NCBI GenBank assembly: GCA_030630005.1
Contig: DAOVNY010000002.1
Location: 1 to 35,237 of the forward strand
Origin: Bacteroidales bacterium
Lineage (GTDB): Bacteria; Bacteroidota; Bacteroidia; Bacteroidales; JAIORY01
Length of the DNA stretch: 35,237 nt
Direction of reading: 5' to 3'
Both the position numbers and the translations under genes were made by a program. The notes below the pieces were generated by a model. That model was not told the origin of the DNA. It saw nothing but the letters and a program-made list of their open reading frames with translations, and did no database searches. Each line of letters begins with the position of its first letter. Positions within the stretch are counted from its first letter, which is position 1. Shown here piece by piece: positions 1 to 35,237 of this stretch.

Positions 1-2
1 CG

Positions 3-635
3 GTGAATTATCCGGAGAAAAAAATCTCTGATTCAGTCAGGAATATTTTGAAAAAGAAATTCTTCGGAAAGAAAACCTTACTGCAAGACCTTGACATTAT
101 GATGGTAAACTGCGAACAAGATTATTTTAATAATTACAAAACAGCAAATAAGGATATTTACGATGGGAAAAACTCATTTAACTGGGAAAAGAAAAATGAG
201 ATGAAAGTGTATTACAATGAAAATTACATACTTACTCTTTCTTTTTCAAGTTATGCTCACACAGGAGGAGCACACGGATTATGGATAAAAAAGTTTGTGA
301 TTGTAGATTTAAAAAAAGGCTCTGTCATCAAACTTGACAATATTTTTAAAAGAAATTACGAAAATGAACTGAAAAAAACCCTCAACACTAAACTCAAAAA
401 GAAATACGCAATCAAAGAAAATGAAAAACTTACTGATGCAGGTTTTTTTGTTGAAGAGATAAATATTTCAAAAAACTATTATGTAAACAAAGATGGCGTA
501 GGATTTTATTACAATAATTATGAAATTGCTTCTTATGCCACCGGGCAAACTGATATTTTTATACCATTTAAAAATATAATACATTTGATAAAAATTGACA
601 GTCCTGTAAACCGTATTTTGAATTCATTATATTAA
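3..635 (+). CDS. DUF3298 (RsiV/PdaC C-terminal-like) domain protein, 5' end outside window
   Basis: Frame is open to the window start. SSYAHTGGAHG followed by VIVDLKKGSVIKLDNIF and GFYYNNYEIASYATGQ fit the DUF3298 signature (Y.GGAHG ... F..Y.i.pYa.G). Confidence 0.7.
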   Translation: MNYPEKKISDSVRNILKKKFFGKKTLLQDLDIMMVNCEQDYFNNYKTANKDIYDGKNSFNWEKKNEMKVYYNENYILTLSFSSYAHTGGAHGLWIKKFVIVDLKKGSVIKLDNIFKRNYENELKKTLNTKLKKKYAIKENEKLTDAGFFVEEINISKNYYVNKDGVGFYYNNYEIASYATGQTDIFIPFKNIIHLIKIDSPVNRILNSLY

Positions 636-756
636 AATAATAATTGTTTATAAAAAGAATATTCCGTTTAATAAAAAAATGAAAAACTATAATATTTTTG
701 TGACATTAATTTATTTATTTTGTGATGAATTTTAAATTTATACTGTAAAAATAAAA

Positions 757-3003
757 ATGGAAAACATTTACATTGTATTAGTAGGAGTTTTATTTATTCT
801 TGCAATTTCAGATTTGGTTGTAGGAGTAAGTAATGATGCTGTTAATTTCCTGAATTCAGCCGTTGGATCGAAAGCAGCACCATTCAAAGTCATTATGTTA
901 ATTGCTGCATTAGGCATATTATTCGGAACAATATTTTCAAGCGGGATGATGGAGATTGCACGAAAAGGGATATTTCATCCTCAGTATTTTTATTTTTCAG
1001 AAATAATGATAATATTTCTGGCAGTTATGGTTACGGATGTTTTACTGCTTGACATGTTCAATACTTTCGGGCTACCCACCTCTACCACAGTATCAATTGT
1101 ATTTGAACTTTTGGGTGCTGCAGTTGCTGTAGCAATATTCAAAATATCCGCAGACCCAAACGGAACTATGCATCTCGGCGAATATATAAACTCTGAAAAA
1201 GCATTAGCAATTATTGCAGGTATTTTATTATCGGTAATTATTGCATTTAGTATAGGAGCATTTGTTCAATATTTAATCAGGATTGTATTTTCATTTAACT
1301 ACAAAAAAACTTTAAAAAATTACGGAGCTATATGGGGCGGGATTGCAATTTCTGCCATCACTTATTTTATTCTTATTAAAGGTGCAAAAGGTGCAGCTTT
1401 TATGTCGGATGACACCAAAGAACTTATTAAAGAAAACACATTACTAATACTTGGAGCCAGTTTTATCGTATGGACAATTCTACTGCAATTATTAAGCTGG
1501 TTAATTAAAATAAATATTTTAAAACTAATTGTTTTGGTTGGGACTTTTGCTTTGGCAATGGCGTTTGCCGGAAACGACCTTGTAAACTTTATTGGTGTCC
1601 CACTTGCAGGTTTAGCTTCTTTTAAAGAATTTATTGCAAATCCGGGAGCTGACCCAAACAGTTTTTTGATGACTGCCTTACAAGGCAAAACACAAACCCC
1701 TACGATTTTACTTATCCTTGCCGGATTAATTATGGTGATTACATTATGGTTTAGCCGAAAAGCAAGAGGAGTAATGAAAACTGAAATTGACCTTGGTCGT
1801 CAAAATGAAGGTGCCGAACGATTCGGATCATCTGCCGTTTCTCGGTCAATTGTGAGAAGCTCCTTAAATTTCAGCAAAACTGTTACATCTATTATTCCTG
1901 ATACTGTAAAAAATAAATTATCAAAACGATTCAGACCTATTGAAACTATCGAAGAGGTTGATGGCACATCATTCGACCTTGTCAGAGCATCGGTAAATCT
2001 GGTTGTAGCAAGTATTATTATTTCATTTGCCACATCATTAAAACTTCCTCTTTCAACCACTTATGTTACATTTATGGTTGCAATGGGAACTTCACTTGCT
2101 GATAAAGCATGGGGACGCGAAAGTGCAGTTTATCGTATTACCGGAGTGTTATCGGTGATAGGCGGATGGTTCTTCACAGCTTTTTCTGCATTTGTAGTTG
2201 CATTTCTTCTTGCATTATTATTTTCATGGAGTGGTATTATAGCAATTATTATTATGGTTGTTATTGCTTTTTTTATCATTATTAGAACTCAGGCTTTTCA
2301 TAAAAAACGTGAAAAAGAGCAAAAAGAAACTGAAAGCATCTATGAAATTACAGGCGATAATATTGTTGAAAAATGTTCGACTGAAGTTGTAGATATATTG
2401 TTCGATATTTCTGTAATTTATAAAGATATTTTTCAGGCACTTGTTAATGAAGATATAAAGAAACTCAGGGAAATAAATAAACGCGTTGACAAGATAAACA
2501 AACACACCAAACGATTGAAAGATAATACCTATAAAACAATACATCAACTTAATGAAGATTTAATTGAAACAGGACATTATTATGTTCAGGTACTTGACTA
2601 CTTACGTGAGATAGCTCACTGTATTACATTTATTGTGCAACCAAGTTTAGAACATGTTGATAATAACCATAAAGGACTAATCCCTGAACAAATTACAGAA
2701 CTGAATTTCATCACAAAAGGTATAGATGATCTTATCAAAATAGTTAATAATGTTATTAAAAATAACGAATTTAATGATCTTATTAAAGTTTTGTATCACC
2801 AAAAAACATTACTTGCAGCTATTGAAGAATATCGTAAAAAACAAATTAAAAGGATCAAACATAAAGAAGCAGGAACTAAAAACAGTATGCTTTATATCAC
2901 TATCCTTGCCGAGACAAAAAACTTATTATTAAATACAATTAATCTTGTAAAATCGCAAAGAGACTTTATAATATATAATAACAGCAAAAACAAAACAAAT
3001 TAA
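757..3003 (+). CDS. PiT/PHO4-family inorganic phosphate transporter with hydrophilic PhoU-like helical C-terminal extension
   Basis: 748 aa with many hydrophobic helices. Duplicated PiT signature: GVSNDAVNFLNSAVGS in the N-half and AGNDLVNFIGVPLAG in the C-half. The last ~230 aa are charged and helical. Confidence 0.8.
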   Translation: MENIYIVLVGVLFILAISDLVVGVSNDAVNFLNSAVGSKAAPFKVIMLIAALGILFGTIFSSGMMEIARKGIFHPQYFYFSEIMIIFLAVMVTDVLLLDMFNTFGLPTSTTVSIVFELLGAAVAVAIFKISADPNGTMHLGEYINSEKALAIIAGILLSVIIAFSIGAFVQYLIRIVFSFNYKKTLKNYGAIWGGIAISAITYFILIKGAKGAAFMSDDTKELIKENTLLILGASFIVWTILLQLLSWLIKINILKLIVLVGTFALAMAFAGNDLVNFIGVPLAGLASFKEFIANPGADPNSFLMTALQGKTQTPTILLILAGLIMVITLWFSRKARGVMKTEIDLGRQNEGAERFGSSAVSRSIVRSSLNFSKTVTSIIPDTVKNKLSKRFRPIETIEEVDGTSFDLVRASVNLVVASIIISFATSLKLPLSTTYVTFMVAMGTSLADKAWGRESAVYRITGVLSVIGGWFFTAFSAFVVAFLLALLFSWSGIIAIIIMVVIAFFIIIRTQAFHKKREKEQKETESIYEITGDNIVEKCSTEVVDILFDISVIYKDIFQALVNEDIKKLREINKRVDKINKHTKRLKDNTYKTIHQLNEDLIETGHYYVQVLDYLREIAHCITFIVQPSLEHVDNNHKGLIPEQITELNFITKGIDDLIKIVNNVIKNNEFNDLIKVLYHQKTLLAAIEEYRKKQIKRIKHKEAGTKNSMLYITILAETKNLLLNTINLVKSQRDFIIYNNSKNKTN

Positions 3004-3038
3004 AACGAAGCGAAGCAAGCGACACGAAGTTAGCCCGT

Positions 3039-3440
3039 ATGGGGTCCGTATGGATTAATAAAATCATTTCAGGAGGGCAGACGGGCGTTGACCGGGCTGC
3101 CCTTGATTTTGCTATAAAAAACCAATATCAAAATCCTAAATATTTTGGATATATTTGTAATCAAATGAATTATCAGCAAAAAATAAAATCAACAGAAAAT
3201 ATTTTAGAAAAGCTGAAAGAAATTCTATCTGAAACTCTTTGGGAAAGTGATCCTAATTTGTATTCGAGCGATAGAATGCTTTTACCATGGATTGAAGAAG
3301 ATGCTGAATACAAGATAAAAAAACTGAAATTAAAGAAAAATGATGAGATATTTTATTTGCAAAAATTACATAATCTCTTTGGAGAATATTCTGATGCTAA
3401 TCCATATTTAAAACGAAAAAAAAGTTCTAATAATAAATAG
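3039..3440 (+). pseudogene. Chimeric ORF: the first ~25 codons look like a SLOG/YpsA-type ('molybdenum carrier'-like) N-terminus, the rest is unrelated AT-rich sequence
   Basis: IISGGQTGVDRAALDFAI matches the YpsA/SLOG N-terminal glycine loop, but the expected following GGWCPKGR-type segment is absent in every frame. GC drops from about 47-48% (3001-3120) to about 22% (3121-3180). Confidence 0.4.
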
Positions 3441-3502
3441 TTTCATCCTATTGACTTTGATCCCATTTGCAAAATTTAGAAAACAAGCTACTTTTTTGTT
3501 TA

Positions 3503-4738
3503 TCAAAAAAACCATTTTTTCTTAAGCATTTGGGCATTCCAAAAATATTCATAATTATTTCCATTAAGATTTACAACTTCATCCACCATAAATATAATAC
3601 TACCTGCTTTGTCAATTTTCATATTCTTAATATCATAATCCCGATTATAGCTCTCTATAAGTTCAAAAAGATGTTTCATATATTCCGAAGAAGTAATCTT
3701 TTTGGAGTTTATTTCAATTATCGTTTGGAGTTCATTTTCAAATGATTTCAAAGCATTATCTTTAATGTTTTTTATAAATTCAGCATTCCCGTTTTTAATG
3801 ATTTTTCTAAGTTTCATTGCAATATCTATTTCTTCTTCTTCTCGAAGATTTGAAATTGATCCTTTATTATTTCTAAACTCCAGAAATTCGTTTATGCCAT
3901 CTTTTATTTTCACATCCAATTGCTCCGACTTTTTATTTGTCGCATTATTCAACAGATTCATAATTCTTTCAGTATCATCAGTAAGTGTTTCCAGAAAGAA
4001 ACGGTATTTCACTTCCGACAGTTTTTCAGTCAGTTGTATACTCGCCTTAATGAGGGCATAATTTTCATTTTCATTAGATTCTAACAACTTAAAGTAAATT
4101 ATTTCTTTCTGATTATTTGTAGTTGTTTCCAGAACATATTCATTTTCATCAAAAACATTTTCACCTTCACATTTAATCGGCACCTTTAATTTTATTGAAT
4201 GATATGGATAGATTTTTTTTGCTAAGGTTGGATACCAGATATTATTTTTAATGCTTTCGAGTGGCGAAATATTTATTTGTCCAAAGAGATATTCATGAGG
4301 AAGAAGATACCAAACCTTTCCATCATAAGCAAGAGGACTAATATCTTTGAATTCCAGAGATAAAAGTTTCTTTTTTAAAATCTTATAATTTGTTCGGTTT
4401 TGCTTGTCAGTACCAAGTAGTTCTACAAAACACTTAAACTGAAATCCGAGTCTCGGATTGCATCGAATTTTTATTGAAATAATCTTTTCAGTTTCATTAA
4501 TTATAGCAACATCTTTAAAGGAAACCGTTTTATTTACAAGTTTTGTTCCATCACCCCCTTCACGAACAAACAACATTTTATAATTAGCATCCGAAATATT
4601 TGGTACAATAATCTGGATTTTCACTCTTCTCTGGTAAAACCAATATAAACCTATAACTCCGATACCAATTGCTGTAAGAGCATTAGCAACAATACTTAAA
4701 TAAACTTCCCATACTTGGGAAAGTGACATTTCAAACAT
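3503..4738 (-). CDS. Hypothetical protein with a single N-terminal transmembrane helix; no recognisable domain
   Basis: 411-aa uninterrupted ORF in AT-rich DNA. Hydrophobic segment VYLSIVANALTAIGIGVIGLYWFY is followed by QRR. The remainder is Lys/Asn/Glu-rich with no motif I can place. Confidence 0.55.
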   Translation of the reverse strand: MFEMSLSQVWEVYLSIVANALTAIGIGVIGLYWFYQRRVKIQIIVPNISDANYKMLFVREGGDGTKLVNKTVSFKDVAIINETEKIISIKIRCNPRLGFQFKCFVELLGTDKQNRTNYKILKKKLLSLEFKDISPLAYDGKVWYLLPHEYLFGQINISPLESIKNNIWYPTLAKKIYPYHSIKLKVPIKCEGENVFDENEYVLETTTNNQKEIIYFKLLESNENENYALIKASIQLTEKLSEVKYRFFLETLTDDTERIMNLLNNATNKKSEQLDVKIKDGINEFLEFRNNKGSISNLREEEEIDIAMKLRKIIKNGNAEFIKNIKDNALKSFENELQTIIEINSKKITSSEYMKHLFELIESYNRDYDIKNMKIDKAGSIIFMVDEVVNLNGNNYEYFWNAQMLKKKWFF

Positions 4739-4837
4739 ATTTTTTAAGATTTAATATTTTATGAATAAATTTTAACTATTAGGTTGTTTTCAAAATTATA
4801 AAAAAATAATCTAAAACTAATGCTATTGATAAAATAA

Positions 4838-5704
4838 TTAAACCTCTGCACAAACCATCCTACTTTTTCCGTTCAAATCACTTTTCAAAATAACATTGCT
4901 AAAACTAAAATCCTTAAGCATTTTTCTTACTTCTTCTCCATAAGCTTCATTAATCTCGAAATATAATTTCCCGTTTGTTTTTAAATTCAATTTGGCGAAT
5001 TTTGATATAGCCTTATAAAAAATCAAAGGATCATTATCATCAACAAATAAAGCTGATTCGGGCTCATAGTCGAGAACATTTTTACGCATTAGTTTTTTCT
5101 CTGATTCCCGAATATAAGGAGGATTACTCACAATAATGTCAAATTGAGGTAAAATTTCCGTTTCACTTTTGTTTAGAATATCAATTTTAAAAAAAATTAT
5201 TTTCAGATGGTGATTTTGTGTATTTTTTTCTGCCACTTTTAAAGCGTCTGCATATTTATCAAGTGCATAAACTTCCGAAAGATAAAATTCCTTTTTCAAA
5301 GCAATAGCAATACATCCGCTACCTGTCCCAACATCAAGAATTTTAATATTTTTCCGGTTTTTATTTTCATTAATAATTAATTCAATCAACTCTTCAGTTT
5401 CCGAGCGGGGTATCAAAACATTCTCATTTACAAAAAAATCCAATCCATAGAAATTTGCCTTTCCGGTAATATATTGAATTGGTTTGTATTTTTTAATATC
5501 CTTAACGGCAAAATGAATTTTTAAAATATCCGATTCATTTATTCTCAACTCAGAATTTACAAGCATATCCATTCTTGAAACCTTACAAACTTCCTCAAAT
5601 AAAATCTTTAAAATACTTAGACTTTCCTTTTCATCATAAAAATCAACTAACTCATTTTTATAATAATCAAAAATATCTTTCGCCTTATTTGTATTTATCT
5701 TCAT
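4838..5704 (-). CDS. prmC: Peptide chain release factor N5-glutamine methyltransferase
   Basis: 288 aa. SAM motif ILDVGTGSGCIAI and catalytic IVSNPPYI (NPPY), with typical HemK/PrmC length and layout. Confidence 0.9.
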   Translation of the reverse strand: MKINTNKAKDIFDYYKNELVDFYDEKESLSILKILFEEVCKVSRMDMLVNSELRINESDILKIHFAVKDIKKYKPIQYITGKANFYGLDFFVNENVLIPRSETEELIELIINENKNRKNIKILDVGTGSGCIAIALKKEFYLSEVYALDKYADALKVAEKNTQNHHLKIIFFKIDILNKSETEILPQFDIIVSNPPYIRESEKKLMRKNVLDYEPESALFVDDNDPLIFYKAISKFAKLNLKTNGKLYFEINEAYGEEVRKMLKDFSFSNVILKSDLNGKSRMVCAEV

Positions 5705-5741
5705 TAATTATGGTTCTATATTGAATGTAATTAGTAATCAA

Positions 5742-5770
5742 ATTTGCCACATATTCACAAATATTAAAAT
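5742..5770. repeat. Copy A of a ~28-nt intergenic motif ATTTGCCACAnATTCACAnAT(A)TTAAAAT
   Basis: atttgccacatattcacaaatattaaaat. Near-identical to 12570-12597 (2 substitutions and 1 indel). Contains an internal direct repeat CACAnATT. Confidence 0.6.
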
Positions 5771-5832
5771 TACGTCCCGAAATTAACTAAAATTACGTAT
5801 TTTTGAGCTTATAATCAAAATAAAGAAAAGAT

Positions 5833-6486
5833 ATGCAAGGAGATGTACTAATAATCAACGAAAACCACAAAAAAGCAGCACGCCAAACCATACTATTTAT
5901 TCTCGACAAGATTAAAGCAGCCACAAATAAATTTGCAATTACCGTTGCCGGTGAATCCGGTGCAGGAAAATCGGAAATTGCAGCCTCAATATCAAAAGAA
6001 CTGGAAAAAAATAATATCACAAATTTTATTTTTCAGCAGGATGATTATTTTATTTATCCGCCAAAAACAAATTCACAGTTAAGACTAAAAGATATTAATC
6101 ATGTTGGCATTTCAGAAGTTAAACTTGATTTGCTTGATGATGAAATTCAAATGGTAAAAAATGGTCAGACGCTAATAGAAAAACCTCTCGTAATTTTTGA
6201 GGAAGACAGAATCGCCAAAGAAGCTGTAGAACTGAAAGATAAAGATGTATTGATAGCAGAAGGAACATACACCACAGCACTGAAAAATGCTGACATAAGA
6301 ATTTTTATCGACAGAAATCATCAAGACACAAAAGCTTCGCGATTAGAAAGAAACAGAGAAAAGCAAGACGAATATCTCGAAAAAATACTTCTAATTGAAC
6401 ATAATATTATTTCAAAACATAAAGCATTAGCAGATATCATTATCACAAAAGAATACAACGCAATAAAAGGAGGAAAATATGAATGA
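5833..6486 (+). CDS. Uridine kinase / phosphoribulokinase-family P-loop kinase
   Basis: Walker A ITVAGESGAGKS, then QQDDYF, then VLIAEGTY and IRIFIDRNHQDTKASRLERN. This follows the Udk/PRK order of motifs (GxSGSGKT ... qDxYY ... EG ... D.kifvd.d.d.r..RR). Confidence 0.7.
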   Translation: MQGDVLIINENHKKAARQTILFILDKIKAATNKFAITVAGESGAGKSEIAASISKELEKNNITNFIFQQDDYFIYPPKTNSQLRLKDINHVGISEVKLDLLDDEIQMVKNGQTLIEKPLVIFEEDRIAKEAVELKDKDVLIAEGTYTTALKNADIRIFIDRNHQDTKASRLERNREKQDEYLEKILLIEHNIISKHKALADIIITKEYNAIKGGKYE

Positions 6487-7759
6487 TAAATTCAAACATA
6501 TAGCATTACTAAGCACTCACGGATTTTTCGATCCCATTCCACAACTTGGCAGAACAGATACAGGTGGGCAGGTGGTTTATGTTTTGGAAATGGCAAAAGC
6601 AATTTCAAAAACCGGTATTAAAGTTGACATTTTTACAAGATGGTTTGATAAATCTCAAAAACAAATTGATCCGGTTCCGGGTTATCCCGATGTAAATATT
6701 ATTAGAATCCAGGCAGGACCATGGGAGTTTATTCCAAAAGAATTTATTTATGATGTCCTCCCTAAACTTTCCGAAAATATGATCAAGTTCATAAAAGAAA
6801 ACCATCTTGATTACGATCTTTTTCACGGACATTATGTTGATGCCGGAATAGTTACCCTGAATATAGCAAAAGCATTTGGCAAACCTTCATATTTTACGGC
6901 ACATTCAATCGGTGCATGGAAAAAAGACCAGATGGGTGGTGACCCCGATGAGATGGAAAAGAAATTCAATTTTAAACACAGAATTAGTGAGGAAATCAGA
7001 ATATTTAAAAATGTAAATGCTCAAACCGTAACTTCTGCTGTTCAGCTTGAGAAACTTAACGAGCTTTATAATTATTTTGCTAATAACATAGAAGATATAC
7101 CACCGGGAGTTGATGTACACACTTATAATTTGCTTTCGGAAGAAGATTTGAAGAAAAAAACTAAACTTCCCGAAAATTATGTTTTCTGTATCAGCCGAAT
7201 CGACACTAACAAAGGACACGATTTTTTACTTCATGCCTTTGATATTGTAAGAAAAAAAATACCTGATATTGATCTCGTAATAGGTGGCGGATCACCTAAT
7301 CCAGAGCAAAGGGAAATAGATCTTTACGGAAAAATGAAAAAAATTATTGACGAAAAAGGTATGAATGGCAGAGTTGAACTTATTGGTTATGTTCCTGATG
7401 AACTTATGCCGGCATATTATCAACAATCGCAATGCTTTGTTCTTCCGTCCTTATTCGAACCCTTTGGTATGACAACCCAGGAAGCAATGGCTTGTGGAAA
7501 ACCCGTTATTGCCTCTAAATTTGGTGGCATCAGAAATATAATTAAAAATGGTGAAAATGGTTTTCTTGTAGATCCTTCGGATACACAAGAGTTTGCTGAT
7601 GCAATTATTTCTCTTGTCGGTAATAAAGAAGTCCAGAAAAAAGTTGGGGTGCAAGCATACAAAACTTGCCAAGAGCATTTTAGCTGGGAAGCAATTGCTG
7701 AAAGATTTCTGAATTTCTATAAAAAATTTGGTACTACTACAAATTTAGTGGAACATTGA
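6479..7759 (+). CDS. Sucrose-phosphate-synthase-like GT4 (GT-B) glycosyltransferase
   Basis: N-terminus HIALLSTHGFFDPIPQLGRTDTGGQVVYVLEMAKA is the SPS-type motif (GR.DTGGQv.YV.ElA.aL). C-terminal LPSLFEPFGMTTQEAMACGKPVIAS...NGFLVDP is the GT4 EX7E region. Its start overlaps the kinase stop (ATGAATGA). Confidence 0.8.
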   Translation: MNDKFKHIALLSTHGFFDPIPQLGRTDTGGQVVYVLEMAKAISKTGIKVDIFTRWFDKSQKQIDPVPGYPDVNIIRIQAGPWEFIPKEFIYDVLPKLSENMIKFIKENHLDYDLFHGHYVDAGIVTLNIAKAFGKPSYFTAHSIGAWKKDQMGGDPDEMEKKFNFKHRISEEIRIFKNVNAQTVTSAVQLEKLNELYNYFANNIEDIPPGVDVHTYNLLSEEDLKKKTKLPENYVFCISRIDTNKGHDFLLHAFDIVRKKIPDIDLVIGGGSPNPEQREIDLYGKMKKIIDEKGMNGRVELIGYVPDELMPAYYQQSQCFVLPSLFEPFGMTTQEAMACGKPVIASKFGGIRNIIKNGENGFLVDPSDTQEFADAIISLVGNKEVQKKVGVQAYKTCQEHFSWEAIAERFLNFYKKFGTTTNLVEH

Positions 7760-7762
7760 AAA

Positions 7763-7781
7763 AATGATTAAATGCTAAAAT
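7763..7781 (+). repeat. Short copy of the AATGATTAAATGC(G)TAAA intergenic motif
   Basis: aatgattaaatgctaaaat fills most of the 29-bp spacer between the GT gene and xdhC. It shares its core with 8584-8605, 17260-17275 and 33942-33957. Confidence 0.5.
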
Positions 7782-7788
7782 AAAAATA

Positions 7789-8550
7789 ATGAATAATGAC
7801 ATTTTTCTTGAAATAAATGAAGCAAGAAAGGGTAACAAAAAAGTTGCTCTTTGTACAATCATCGAAACAAAAGGTTCGACACCTCGTAAAGCAGGTTCCA
7901 AAATGCTTGTTTATGAAGCTAAAAGTATCTCAGGAACTGTTGGCGGTGGTAATATTGAATTGAAAATTATTGAAAAAGCCATTGAGGTAATTGAAAAAAG
8001 CTCAAGCGGCAAATTTGTTTTTGACCTTGGTAATGACCTCGACATGCAATGTGGCGGATATGTGGAAGTATTTATTGAGTCACTAAATCAAAAAAATGAC
8101 TTGATAATTTTTGGTGCCGGTCATGTTGGAAAAGCAGTTGCCCGTTTTGCTTCTCAGCTGGGATTTGAAATTACATTTGTTGATAACAGAAAAAATATTA
8201 TTTCTGATGTTGATATTCAAAATAATAAATTCATTAATAAAGAATATTTTGATGCATTTGAAGATATTGATTTTACTGATAAATCTTTTATAATTGTTAC
8301 AACTCCTAATCACGAATTCGATCAGGAAGTAACAGCAATCTGCATAAAAAAGCCACATGCATATCTCGGAATGATCGGTAGCAAAAGAAAAGTAGCAACA
8401 ACAAAAAACAATCTAATTGAAAAAGGATTTTCAGAGAAAGAAATTGAAAAGGTTGATATGCCCATCGGAATAAAATTTAATGCACAAACTCCTGATGAAA
8501 TAGCAATCAGCATAGTTGCAAAACTTATTGATGTACGAAACTCGCTTTGA
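7789..8550 (+). CDS. xdhC: XdhC/CoxI-family molybdenum hydroxylase maturation protein
   Basis: 253 aa. N-terminal VALCTIIETKGSTPRKAGSKMLV (XdhC_CoxI signature) plus Rossmann-like LIIFGAGHVGKAVARFA (XdhC_C). Confidence 0.85.
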   Translation: MNNDIFLEINEARKGNKKVALCTIIETKGSTPRKAGSKMLVYEAKSISGTVGGGNIELKIIEKAIEVIEKSSSGKFVFDLGNDLDMQCGGYVEVFIESLNQKNDLIIFGAGHVGKAVARFASQLGFEITFVDNRKNIISDVDIQNNKFINKEYFDAFEDIDFTDKSFIIVTTPNHEFDQEVTAICIKKPHAYLGMIGSKRKVATTKNNLIEKGFSEKEIEKVDMPIGIKFNAQTPDEIAISIVAKLIDVRNSL

Positions 8551-8567
8551 AAGGTAATTTGATAGAC

Positions 8568-8654
8568 TGAATGACTAAAATGATTAAATGATTAAATGCG
8601 TAAATAAATGAATGATTGAATGAATGATTGAATGATTGATTGAATGATTGAATC
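8568..8654 (+). repeat. Tandem array of ~11 degenerate 8-nt units (TTGAATGA / TTAAATGA / TAAAATGC)
   Basis: Read directly: tgaatgac taaaatga ttaaatga ttaaatgc gtaaataa atgaatga ttgaatga atga ttgaatga ttga ttgaatga ttgaatc. Confidence 0.85.
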
Positions 8655-8687
8655 AATATTGAGATTTATAACAATAGCTGGAATTTT

Positions 8688-8718
8688 ATCATTTAAGCAT
8701 TTAACCATTTACGCATTT
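8688..8718 (-). repeat. Inverted-orientation copy (4 units) of the same 8-nt repeat family
   Basis: The reverse complement reads aaatgcgt aaatggtt aaatgctt aaatgat. Positions 8707-8718 (atttacgcattt) are the exact reverse complement of 8594-8605 (aaatgcgtaaat). Confidence 0.75.
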
Positions 8719-8757
8719 CCACAAAAATAACAGTAAAAACAAAAACTTAATTAATAA

Positions 8758-10209
8758 ATGAAAAATCAATCAAACATTGCTTTTATCCTTGACGATAAAA
8801 TCGTTACGATTGACTTTTCTGAAGAGAAAAACCTCAAGCCTACAACAAGTGTTCTTGAATATATACGATTGCTACCGACAAAAAAAGGTGTTAAGGAAGG
8901 TTGCGGACAAGGAGATTGTGGTGCTTGTACAATTGTTCTTGGAGAATTAAATAATGAAAATGACATTTCATATAAAGCGGTTAATTCATGCCTCCTTCTT
9001 TTACCGATGATACACGGCAAGCAACTGATAACTATCGAAAATCTTGCTACAAAAAAAGATAACAATATAATTCTTCATCCCGTTCAACAAGCAGTTGTGG
9101 ACACAAATAGCAGTCAGTGTGGTTATTGTACACCGGGGATGGTGATGTCATTATTTGCTCTTTTTAAAAATTATAAAAATCCGTCAAGAGAAATTATTGA
9201 AGATGCCCTTAGCGGGAATCTTTGCCGTTGTACAGGTTATCAACCGCTTATTGAAACTGCACAAAATTCTTGTAAAGGACAAAAAGATACTTTTGAGAAA
9301 AACAAAAATCAAACTATTAATCTCCTAAAAAAGATCAATCAGAAAACAAAAACAATTTCAATTCATACTGAGGATGTTCATTATTTTCGTTCAACGAATC
9401 TTTTTGATACACTACAAATTCGTAAAGAAAATCCTGATGCAATACTTTTAAGTGGTGGCACCGATAGTTCACATAAAAAAATATCCGAAAAGCATAAACC
9501 ATTAAAGATTATTGACATTTCAAGTATTGACGATATTCAATATTTTACTGAAGACAATAATAATTTTTACATTGGCAACGGATTAAATCTTGAGAAACTG
9601 AGAACATTTGCAGCTTCAAAGCTTCCGGTTCTTGAAAATATTTTAAAAGTTTTCGGTTCCCTTCAAATCAGAAACCTTGCAACAATTGGCGGAAACATTG
9701 GCGGGGCTTCCCCTATCGGTGATCTTATTCCGGTATTATTTGCATTGAAAGCTAAAATTAAACTTCAGAGCAATTCAGGAAAAAGAATTACCGAAATTAA
9801 AGATTTCATAAAATCATATCGAAAAACCGATATTAAAACTGATGAAATTATTGAATCTATCATTATCCCAAAATCAGATAAAAATATTATTAAATCATAC
9901 AAAATATCAAAAAGAAAAAATCTTGATATTTCAACACTTTCCGGAGCTTTTAACATTTTACTTGATGATAAATCTTTTGTTAAAGAAATAATTCTTGCTT
10001 TTGGCGGAATGGCAGAAATAACAAAACGAGCAAGCAAAACCGAAGACTTCCTGTTAAAGAAAAAATGGGAAAGAAGAAATATTTATAAAGCTGTTGAAAT
10101 TTTAAAAAATGAATTTGAACCAATCTCGGATGCGAGATCAAATAAAGAGTTCCGAAGAATTGCCACAGGAAATTTATTAATAAAATTCTGGTCAGAAACC
10201 AATGAATAA
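8758..10209 (+). CDS. xdhA: Xanthine dehydrogenase small subunit, [2Fe-2S] plus FAD-binding domains
   Basis: 483 aa. Cys clusters GCGQGDCGACT and QCGYCTPG...CRCTGY, then FAD-domain LLSGGTD and ATIGGNIGGASPIGD, then a CO-dehydrogenase flavoprotein C-terminal-like tail. Confidence 0.9.
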   Translation: MKNQSNIAFILDDKIVTIDFSEEKNLKPTTSVLEYIRLLPTKKGVKEGCGQGDCGACTIVLGELNNENDISYKAVNSCLLLLPMIHGKQLITIENLATKKDNNIILHPVQQAVVDTNSSQCGYCTPGMVMSLFALFKNYKNPSREIIEDALSGNLCRCTGYQPLIETAQNSCKGQKDTFEKNKNQTINLLKKINQKTKTISIHTEDVHYFRSTNLFDTLQIRKENPDAILLSGGTDSSHKKISEKHKPLKIIDISSIDDIQYFTEDNNNFYIGNGLNLEKLRTFAASKLPVLENILKVFGSLQIRNLATIGGNIGGASPIGDLIPVLFALKAKIKLQSNSGKRITEIKDFIKSYRKTDIKTDEIIESIIIPKSDKNIIKSYKISKRKNLDISTLSGAFNILLDDKSFVKEIILAFGGMAEITKRASKTEDFLLKKKWERRNIYKAVEILKNEFEPISDARSNKEFRRIATGNLLIKFWSETNE

Positions 10210-12508
10210 AGTACAAGATAATAACGCAATTAAACACGTTACCGGAGAATCGGTTTATGTGAATGACATCGGTGTAAACGACAGGCTTTTGTACGGAAAG
10301 ATAGTTTACAGTCGTTTGCCTCACGCTATTATCAAATCTTATGACTTGTCGAAAGCACGTTCATTGCAAGGAGTTCATACAGTTTTGTGCAGCAAAGATA
10401 TCACCGGCAAAAATCAGATGGGACCTGTAGTTCAAGACGAACCTTGTCTTGCTGAGAGAGAAGTAAATTTTGCAGGACAAGCAATTTTTCTTATTGCCGC
10501 CGAAAATGAAGAGACCGCAAAAAAAGCTGAAGATCTTATTGAAATAGAATTTGAAGAACTGGAAAGTATTACCGATCTCAAAACTGCCATTCAAAAAGAT
10601 AATCTTCTTTTTGAGCCTCAAAAAATTGAAACAGGCAATGTTAAAAATGCTTTAAAAAACTCAAAACATCATTTATCAGGAAACTTTTTTACAGGAGCAC
10701 AAGAGCATTGGTATCTCGAAACACAGTCGTGTCTTGTCATTCCCGGCGAAGGAAAAGAAATAAAAATATTCAGCTCAACGCAACATCCTTCCGAAACTCA
10801 AAGTATAGTTGCCGGAGTTCTCGGAGTTAATAAAAATGAAGTAGAAGTGGAAGTCAGGCGTCTCGGCGGAGCATTCGGCGGAAAAGAAACCCAGGGAAAC
10901 CATTATGCTGCATGGTCTGCATTGCTTGCAAATGCTACGGATAGTCCGGTAAAAATTCATCTTTCGAGAAATGATGATCAACTGACAACAGGGAAAAGAC
11001 ATCCGTTTTTATCAAATTATATTGTTGGCTTTGATGATAATGGAATTATTAATGCACTTGATGTGGAAATGAATTGTGATGCCGGATCGTCAAATGATCT
11101 TACTTATGCGATTTTGGCAAGAGCTTTATTCCACATAGACAACAGCTATTTTATCCCGAATTTAAAGGTAATCGGAAAAGCTTATAAAACGAACCTGCCT
11201 TCTAACACTGCTTTTCGTGGATTTGGCGGACCACAGGGAATGGCAGTTATAGAAAATATTATCGATAGTATTGCAAGATATCTTCAACTTGATGCAACTG
11301 AGATCAGGTATAGAAATTTCTATCAGATAAATAAAAATAATATCACACATTACGGTCAAAAGATTGAAAACAATCGGCTTTTCAAAATTTATGATGAAAT
11401 AATTGAGTCTTCTAATTATTTTGAAAGACGAAAACAGATCACAGAATTTAATTCAAAAAATGAGTTTTTTAAAAAGGGAATTGCCCTTACTCCCGTTAAA
11501 TTTGGTATCTCTTTTACAACTTCATTTCTGAATCAGGCAGGAGCATTGGTGCATATTTATAAAGATGGCACAGTTCAAGTTAATCACGGCGGAATTGAAA
11601 TGGGTCAGGGATTGAATACCAAAATTTTAGGAATTGCTTCAGATGAATTTGGTATCAATTCCGATGACATTAAAGTTACGTCAACTAATACCTCAAAAGT
11701 GCCGAACACTTCAGCAACAGCAGCATCTTCGGGTAGCGACCTTAATGGGATGGCTGTAAAAAATGCTATTGATAAATTAAAAAAGCGACTTGTTGAAATT
11801 GCATATAAAAGCATTCAGAAAAAAAGTAAAGAAAATAAAATAAGCAAAAAGGACATTATTTTTAAAAATGATTATGTTTTTGATAAAAACTTTAATGATA
11901 TAAAAATTTCCTTTAAGGAATTGATAAACACCTCCTATCTTAATCAGATAAGCCTAAGTGCAACAGGATTTTACAGCACTCCGGGGATTCATTTCGACAA
12001 GAAAAAAGCTAAAGGAAAACCTTTTTATTATTTTGCTTTCGGGATGTCGGTTTCAGAAGTTCAAATTGACACGCTCACGGGAGCACATAAAATTTTAAGA
12101 ACAGATATTTTGCATGATGCCGGAAATCCATTAAACGAAGAAATTGACATTGGACAGATAGAAGGAGGATTTATTCAGGGAGTTGGATGGTGCACCACCG
12201 AAGAGATAAAATGGGATAAAAACGGAAAACTTCTGACTTTTTCACCCGATACCTATAAAATTCCTCTAATTACTGATATCCCAAAAGATTTCAGAGTAAA
12301 ACTATTAAAAGACGCACCAAACATAAATGTAATTAAAAAAAGTAAGGCAGTCGGGGAACCTCCGTTTATGCACTGTTTTTCGGTTTGGCTTGCAATAAAA
12401 GATGCTATTTCTTCAGTTGGAGATCATAAAATTGAACCCGAACTTTCAATTCCGGCTACTAACGAAAAAATTGTGATGGCAGTTGAAAAGGTTAAGGAGG
12501 ATTTATGA
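10202..12508 (+). CDS. xdhB: Xanthine dehydrogenase molybdopterin-binding large subunit
   Basis: 768 aa. GGAFGGKETQ, AFRGFGGPQG and KAVGEPPF carry the Glu/Arg/Glu positions characteristic of xanthine-type hydroxylases. Overlaps xdhA by 8 nt (ATGAATAA). Confidence 0.9.
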   Translation: MNKVQDNNAIKHVTGESVYVNDIGVNDRLLYGKIVYSRLPHAIIKSYDLSKARSLQGVHTVLCSKDITGKNQMGPVVQDEPCLAEREVNFAGQAIFLIAAENEETAKKAEDLIEIEFEELESITDLKTAIQKDNLLFEPQKIETGNVKNALKNSKHHLSGNFFTGAQEHWYLETQSCLVIPGEGKEIKIFSSTQHPSETQSIVAGVLGVNKNEVEVEVRRLGGAFGGKETQGNHYAAWSALLANATDSPVKIHLSRNDDQLTTGKRHPFLSNYIVGFDDNGIINALDVEMNCDAGSSNDLTYAILARALFHIDNSYFIPNLKVIGKAYKTNLPSNTAFRGFGGPQGMAVIENIIDSIARYLQLDATEIRYRNFYQINKNNITHYGQKIENNRLFKIYDEIIESSNYFERRKQITEFNSKNEFFKKGIALTPVKFGISFTTSFLNQAGALVHIYKDGTVQVNHGGIEMGQGLNTKILGIASDEFGINSDDIKVTSTNTSKVPNTSATAASSGSDLNGMAVKNAIDKLKKRLVEIAYKSIQKKSKENKISKKDIIFKNDYVFDKNFNDIKISFKELINTSYLNQISLSATGFYSTPGIHFDKKKAKGKPFYYFAFGMSVSEVQIDTLTGAHKILRTDILHDAGNPLNEEIDIGQIEGGFIQGVGWCTTEEIKWDKNGKLLTFSPDTYKIPLITDIPKDFRVKLLKDAPNINVIKKSKAVGEPPFMHCFSVWLAIKDAISSVGDHKIEPELSIPATNEKIVMAVEKVKEDL

Positions 12509-12569
12509 TTTATGATTTTAGATTTTGAATTTATAACTACTCAGCCAATATAAAATGTTAAAAATAAAT

Positions 12570-12597
12570 ATTTGCCACAGATTCACAGATTTAAAAT
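12570..12597. repeat. Copy B of the ~28-nt motif ATTTGCCACAGATTCACAGATTTAAAAT
   Basis: atttgccacagattcacagatttaaaat ends 14 nt upstream of the NTPase ATG. It matches 5742-5770. Confidence 0.6.
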
Positions 12598-12610
12598 AAA
12601 TTAATTTTAA

Positions 12611-13147
12611 ATGTCAAACAATCAATTATTTATAATCACCGGAGAAAAGGGACGGGGAAAAACCAATCTGTTAATTGAGCTTATCAAAATTCTTCAAAAT
12701 AAAAATATTAGTCTTTCGGGATTTTATGCAAAAGGATTTTGGAGAAATAATAAACGCTCTGCATTTGATCTGGTAAACATTAAAACAGGAAAGAGTATTC
12801 CGCTTTGTAAATCTCAGAAAACTGAAAGATGGGAAAAATATTTTAGTTTTTATTTTAATTCTGAGGCTTTGAAAGTAGGAAATCAAATTTTGAATCCTCA
12901 AAACATAAACACTTCCGACCTTGTAATAATTGATGAAATCGGCAAACTTGATATCAATGGAGAAATCTGGCACGACGCTGTTTCAAAACTTATCTCTGAA
13001 ACAAATATTCCTATGCTGTGGGTAGTTAGGAAAACTTTTGTTGAGGAAATTATTAATTATTGGGAAATGACAGATGTTACAATTTTTGAAGTCGGGAAAG
13101 ATGATGCAAAAACTATCTCTGGAAAGATTATCAGTTTAAATAAATAG
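12611..13147 (+). CDS. Small P-loop NTPase (THEP1/NTPase_1- or DUF2478-like)
   Basis: 178 aa. Walker A ITGEKGRGKTNLL and Walker B LVIIDEIGKLD (the hhhhDEIGkhE pattern of THEP1-type NTPases). Confidence 0.65.
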   Translation: MSNNQLFIITGEKGRGKTNLLIELIKILQNKNISLSGFYAKGFWRNNKRSAFDLVNIKTGKSIPLCKSQKTERWEKYFSFYFNSEALKVGNQILNPQNINTSDLVIIDEIGKLDINGEIWHDAVSKLISETNIPMLWVVRKTFVEEIINYWEMTDVTIFEVGKDDAKTISGKIISLNK

Positions 13148-13176
13148 TACACTGATTGTATAGTACACTGATTGTT
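13145..13176 (+). repeat. Tandem duplication of a 16-mer, tagtacactgattgt(a/t), starting at the NTPase stop codon
   Basis: 13145-13160 and 13161-13176 are identical at 15 of 16 positions. 13239-13248 (cagtgtacta) is the reverse complement of the first 10 nt and abuts the mocA stop codon. Confidence 0.8.
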
Positions 13177-13177
13177 A

Positions 13178-13222
13178 TGATTTTTATGATTAGTTATGAT
13201 TTAATTTTTATCATAAAAATCA
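13178..13222. terminator. AT-rich hairpin between convergent genes, a candidate bidirectional terminator
   Basis: tgatttttatgat (13178-13190) is perfectly complementary to atcataaaaatca (13210-13222), with a 19-nt loop. It is nested inside the outer tagtacactg/cagtgtacta inverted repeat. Confidence 0.4.
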
Positions 13223-13248
13223 GTTGAATCAGTCTAACCAGTGTACTA

Positions 13249-13869
13249 TTAAAAATCAGTGCACCATTTATTCAGTTCCATATACTCTTTTTCAGAATTA
13301 ATATTAACAAGAATTCTTTCATTATCAACTTCAACAATTTTCTTTTCAAATCCTTTCAGGAAATCTCTAAAATTCAAATCATTTTTTTCTTCGGAGATAA
13401 TATTTTTAATAATCTTTTCAGAAAGTAAAATCGGATGCCCGCCTTTGTTTTTGAATACCGGAACAACAAAATTTGATTCAGAAATTTCACAAAACAAACT
13501 ATTGAGAACATTCAAATTTACAAATGGATTATCAACATTATGAATAAATACAGGATGATAATTATTCAAATTTTTCAATCCTAATTTTATTGAATAAAAA
13601 CGTTCCCACTCAAGATGTTGATTGATTACAACTTTAATCTCATCAGATAGTTTAATATTTTTTTGATCTAAAACAGAGACTCCTTCCTTATTCAAAACAA
13701 CAAGAATTTCCTTGCATCCAAAGGCTTTGTATTTATTAATAATTTCTTCAAGAAAAGTAACCTTATCACTAAATTTAAGCGCAAATTTCGGCATTCCCAT
13801 CCTACTCGAATATCCGGCAGCAAGAATAACAACTGAACAAGATTTAATATTTTTCGATCTTTCGTGCAT
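13249..13869 (-). CDS. mocA: MobA-like NTP transferase, likely molybdenum cofactor cytidylyltransferase
   Basis: 206 aa. N-terminal VVILAAGYSSRMGMPKFAL is the MocA/MobA nucleotide-binding motif. It sits divergent to ygfK, as mocA (ygfJ) does in E. coli. Confidence 0.8.
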   Translation of the reverse strand: MHERSKNIKSCSVVILAAGYSSRMGMPKFALKFSDKVTFLEEIINKYKAFGCKEILVVLNKEGVSVLDQKNIKLSDEIKVVINQHLEWERFYSIKLGLKNLNNYHPVFIHNVDNPFVNLNVLNSLFCEISESNFVVPVFKNKGGHPILLSEKIIKNIISEEKNDLNFRDFLKGFEKKIVEVDNERILVNINSEKEYMELNKWCTDF

Positions 13870-13945
13870 AGATTACAAAGATAGCACCAATTATGGAAAG
13901 ACAGTAATGCTTGATTTTTTATACTTTTGTAAAAACAATATAAAT

Positions 13946-16900
13946 ATGTCAGATAAATTCTCAATTATACCTCTAAGACAATTATTGCAAATTATTCTCA
14001 GTCAAATAGAAATACATAATAGTTTTTTTGGCATTCAGGAAGAATTGTTTTTCAAACCTAACATTAATGATTCTTTCCGTTTAAATCTTTTCGGACAAAG
14101 TTTGGAAAGCCCGATTGGTGTGGCAGCAGGACCACACAGTCAACTTACTCAAAACATTGTTGCAGCATGGCTTTGCGGAGCCCGTTTTATTGAATTAAAA
14201 ACCATTCAAACACTTGACGAACTGGAAATATCCAAACCTTGTATCGACATGCAGGATGAGGGATATAATTGCGAATGGTCACAGGAATTGAAAATTGAAC
14301 AATCATTCGATCAATATCTTAATGCATGGATCATCATTCACATTTTAAAAGACAAATTAAAAATTGGCAATAAAAATGACGCCGGAGTAATATTTAATAT
14401 GAGCGTAGGATATGATTATGCAGGCATATTAAATAAAAATGTGCAATGGTTTTTTGATAAAATGAATGACTCATCAACAGAGTTAAAACAGAAAATTGAA
14501 GAAATAAAAGACATTTATCCAAACATTGTTAATCTTGATATCAATCCGCAAATTTCAAATAATGTTACTCTTCCGACTATGCACGGCTGTCCGCCGGAAG
14601 AGATTGAACAAATTGGCAATTATCTGATTACAGAAAAAAAATTACATACAGCTATCAAATTAAATCCTACTTTATTAGGAAAAGAAGAACTCCAAAAAAT
14701 TTTACTCAATTCCGGTTTTGAAACAATAGTCCCTGATATTGTTTTTGAGCATGATTTAAAATATAAAGACGCTGTAGGAATCATCAAACGACTTAAACAA
14801 AAAGCCGAAGAAAACAATCTTTATTTCAGTTTAAAACTTACAAACACTCTTGAGAGCCTGAATTATAAAGACATTTTCCCTTCCGGTGAAAAAATGATGT
14901 ATGCCAGTGGCAGAATACTTCATCCAATTTCAATTAATCTCGCAAAAAAGCTACAAAATGAATTTTCAGGGAAACTAAATATTTCATTTTCCGGTGGTGC
15001 CGATGCTTTTAATATTTCAAATATTATTTCATCAGGATTATTTCCAGTTACGGTTTGCACTGATATTTTGAAACCCGGCGGTTATGGAAAACTTAATCAA
15101 TATATTGAAAAACTCCGTTCAGAATTTTCTATAAATAATAATCTTTATGGAAATAATAATCTAAAGAATTTAAATCAATATGCAAACAATGTGTTGGCAG
15201 ACAAGAGGTATAAAAAAATATTGCTCAGGGATAAAAGTATTAAAACAAACAAGCAACTAAATTCTTTCGATTGTATTTCAGCACCATGTGTTGACACCTG
15301 CCCTACAAATCAAAATATTCCGGATTATATGTACCACACAGCAAACGGAGATTTCGAAAAAGCTTTTGATATTATCATGCAAACTAATCCTTTCCCAAAT
15401 ACAACCGGAATGGTTTGCGATCATCTTTGTCAGACAAAATGTACACGAATAAATTATGACAACCCGCTTCAGATAAGAGAAATAAAAAGATTTATTGCTG
15501 AAAATGCAACTAATTCGAAAACAGCTCAGACCAACAATATTAAATCTGAAAAAGCATTTAAAGTTGGAATAATCGGAGCAGGACCATCAGGATTATCTTG
15601 TGCATGGTTTTTGAAAGCAGCAAGATTTGAAGTTGATGTTTATGAAGCAAAACAAAAGCCCGGAGGCATGATTTCAGGAGCAATTCCTTCTTTCAGAATA
15701 ACAGACGAAGCAATTGATATTGACATTGAGAGGATTGAAAAAGCAGGAGTAAAAATTCATTTCGGAGTAAAAATCAATAAAGAAAATTTTGACCGGTTAA
15801 GAAAAAAATGCGACTTTTTATATATTGCAGCCGGAGCTCAAAAAGTTAAAGAAGTATTTATTGAAGGACAAAATGCTGAAGGAGTTTTGAATCCTCTGGA
15901 GTTTTTATTTCAGGTAAAAAAACAAAAATCAATAAAAATCGGACAAAATATTTTAATACTCGGAGGTGGAAACACAGCGATAGACACAGCTCGTACAGCA
16001 AAACGCTTAGTTAGTAAAAACGGTAATGTTCAAATAATTTACCGCCGAACATTAAAACAAATGCCCGCCGATTACAATGAAATAATTTCAGTTTTAGATG
16101 AAGGAGTAAAAATTATGGAATTGGTTTCTCCGGTAAAAATCAACTCAAAGAATGGTAAAATAATTTCTCTTACTTGTGTAAAAATGAAACTTGGTGATAA
16201 AGATGAAAGTGGAAGGGCAACGCCTGTAATTATACCAAATTCAGAATTTGAAATTGAAGCTGATACAATAATTCCGGCTTTTGGACAGGATATTGATATT
16301 GATTTCATCGACCACGAACTTCTCACACCAAAAGCTGAAAGCTACGAAACTCAAATATCAAATATATTTATAGGTGGTGATGCTTTGCGAGGTGGATCAA
16401 CTGTAATTAATGCTGTTGCAGATGGAAGAAAAACAGCAAATGAAATTATTGAGAAAACTGAAATTGATATTCAATATAATAAAATCATCAATAAAAAAGA
16501 CATCTCTATAAAAGAGCTTATGCTAAAGAAAAGTAAAATTATAATATCTGAATCTTCACATAATTCTCCTGAAATTGATTCCATTAGTTTTATTAATACC
16601 TCAAAATCATTAACAAAAGAACAGGCAGTAAAAGAAGCATCAAGATGTTTACTTTGTGATGAAGTTTGTAATATTTGCACAACGGTTTGCCCGAATCTTG
16701 CACTTTTTGCTTTTGAGACTGAAACTGTAAAATATCATCTTCAAAAAATAAAAGCTAATAATAAAAACATCGAAATTGTAGAAGATGAGTTATTTGAAGT
16801 AAATCAGAAACATCAAATTCTTCACCTTGCCGACTGGTGTAATGAGTGTGGAAATTGCACAACTTTTTGCCCGACATCAGGTTCACCTTATAAAGAAAAA

Positions 16901-17215
16901 CCTCATTTGTACTTTAACTACAGTTCCTTTGAACCGGCTGATGAAGGATATTATTTTGATAATTCAGAAAAAGAAATAATTCTATTAAACAAAACAAAAG
17001 AGCAAATATCAAGTTTGACAAAAGGCGATAATTATTATATTTATCAAATTGATAAATATAAGATAAAATTAGATTTAAAAACTCTAAGAATTATCAATCA
17101 TAATATTGAAGAAAAAGATAACTTTGAAATCAAATTAACAAAAGCTGCTGAGATGAGTGTAATAATGCAGGGAACATCGCAACTTATAATAAATGAAAGT
17201 TCTACTATGAATTAA
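13946..17215 (+). CDS. ygfK: YgfK-type multidomain Fe-S/FAD oxidoreductase (DHOD/DPD-like barrel, GltD-like NAD(P)/FAD domain, ferredoxin clusters)
   Basis: Collinear with E. coli YgfK as I remember it: IGVAAGPHSQLTQNIVAAWLCGARFIELKTIQ, MHGCPPEEIE, LKPGGYGKL, CDHLCQ..CTR, VGIIGAGPSGLSCA, NTAIDTAR, CNECGNCTTFCP. Start set at the ATG at 13946; the ORF-track start at 13712 overlaps mocA. Confidence 0.9.
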   Translation: MSDKFSIIPLRQLLQIILSQIEIHNSFFGIQEELFFKPNINDSFRLNLFGQSLESPIGVAAGPHSQLTQNIVAAWLCGARFIELKTIQTLDELEISKPCIDMQDEGYNCEWSQELKIEQSFDQYLNAWIIIHILKDKLKIGNKNDAGVIFNMSVGYDYAGILNKNVQWFFDKMNDSSTELKQKIEEIKDIYPNIVNLDINPQISNNVTLPTMHGCPPEEIEQIGNYLITEKKLHTAIKLNPTLLGKEELQKILLNSGFETIVPDIVFEHDLKYKDAVGIIKRLKQKAEENNLYFSLKLTNTLESLNYKDIFPSGEKMMYASGRILHPISINLAKKLQNEFSGKLNISFSGGADAFNISNIISSGLFPVTVCTDILKPGGYGKLNQYIEKLRSEFSINNNLYGNNNLKNLNQYANNVLADKRYKKILLRDKSIKTNKQLNSFDCISAPCVDTCPTNQNIPDYMYHTANGDFEKAFDIIMQTNPFPNTTGMVCDHLCQTKCTRINYDNPLQIREIKRFIAENATNSKTAQTNNIKSEKAFKVGIIGAGPSGLSCAWFLKAARFEVDVYEAKQKPGGMISGAIPSFRITDEAIDIDIERIEKAGVKIHFGVKINKENFDRLRKKCDFLYIAAGAQKVKEVFIEGQNAEGVLNPLEFLFQVKKQKSIKIGQNILILGGGNTAIDTARTAKRLVSKNGNVQIIYRRTLKQMPADYNEIISVLDEGVKIMELVSPVKINSKNGKIISLTCVKMKLGDKDESGRATPVIIPNSEFEIEADTIIPAFGQDIDIDFIDHELLTPKAESYETQISNIFIGGDALRGGSTVINAVADGRKTANEIIEKTEIDIQYNKIINKKDISIKELMLKKSKIIISESSHNSPEIDSISFINTSKSLTKEQAVKEASRCLLCDEVCNICTTVCPNLALFAFETETVKYHLQKIKANNKNIEIVEDELFEVNQKHQILHLADWCNECGNCTTFCPTSGSPYKEKPHLYFNYSSFEPADEGYYFDNSEKEIILLNKTKEQISSLTKGDNYYIYQIDKYKIKLDLKTLRIINHNIEEKDNFEIKLTKAAEMSVIMQGTSQLIINESSTMN

Positions 17216-17283
17216 TGATTGGATGATTGGATGATTGAATGATTGAATGATTGAATGATAAAATGCGTAAATGATAAAATAAA
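17213..17283 (+). repeat. Tandem array of 9 units of the same 8-nt family, filling the whole ygfK-to-PLP-gene spacer
   Basis: ttaatga ttggatga ttggatga ttgaatga ttgaatga ttgaatga taaaatgc gtaaatga taaaataa. The first unit contains the ygfK stop codon, and the array ends 5 nt before the next ATG. Confidence 0.85.
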
Positions 17284-17288
17284 ATTAT

Positions 17289-18758
17289 ATGAAAAACAAA
17301 GAAAAAGTATTAGAAAACACGATTAAGAGATGTAGAGAACGACATATTATTCTTCCCACATATAAACAAATGAGAAATCCTGAATTGATTCCGGAAAAGA
17401 TCAATGAAAAACTAAAAAACATAGGTTTATGGGATCTGAATTCACTCAATTTATTTAGAATTACGTGGAAAAATGAGCCACAAAAATTCGGTGGTGGCTT
17501 TGGAGATGTTAACTTTTTGGAATTGCCACCGGAATTAACCGGAGTAAAAGCCAGAATAATAATGCTTGTTGGAAAGTTTTTTCCCACCGGAGCACACAAA
17601 GTAGGTGCTACTTTTGGACCACTTGTTGAAAAATTAATTTCCGGCAGCTTTGACCCGACACAACAAAAAGCTTTATGGCCATCAACCGGAAATTATTGTC
17701 GCGGTGGTGCTTATGATTCATACCTTCTTGGCTGCGATTCAATAGCAGTTTTGCCCGAAGGAATGTCGAAAGAAAGATTTGACTGGTTGCATAAAGTAGG
17801 AGCAGAAGTTTTTGCCACCCCGGGAACCGAAAGTAATGTAAAAGAAATTTACGATAAAGTTAAAGAACTCCTTGCTCAGCGGGGAGATGAAATTGTAAAT
17901 CTTAATCAATTTGATGAAATCGGAAATACTCTTTGGCATTACGCTGTAACCGGACCTGCTATAGAAGAAGTTTTTAATTCTGTAAAGAATAAAGACAATA
18001 GATTTTCGGCATTATTTTTAACTCAAGGTTCAGCAGGAACGCTTGGTAGTGCAGATTATTTAAGAAAATTGCATCCTGAATTCAAAGTCTGTGCAGGCGA
18101 AGCTCTTCAATGCCCTACCCTACTACAAAACGGTTTTGGCGAACATCGCATCGAAGGTATCGGCGATAAACACGTTCCTTGGATTCATAATATTAAAAAT
18201 ATGGATATGGTTGCCGGAATTGACGACAATCCGAATATGCGAATTATGCGATTATTTAATGAAGAAGCAGGGAAAGAATTTCTCAAAAAGGAAATCAAAA
18301 TTAATCCTGAATTAGTTGATAAACTTGATCTTCTTGGTATTTCTTCGATTGCAAATCTTATGGGCTCAATTAAAATGGCTAAATATTATGAAATGGATGA
18401 AAATGATGTTATTTTTACTGTAGCTACAGATTCTATGGAATTGTATCAATCAAGATTGGCAGAAGAAAAAGAAAAGCATGGAAATTTTGATAACAGATCA
18501 GCAGCCGTTAGCTTTGATGCCGACCTGATGAAAATCAATATCGACAACATTATCGAAATGAATTATTATGAAAAGAAACGCATGCATAATCTTAAATACT
18601 TTACATGGATCGAGCAACAAGGCAAAACAGTTGAAGAATTAAATGCTCAGTGGTATGATAATAATTATTGGAAATCGCATTATGCAAAAGTTGATGAATG
18701 GGATGAAAAAATAAATGAGTTTAATGAAAGAACGGGCTTGTTGAAGGAATATAAATAA
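17289..18758 (+). CDS. Fold-type-II (Trp-synthase-beta-like) PLP-dependent enzyme, long form, specificity unknown
   Basis: 489 aa. Candidate PLP-lysine segment FFPTGAHKVGATFG, a glycine-rich phosphate loop TQGSAGTLGS, and PALP-like layout with N- and C-terminal extensions. Confidence 0.7.
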   Translation: MKNKEKVLENTIKRCRERHIILPTYKQMRNPELIPEKINEKLKNIGLWDLNSLNLFRITWKNEPQKFGGGFGDVNFLELPPELTGVKARIIMLVGKFFPTGAHKVGATFGPLVEKLISGSFDPTQQKALWPSTGNYCRGGAYDSYLLGCDSIAVLPEGMSKERFDWLHKVGAEVFATPGTESNVKEIYDKVKELLAQRGDEIVNLNQFDEIGNTLWHYAVTGPAIEEVFNSVKNKDNRFSALFLTQGSAGTLGSADYLRKLHPEFKVCAGEALQCPTLLQNGFGEHRIEGIGDKHVPWIHNIKNMDMVAGIDDNPNMRIMRLFNEEAGKEFLKKEIKINPELVDKLDLLGISSIANLMGSIKMAKYYEMDENDVIFTVATDSMELYQSRLAEEKEKHGNFDNRSAAVSFDADLMKINIDNIIEMNYYEKKRMHNLKYFTWIEQQGKTVEELNAQWYDNNYWKSHYAKVDEWDEKINEFNERTGLLKEYK

Positions 18759-18828
18759 AGTTAGTAATTAAGATCAAAACATTAGAAACAAATTGAATAT
18801 CGAATAATGATTTGAGATTTAATAAATA

Positions 18829-20064
18829 ATGAGAAAACCTGAACATCATTTTCAATGTATCAACTGCGGAAATCATTTCAACAAAGATGAGGTAAAATAT
18901 TTATGCCCTGATTGTAGTGAAAATAATTCATCTGCTTCTCCTCCAAAAGGAGTTTTAAAAACCATTTATGATTATGAAAATCTTAAAAAAGAAATTTCAG
19001 GATTTGTTCAATTAAAACAAAATAATTTTATTGATATTTTACCAATAAAAAATAGTAAAAACCTCCCAAATTTGCGTATTGGCAACACTCCTTTGTATTC
19101 AATAAAAAACATAGATGATTCAAAATTACCTTTTAATCTTTTCCTGAAAGATGATTCTCAAAATCCTACTTTCTCATTCAAAGACAGGGCTTCTGCGATT
19201 GTTTCGGCTTATGCAAAAGAAAATGGATTTAAAACAATTGTTACCGCTTCAACCGGAAATGCCGGATCTTCATTGGCAGGTATTTGTGCATCGCAAGGAC
19301 AAAAAGCTGTTATTATTGTTCCTGAGAAAGCACCTGCCGCTAAGCTCACTCAAATAATTATGTATGGTGCCAAAATTATTCCCGTTAAGGGAAATTATGA
19401 CGATGCTTTTGATTTGAGTATTGAGGCAACAAAAGAGTTTGGATGGTACAATCGCAACACAGCTTTCAACCCTTTCACTATAGAAGGGAAAAAAACCGTT
19501 TCCTTCGAACTATATGAGCAATTGAATTTTACTGTTCCCGATAATATTTTTGTCCCTGTGGGTGATGGCGTGATAATTTCCGGTATTTATAAAGGTTTTG
19601 AAGATCTGTTAAAACTCAATATCATCAAAAAAATGCCATGCATTATTGCTGTTCAATCCAATGAAAGCGATAATTTGATTAGAAACATCAACAAACAAAA
19701 ATTCATCAGCAAAAGCAGTTCAACTATTGCCGATTCGATTTCTGTTGATATTCCAAGGAATTTTTATATGACTCAACATTTTATTAAAACTTATGATGGG
19801 AAATGTTTATCTGTTTCGGATGATGAGATAATAAAAGCCTCTTCAATATTATCTAAAAACACAGGTCTTTTTGCCGAACCTGCTGCTGCCGCTGCTTTTG
19901 CAGGATTATTATCATATTCAAAAAATCATCAAATATCTGAAAGTTCAAATAATGTTGTATTGCTTACCGGAAGCGGTCTTAAAGATTTGAATTCTGTTAA
20001 AAAAATAATTAATATTCCTGATGCGATTGCACCATCAATCAAGGAATTGAAAAAACTTTTCTAA
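18829..20064 (+). CDS. Threonine-synthase-like PLP enzyme with N-terminal zinc ribbon
   Basis: 411 aa. CINCGNHF...CPDCS ribbon, PLP-lysine motif NPTFSFKDRAS, STGNAGSSLA, and GSGLKD near the C-terminus. This is the short ThrC-family architecture. Confidence 0.8.
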   Translation: MRKPEHHFQCINCGNHFNKDEVKYLCPDCSENNSSASPPKGVLKTIYDYENLKKEISGFVQLKQNNFIDILPIKNSKNLPNLRIGNTPLYSIKNIDDSKLPFNLFLKDDSQNPTFSFKDRASAIVSAYAKENGFKTIVTASTGNAGSSLAGICASQGQKAVIIVPEKAPAAKLTQIIMYGAKIIPVKGNYDDAFDLSIEATKEFGWYNRNTAFNPFTIEGKKTVSFELYEQLNFTVPDNIFVPVGDGVIISGIYKGFEDLLKLNIIKKMPCIIAVQSNESDNLIRNINKQKFISKSSSTIADSISVDIPRNFYMTQHFIKTYDGKCLSVSDDEIIKASSILSKNTGLFAEPAAAAAFAGLLSYSKNHQISESSNNVVLLTGSGLKDLNSVKKIINIPDAIAPSIKELKKLF

Positions 20065-22625
20065 TGATAACATTTATCTTAAACGGAATAAAAAAATCCT
20101 ACTCAGGCAATCCTGATAAAACACTTCTGGATTATCTGAGAAACGATCAGAAAATCACTTCTGTAAAAGACGGATGTTCCGGTGAGGGAGTTTGCGGTGC
20201 TTGTACGGTTGAGATAAATGGAAAAGCAAAATTATCCTGTGTTACAAAAATGAGAAAACTTGAAGGTGCGGAAATTCTTACCCCCGAAGGTTTTCCTGAA
20301 TATGTGAAAGACACCATAGCAAAAGCCTTTGTTAACAAGGGAGCTGTGCAGTGTGGTTTTTGCACACCGGGATTTATCAGCCGCACAAAAGTACTTTTAC
20401 AAAACAATCCAAATCCATCAATTGAAGAAATTCAAAAAGCTATTAAACCACATCTTTGTCGATGTACCGGATATAAAAAAATTGAAGACGCAATAGAATT
20501 TGCAGCTGAAGCATTGCATAAAAATAAAAAACTCGAAATCACCAAAACATCAGGAAAGGTTGGTGTTTCACATCCAAAATATCAGGCTTATCAAACTGCA
20601 ATTGGCAAACGCAATTTTGTTGATGATATCAGCTTTGACGGAATGTTGCATTCAGCCTTAAAATTTAGCAATTATCCAAAAGCAAAAGTCCTGAAGATAA
20701 ATACAGAAAAAGCAAAAAAACTTTCCGGCGTACATAAAGTATTTACAGCAAAAGATATTCCAGGAGAAAAGAAAGTGGGTTTAATTTTGCAAGATTGGTC
20801 GGTGATGATAGCTGAGGGAAATATCACTCATTATATTGGCGATGTGATTGCCGGAGTTGTAGCCGACACAATTGAAATTGCCCGTAAAGCCGTTGAATTA
20901 ATTGAAGTTGTATATGAAGTTTTAAAGCCGGAAACCGATGTTTTCAAGGCTATTGACGGAGAACGAGTTCATCCCGAAAGACCAAATAATTTTAATACCA
21001 GCCAGTTTACTATTGGTGATGTTGATGAAATTTTTGCAAAATCTAAATATATCTCATCCGGAAAATTCGAGACACAGCGAGTAGAGCATGGATTTCTGGA
21101 AAAAGAATCTGCCATTGCACGCCCTGATGGAAAAGGAGGAATAGAGCTTTTTAGTCAAAGTCAGGGAGTTTATGAAGACCGCCGGCAGGTGGCAATGATA
21201 CTCGGTTTGCCCGAAGAAAAAGTGAGAGTAACACTGGTACCAAATGGCGGAGGATTTGGTGGAAAAGAGGATTTAAGTATTCAGGGTCATGTTTCTTTGT
21301 TTGCTTTTTTACTAAACAAACCGGTTAAATTAACGCTTTCGCGAAGCGAATCTATCAAGCTTCATCCCAAACGACATCCTGTTTTTATGGATATGAAAGT
21401 TGCTGCTGATGAAAACGGAAAACTGACTGCATTGAAATTACGTGCAGTTGGCGATACAGGAGCTTATGCTTCTGTCGGCGATAAAGTTCTTGAGCGTGTT
21501 GCAGGACATGCTGCCGGAGGATATTTTATTCCGGCTATTGATATTGAAGCAAAAACTGTTTATACAAATAATATTCCTTGCGGTGCTATGCGTGGGTTTG
21601 GAGCCAATCAGGTTACTTATGCGCTGGAAGTTTGCCTTGATGATATTTGCAAGAAAGCCGGATTCGACCGTTGGCAATTTCGTTATGATAATGCACTTGT
21701 GGATGGATTGCGGACTTCAACCGGACAAAAAGTTAATGGTGTTGGAATACGAGCTTGTCTCGAAGCTGTTAAAGAAGATTTCAATAATGCAAAGTATGCA
21801 GGAATAGCTTGTGGTATCAAAAATTCAGGTGTTGGAAACGGGATGATTGATGAGTCAAAAGTGAAAATTAAAATTGTTTCTGAAAATAAAATAGTTCTTT
21901 CACACGGCTGGACTGAAATGGGACAAGGTGTTCATAATATGGCTCTGCAAGTTCTTTGTCAGGAAACCGGAATCAATCCTGAAATTATTGAAGTTATTGT
22001 TGATACCGAAGACCAGATAAAAACAGGAATGACCACTTCATCGCGGGCGACAGCTTTGGTGGGTCTTGCAATAATTAATGCTGCAAAATCTTTAAAAGAA
22101 GATTTAAAAACTAAATTTTTGAATCAGTTAAGCGGAAAAACTTATCAGGGTGAGTTTGTTTGCGACTGGACAAGCAAACCAGGAGCTGATGTCAAAGACC
22201 CTGTAATTCATTATTCTTATGGTTATGCCGCACAAGTTTGTATTTTAGATGATAATGGAAATATTGAAAAAATTATTGCAGCTCATGATGCCGGAAAAAT
22301 TATGAATCCTATGCTTTTTGAAGGACAAATTCAGGGAGCTGTTCACATGGGATTAGGCTACGCCCTGACTGAAGACCTGCCAATGAAAGACGGATATTTG
22401 CTAAGTGATAAATATCGTGATTTGGGAATTTTACGAGCATACCAAACTCCGGAAATAATTGTAAAAGGCGTGGAAGTAAAAGACCCTGTTGGTCCTTATG
22501 GAGCAAAAGGTATTGGCGAAATCGGACTGGTTCCCACAGCAGGAGCTATTGCAAACGCCCTATGTAAATTCGATGGAAAACAGAGACTTAAACTTCCGAT
22601 GAAGAGGAAGAAAAAAAGAAAATAA
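20064..22625 (+). CDS. [2Fe-2S]-fused molybdopterin hydroxylase of the XdhD / selenium-dependent molybdenum hydroxylase type
   Basis: 853 aa. N-terminal GCSGEGVCGACT, QCGFCTPG and CRCTGY. Moco domain has GGGFGGKEDLS, AMRGFGANQV and KGIGEIGLVP. No FAD domain. The start codon shares 1 nt with the upstream stop (TAATG). Confidence 0.85.
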   Translation: MITFILNGIKKSYSGNPDKTLLDYLRNDQKITSVKDGCSGEGVCGACTVEINGKAKLSCVTKMRKLEGAEILTPEGFPEYVKDTIAKAFVNKGAVQCGFCTPGFISRTKVLLQNNPNPSIEEIQKAIKPHLCRCTGYKKIEDAIEFAAEALHKNKKLEITKTSGKVGVSHPKYQAYQTAIGKRNFVDDISFDGMLHSALKFSNYPKAKVLKINTEKAKKLSGVHKVFTAKDIPGEKKVGLILQDWSVMIAEGNITHYIGDVIAGVVADTIEIARKAVELIEVVYEVLKPETDVFKAIDGERVHPERPNNFNTSQFTIGDVDEIFAKSKYISSGKFETQRVEHGFLEKESAIARPDGKGGIELFSQSQGVYEDRRQVAMILGLPEEKVRVTLVPNGGGFGGKEDLSIQGHVSLFAFLLNKPVKLTLSRSESIKLHPKRHPVFMDMKVAADENGKLTALKLRAVGDTGAYASVGDKVLERVAGHAAGGYFIPAIDIEAKTVYTNNIPCGAMRGFGANQVTYALEVCLDDICKKAGFDRWQFRYDNALVDGLRTSTGQKVNGVGIRACLEAVKEDFNNAKYAGIACGIKNSGVGNGMIDESKVKIKIVSENKIVLSHGWTEMGQGVHNMALQVLCQETGINPEIIEVIVDTEDQIKTGMTTSSRATALVGLAIINAAKSLKEDLKTKFLNQLSGKTYQGEFVCDWTSKPGADVKDPVIHYSYGYAAQVCILDDNGNIEKIIAAHDAGKIMNPMLFEGQIQGAVHMGLGYALTEDLPMKDGYLLSDKYRDLGILRAYQTPEIIVKGVEVKDPVGPYGAKGIGEIGLVPTAGAIANALCKFDGKQRLKLPMKRKKKRK

Positions 22626-22627
22626 TT

Positions 22628-23908
22628 ATGTCAATACTCTTAAAAAACGCAACATACATAAATTGGGAAAATCTCCAATTCTCAAAAACCAATATTCTTG
22701 TTGAAGAAGGAGAAAATGGGAGTGTGAAATTTCTTGATAGTCTTGAAGGTATAAATCCCAATAGTAAAATAATTGACTGCACAGGAAAATTTGTAACAAA
22801 ATCCTTTGCTGTCGGGCATCATCATGTTTACTCAGCACTTTCGAGAGGAATGCCGACTCCAAAGAAAAGCCCAAACAATTTTTATGAAATATTAAAAAAT
22901 ATCTGGTGGACACTTGACAAAACTCTGGATAAAGACATGATAGAAGCAAGCGCATTAGCTACCGCAATAGCTTGTGCAAAAGCCGGATCTACCTTTGTAA
23001 TTGATCATCACGCATCACCAAATTTTATTACCGGCTCTCTTGATATAATTGCCAAAGCTTTTGAAAAAGTCGGGATAAATCATTTGCTGTGTTATGAAAT
23101 TACAGACAGAGATGGAATTGAAAAGGCAGAATTGGGTCTTTCCGAAACAGAAAATTATTTAAAGCAAAATCAGGGTCTTATTGGCTTACATGCTTCTTTT
23201 ACGGTTGGTGAAAATACTTTAAGAAAAGCATCCGACCTTATGAATAAATACAATTCCGGAATTCACATTCATGTTGCGGAAGACAATTATGACCAAGAAC
23301 ATTGTATAAAAAATTACAACAAACGGGTTGTTGAAAGATTAAACGATTATGGTATTCTTAATTCATCAAAAACAATTCTTGGACACTGTTTGAAAATCAA
23401 TAAAAATGAACGGAATTTGATTAAAAACTCAAAAGCATTTATTGTTCAAAATACAGAAAGCAATCTTAATAATAATGTCGGTTATTTTAATTCGGAAGGA
23501 TTAGGAAAAAATATTATGCTCGGAACTGACGGTATGCACAGCGACATGATACGAAGTGCTCAAGCTGCATATTTCGTAGGACAGGGATTTGATAAAATTG
23601 ATTTCCAGTCTTCTTATGAGAGATTCAGAAATGTTCATAATTATCTAAAAACAAATAACTTTAAGGGTGATGGCAAAAACAATCTTGTCGTTTTTGATTA
23701 TGATAGTCCAACTGAAATGAATGAAAATAATTTTCTTGGTCATTTTATTTTCGGATTAAATTCAAAATATATTCAACATGTTATTTCAAATGGAAAATTA
23801 ATTGTGAAAGACGGAAAAATTAAAACTGTTAATGAAAAAGAAATTTTAGATTTTTCAAAAGAAATAGCAAATAGGCTTTGGGATAGAATGCAATCGAATA
23901 AACCTTAA
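22628..23908 (+). CDS. ssnA: SsnA-family amidohydrolase
   Basis: 426 aa. GHHHVYSALSRGM, NIWWTLDKTLD, FVIDHHASPNFITGSLD, HIHVAEDNYD and GTDGMHSDM run collinear with E. coli SsnA as I remember it. It starts 2 nt after the upstream stop. Confidence 0.9.
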   Translation: MSILLKNATYINWENLQFSKTNILVEEGENGSVKFLDSLEGINPNSKIIDCTGKFVTKSFAVGHHHVYSALSRGMPTPKKSPNNFYEILKNIWWTLDKTLDKDMIEASALATAIACAKAGSTFVIDHHASPNFITGSLDIIAKAFEKVGINHLLCYEITDRDGIEKAELGLSETENYLKQNQGLIGLHASFTVGENTLRKASDLMNKYNSGIHIHVAEDNYDQEHCIKNYNKRVVERLNDYGILNSSKTILGHCLKINKNERNLIKNSKAFIVQNTESNLNNNVGYFNSEGLGKNIMLGTDGMHSDMIRSAQAAYFVGQGFDKIDFQSSYERFRNVHNYLKTNNFKGDGKNNLVVFDYDSPTEMNENNFLGHFIFGLNSKYIQHVISNGKLIVKDGKIKTVNEKEILDFSKEIANRLWDRMQSNKP

Positions 23909-23930
23909 ATCCGCAGGCGGATTCATTTTG
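23908..23930 (+). terminator. Small stem-loop plus T-run immediately after the ssnA stop
   Basis: aatccg (23908-23913), loop cagg, cggatt (23918-23923), then cattttg. The stem is only 6 bp. Confidence 0.45.
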
Positions 23931-23931
23931 A

Positions 23932-23958
23932 CACTAATTTCACTAATTTGCACTAATA
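23932..23958 (+). repeat. Three tandem ~10-nt units, cactaattt(g)
   Basis: cactaattt cactaatttg cactaata, read directly. Flanked by 23907-23914 (aaatccgc) and its exact reverse complement at 23968-23975 (gcggattt). Confidence 0.75.
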
Positions 23959-24014
23959 AAAATCCTTGCGGATTTATGTATAAATAATATTTCAATTAAT
24001 CAGAGATATTTCAC

Positions 24015-25385
24015 ATGAACATTTTAATCAAAAACGGTACAATTATAACATCAGAAAAAACATTTAAATCTGATATCCTTATCGGGAATGGGAAAATACT
24101 CAAGATCAGTAATCATCTCAAATCAAACAATACAATTGATAAAGAAATTAATGCTGAAGGAAATTATATTTTTCCCGGTGGTATTGATCCTCACGTTCAT
24201 ATGCATTTACCAACTCCTGCGGGATTTTCTTCAGATGATTTTTTGTCGGGTAGCAAAGCTGCTCTATTTGGTGGAACAACAACAATGATTGACTTTGTTA
24301 CTCCCCGAAAAGATCAATCCCTGATTGATGCCTTAAATGAAAGAAAAAAGGAAGCATTGAATTCAATTATTGATTATTCTTTTCATGTAAGTCCCGTGGA
24401 ATGGACAAAAACAAGCGAGCAAGAAATCAAATCCATAATTCAGGATGAAGGTATAAATTCTTTTAAAATATACATGGCTTATAAAAATACTATTGGTCTT
24501 GATGATGAAGATATTTTGAAAGTTATGAAAGTTGTTGGGAAAGCAGGAGGAATAGTTACTTCACATTGTGAATTGGGTGATGATATTGAAAAACTTAGGA
24601 ACTCCTTTGCGGAAAATGGAAATCTTAGTCCTGAATTTCATCCAAAATCACGTTCTCCTGAAATGGAATTTAAAGCTGTAAAAAAAGCAATTGAGCTTGC
24701 AAAAATTGCTGACTGTCCGCTTTACATTGTTCATGTTTCTGCAAAAGAATCATTAAAGTATATCAAAAAAGCACAACAAGAAGGACAAAAAGTTTTCGCC
24801 GAAACTTGTCCTCATTATTTATTATTAAATGATTTGAAATACAAAGGTGGGTTTCATAAAACTGCTCCTTTTGTTCTTAGTCCACCTTTGCGAAAGCAAG
24901 AAGACAATGAAGCACTTTGGGAGGCGATAATTGATGGAACAATTCAAACTATCGGAACTGATCATTGTCCATTTATGCTTAAACAAAAAGAGTTTGGAAT
25001 TAATGATTTTCGAAAAATTCCAAATGGTGCTGGAGGTATTGAACACAGGCTTGCACTAATTTACACTTTTGGTGTTCTTGAAAACAAAATCATATTAAAT
25101 CGTTTTGTTGACATAATTTCTACACAAGCAGCAAAAATATTTGGACTTTATCCTGCTAAAGGTGAAATCGCTGAAAACTCAGATGCAGATTTGATAATTT
25201 GGGATACTGAAAAAGAAAATATTATTTCAGCAAAAACTCATCATCAAAATTGTGATACTAATATTTTTGAAAATATTAAAACAAAAGGTGCTGTAAAACA
25301 TCTCATTAAAAATGGTGAAATTGTAATTCTGGATGGTGAATTATTGTCTGAAAAAATTAAAGGGAATTTTCTGAAAAGAAGCTAA
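24015..25385 (+). CDS. hyuA: Dihydropyrimidinase / D-hydantoinase-family cyclic amidohydrolase
   Basis: 456 aa. PGGIDPHVHM metal-binding motif, FKIYMAYK (carboxylated-Lys region), VTSHCE, IVHVS, GTDHCPF. Confidence 0.85.
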   Translation: MNILIKNGTIITSEKTFKSDILIGNGKILKISNHLKSNNTIDKEINAEGNYIFPGGIDPHVHMHLPTPAGFSSDDFLSGSKAALFGGTTTMIDFVTPRKDQSLIDALNERKKEALNSIIDYSFHVSPVEWTKTSEQEIKSIIQDEGINSFKIYMAYKNTIGLDDEDILKVMKVVGKAGGIVTSHCELGDDIEKLRNSFAENGNLSPEFHPKSRSPEMEFKAVKKAIELAKIADCPLYIVHVSAKESLKYIKKAQQEGQKVFAETCPHYLLLNDLKYKGGFHKTAPFVLSPPLRKQEDNEALWEAIIDGTIQTIGTDHCPFMLKQKEFGINDFRKIPNGAGGIEHRLALIYTFGVLENKIILNRFVDIISTQAAKIFGLYPAKGEIAENSDADLIIWDTEKENIISAKTHHQNCDTNIFENIKTKGAVKHLIKNGEIVILDGELLSEKIKGNFLKRS

Positions 25386-25402
25386 ATGAACAAGATCCCA
25401 TT

Positions 25403-26590
25403 TCAAACCCCTGCCCTTTTCAAATTCCTATCTAAAATATTTCTTAAAATCTTAGAAGGATATTTGAATTTATTTGTAAACATCATAGCAGCAATTATGT
25501 ATGGTTTGAATCCGGCTTCGTGATAAGTTTTAATTCTGTATTTTTCAAAAACATCAGCATTTACCTCGCCTTCTTTGCACGAAACACCCGAAATATCAGC
25601 AGGAAGACAGTGCATATAAAGAGCATTTTTGTTTTTTGTAAGATTCATTTTTTCTTCATCATACTCCCAATCTTTGTGTTTTGCATTTTCGGCAAGGCAT
25701 GATTTTTCAAGATTATCAAGACCGGTTTTATCATTTGCTTTTAATAAATCCGTTCGTTTTTGCATAATATGAAATGGTGCCCAACTTTTGGGATAAACAA
25801 TGTCTGCATCCTTGACTGCCTCCTTCATTGAATGACTGATATTAAATGAGCCTCTACTATTTTTTGCGTTGTTACGGGCAATATCAACAATTTCAGGAAT
25901 AAGGTCATATCCTTTTGGGTAAGCTAATTCGATGTTTATTCCAAAACGTGACATCAGAGCAATAATTCCCTGAGGAACAGACAATGGTTTTCCATAACTT
26001 GGCGAGTATGCCCAGCTTATAACGATCTTTTTATCTTTCAGATTTTCGAGTGAGCCAAAATATTTTTTCAAATGTAAAAGATCAGCCATTGATTGGGTGG
26101 GATGATCCATGTCACATTGAAGATTTACAATTCCCGGGCGGGATGGCAATACATTATTTTCATAACCCTCGTCAAGAGCATCAGCCACTTCACGCATATA
26201 TTTATTTCCTTCGCCAAGAAACATATCATCACGAATTCCAATAAAATCAGTTAAAAATGAAATCATATTTGCAGTCTCTCTGACTGTTTCGCCATGAGCA
26301 ATCTGAGATTTTTCCTCATCCATATCCTGAACTTCCAAACCTAATAAATTGCTTGCCGAAGCATAAGAAAATCTTGTCCTTGTTGATTTATCTCTAAAGA
26401 TAGAAACTGCCAACCCGGAATCAAAAACTTTTGAAGATATGTTTTGCTCTCTCAGTTGTTTCAGAATATCAGCCACTTCCAGAATCATCAGTAAATCGCT
26501 TTCACTTTTTTCCCAGCTTAAGAGAAAATCTTTTTTATACAGATTTGACTTTATCTGTTGTAACTTTTCAATTTTATTTTTGAGATCCAT
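25403..26590 (-). CDS. ygeW: YgeW-type (knotted) carbamoyltransferase
   Basis: 395 aa. SIFRDKSTRTRFSYASA, KSQIAHGETVRETANMISF, NLQCDMDHPTQSMADL, WAYSPSYGKPLSVPQGII and YMHCLPADISGVSCKEGEV match E. coli YgeW, as I recall it, almost block for block. Confidence 0.92.
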   Translation of the reverse strand: MDLKNKIEKLQQIKSNLYKKDFLLSWEKSESDLLMILEVADILKQLREQNISSKVFDSGLAVSIFRDKSTRTRFSYASASNLLGLEVQDMDEEKSQIAHGETVRETANMISFLTDFIGIRDDMFLGEGNKYMREVADALDEGYENNVLPSRPGIVNLQCDMDHPTQSMADLLHLKKYFGSLENLKDKKIVISWAYSPSYGKPLSVPQGIIALMSRFGINIELAYPKGYDLIPEIVDIARNNAKNSRGSFNISHSMKEAVKDADIVYPKSWAPFHIMQKRTDLLKANDKTGLDNLEKSCLAENAKHKDWEYDEEKMNLTKNKNALYMHCLPADISGVSCKEGEVNADVFEKYRIKTYHEAGFKPYIIAAMMFTNKFKYPSKILRNILDRNLKRAGV

Positions 26591-26601
26591 AATTTTTCGA
26601 T

Positions 26602-27798
26602 TTAAAATTCATCCATTTCATACGCAAAAGCAGCATAAAAAGCAGATGCAACAACCAAATCATCAATAAGAACTTTTTCGTTTGGTGCATGTGCCAGCAC
26701 TTCATTTCCCGGACCAAAACCAATTGTTGGAATACCATAAATTCCATTAATTGTTACTCCGTTTGTCGAGAAAGTCCATTTATCAATTTTTGCATTTCTT
26801 TGATAAAGATTTTGATATGCCTTAACTCCGGTTTGAACAATTTTATGATCTTCGGGAATTTTCCATGTAGGATAATATTTTTCCATTCCGTACTCCAGCC
26901 CTGTGTATGCTTTTTCCGAATAGTTAAGAACTTTAACTTCGGCTTTAATATCCTTAATCAATTCCTCAATTTCCTTAACAGCAGATTCTTTCGTTTCTCC
27001 CCACGTCAATCTACGATCAAGATGAATTCTGGCAAAATCCGAGACAGCACATAAAGAAGGACTTCCTGAAATAATTTCGGAAATAGTAATACTTCCCTTT
27101 CCAAGGAATTCATTATATTGAAGATGTTCATTTAATTTTTCGATTTCAAGAGCCACACGAGAAGCCATATAAATAGCATTTTCGCCTCGCTCGGGTGCAG
27201 AGCCATGTGAAGAAACTCCATAAAAACTTACCTGCATTTCCATTCTACCACGATGTCCGCGATAAATATTCAAATTTGTTGGTTCTGTACTAATTACAAA
27301 ATCAGGCTTAATTCCATCTTCTTCAATAATATATTTCCAGCATAGCCCGTCACAATCTTCTTCCATCACGCTACCTACAAAATATATTGTCATATCTTTA
27401 TCAAATCCGAGTTCTTTCAAAATTTTACCCGATGTTACAAATGATGCAGGTCCGCCTTTCTGATCAACAGAGCCTCTTCCATGAACAAATCCATTTTTAA
27501 TTTCACCTCCCAAGGGATTAAAATCCCAATTCTTAATATTTCCAATATCAACAGTATCCATGTGACCGTCAATTGCAAGGTTTTTTTTACCATTTCCTAT
27601 TCTGCCAATCACATTTCCAAGCCCGTCAATCTTAACTTCATCAAATCCAGCATCTTCCATCTGTTGCTTCAATTCCATTTGGACAAGTTTTTCATCCTTA
27701 CTTAAAGATTTTATTTTAATGAGTTTTGACAGATTTTCAGCCGTATAATCTCTATACTTCTCCGATAACTCATTTATCTTACTAATAACACTTTTCAT
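26602..27798 (-). CDS. ygeY: YgeY-type M20 family metallohydrolase
   Basis: 398 aa. GNIKNWDFNP, HGRGSVDQKGG, EEDCDGLCWKYIIEE, STEPT, HGSAPERGENAI, DRRLTWGET, KWTFSTNG and GFGPG...AHAPNE are collinear with E. coli YgeY as I remember it. Confidence 0.92.
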   Translation of the reverse strand: MKSVISKINELSEKYRDYTAENLSKLIKIKSLSKDEKLVQMELKQQMEDAGFDEVKIDGLGNVIGRIGNGKKNLAIDGHMDTVDIGNIKNWDFNPLGGEIKNGFVHGRGSVDQKGGPASFVTSGKILKELGFDKDMTIYFVGSVMEEDCDGLCWKYIIEEDGIKPDFVISTEPTNLNIYRGHRGRMEMQVSFYGVSSHGSAPERGENAIYMASRVALEIEKLNEHLQYNEFLGKGSITISEIISGSPSLCAVSDFARIHLDRRLTWGETKESAVKEIEELIKDIKAEVKVLNYSEKAYTGLEYGMEKYYPTWKIPEDHKIVQTGVKAYQNLYQRNAKIDKWTFSTNGVTINGIYGIPTIGFGPGNEVLAHAPNEKVLIDDLVVASAFYAAFAYEMDEF

Positions 27799-28050
27799 AT
27801 CATAGATTTTATCTGCAAACCAATAAAAATCATTTTTATTATTATCTATACAAACTTACGAAAAACAATTATGTAAGTTCCCTTTGATGATTTTAAATTT
27901 GAATAATTTTTCACAAACTATAAATTTCATTTTTTAGAGGAAAAATATTAAGTTTACAATTTTAAAACGAAAAGCTATTTTAAAACTCAAACATCTGACA
28001 AAGAAACCATAAAAATCCGGATGGATTAAAATAAATTAAAACATGATATT

Positions 28051-28668
28051 TTGACATTTATTAAAGACACCTATAAAACAATTGATAAAGCATCAACAGG
28101 ATATTACAAAGACAAGGGTAGTAAATTTATTGCTGAAGCTATTTCGGTTGATTCAGAAGAAAAAGTAAAAGAAATTTTGGAAAAAATAAAAAGCAAATAT
28201 CATGATGCCCGCCATCACTGCTATGCCTATCGTTTAGGTTTTGATAAATCAATTTTTAGAATTAACGATGATGGAGAACCATCGGGAACTGCAGGAAAAC
28301 CTATTTTTGGTCAGATTAGATCCAAAGACCTGACAAACATATTAATAGTGGTTATCAGATATTTTGGCGGAACTAAACTTGGCGTAAGAGGATTGATAAA
28401 TGCATACAAAGCTGCGGCACAAGATTCCTTAGAAAACACAAATATTATTACAAAAACTGTAAATGACCTATACAGATTAGATTTTGAATATACTGCGATG
28501 AATGATGTAATGAGAATTCTTAAAGAAGAAACCCTACAGCAATCAAATCAAAAATTTGAAATTTCGTGTTCATTAGAATTTCTCGTACGAAAAAAAGAAT
28601 CAAAAAGAATATTTGAATATTTTGACAAAATAAAAAATTTAGAAATAACTTATTTAAGGACAGAATAA
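28051..28668 (+). CDS. yigZ: IMPACT/YigZ family (UPF0029) protein
   Basis: 205 aa. KGSKFIA, HDARHHCYAYRLG, DDGEPSGTAGKPI, VVIRYFGGTKLGVRGLINAY. There is no in-frame ATG after the stop at 28027, so the start is TTG (28051) or ATT (28048). Confidence 0.85.
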   Translation: MTFIKDTYKTIDKASTGYYKDKGSKFIAEAISVDSEEKVKEILEKIKSKYHDARHHCYAYRLGFDKSIFRINDDGEPSGTAGKPIFGQIRSKDLTNILIVVIRYFGGTKLGVRGLINAYKAAAQDSLENTNIITKTVNDLYRLDFEYTAMNDVMRILKEETLQQSNQKFEISCSLEFLVRKKESKRIFEYFDKIKNLEITYLRTE

Positions 28669-28691
28669 TTTGTTATAAAATCGTTTTTCTT

Positions 28692-28757
28692 TGTACAACA
28701 AAAAAAGTTGAAAAACAATAGCAAAAATATTTTTTTTTAAACTTTTTTTGTTGCACA
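28692..28757. repeat. 16-bp inverted repeat (15/16) with a 34-nt spacer, upstream of dnaA
   Basis: tgtacaacaaaaaaag (28692-28707) versus ctttttttgttgcaca (28742-28757). Confidence 0.6.
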
Positions 28758-28893
28758 TTTGTTCATATCAAAGTCACTATAGTTAAAACCAAACAAGTGC
28801 ATTGATTTTCAGGACTTATAAAAAACCGAATTAATCAAAACGATCAAAATAATAATACGTTATTAGTCAATAATTAAAAAAAATATTTAATAA

Positions 28894-30333
28894 ATGGGGA
28901 AAAATTACACTGACGTATGGGAAAGTTGTCTAAAAATAATTAAAGACAATATACATTACCAGAGTTATCAAACATGGTTTGAACCAATAACTCCTATTAA
29001 ACTAAAAAACAACATTTTAACCATACAGGTTCCTAGTCAGTTTTTTTATGAATGGCTTGAAGAACATTATATTAATCTTTTAAAAAAAACAATTAAAAAG
29101 GAATTAGGCAATGAAGGTAGTCTTGAATATAGTATAATAATGGATAACTCATTTAATAATTCAAAACCTTATACCATTAATATCCCAACCAGCGAAAAAA
29201 GAGCAACAAAAAACCCTCCCGTTTCTATGCCTATCGACCTTAATAAAGGTGGAAAATCAAAAGATATTCCAAATCCATTTATTATACCGGGTTTAAAAAA
29301 GATCAAAGTTCAATCACAGCTTATTGAAAATTATTCATTTGATAATTTTGTTGAGGGTGATTGTAATCGTCTTGCTCGTTCAGCAGGTTATGCCGTAGCT
29401 GAAAATCCGGGAAAAACATCATTCAATCCCTTATTAATATATAGTGATGTTGGTTTGGGAAAAACTCATCTGGTTCATGCAATTGGACTTCAGGTTAAAA
29501 ATAATTTTCCCAATAAAACTGTTCTTTACGTAACTACTGAACAATTTATAGGACAATATATCGATTCCGTTAGAAATAATAATCAAAATGATTTTATTCA
29601 TTTTTATCAAATGATTGATGTTTTGATAATTGATGACATTCAATTTATAGCGGGAAAGGAAAAAACACAAGATGTATTTTTCCATATTTTTAATCAATTA
29701 CATCAAAACGAAAAACAAATAATTCTCACAGCAGATAAACCTCCTGTTGAAATGAAAGGCATGGAACCACGCCTTCTTTCAAGGTTTAAATGGGGATTAG
29801 CTGCCGACCTCCAAGTTCCTGACCTTGAAACACGTATTGCTATCTTGCAAAAAAGATTATATTATGACGGCATAAAAATGCCTTATGATGTTATTGAATA
29901 TCTTGCTTATAGCATAACAACTAATATTAGAGAACTCGAAGGAGCTCTTATCTCTATCCTGGCTCAATCATCACTTAACAAAAAAGCAATAACTATCGAA
30001 CTTGCCAAGAAAATGATTGACAAGTTTGTTAAAAACACATCTCGCGAAATATCAATAGATTATATTCAAAAAGTTGTTTGTGACTATTTTGATATTACCA
30101 TGGATATGATAAATTCAAAAACCAGAAAGCGGGAAATCGTTCAAGCGAGGCAATTAGCCATGTTTTTTTCTAAAAAACATACCAAGTCTTCTTTGGCAAC
30201 AATTGGATTGCATTGTGGCAACAAAGACCATGCAACAGTATTACATGCATGCAGAACTGTAAATAATTTAGTTGATACCGACAAGCAATTTAAAACCTAT
30301 GTTGAAGAGCTTGAAAAGAAAATTAAATTGTAA
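28894..30333 (+). CDS. dnaA: Chromosomal replication initiator protein DnaA
   Basis: 479 aa. AAA+ Walker A GLGKTHL, Walker B LIIDDIQF, sensor and box VII regions, and a C-terminal DNA-binding domain (VQARQLAMFF...KDHATVLHA). Confidence 0.97.
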   Translation: MGKNYTDVWESCLKIIKDNIHYQSYQTWFEPITPIKLKNNILTIQVPSQFFYEWLEEHYINLLKKTIKKELGNEGSLEYSIIMDNSFNNSKPYTINIPTSEKRATKNPPVSMPIDLNKGGKSKDIPNPFIIPGLKKIKVQSQLIENYSFDNFVEGDCNRLARSAGYAVAENPGKTSFNPLLIYSDVGLGKTHLVHAIGLQVKNNFPNKTVLYVTTEQFIGQYIDSVRNNNQNDFIHFYQMIDVLIIDDIQFIAGKEKTQDVFFHIFNQLHQNEKQIILTADKPPVEMKGMEPRLLSRFKWGLAADLQVPDLETRIAILQKRLYYDGIKMPYDVIEYLAYSITTNIRELEGALISILAQSSLNKKAITIELAKKMIDKFVKNTSREISIDYIQKVVCDYFDITMDMINSKTRKREIVQARQLAMFFSKKHTKSSLATIGLHCGNKDHATVLHACRTVNNLVDTDKQFKTYVEELEKKIKL

Positions 30334-30448
30334 TATTTTCGGTTTTTATTTGTTATATTACTAAAATTTTTGTACCTTTAGATTTTAAAAAACTAAAAAG
30401 AATAGGTTTATTCAAAGAATAAACTATATATATAACTAAATAGGCAAT

Positions 30449-30901
30449 ATGAAAAATATATTATTTGTAAGTTTAGGAAATGTTTGTCGTTCTCCTTTAG
30501 CAGAAGGTATTCTTAAAAACAAAATTGAAAAATCAAACAAGAAAGCTATTATAGATTCGGCAGGATTTGAATCATTTAACATTAATGAGCCACCACAAAA
30601 AAAAGCTATTAAATTCGCCAAAAAGAAAGGAATTGATATTTCTGAAATACGATGTCGTCTGTTTACTGTTGAAGATTTTGATATTTTCGATGAAGTTTAT
30701 GTAATGGATTCCGGAAGTTATCGTGAATGTCAATATTTTTCGCGTAATGAAAAAGACATGGAAAAAGTAAAGTTTTTGATGAATGTAACTTCCAAACCAA
30801 ATAAAACAGTACACAATCCAAACTATTTTAGTGAAGGCGGTTTAGAAAAAACATATAAAATGCTTAACGAAGCATGTGATAAAATTGTTGATTCCATTTA
30901 A
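30449..30901 (+). CDS. Low-molecular-weight protein-tyrosine-phosphatase homologue lacking the catalytic Cys and Asp
   Basis: 150 aa with LMW-PTP fold motifs: ILFVSLGNVCRSPLAEG, DSAG, YVMD. The P-loop reads S-LGNVC-RS instead of C-X5-R-S, and the DPYY loop reads NPNYF. Confidence 0.85.
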   Translation: MKNILFVSLGNVCRSPLAEGILKNKIEKSNKKAIIDSAGFESFNINEPPQKKAIKFAKKKGIDISEIRCRLFTVEDFDIFDEVYVMDSGSYRECQYFSRNEKDMEKVKFLMNVTSKPNKTVHNPNYFSEGGLEKTYKMLNEACDKIVDSI

Positions 30902-30995
30902 TAAACAGTACACTTCCAAGAACGAGAAAATACAATAATTGAACCTTCATCTGCAGTTCCTGTTGCTGCTTTGCCAGAGAAAAAAAATCAAAGTC

Positions 30996-31709
30996 ATGAA
31001 GAAAAAATGCGGAAACCTTTACCTTATACCTTCGAGTCTTGGAAACCAAGATACAAGAAAGATACTTCCCGGATACAATATTTCGATAATGAATCAGCTT
31101 GATGAATTTATTGTTGAAAGTGCAAGAACAGCCCGAAGGTTTTTAAAATCTGCCGGCTATACACAATCACTCGACAAACTAAAATTTCACATACTTGACA
31201 AGCATACAAACATTGCTGAATATTCTTCATTTTTAAATTCGGTATTAGACGGGAAAAATATAGGTCTTTTGTCGGAAGCCGGAACACCCTGTATTGCAGA
31301 TCCCGGAGCAGCCATCGTTAAAATCGCACATCAAAAAAACATTAAAGTAATTCCACTTATAGGTCCTTCATCAATTATATTATCATTAATGGCGTCAGGA
31401 TTTAACGGTCAAAACTTTGCTTTCCATGGTTATCTTCCAATCGAAAATAATGCAAGCGCAAAGACAATAAAAGAGATTGAAAAAACAGTATTCAGAGAAG
31501 ATCAAACTCAAATATTTATAGAAACTCCATATAGAAATATGAAGCTTCTAAATTCTCTTATCGAAAATTGCTCGAAGAAAACAATATTATGTATTGCTTG
31601 TGATATTACACTTGACAGTGAATTTATTAAGTCAAAATCAATTTATGAATGGGGGAAAAATATACCTGAAGTAAATAAAAGACCTACGGTTTTTTTACTT
31701 TATAAATAA
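30996..31709 (+). CDS. Tetrapyrrole (TP)-methylase-fold SAM-dependent methyltransferase, RsmI-like
   Basis: GNLYLIPSSLGN at the N-terminus and LLSEAGTPCIADPGA are typical of the RsmI/YraL-like TP-methylase family. Start placed at the ATG at 30996 (MKKKCGNLY) rather than the TTG at 30939. Confidence 0.75.
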   Translation: MKKKCGNLYLIPSSLGNQDTRKILPGYNISIMNQLDEFIVESARTARRFLKSAGYTQSLDKLKFHILDKHTNIAEYSSFLNSVLDGKNIGLLSEAGTPCIADPGAAIVKIAHQKNIKVIPLIGPSSIILSLMASGFNGQNFAFHGYLPIENNASAKTIKEIEKTVFREDQTQIFIETPYRNMKLLNSLIENCSKKTILCIACDITLDSEFIKSKSIYEWGKNIPEVNKRPTVFLLYK

Positions 31710-31767
31710 AAACTTCTTATTTATTATTATTTTACTATTTTTACAACTTCTAATTTTCAACTATTTA

Positions 31768-32577
31768 ATGAAAAAAAAAATTAAAGTTAAGGAATTTGAA
31801 ACTTTTGAAGATTTTAGAATCTCAAAAAGCAAGAGAATTTTTGATATAATTTTTGCATTAATAGCATTAATAATTTTATCTCCCTTTTTATTAATAACTG
31901 CCTTTTTAATAAAAATTGAATCGAAAGGACCTGTTATTTACAAATCGTACAGAGCAGGCACAGGTTATGATATATTTCGTTTTTACAAATTCAGGTCTAT
32001 GTACCTTGAATCTGAAAATAAACAAGCAGAACTTTCTGAACTTAATCAGTATTTGATAAACAAACATAACAAAAGTGAAATAAAACTTGAAACAGATGTA
32101 TGCCCCGAATGTGAACGACTGGGATATCCCTGTTCACCAATTCTTTTCATTGACGGAAATCAAATTTGTGAAAATTTTTATCTTCAAAAAAAGAGATTAC
32201 ATTCTACAAAAACAACGTTTTTTAAAATTAAAAATGATCCACGTGTAACAAAGATTGGTAAATTTATCAGATTAACTAATATTGACGAATTACCTCAATT
32301 TATAAATGTTTTAAAAGGAGATATGTCTGTTGTTGGCAATCGCCCTTTGCCACTTTATGAGGCTGAAATGTTAACTTCCGACCAGTGGGCATTACGATTT
32401 CTTGCACCTGCAGGAATTACCGGTTTATGGCAAGTTAATTTAGGAGGGAAAAAAATTCTTTCGGAAGAAGATCGGAAAACTCTTGATAATAAATATACCC
32501 TTGATAAATCATTTTGGAAAGACATTCTGATCATTATCAGAACTATCCCTGTTATGTTCCGTAAAGATAATATTTAA
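31768..32577 (+). CDS. Bacterial sugar transferase (monotopic phosphoglycosyl transferase, WbaP/EpsL-like) with an internal insertion
   Basis: SKRIFDIIFALIALIILSPFLL re-entrant helix, GPVIYKSYRAG, FYKFRSM, NDPRVTKIGKFIRLTNIDELPQFINVLKGDMSVVGNRP. Confidence 0.85.
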   Translation: MKKKIKVKEFETFEDFRISKSKRIFDIIFALIALIILSPFLLITAFLIKIESKGPVIYKSYRAGTGYDIFRFYKFRSMYLESENKQAELSELNQYLINKHNKSEIKLETDVCPECERLGYPCSPILFIDGNQICENFYLQKKRLHSTKTTFFKIKNDPRVTKIGKFIRLTNIDELPQFINVLKGDMSVVGNRPLPLYEAEMLTSDQWALRFLAPAGITGLWQVNLGGKKILSEEDRKTLDNKYTLDKSFWKDILIIIRTIPVMFRKDNI

Positions 32578-32664
32578 CATCCGGATATTCCCATCACTCC
32601 ATTACAGAGAGTATCTGTCCGTCTATTTTAAAAATTTATCCTCATAGGAATCTGATTAATAACT

Positions 32665-33897
32665 TTATTTATCTTCAAGTGCTTTTAACCGCTGTAGCAA
32701 TGTTGGATGCGAGTAATAAAAAAACACATAAAGAGGATGCGGACGTAAGTTGCTCAAATTATCAACAGATAATTTTTTTAAGGCTTTTTTTAAAGCATTA
32801 GCACTATACTTTTCTCCGGCAAATCTATCAGCCTGATACTCATTTTTTCTTGACACAAAATTCATTATCAAGCCAATAACCAACGAAAGAGGACTATATA
32901 AAAGTCCGAAGGCAAGAATACCAATATGAAAACTACCTTCAGTAGCTCCCAAAGCTTGAGACAAAACAGGATTTCCAATAAATAGCGACAAAACAAACAG
33001 CATTACTCCTGTTTGAGCAATAGAAATTATCATTCCGAATAAGGTATGTTTCTTTTTATAATGACCGATCTCATGAGCCAGAACAGCAACAAGTTCTTCG
33101 GTGGTATGATTTTCAATTAGAGTGTCATACAAAACAATTCTTTTTTTCGGACCTAATCCGCTGAAATATGCATTAGCTTTTTTGGACCTTTTTGATCCGT
33201 CAATTTTATAAATATTATCAAGTTTAAAATTTACCTTTTTCGCGAAGTCTTGAATTGCCGAACGTAACTCACTTTCTTCCAATGGCGTTTGTTTATTAAA
33301 TAACGGAACTATTAAAGTTGAATAGAACATTGTCATAAATATCATAAAAAAACTAATGGCACCCCAGGCAATAAGCCAAAACCATTCACCTGTTGATGAA
33401 TATATCCAAACAATTAATGCCAGCAATCCGCCACCAATGATAGCTCCCAGCAATAATCCCTTAATTTTGTCAAGAATAAAAGTTTTAACATTTGTTGTAT
33501 TAAAACCAAATCTTTCTTCAATAACAAATACCGAATATATCGAAAAAGGAGTTGACAAGATATCCGCTGCCAATCCTAAGATCCCAAAAAATAATAATGC
33601 CATAAAAACTGGATTTTGAGTAATGCTTCTAACATATTCATCCAAAAAAGCAAATCCACTTAAAAAAAGTATTAATAAAATAGCCACAAAAGAAATAGAA
33701 TCAGTAAGTTGCGAAAAACGATGTTTTACTTTTTCATACTTCTGTGAAGTCTTATATTTCTTTTCATCATAAATCTCTTTTAATTCATCCGGCAGTTTAC
33801 TTGACCATTTTAATGTATTAAGGTAATCAAGTGATCTTTCAAGGAAAAAATCAAAAACAATAATTGCTATGATGATTATAAAAATTGTATTACTCAT
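32665..33897 (-). CDS. M48-family (Ste24/HtpX-like) integral membrane zinc metallopeptidase
   Basis: 410 aa, multiple TM helices, HEIGHYKKKH (HExxH), and a C-terminal SHPTLLQRL motif typical of M48 peptidases. Confidence 0.85.
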   Translation of the reverse strand: MSNTIFIIIIAIIVFDFFLERSLDYLNTLKWSSKLPDELKEIYDEKKYKTSQKYEKVKHRFSQLTDSISFVAILLILFLSGFAFLDEYVRSITQNPVFMALLFFGILGLAADILSTPFSIYSVFVIEERFGFNTTNVKTFILDKIKGLLLGAIIGGGLLALIVWIYSSTGEWFWLIAWGAISFFMIFMTMFYSTLIVPLFNKQTPLEESELRSAIQDFAKKVNFKLDNIYKIDGSKRSKKANAYFSGLGPKKRIVLYDTLIENHTTEELVAVLAHEIGHYKKKHTLFGMIISIAQTGVMLFVLSLFIGNPVLSQALGATEGSFHIGILAFGLLYSPLSLVIGLIMNFVSRKNEYQADRFAGEKYSANALKKALKKLSVDNLSNLRPHPLYVFFYYSHPTLLQRLKALEDK

Positions 33898-33974
33898 GTT
33901 ATAAATTCTTTAATTATATTAAATGTTCAATTGTTATTTTAGCGTAAATGATTAAATTTGCAAATAGAATCATA

Positions 33975-34751
33975 TTAAATATATCCATAAATATCATAAA
34001 CAACATATCCAATGGTTTCGTGAATGATCTTTTTCCATAAAATAAAATTTACCATCTGTGGAACAAATAAATGCTCGAACTGGTATCGGCGTATTCCGGC
34101 GTATTTATTTGTAGAATAAGGTATAACTTCTACACCTTGCCTTCTAAAACAACCCACAGACCGTCTCATGTGAACAGCCGATGTTATCAATAATATTTTA
34201 TCTTTATCAAGACCATTTTCCTTTAGTATTCTGGTGCAATAAACTGCATTTTGATAAGTATTATCCGATAAAGTATCCAATAAAATATCATTTTCATCAA
34301 TTCCAATTTGCAAAAGAAAATCTTTTATCAAATCAGCTTCGAGCATATCCCTAAAAATCAGATTACCTGCTCCACCTGATAAAAGCAATTTATCAATTTT
34401 TCCTGCTTTATATAATTCTATTGCTTGTAAAACCCTGTCGATATTGTTACGATATGTCCGGCGGTCATTTATATTATCGTAAGTAATTATTCCTCCACCC
34501 ATCACTATTCCAACTTTATAGCTATCAGCCAGATCTTCCGTTTTTGTAACCGGTATTTCCCAGGCTCTCATCAATTCATCAATAATAAATGAATTTGAAA
34601 AAAAATAAAACAACAATAAAGCTGCGATCAAAAGTTTTCGTGATCTTTTTATGTTCTTCCTAAAATAAACCAATGACAAGACCAATAAAACAATGATCAA
34701 TAAAACCGGAGCCATAAAAATCTCTATTATTTTTGAAATTACAAAAAACAA
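33975..34751 (-). CDS. DUF218 (YdcF/ElyC/SanA-like) domain protein
   Basis: 258 aa. Two N-terminal TM segments, then VGIVMGGG, LLLSGGAGN and LITSAVHMRRS, which fit the DUF218 pattern. Confidence 0.7.
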   Translation of the reverse strand: MFFVISKIIEIFMAPVLLIIVLLVLSLVYFRKNIKRSRKLLIAALLLFYFFSNSFIIDELMRAWEIPVTKTEDLADSYKVGIVMGGGIITYDNINDRRTYRNNIDRVLQAIELYKAGKIDKLLLSGGAGNLIFRDMLEADLIKDFLLQIGIDENDILLDTLSDNTYQNAVYCTRILKENGLDKDKILLITSAVHMRRSVGCFRRQGVEVIPYSTNKYAGIRRYQFEHLFVPQMVNFILWKKIIHETIGYVVYDIYGYI

Positions 34752-34786
34752 ATTTTTAAAATTAGATTAAATAGTTATTACTATTT

Positions 34787-35237
34787 TTAATACCCGCCAC
34801 CTCTTCGTCTAAAAAACCATTCTGCAGTTAAAAATGCAAGAATAATAAAAATTATCCAATATACATCTATCAGTTCAGTAAAGCGTTTTTGTGAATACGT
34901 TATTGAGCTAATATCCTCTCTTTCATCAATTATTTTTACAATATCATTGATTTGATGAGGGTAAAACATTTCACCACCTGTGTTTTTGGCTAATTTAAAC
35001 AACAAATTATGATCGGCAATTAGTCTGAGTGTTTCAATATTCAAGGGTGTAATGATGAACTCGCCATTTTCCTTAAATACTTGTCCGTCAACATTCACTT
35101 TTGCAAGATAATCATAAGAATCAGGCTGCAATCTACCTGCATTCAAATTGTATGCTTTTTCACTCCTGCCAAAAACAAAAGGATATTTTTTTCCTTCTTC
35201 GTTAAGAATAACCATTTCAACTTCAGGGTCATTTATC
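34787..35237 (-). CDS. Hypothetical protein, C-terminal part only, with C-terminal membrane anchor
   Basis: The reading frame stays open to the window end. C-terminal hydrophobic helix WIIFIILAFLTAEWFF is followed by RRRGGGY. No catalytic motif recognised. Confidence 0.5.
   Translation of the reverse strand, partial: INDPEVEMVILNEEGKKYPFVFGRSEKAYNLNAGRLQPDSYDYLAKVNVDGQVFKENGEFIITPLNIETLRLIADHNLLFKLAKNTGGEMFYPHQINDIVKIIDEREDISSITYSQKRFTELIDVYWIIFIILAFLTAEWFFRRRGGGY

Follow-up and report, generated by a model that had tools for sequence, protein, structure and literature searches.

The window, that is the whole stretch of 35,237 nucleotides analyzed here, carries a catabolic cluster of 20 kb (7789-27798) with 13 consecutive genes from an uncultured Bacteroidales bacterium. 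The features are as follows, with profile scores given against the family cut-off where one applies.

7789..8550, plus strand: XdhC-family Moco insertion/maturation factor (TIGR02964, 162.2 against 161.6, barely over)
8758..10209, plus strand: XdhA, small subunit ([2Fe-2S] and FAD) of a xanthine dehydrogenase of the Rhodobacter/Pseudomonas type (TIGR02963, 488.7 against 467)
10202..12508, plus strand: XdhB, molybdopterin subunit of xanthine dehydrogenase (TIGR02965, 1023.4 against 849.5)
12611..13147, plus strand: THEP1-like NTPase (PF03266, 84.8; PF10649, DUF2478, 25.9)
13249..13869, minus strand: MocA-like NTP transferase (TIGR03310, 112.6 against 186.45; PF12804)
13870..13945: control region between the divergent genes mocA and ygfK, with two putative promoter motifs of the Bacteroidota -7 type (TAnnTTTG)
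13946..17215, plus strand: YgfK, predicted NADPH:2,8-dioxopurine oxidoreductase, DOPOR (TIGR03315, 950.1 against 835.3)
17289..18758, plus strand: PLP1, fold-type-II PLP enzyme resembling CysK/CBS and extended at both termini (PF00291)
18829..20064, plus strand: PLP2, threonine-synthase-like PLP enzyme with N-terminal Zn-ribbon (PF00291; TIGR00260, 196.7 against 167.1)
20064..22625, plus strand: [2Fe-2S]-Moco hydroxylase of the XdhAC/DOPDH type (Se_dep_XDH, TIGR03311, 887.6 against 830.45)
22628..23908, plus strand: SsnA-like amidohydrolase, predicted ring opener of reduced 2,8-dioxopurine (NF005540, 392.1 against 444; TIGR03314, 340.7 against 455.5)
24015..25385, plus strand: D-hydantoinase of the HyuA type, predicted to act on ureidomethylhydantoin and yield 2,3-diureidopropionate (TIGR02033, 531.3 against 393.25)
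25403..26590, minus strand: YgeW knotted carbamoyltransferase (NF005538, 680 against 453; TIGR03316, 636.2 against 500)
26602..27798, minus strand: YgeY M20 ureido-hydrolase (NF009555, 537.7 against 321)
28894-30333: dnaA, followed by a LMW phosphatase and an RsmI-like gene

All 13 open reading frames of the sequence-only reading are present at their coordinates, and only the start of ygfK had to be corrected, to the ATG at 13946 instead of the upstream TTG at 13712. NCBIfam and Pfam matches bear out its view of a gene set of the E. coli ygeW-xdhD type joined by a separate FAD-containing XdhAB. Eight of the 13 proteins reach the NCBIfam equivalog cut-off for a named pathway family, and on top of these PLP2 exceeds the thrC equivalog cut-off. 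SsnA, MocA and the NTPase score below their NCBIfam cut-offs, yet each has its clear best match there across the full length. Of the families it had named for profile searches, YgfK, YgeW and YgeY are found above the cut-off and SsnA and MocA below the trusted cut-off. The host is a member of the Bacteroidales, in agreement with the proposed Bacteroidota origin: the nearest relatives, at 86-96% amino-acid identity, are MAGs from this order. The genome is also AT-rich (GC about 31%) and SD-less as described, as 14 of 15 inspected starts have no upstream Shine-Dalgarno-like motif; a AGAGGAAG stretch occurs upstream of ssnA but more than 14 nt from its start. The organism is probably anaerobic. 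Neither carbamate kinase, a urate or xanthine transporter, a regulator, yqeC nor selD was found in the 35-kb window, nor do the Pfam labels of genes called 10 kb further downstream show any of them.

The gene junctions are as they had been given. The overlap of xdhA and xdhB is 8 nt long (ATGAATAA), the PLP2 stop lies on the hydroxylase start with an overlap of 1 nt at 20064 (TAATG), and the start of ssnA at 22628 follows a 2-nt spacer. The divergent control region has one motif on each strand: CAAAGATA (13876, minus) stands 6 nt away from the start of mocA, and TACTTTTG (13922, plus) 16 nt away from that of ygfK. The minus strand also has a TAnnTTTG copy at 27851, which precedes ygeY by 52 nt. 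The window holds 52 copies of this motif, 10 of them in intergenic DNA, which makes up 6.5% of the window. We infer four transcription units, namely xdhC-xdhA-xdhB-NTPase, mocA, ygfK-PLP1-PLP2-xdhAC-ssnA-hyuA and ygeY-ygeW.

The first genes of the cluster resemble XdhABC of Rhodobacter capsulatus and Pseudomonas. All three proteins pass their equivalog cut-offs; XdhA has the Pfam domains Fer2_2, FAD_binding_5 and CO_deh_flav_C, and XdhC has XdhC_CoxI and XdhC_C. The expected Glu/Arg/Glu positions are indeed retained in XdhB (GGKE229, FR339GFG, GE719PP), as are KFGISFT (bovine F1009/T1010) and TAAS (A1078/A1079), and judged by these residues the pocket of XdhB is of the xanthine type. The Bacteroidales genes differ from the Rhodobacter and Pseudomonas system in their order xdhC-xdhA-xdhB and in that the enzyme occurs in a putative anaerobe, where it would be tied to a reductive urate pathway and not to uricase. 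The NTPase (NF010248, 84.8 against a cut-off of 156) is limited to the closest relatives, loci L002 and L003, and no similarity to E. coli YqeC was found. The MocA-like protein is probably a molybdenum cofactor cytidylyltransferase; in most related loci its gene and ygfK point away from each other.

The second molybdenum enzyme had been described as XdhD-like and as adjoining YgfK. Neither holds: two PLP genes lie in between, and the protein is only 25% identical to E. coli XdhD (TIGR03313, 956 aa), which is paired with the FAD subunit YgfM, has Gln for Glu and for Arg (GSKQ, AYQGYG) and carries an E606 insertion. No FAD domain was found in the Bacteroidales hydroxylase, YgfM is absent, and Glu/Arg/Glu are kept as claimed (GGKE402, MR510GFG, GE819IG). 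The protein is thus not XdhD-like; its TIGR03311 match and two further pocket positions place it with the clostridial XdhAC/DOPDH type. The pocket changes specific to DOPDH are A1078T and the loss of F1009 (Liu et al., 10.1101/2025.04.24.650524). In the hydroxylase the counterpart of bovine A1078 is T658, and the loop of F1009 is shorter and has no Phe, which matches the reported signature. From these residues we predict that the enzyme reduces urate to 2,8-dioxopurine. Of the enzymes predicted to act on the ring, YgfK has a single CxxCxxCxxxC motif at residue 965; the next-best family of the SsnA-like protein reaches only 121.9, and the position of ssnA after the hydroxylase gene is conserved among related loci.

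The sequence-only reading had left room for the locus being both common and already characterised in the phylum. It is common among environmental Bacteroidota MAGs and thus not rare in the phylum, but it has not been characterised there. Among the best 80 relatives of YgfK all 80 come from MAGs, 62 of them from Bacteroidota. The full order of 15 genes with the prmC-udk-GT4 flank is repeated in five Bacteroidales MAGs, and dozens of loci have the core mocA(-)/ygfK-PLP1-PLP2-xdhAC-ssnA. The adjacency of the PLP genes is kept on contigs labelled Bacteroidota, Ignavibacteria/Chlorobiota and Planctomycetota; some PLP1 homologues are filed under Cloacimonadota names.

The two PLP enzymes, the part most in need of an explanation, had been listed but passed over. 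Both are fold-type-II PLP enzymes, as are YgeX, ThrC and CysK. PLP1 has its Lys within PTGAHKVG, and its AF2 model (pLDDT 93.9) finds CysK, CBS and beta-cyanoalanine synthase as top Foldseek matches (TM about 0.84, target; 22-25% identity). The core superposes on CysK/CBS, but unlike CysK the protein has about 170 extra residues, and its cysK score of 96 falls short of the cut-off of 351. PLP2 has its Lys within PTFSFKDR and CxxC...CxxC motifs and can be aligned to ThrC along its whole length; however, it has A and T at the positions of ThrC S155 and R160. A table of about 70 PLP2 homologues from the fetched loci has no Arg at the R160 position, nor does any of them keep ThrC S155, whereas all four solved ThrC proteins have both residues. 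No YgeX is encoded in the locus, and both PLP enzymes stay below the cut-off of the YgeX model (PLP2, 65.8 against 276). PLP1 follows ygfK in 42 of 65 informative loci, and across the core-type clusters it is 73-95% identical, compared with 46-86% for YgfK. In three relatives (L046, L071, L078) a true diaminopropionate ammonia-lyase (NF006058, 379-417 against 276) occupies the PLP slot between ygfK and xdhAC, and in L078, L138 and L148 YgeX adjoins PLP1 and the fetched stretch shows no PLP2. This suggests that PLP2 is probably the functional substitute for YgeX, while PLP1 may serve an additional step; gene position and fold are the basis for both assignments. In a metagenome sample of 60 loci centred on PLP1, with at least 5 kb of flank, 48 contain PLP2 or other pathway genes (YgeW 15, HyuA 14, YgeY 10, YgfK 9, SsnA 9, carbamate kinase 7). 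In the other 12 PLP1 stands alone in unrelated contexts, so its link to the pathway is not obligatory.

The proposal of an anaerobic uric-acid/purine catabolic cluster is upheld. Its function had been treated as open; since 2025 the pathway has been solved biochemically, and this is therefore no longer the case. The oxygen-free route from urate via 2,8-dioxopurine and ring opening to 2,3-diaminopropionate and pyruvate was reconstituted stepwise with the E. coli, C. sporogenes and C. difficile orthologues (10.1101/2025.04.24.650524; 10.1101/2025.05.19.654654). We take the enzyme chemistry from these papers; family membership, active-site residues, gene order and conservation come from the present comparison, and what we infer is the division into operons, the kinds of cofactor and the functions of the two PLP enzymes. 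The locus probably encodes a complete catabolic route from purines to C3 by way of 2,8-dioxopurine, with PLP2 in place of YgeX, and we suggest the following steps. Hypoxanthine and xanthine would be oxidized to urate by the FAD-containing XdhAB, probably matured by XdhC. The FAD-less hydroxylase, probably with a cytosine-dinucleotide cofactor made by MocA, would then strip urate of its C6 oxygen and so form 2,8-dioxopurine. YgfK with NADPH could reduce this product, and the SsnA-like amidohydrolase would then open the ring to ureidomethylhydantoin. HyuA would open the hydantoin to 2,3-diureidopropionate, from which YgeW (by phosphorolysis to carbamoyl phosphate) and YgeY (by hydrolysis) could take off the two ureido groups. 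The resulting 2,3-diaminopropionate would finally be converted to pyruvate and ammonia by the ThrC-like PLP2, a step carried out by YgeX in E. coli and Clostridium. The CysK-like PLP1 might perform a further beta-elimination or beta-replacement on some beta-substituted alanine intermediate. It counts against this proposal that cultured human-gut Bacteroidetes did not consume urate, that the best 80 relatives are all MAGs, that SsnA and MocA stay below their cut-offs, that the accessory genes listed above are missing from the window and that PLP1 can stand alone.

With the C. sporogenes and C. difficile clusters (10.1101/2025.04.24.650524; 10.1101/2025.05.19.654654) the locus shares the FAD-less TIGR03311 hydroxylase with the A1078T and F1009-loss pocket as well as YgfK, SsnA, HyuA, YgeW and YgeY; in C. 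sporogenes carbamate kinase likewise lies outside the cluster. It differs in the two PLP enzymes between ygfK and xdhAC in place of YgeX, in having no adjacent yqeB or yqeC, in the divergent SsnA under the family cut-off, in the attached Rhodobacter-type XdhAB and XdhC instead of the clostridial Se-dependent XDH, and in its host, a Bacteroidota from an environmental metagenome. The E. coli ygeW-ygeX-ygeY-hyuA-yqeA / mocA-ygfK-ssnA-ygfM-xdhD region also has a separate xanthine dehydrogenase close by, and the locus encodes orthologues of its proteins at varying identity (YgeW 66%, YgeY 53%, HyuA 36%, YgfK 35% over 1051 aa, SsnA 32% over the full length, MocA 24%). Compared with E. coli the window lacks ygeX, yqeA, the C-terminal half of yqeB, yqeC, ygeV, transporters and guaD.

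The same pathway could possibly operate with a selenium-independent hydroxylase, although we are doubtful about it. With an ordinary sulfido-Moco, supplied via the XdhC-family protein, the 2,8-dioxopurine pathway would here run without selenium. No yqeC was found in the window or in the 83 related loci searched, and no selD in the window, to which the selD search was confined. The YqeB-like sequences are solely short XdhC proteins matching the N-terminal half of YqeB, in the window XdhC itself (33% identity to E. coli YqeB, residues 2-252). Furthermore the maturation genes are similar to the Desulfovibrio aldehyde-oxidoreductase set (NF045664, NF045665), even though XdhC stays below the cut-off of NF045664 (XdhC_rel_AOR, 220.9). 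On the other hand, YqeB/C and SelD occur in every cluster-positive strain of a gut isolate library, and DOPDH purified from a selD mutant is inactive (Liu et al., 10.1101/2025.04.24.650524). The accessory genes may simply be elsewhere in the genome, and no sequence signature separates the Se from the S enzymes.

It is improbable that PLP1 and PLP2 are non-catabolic and mobilise sulfur or selenium, by cysteine- or selenocysteine-type chemistry, for maturation of the hydroxylase Mo centre. The cysteine-synthase fold of PLP1, the overlap of the PLP2 stop with the hydroxylase start and the lack of a visible YqeB/C system fit such a role. However, the PLP2-PLP1 pair is often found with YgeW, carbamate kinase, YgeY and HyuA and without an XDH-family tblastn match in the fetched stretch (e.g. 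L111, L115, L119, L144, L153), a catabolic diaminopropionate lyase fills the PLP slot in three loci, and Moco sulfuration as known relies on fold-type-I NifS-like enzymes. Still less probable is that the two are the host's ordinary cysteine and threonine synthases, present by chance. PLP2 does pass the thrC cut-off and the sources annotate PLP1 as cysteine synthase, but the adjacency conserved across differently labelled contigs, the missing ThrC residues in PLP2, the low cysK score and extra residues of PLP1 and the translational coupling within the operon all argue against it. Finally, TIGR03315 is named "putative selenate reductase subunit YgfK" and environmental surveys take YgfK as a selenium-cycling marker, but a selenate reductase, or a locus for another N-heterocycle, is very unlikely, as purified YgfK is published to require NADPH and 2,8-dioxopurine with selenate having no effect, and here YgfK is accompanied by the complete downstream hydrolase set, a canonical XdhAB and a DOPDH-type hydroxylase pocket.

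In our preferred reading, the 2,8-dioxopurine route, the new part is thus the middle of the operon, where a CysK-like PLP1 and a ThrC-like PLP2 are found instead of YgeX.

All thirteen open reading frames that the sequence-only reading had placed at the locus (7789-27798) are present in the window. Its gene starts were kept, except for YgfK, which we start at the ATG at 13946. The claimed junctions were confirmed, namely the 8-nt overlap of xdhA and xdhB, the TAATG at 20064 and a spacer of 2 nt ahead of the start at 22628; as claimed, the starts lack Shine-Dalgarno motifs. The window has a GC content of about 31% and lies within a 58.8-kb metagenome scaffold (ENA ERZ23498622 scaffold_225). We compared the proteins with the NCBIfam profiles, and eight of the thirteen reach the curated equivalog cut-off of the named family. 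Among the families for which a profile search had been proposed, YgfK, YgeW and YgeY score over their cut-offs, whereas SsnA and MocA stay under theirs.

Family profile scores and cut-offs of the proteins at the locus (NCBIfam)
XdhC: 162.2, cut-off 161.6, a marginal pass
XdhA: 488.7, cut-off 467
XdhB: 1023.4, cut-off 849.5
NTPase: 84.8, cut-off 156; below, though the clear best match
MocA: 112.6, cut-off 186.45; below, though the clear best match
YgfK (DOPOR): TIGR03315, 950.1, cut-off 835.3
PLP1, 17289..18758 (+): CysK-like PLP enzyme, see text
PLP2, 18829..20064 (+): ThrC-like PLP enzyme, see text
Window hydroxylase ([2Fe-2S]-Moco, FAD-less), 20064..22625 (+): TIGR03311 "selenium-dependent xanthine dehydrogenase", 887.6, cut-off 830.45
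SsnA-like protein: 392.1, cut-off 444, and 340.7, cut-off 455.5; under both, yet the best full-length match
HyuA (D-hydantoinase): 531.3, cut-off 393.25
YgeW: 680, cut-off 453
YgeY: 537.7, cut-off 321

Two studies from 2025 (Liu et al. 2025, 10.1101/2025.04.24.650524; Li et al. 2025, 10.1101/2025.05.19.654654) have reconstituted the pathway of the orthologous genes. In these studies urate is reduced to 2,8-dioxopurine by XdhD in E. coli or by XdhAC, for which the name DOPDH is also used, in C. sporogenes. The NADPH-dependent YgfK and SsnA then reduce and open 2,8-dioxopurine to ureidomethylhydantoin, from which HyuA produces 2,3-diureidopropionate. The ureido groups are taken off by YgeW, with ATP gained via the carbamate kinase YqeA, and by YgeY, and finally YgeX converts 2,3-diaminopropionate to pyruvate and ammonia. 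The purine/uric-acid catabolic reading of the locus was essentially right; the function has meanwhile been published. Six of the seven pathway proteins are present in the window, judged by family assignment and not by identity to the C. sporogenes proteins; the cluster criterion of Liu et al. asks for at least four of the seven above set identities to the latter. The place of the SsnA-like gene after the hydroxylase is conserved among the related loci.

The locus encodes two molybdenum enzymes. In one of them, XdhAB, the XdhA subunit combines [2Fe-2S], FAD and CO_deh_flav_C domains. The Glu/Arg/Glu positions claimed for both large subunits are indeed kept, as E229/R339/E719 in XdhB and E402/R510/E819 in the 853-aa window hydroxylase. 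XdhB further retains KFGISFT, which corresponds to bovine F1009/T1010, and TAAS, which corresponds to A1078/A1079, and its predicted pocket is of the canonical xanthine type. Thus, for an XdhABC-type xanthine dehydrogenase three equivalog cut-offs are reached and the Glu/Arg/Glu and Phe1009/Ala1078 pocket is present. In the window hydroxylase, aligned to rat XDH (whose residues match the bovine numbering across the aligned stretch), Thr658 stands at A1078 and the F1009 loop is shortened and lacks the Phe. Liu et al. (10.1101/2025.04.24.650524) give F1009V and A1078T/S as the DOPDH differences. With its Thr at the A1078 position and the Phe of F1009 lost, the predicted pocket of the window hydroxylase carries the DOPDH signature. 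The description of this enzyme as XdhD-like had to be given up, as E. coli XdhD is only 25% identical and a poor model. In XdhD, Gln replaces both Glu and Arg, whereas the window hydroxylase keeps Glu/Arg/Glu; XdhD also pairs with the FAD subunit YgfM, which is absent from the window. E606, the XdhD specificity residue proposed by Li et al., sits in an insertion that the window hydroxylase does not have and was therefore unusable. Among solved structures, those nearest to the window hydroxylase belong to Desulfovibrio aldehyde oxidoreductases and to the Se-dependent nicotinate dehydrogenase.

The labile-selenium molybdenum hydroxylase trait is recognised by YqeB, YqeC and SelD in the genome (Haft and Self 2008; Zhang et al. 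2008). DOPDH requires SelD, and YqeB/C and SelD occur in all cluster-positive strains of a gut isolate library (Liu et al. 2025, 10.1101/2025.04.24.650524). The window holds no carbamate kinase (YqeA), purine or urate transporter, regulator, yqeC or selD, and over the next 10 kb downstream no Pfam label of a called gene points to any of them. In C. sporogenes the carbamate kinase is also located elsewhere on the chromosome, according to the 2025 work. Similarity to YqeB in the window is restricted to its XdhC-like half, and YqeC was found neither in the window nor in 83 related loci. The XdhC protein is 33% identical to this N-terminal half of YqeB and is a candidate that could serve either hydroxylase. 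We also considered the THEP1-like NTPase (12611-13147, weak DUF2478 match), encoded between xdhB and mocA, as an analogue of YqeC. This was dropped because there is no sequence similarity and because outside the window only the two nearest relatives (L002 and L003) have the gene; in remoter relatives xdhB is directly followed by mocA. Rfam and tRNA scans of the window gave no matches, hence no Moco or purine riboswitch is present there. Two further features of the window may be mentioned. The genes hyuA (+) and ygeW (-) converge at 25385-25403 with 17 nt between their stop codons, which leaves scant room for separate terminators. A 748-aa open reading frame at 757-3003 has a PHO4 phosphate-transporter domain and a weak PhoU match (E = 0.00025) and is without NCBIfam match.

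The seventh pathway protein, YgeX, has no orthologue in the window. E. coli YgeX gives only a local alignment (27% over 127 aa), and PLP2 scores 65.8 against a cut-off of 276 for diaminopropionate ammonia-lyase (NF006058). The interval between ygfK and the hydroxylase instead holds two PF00291 enzymes, PLP1 and PLP2. PLP1 has 489 aa, with the Lys in PTGAHKVG, and a confidently predicted structure (pLDDT 93.9). CysK, CBS and beta-cyanoalanine synthase, to which PLP1 is 22-25% identical, can be superposed on its core, and PLP1 is longer by about 170 residues. No other protein of the core-type clusters is as conserved: it is 73-95% identical where YgfK is 46-86% identical. Thousands of sequences share more than 80% identity with PLP1, all of them annotated merely generically. 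Homologues of 562-571 aa with 48% identity are annotated in Aduncisulcus paluster (GKT33050.1, GKT33049.1), an anaerobic Carpediemonas-like eukaryote; this could reflect lateral transfer or contamination. PLP2 is a ThrC-like protein of 411 aa with a zinc ribbon at the N-terminus and passes the thrC cut-off (NCBIfam). The residues S155 and R160 of ThrC bind the substrate phosphate. At these positions (T. thermophilus ThrC numbering) PLP2 has Ala and Thr, where Ser and Arg stand in each of the four ThrC proteins with a solved structure; in a table of about 70 homologues from the fetched loci, none has Arg at the R160 position.

In a sample centred on YgfK, 65 loci were informative; in 42 of them ygfK is followed by PLP1, and in 30 of these 42 PLP2 comes next. 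Three related loci (L046, L071, L078) have a true diaminopropionate ammonia-lyase in the PLP slot (NF006058 379-417 versus 276), and in L078, L138 and L148 YgeX stands beside a PLP1 homologue and PLP2 is absent nearby. We also sampled metagenomes around PLP1, using the alignment A2, as the more divergent alignment A1 was too variable, and obtained 60 loci flanked by 5 kb or more. In 48 of them PLP1 is accompanied by PLP2 or other genes of the pathway, often in the order YgeW-carbamate kinase-PLP2-PLP1-HyuA and with no tblastn match to XDH-family genes within the stretch that was fetched. The other 12 are without pathway neighbour. Four such loci (L100, L101, L104, L106) were inspected for a clue and set aside, since the neighbours are unrelated (S58 peptidase, radical SAM proteins, subtilase). 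In two of them (L101 8724-11467, L100 8724-11476) the PLP1 homologue (66-67%) directly follows a Peptidase_S58 (DmpA-like aminopeptidase) gene and no purine genes are found; this neighbour may be a clue that the PLP1 family acts on a more general amino-acid substrate.

A role of PLP1 and PLP2 in cofactor maturation is unlikely. On the evidence of gene position we read PLP2 as a predicted functional stand-in for YgeX and PLP1 as a putative additional catabolic step on a beta-substituted alanine, frequent and not obligatory. Candidate chemistries for PLP1 are a beta-elimination or a beta-replacement on 3-ureidoalanine or on one diaminopropionate stereoisomer. We tentatively suggest, as a possibility that we ourselves regard with some doubt, that PLP1 together with PLP2 lacking the ThrC Arg160 forms a terminal module, so far undescribed, for degrading purines anaerobically, in which PLP2 would replace YgeX and PLP1 would add a step foreign to the E. 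coli/Clostridium pathway. Contigs that carry the pair are labelled Bacteroidota, Ignavibacteria/Chlorobiota and Planctomycetota, and the names attached to PLP1 homologues further include Cloacimonadota and KSB1.

Querying one genome per GTDB species with YgfK yielded 162 relatives, and we examined the best 80 of these. Every one is a MAG; 62 are labelled Bacteroidota, 13 Ignavibacteria or Chlorobiota and 5 other. The two closest among these 80 are Bacteroidales MAGs with YgfK identities of 86% and 82%; the closer of them, L002, matches the window with 95% identity in PLP1 and 96% in the hydroxylase. The upstream flank prmC-udk-GT4 followed by xdhC-xdhA-xdhB-mocA(-)-ygfK-PLP1 recurs in four MAG contigs (L026, L027, L033, L038), and beyond PLP1 the order of the window is kept to the end of each fetched stretch. 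The contig of L028 begins at udk and has udk-GT4 and everything downstream through ygeW(-)-ygeY(-) as in the window. The Bacteroidota -7 promoter motif TAnnTTTG is found just 5' of mocA, ygfK, ygeY and udk. The proposed Bacteroidota host is thus supported by the labels of the relatives, the syntenic flanks, the missing Shine-Dalgarno motifs and the TAnnTTTG motifs. The locus is no rarity in this phylum: it is common among MAGs and stably placed in environmental members.

The uridine-kinase-like gene udk (5833-6486) and the GT4 glycosyltransferase gene (6479-7759) share 8 nt, and five MAGs keep the two in synteny with the locus. From the end of GT4 to xdhC there are 29 nt. This gap has no TAnnTTTG motif, and so xdhC-xdhAB may be transcribed together with udk-GT4. 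In another Bacteroidales MAG (L030, DAOWGM010000128.1) dnaA (65% identical) is directly upstream of a cluster variant with XdhAB of a more distant type; the purine locus thus adjoins dnaA in at least two arrangements. The 430.7-kb contig of L033 (CAWEDU010000009.1) is labelled 'uncultured Thermoplasmatales archaeon' and has the Bacteroidales-syntenic order prmC-udk-GT4-xdhC-xdhA-xdhB-mocA-ygfK-PLP1-PLP2 at 42-81% identity; its bin or label is probably wrong. L087 (JAOKOG010000004.1, GCA_028254385.1), named Desulfosarcina sp., has the ygfK-PLP1-PLP2-xdhAC-ssnA core, with a Y1_Tnp transposase gene between xdhAC and ssnA, beside a Por_Secre_tail (T9SS) protein, which suggests a mis-binned Bacteroidota contig. 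In L082 (15402-18757) and L087 (9784-13039) ssnA is followed not by hyuA, ygeW and ygeY but by genes for a 206-aa protein without Pfam match and another Amidohydro_1 protein, about 440 aa long; this module may be an alternative for opening the hydantoin and ureido intermediates. Upstream, L082 has an Asp/Glu-racemase-family gene.

A 2022 screen of gut isolates described urate consumption as "notably absent in Bacteroidetes", and in the network of SsnA similarity published by Li et al. (10.1101/2025.05.19.654654) Bacteroidota do not appear. A preprint on uricolysis in Prevotella copri leaves ygfK, ssnA and xanthine dehydrogenase unmentioned and refers to the cluster papers in its bibliography alone. 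The chemistry of the orthologous enzymes is already known from the 2025 publications. New are the extension of the pathway, as predicted from gene content, to environmental Bacteroidota and related phyla, the predicted non-orthologous replacement of YgeX and a conserved PLP1 of predicted catabolic role. The pathway has probably been overlooked in family-based surveys, we infer, because SsnA falls under the family cut-off and YgeX is missing.

The window and its relatives show that genes of the pathway occur widely in uncultured Bacteroidota from the environment as well as in the groups that are sister to them. YgfK counts serve as a marker of "selenium cycling" in sediment metagenomes, and the 2025 work finds that YgfK is no selenate reductase; in these lineages the counts more likely reflect purine catabolism than selenium cycling. 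For biochemical work the PLP1/PLP2 pair offers a definite target at low cost, which could expose an alternative end of the pathway. If the module proves true, the published seven-enzyme pathway would not be the sole route and possibly not the commonest one in sediments.

Follow-up and report, generated by a model that had tools for sequence, protein, structure and literature searches.

A variant reductive uric-acid gene cluster of Bacteroidales in which a ThrC-derived enzyme probably substitutes for YgeX beside an uncharacterised CysK-superfamily protein

Results

Two PLP-enzyme genes lie between ygfK and xdhD

The window analysed here, a 35-kb (35,237-nucleotide) stretch of Bacteroidales DNA, carries ygfK, xdhD, ssnA, hyuA, ygeW and ygeY, as judged from profile scores, and is a new variant of the known reductive uric-acid (2,8-dioxopurine) cluster. 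Work on E. coli and Clostridium established this pathway only in 2025; it has eight enzymes, of which YgeX acts last (bioRxiv 10.1101/2025.05.19.654654; bioRxiv 10.1101/2025.04.24.650524; PMC12990295). A preliminary description of this DNA had proposed a purine cluster of the ygfK/ssnA type without YgeX, and this matches the profile scores across the window: within the 35 kb, the profile search detected neither a YgeX homologue nor the carbamate kinase YqeA. The genes concerned are the following.

7789–8550, + strand: xdhC-like maturation factor (in the region 7789–12508)
8758–10209, + strand: xdhA, conventional two-subunit xanthine dehydrogenase
10202–12508, + strand: xdhB, conventional two-subunit xanthine dehydrogenase
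13249–13869, − strand: mocA/ygfJ-like molybdenum cofactor cytidylyltransferase
13946–17215, + strand: ygfK, 2,8-dioxopurine reductase (TIGR03315, 950 bits, cut-off 835)
17289–18758, + strand: PLP489, 489 aa, CysK-superfamily PLP enzyme of an uncharacterised clade
18829–20064, + strand: ThrCL, 411 aa, PLP enzyme derived from ThrC, with a Cys4 zinc ribbon at the N terminus and Lys118 as PLP lysine
20064–22625, + strand: xdhD-type fused 2Fe-2S/molybdopterin hydroxylase (TIGR03311, selenium-dependent XDH, 887.6 bits, cut-off 830), the presumed urate to 2,8-dioxopurine reductase
22628–23908, + strand: ssnA-like amidohydrolase (best NCBIfam match SsnA, 392 bits, under the 444-bit cut-off)
24015–25385, + strand: hyuA-type D-hydantoinase/dihydropyrimidinase (TIGR02033, 531 bits, over cut-off)
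25403–26590, − strand: ygeW, knotted carbamoyltransferase (680 bits, over cut-off)
26602–27798, − strand: ygeY, M20 hydrolase (538 bits, over cut-off)

The start given for ygfK is that of the gene call in a near-identical contig (L002); the mechanical open reading frame starts at 13712. The two PLP-enzyme genes are present as first described, and both products are recognised by the Pfam PALP model (57.5 bits over residues 99–325 of PLP489 and 239 bits over residues 83–381 of ThrCL). The proteins look small and soluble, and public records name them 'cysteine synthase A' (PLP489) and 'threonine synthase' (ThrCL). The preliminary description had also named OrtB-type thiolases for comparison; OrtB, the beta subunit of 2-amino-4-ketopentanoate thiolase, has the small subunit OrtA encoded beside it, and no small open reading frame of that kind is found in the gaps that flank PLP489 (73 bp on the upstream side, 70 bp on the downstream side).

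The TAA stop codon of ThrCL (20062–20064) and the ATG of xdhD (20064) have one base in common (TAATG), and the two genes are predicted to be translationally coupled. The order ygfK-PLP489-ThrCL-xdhD-ssnA is found again in many Bacteroidota genomes, and in 24 loci the gene immediately 5′ of xdhD is ThrCL, the two abutting or overlapping in 10 cases. Because of this recurrence, a chance arrangement can be ruled out.

Active-site residues of ThrCL

The zinc ribbon of ThrCL is formed by a CxxC...CxxC array (C10, C13, C26 and C29), all four cysteines of which are invariant in the alignment examined, and the motif NPTFSFKDRAS holds the PLP lysine, Lys118. Both features, together with the TAATG overlap, had been pointed out in the preliminary description and are readily seen. 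ThrCL scores 196.7 bits with the thrC model TIGR00260 (cut-off 167.1), 232.8 bits with PRK08197 for the zinc-ribbon type (cut-off 303) and 65.8 bits with the diaminopropionate ammonia-lyase model (NF006058/TIGR01747; cut-off 276); of these cut-offs it exceeds the first alone. The best fold matches to its AF2 model (pLDDT 86.5) are threonine synthases, at 27–33% identity.

When four solved ThrC structures are aligned, Thr88, Asn154, Ser155, Arg160 and Asn188 (T. thermophilus numbering) are invariant, and we take these to be the residues that hold the phosphate of the substrate and product. It can be seen that the ThrCL of the window has A145 at the position of Thr88, T211 and A212 at those of Asn154 and Ser155, T217 at that of Arg160 and D246 at that of Asn188. 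Across about 55 ThrCL orthologues from the first loci, and about ten partner ThrCLs from other phyla, Thr88 is replaced by Ala, Asn154 by Thr, Cys or Ser, Ser155 by Ala or Gly, Arg160 by Thr, Leu or Met, and Asn188 invariably by Asp. In addition, ThrCL has STGNA where YgeX has TDGNH, the motif that contains Asp120, the partner of Lys77 as catalytic base, and because this motif is missing the two-base mechanism acting on both D- and L-diaminopropionate is not evident in ThrCL.

It might be argued that the two genes encode an ordinary threonine synthase and an ordinary cysteine synthase that came to lie in this operon by happenstance. ThrCL does score above the TIGR00260 cut-off, the names in the public records read in this way, and in around half of its loci PLP489 has housekeeping genes as neighbours. 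However, the linkage of both genes to the pathway is kept in more than ten phyla, the presumed phosphate-site residues are systematically gone from ThrCL, and PLP489, at 96 bits, stays far below the cysK cut-off of 351; moreover, ThrCL appears to be translationally coupled to xdhD, and it has ygfK and xdhD, and no hom or thrB, as its neighbours. We consider a housekeeping role for the pair extremely improbable. The preliminary description had likewise doubted such a role, and had held that a lack of conserved linkage in other genomes would speak against its reading; the doubt is borne out, and the linkage is conserved.

ThrCL and YgeX alternate in a single operon slot

Co-occurrence was assessed in those 85 PLP4xx-seeded loci that had 4 kb or more of sequence on either side, from some 270 related loci overall. 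ThrCL is present in 41 of the 85 and YgeX in four, and no locus has both. In other Bacteroidales (L132, L135–138, L141, L142 and L145) the order is PLP489-YgeX-xdhD, the same as the PLP489-ThrCL-xdhD of the window, and YgeX is found directly upstream of xdhD in 11 loci. We conclude that ThrCL and YgeX are mutually exclusive and alternate in one slot, directly 5′ of xdhD and beside PLP489. ThrCL thus fills the functional slot of YgeX in the uricolytic cluster, which is a statement about works-like equivalence and not about family membership. YgeY is kept beside ThrCL, and ThrCL is therefore no replacement for YgeY. Taken together, the slot equivalence and the active-site changes indicate that ThrCL is probably a non-orthologous substitute for YgeX, the diaminopropionate ammonia-lyase, and not a threonine synthase.

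The preliminary description had placed both PLP enzymes jointly in the YgeX position. For ThrCL the placement stands; for PLP489 it does not, as ThrCL alone alternates with YgeX in the 85 loci, and at least 17 loci have PLP489 together with true YgeX. One of these is a Clostridia operon that consists of a sigma54 regulator, YgeX, RidA, a transporter and PLP463 and contains no purine genes. Because many genomes carry PLP489 along with a genuine YgeX, we regard PLP489 as an extra function and not as a YgeX replacement.

PLP489 belongs to a distinct CysK-superfamily clade

PLP489 has a CysK-like core (residues ~80–390) with an N-terminal extension of ~80 aa and a C-terminal one of ~100 aa, in both of which near-invariant residues are found. 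These long extensions had been noticed beforehand, as had the candidate lysine segment PTGAHKVGA (residues 99–107), and alignment to CBS and CysK puts Lys104 of this segment on the PLP lysine. The recognisable motifs are an Asn loop (S132-T-G-N-Y136), Q207, G247-S-A-G-T251, G290-I-G-D293-K294-H295 and G350-I-S352. Over 184 distinct homologues (40–100% identity) 89 positions are at least 97% conserved, and this level of conservation is seen for H103-K104-V105-G106-A107 and for the CysK-type catalytic motifs K104, S132–N135, Q207, G247–T251 and S352. The match to the cysK model (TIGR01139/TIGR01136) is 96 bits, below the cut-off of 350.95, matches are likewise weak for distant family members, and the distant relatives (30–36% identity) carry no informative names. 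By sequence, PLP489 defines an uncharacterised clade of the CysK superfamily.

The specificity loop, GIGAGF in CysK, reads GIGDKH in PLP489, and the invariant Asp293 of this loop aligns with the catalytic Asp232 of Fn1055, a residue that we located from the difference between chain 5b53 (wild type) and chain 5b55 (D232N mutant). Fn1055 is a cysteine (hydroxyl) lyase, and Asp232 governs its cysteine specificity (PMC12940168; PMC9865163). The AF2 model of PLP489 (pLDDT 66.8, with low-confidence active-site loops) is poor because the input alignment was shallow (81–97% identity), and it was used for fold-level matches alone.

Genomic neighbourhoods of PLP489

Among 160 seeded loci, the immediate neighbours of PLP489 are ThrCL (34), YgeX (7), YgfK (16), CTase (12), YgeY (12) and CK (8), so that a lyase is the commonest, followed by ygfK, ygeW and ygeY; the carbamate kinase adjoins PLP489 in other lineages. 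The lyase partner varies: it may be ThrCL, YgeX or a third type that is also ThrC-like. A relative of PLP489 at 30% identity, too, has a ThrC-like PALP gene as its partner. In roughly half of the PLP489 loci no gene of the pathway lies within 8 kb; the neighbours of these 'orphans' are heterogeneous, including glycosyltransferases, ClpXP, NusA, rubrerythrin, EamA, alanine racemase, RidA, SHMT and D-2-hydroxyacid dehydrogenase, with no consistent partner gene. RidA is adjacent to PLP489 in L042 and L178, and SHMT in L071, L195 and L196. The neighbours at orphan loci hint at serine, pyruvate and enamine chemistry.

An alternative account of the pair is that the two PLP enzymes jointly replace YgeX, with PLP489 racemising D-diaminopropionate or albizziin arising from the D-hydantoinase route and ThrCL deaminating the L-form, or with the two acting as D- and L-specific lyases. 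They form the tightest pair (41 immediate adjacencies in the 160 seeded loci), an alanine racemase adjoins PLP489 in L076, and ThrCL is without the second base (Asp120) that lets YgeX take both enantiomers. Against this, PLP489 is also found beside true YgeX homologues that keep TDGNH and Asp120. We know of no racemase in the CysK subfamily, and PLP489 carries Thr instead of Ser at the position corresponding to the re-face base of serine racemase. The pathway literature bears on both sides: the intermediates are proposed to be R (D) configured, with stereochemistry acknowledged to be an open question (PMC12990295), which would suit a division of labour between enantiomers, but the YgeX of E. 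coli reportedly acts on either isomer of diaminopropionate equally well. On balance we think a joint replacement unlikely.

A further alternative would make PLP489 the real diaminopropionate or albizziin lyase and assign the changing partner, whichever of the three types it is, to a secondary substrate such as D- or L-serine. PLP489 is indeed the constant member and far more conserved, whereas the partner has been replaced repeatedly; some Cloacimonadota clusters have PLP489 with no partner within 10 kb (L025, L030 and L031), and the two loci with an adjacent RidA could be read in the same way. However, where a whole MAG was followed (L018 and L119) the partner was found on another contig, and the E. 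coli and Clostridium clusters work without PLP489. Furthermore, YgeX has been shown experimentally to be a diaminopropionate lyase, and ygeX mutants build up diaminopropionate (pathway literature cited above). We therefore view this assignment as distinctly unlikely.

Finally, PLP489 might act as an Fn1055-like cysteine/selenocysteine (hydroxyl) lyase that provides the sulfide or selenide needed to mature the molybdenum hydroxylases and does not touch a purine intermediate. The equivalent of Fn1055 Asp232 is present, the hydroxylases of the pathway are selenium-dependent, PLP489 occasionally adjoins xdhC or mocA (L030, L225, L242 and L257), and several lineages have EamA-type transporters (L042, L145 and L201) and a PLP gene of Cys/Met metabolism in the vicinity. 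However, the strongest associations of PLP489 are with the lyase, YgeW and YgeY, not with XDH or maturation genes, and loci exist that have the lower module only and no XDH at all (L178, L193, L197 and L223). Near PLP4xx, SelD occurs in one of ~270 loci and YqeC in three, and YqeB is also almost never found. The near absence of these three genes led us to down-weight a role in selenium or sulfur supply, and we hold it to be highly improbable.

Discussion

The reading that we favour, and to which we give an even chance of being correct as a whole, is that ThrCL replaces YgeX, its activity being deduced from slot equivalence and active-site changes, and that PLP489 is a ninth, additional enzyme of this pathway variant. 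Two conserved, paired PLP enzymes, both of fold type II, would then run the lower, C3-amino-acid segment. ThrCL would have lost the site at which threonine synthase holds the phosphate of O-phosphohomoserine and gained an invariant Asp there, and it would most likely catalyse alpha,beta-elimination of ammonia from 2,3-diaminopropionate, the product of YgeW and YgeY, to give pyruvate and ammonia.

PLP489, in turn, is strongly conserved and keeps company with each of the lyase types, as well as with YgeW and YgeY. Since it keeps the complete CysK-type apparatus and has the HRIEGIxD motif and the catalytic Asp in common with Fn1055, we propose that it may exchange or eliminate the beta-substituent of a beta-substituted alanine, at the level of albizziin or diaminopropionate, to yield serine or aminoacrylate. 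No chemical step is obviously vacant for it, because reconstitution of the pathway succeeds with the eight enzymes of E. coli and needs no PLP489-like protein. That it represents a new reaction class of the CysK superfamily, an Fn1055-like hydrolytic beta-replacement converting diaminopropionate or albizziin to serine, is a speculative proposal that we think rather unlikely to hold. If it did, the serine would open a branch to serine, glycine and C1 units, in keeping with the adjacent SHMT genes, and would let environmental anaerobes gain additional reducing power or building blocks for biosynthesis from uric acid, beside the pyruvate branch of the lyase. The stereochemistry and order of ureido cleavage may also be tied to this extra enzyme, and its terminal extensions might mediate a physical complex with the lyase partner.

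These findings suggest that in many environmental anaerobes, among them Bacteroidales, Cloacimonadota, Aminicenantes, Anaerolineae, Thermoanaerobacterales and Elusimicrobia, the last step is carried out by a ThrC-derived enzyme that annotation pipelines label 'threonine synthase'. A survey relying on YgeX as its marker would therefore miss such clusters, and the assignment of threonine biosynthesis to these genomes is doubtful. The findings also suggest that a ninth enzyme, PLP489, has so far been overlooked, although few proteins of these clusters are as well conserved; neither the pathway preprints nor the Prevotella uricolysis preprint mentions these PLP genes.

Comparison with known systems

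ThrCL and the YgeX of E. coli and Clostridium are both fold-type-II PLP enzymes of ~400 aa, and they share a slot upstream of xdhD and beside PLP489, ygeY and ygeW from which each excludes the other. ThrCL differs from YgeX in belonging to another, ThrC-derived subfamily, in having the Cys4 zinc ribbon and in lacking TDGNH with Asp120. Its best sequence and fold matches are class I threonine synthases (1UIM/1V7C from T. thermophilus, 6CGQ from B. subtilis, 2D1F from M. tuberculosis and 2ZSJ from A. aeolicus; TM ~0.8 at the identities given above), with which it has the SFKDR lysine motif and the STGN loop in common. Unlike these it carries Ala, Thr, Ala, Thr and Asp in place of Thr88, Asn154, Ser155, Arg160 and Asn188, its PLP-phosphate loop reads GDG(V/C/N)I where that of ThrC reads GNAGN, and its gene lies within a purine-catabolic operon and not in a hom/thrB context.

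For PLP489, the best PDB and NCBIfam matches are CysK/CysM, CBS and other beta-substituted alanine synthases (including DcsD and SbnA). The Asn loop, the Gln, the glycine loop and the serine to the pyridine nitrogen are all kept, but PLP489 is ~170 residues longer, has distinct specificity-loop residues and falls far below the cysK cut-off, and it is linked to YgeX or ThrCL, YgeY and YgeW, not to cysE or sulfur-assimilation genes. Fn1055 of Fusobacterium nucleatum (PDB 5B53/5B55) resembles PLP489 in its CysK fold and in the HRIEGI(S/G)D motif, where ordinary CysK has GIGAGF. The two proteins are only ~21% identical, and PLP489 is set apart from Fn1055 by its conserved extensions, its HKVGA lysine motif, the invariant K294-H295 pair and its genomic context.

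The gene cluster and its pathway

The cluster at 7.8-27.8 kb of the window (G+C content low, approximately 31%) is that of the reductive uric-acid (2,8-dioxopurine) pathway, which was described in 2025. In this pathway XdhD converts urate to 2,8-dioxopurine, which is then reduced by YgfK. Opening of the two rings by SsnA and HyuA yields 2,3-diureidopropionate; removal of its ureido groups by YgeW and YgeY leaves 2,3-diaminopropionate, which YgeX converts to pyruvate and ammonia (bioRxiv 10.1101/2025.05.19.654654; bioRxiv 10.1101/2025.04.24.650524; PMC12990295). The genes are arranged as follows:

7789-12508: xdhC-like factor, xdhA and xdhB
12611-13147: small NTPase
minus strand: mocA
next in order: ygfK
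17289-18758, plus strand: PLP489, a 489-aa CysK-superfamily PLP enzyme
18829-20064, plus strand: ThrCL, a 411-aa ThrC-like PLP enzyme
next in order: xdhD-type selenium-dependent hydroxylase, ssnA, D-hydantoinase gene
minus strand, closing the cluster: ygeW and ygeY

The coordinates and lengths of both PLP genes, their lysine motifs (PTGAHKVGA and NPTFSFKDRAS), the Cys4 ribbon of ThrCL and the TAATG overlap are as the preliminary description gave them. The short gaps separating the genes from ygfK through hyuA contain no terminator-like site, consistent with one transcription unit. YgeX is not encoded within the 35-kb window. The nearest relatives are Bacteroidales metagenome-assembled genomes, and in the closest related locus, L084, the two PLP proteins are 96% and 91% identical.

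Several other features of the window were noted. YgeW, which forms carbamoyl phosphate, is encoded in the 25403-27798 region, yet there is no carbamate kinase gene in the 35 kb; in Cloacimonadota and Elusimicrobia carbamate kinase directly adjoins PLP489 or ThrCL. A conventional XDH with its xdhC-like factor (7789-12508; xdhA and xdhB both exceed the TIGR02963/TIGR02965 cut-offs) is encoded a short way 5' of the xdhD-type enzyme, so that one locus could take xanthine/hypoxanthine to urate and then reduce the urate. The 178-aa NTPase_1 (PF03266) protein between xdhB and mocA is kept in L084 and in a further related locus, L086; YqeC is not present in the window, and the 178-aa protein may play an analogous part in maturation. 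An 8-bp tandem repeat, AATGATTG (17214-17259, 5.8 copies; 8.4 counting degenerate copies, up to 17280), takes up most of the 73-bp gap between ygfK and PLP489; since this gap is only approximately 24 bp in L084, the repeat is not conserved. The dnaA gene (28894-30333) lies 1.1 kb past the cluster, the cumulative GC skew has its maximum near 25 kb, where gene orientation flips, and the chromosomal origin may be close. Three ORFs at 757-4738 (748, 133 and 411 aa) had no NCBIfam match at E <= 1e-10.

Both PLP genes are linked to the pathway

Approximately 270 loci were gathered using PLP489, ThrCL, a YgeX homologue and a 463-aa PLP489 subfamily member (PLP463) as seeds, and annotated by tblastn with the pathway proteins of the window and of E. 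coli. It can be seen that the order ygfK-PLP489-ThrCL-xdhD-ssnA recurs throughout Bacteroidota. PLP489-family surroundings were also sampled in Cloacimonadota, Anaerolineae, Thermoanaerobacterales, Acidobacteriota, Verrucomicrobiota and others, where the neighbours are ygeW/OTC-like carbamoyltransferases, carbamate kinase, ygeY, ssnA, hyuA and XDH subunits, along with a reductase that is either ygfK or UacX-type (DHO_dh plus Fer4). Of the 85 seeded loci that extend at least 4 kb to each side of the seed, 45 had a lyase partner (ThrCL or YgeX), 33 a carbamoyltransferase, 29 SsnA, 28 YgeY and 27 XDH. The lyase partner is also the commonest immediate neighbour of PLP489 (41/160 loci); in 34 cases this is ThrCL, always on the same strand. 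The linkage of both genes with this locus is therefore conserved, and their proposed non-housekeeping character holds.

Two cluster variants were observed in passing. Four loci (L024, L067, L075 and L210) have two OTC-like carbamoyltransferases each; three of them also encode carbamate kinase, and no YgeY was detected in the stretch examined, so both ureido groups might be cleaved by phosphorolysis, with a yield of two ATP per urate. In several other Bacteroidota clusters a conserved 206-aa protein lies between ssnA and hyuA (L001, 16809-17429; L006, L063, L065); it has no Pfam match and is absent from the window. L001 additionally has an Asp/Glu/hydantoin-racemase-family gene.

ThrCL occupies the place of YgeX

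The preliminary description had put both PLP proteins in the place of YgeX, and for ThrCL this stands. Within the same 85 loci ThrCL was found in 41 and genuine YgeX in 4, never together (the YgeX homologues compared are 36-56% identical to E. coli YgeX and keep the TDGNH motif). Several Bacteroidales have PLP489-YgeX-xdhD (L132, L135-138, L141, L142, L145) where the window has PLP489-ThrCL-xdhD; ThrCL is the gene immediately 5' of xdhD in 24 loci, in 10 of which the two abut or overlap, and YgeX holds that position in 11. As YgeY is retained beside ThrCL, it is YgeX and not YgeY that is replaced.

ThrCL scores above the TIGR00260 cut-off, public records list it as threonine synthase, and its AF2 model, which is good (pLDDT 86.5), matches ThrC structures best, at approximately 30% identity. 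The active site, however, argues against this function. Thr88, Asn154, Ser155, Arg160 and Asn188 (T. thermophilus numbering) are common to four solved threonine synthases, and we take these residues to hold the phosphate of O-phosphohomoserine; in ThrCL all five are replaced (Ala145, Thr211, Ala212, Thr217 and Asp246), and every ThrCL partner examined, across phyla, has the STGNA / no Arg / VGDG pattern. We conclude that ThrCL is a putative neofunctionalised ThrC, which most likely deaminates 2,3-diaminopropionate.

In Deltaproteobacteria (L223, L226, L227, L228, L269) the lyase-partner slot holds a third type, a ThrC-like PALP protein of approximately 490 aa with the motifs SHKGR, SCGNA and VGGGALA, adjoining a TRAP transporter, PLP463, YgeY and YgeW.

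PLP489 is an additional enzyme

For PLP489 the proposed placement did not stand, as it is found together with true YgeX in complete operons. The Delongbacteria locus L130 reads ygeY, ygeW-like, ygfK, YgeX, xdhD, ssnA, PLP489, hyuA, and L116, L114, L157, L151 and L064 also have both. In Clostridium algoriphilum and Oceanirhabdus PLP463 is divergent from UacX, SsnA-like, HyuA-like, carbamoyltransferase, YgeY and YgeX genes, and a Wukongibacter operon without purine genes comprises a sigma54 regulator, YgeX, RidA, a transporter and PLP463. A ThrC-like PALP gene also pairs with a 30%-identical PLP489 relative. Gut-type clusters (E. coli, C. difficile, Oscillospiraceae, Synergistaceae) have no PLP489. 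We conclude that PLP489 is an additional enzyme and not a stand-in for YgeX.

Homologues of PLP489 number thousands, the best 120 being 81-100% identical and annotated as nothing more specific than 'pyridoxal-phosphate dependent enzyme' or 'cysteine synthase A'. The family is compact, with only 297 representatives at E <= 1e-30 among 1.84 billion proteins, none of which has an informative name. Across 184 sequences (40-100% identity) 89 positions, in both terminal extensions as well, are at least 97% conserved. The CysK catalytic set is retained (Lys104, Asn loop, Gln207, glycine loop, Ser352), and the structures closest to PLP489 are those of CysK, CBS and beta-substituted alanine synthases (20-26% identity).

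The substrate needs a free alpha-amino group, which within the pathway leaves albizziin or diaminopropionate. The specificity loop, HRIEGIGDKH, resembles HRIEGISDEF of Fn1055, the Fusobacterium nucleatum cysteine (hydroxyl) lyase, and Asp293 aligns exactly with Fn1055 Asp232 (position fixed by wild-type vs D232N chains). Fn1055 forms L-serine and H2S from L-cysteine and water, with Asp232 as a critical residue (PMC12940168, PMC9865163). This similarity, along with neighbouring genes for RidA (L042, L178), SHMT (L071, L195, L196), alanine racemase (L076) and D-2-hydroxyacid dehydrogenase (L019, L021), points to a probable beta-elimination or beta-replacement around serine, pyruvate or aminoacrylate. 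A racemase would answer the open stereochemistry question of the pathway (PMC12990295), but PLP489 also occurs alongside YgeX homologues with an intact two-base motif, which weakens this reading. Sulfur or selenium supply is likewise weakened, as selD, yqeB and yqeC are nearly absent nearby. Approximately half of PLP489 loci are without pathway neighbours, so PLP489 may have a broader role.

Comparison with the described pathway

The reductive uric-acid pathway itself is already known; the pathway papers, commentary on them and a Prevotella uricolysis preprint make no mention of ThrC-like or CysK-like PLP genes. What is new is, first, the apparent non-orthologous displacement of the terminal lyase by a derivative of ThrC that carries the wrong annotation, and second, a highly conserved candidate ninth enzyme family that forms a 'PLP pair' with the lyase partner, of whichever type.
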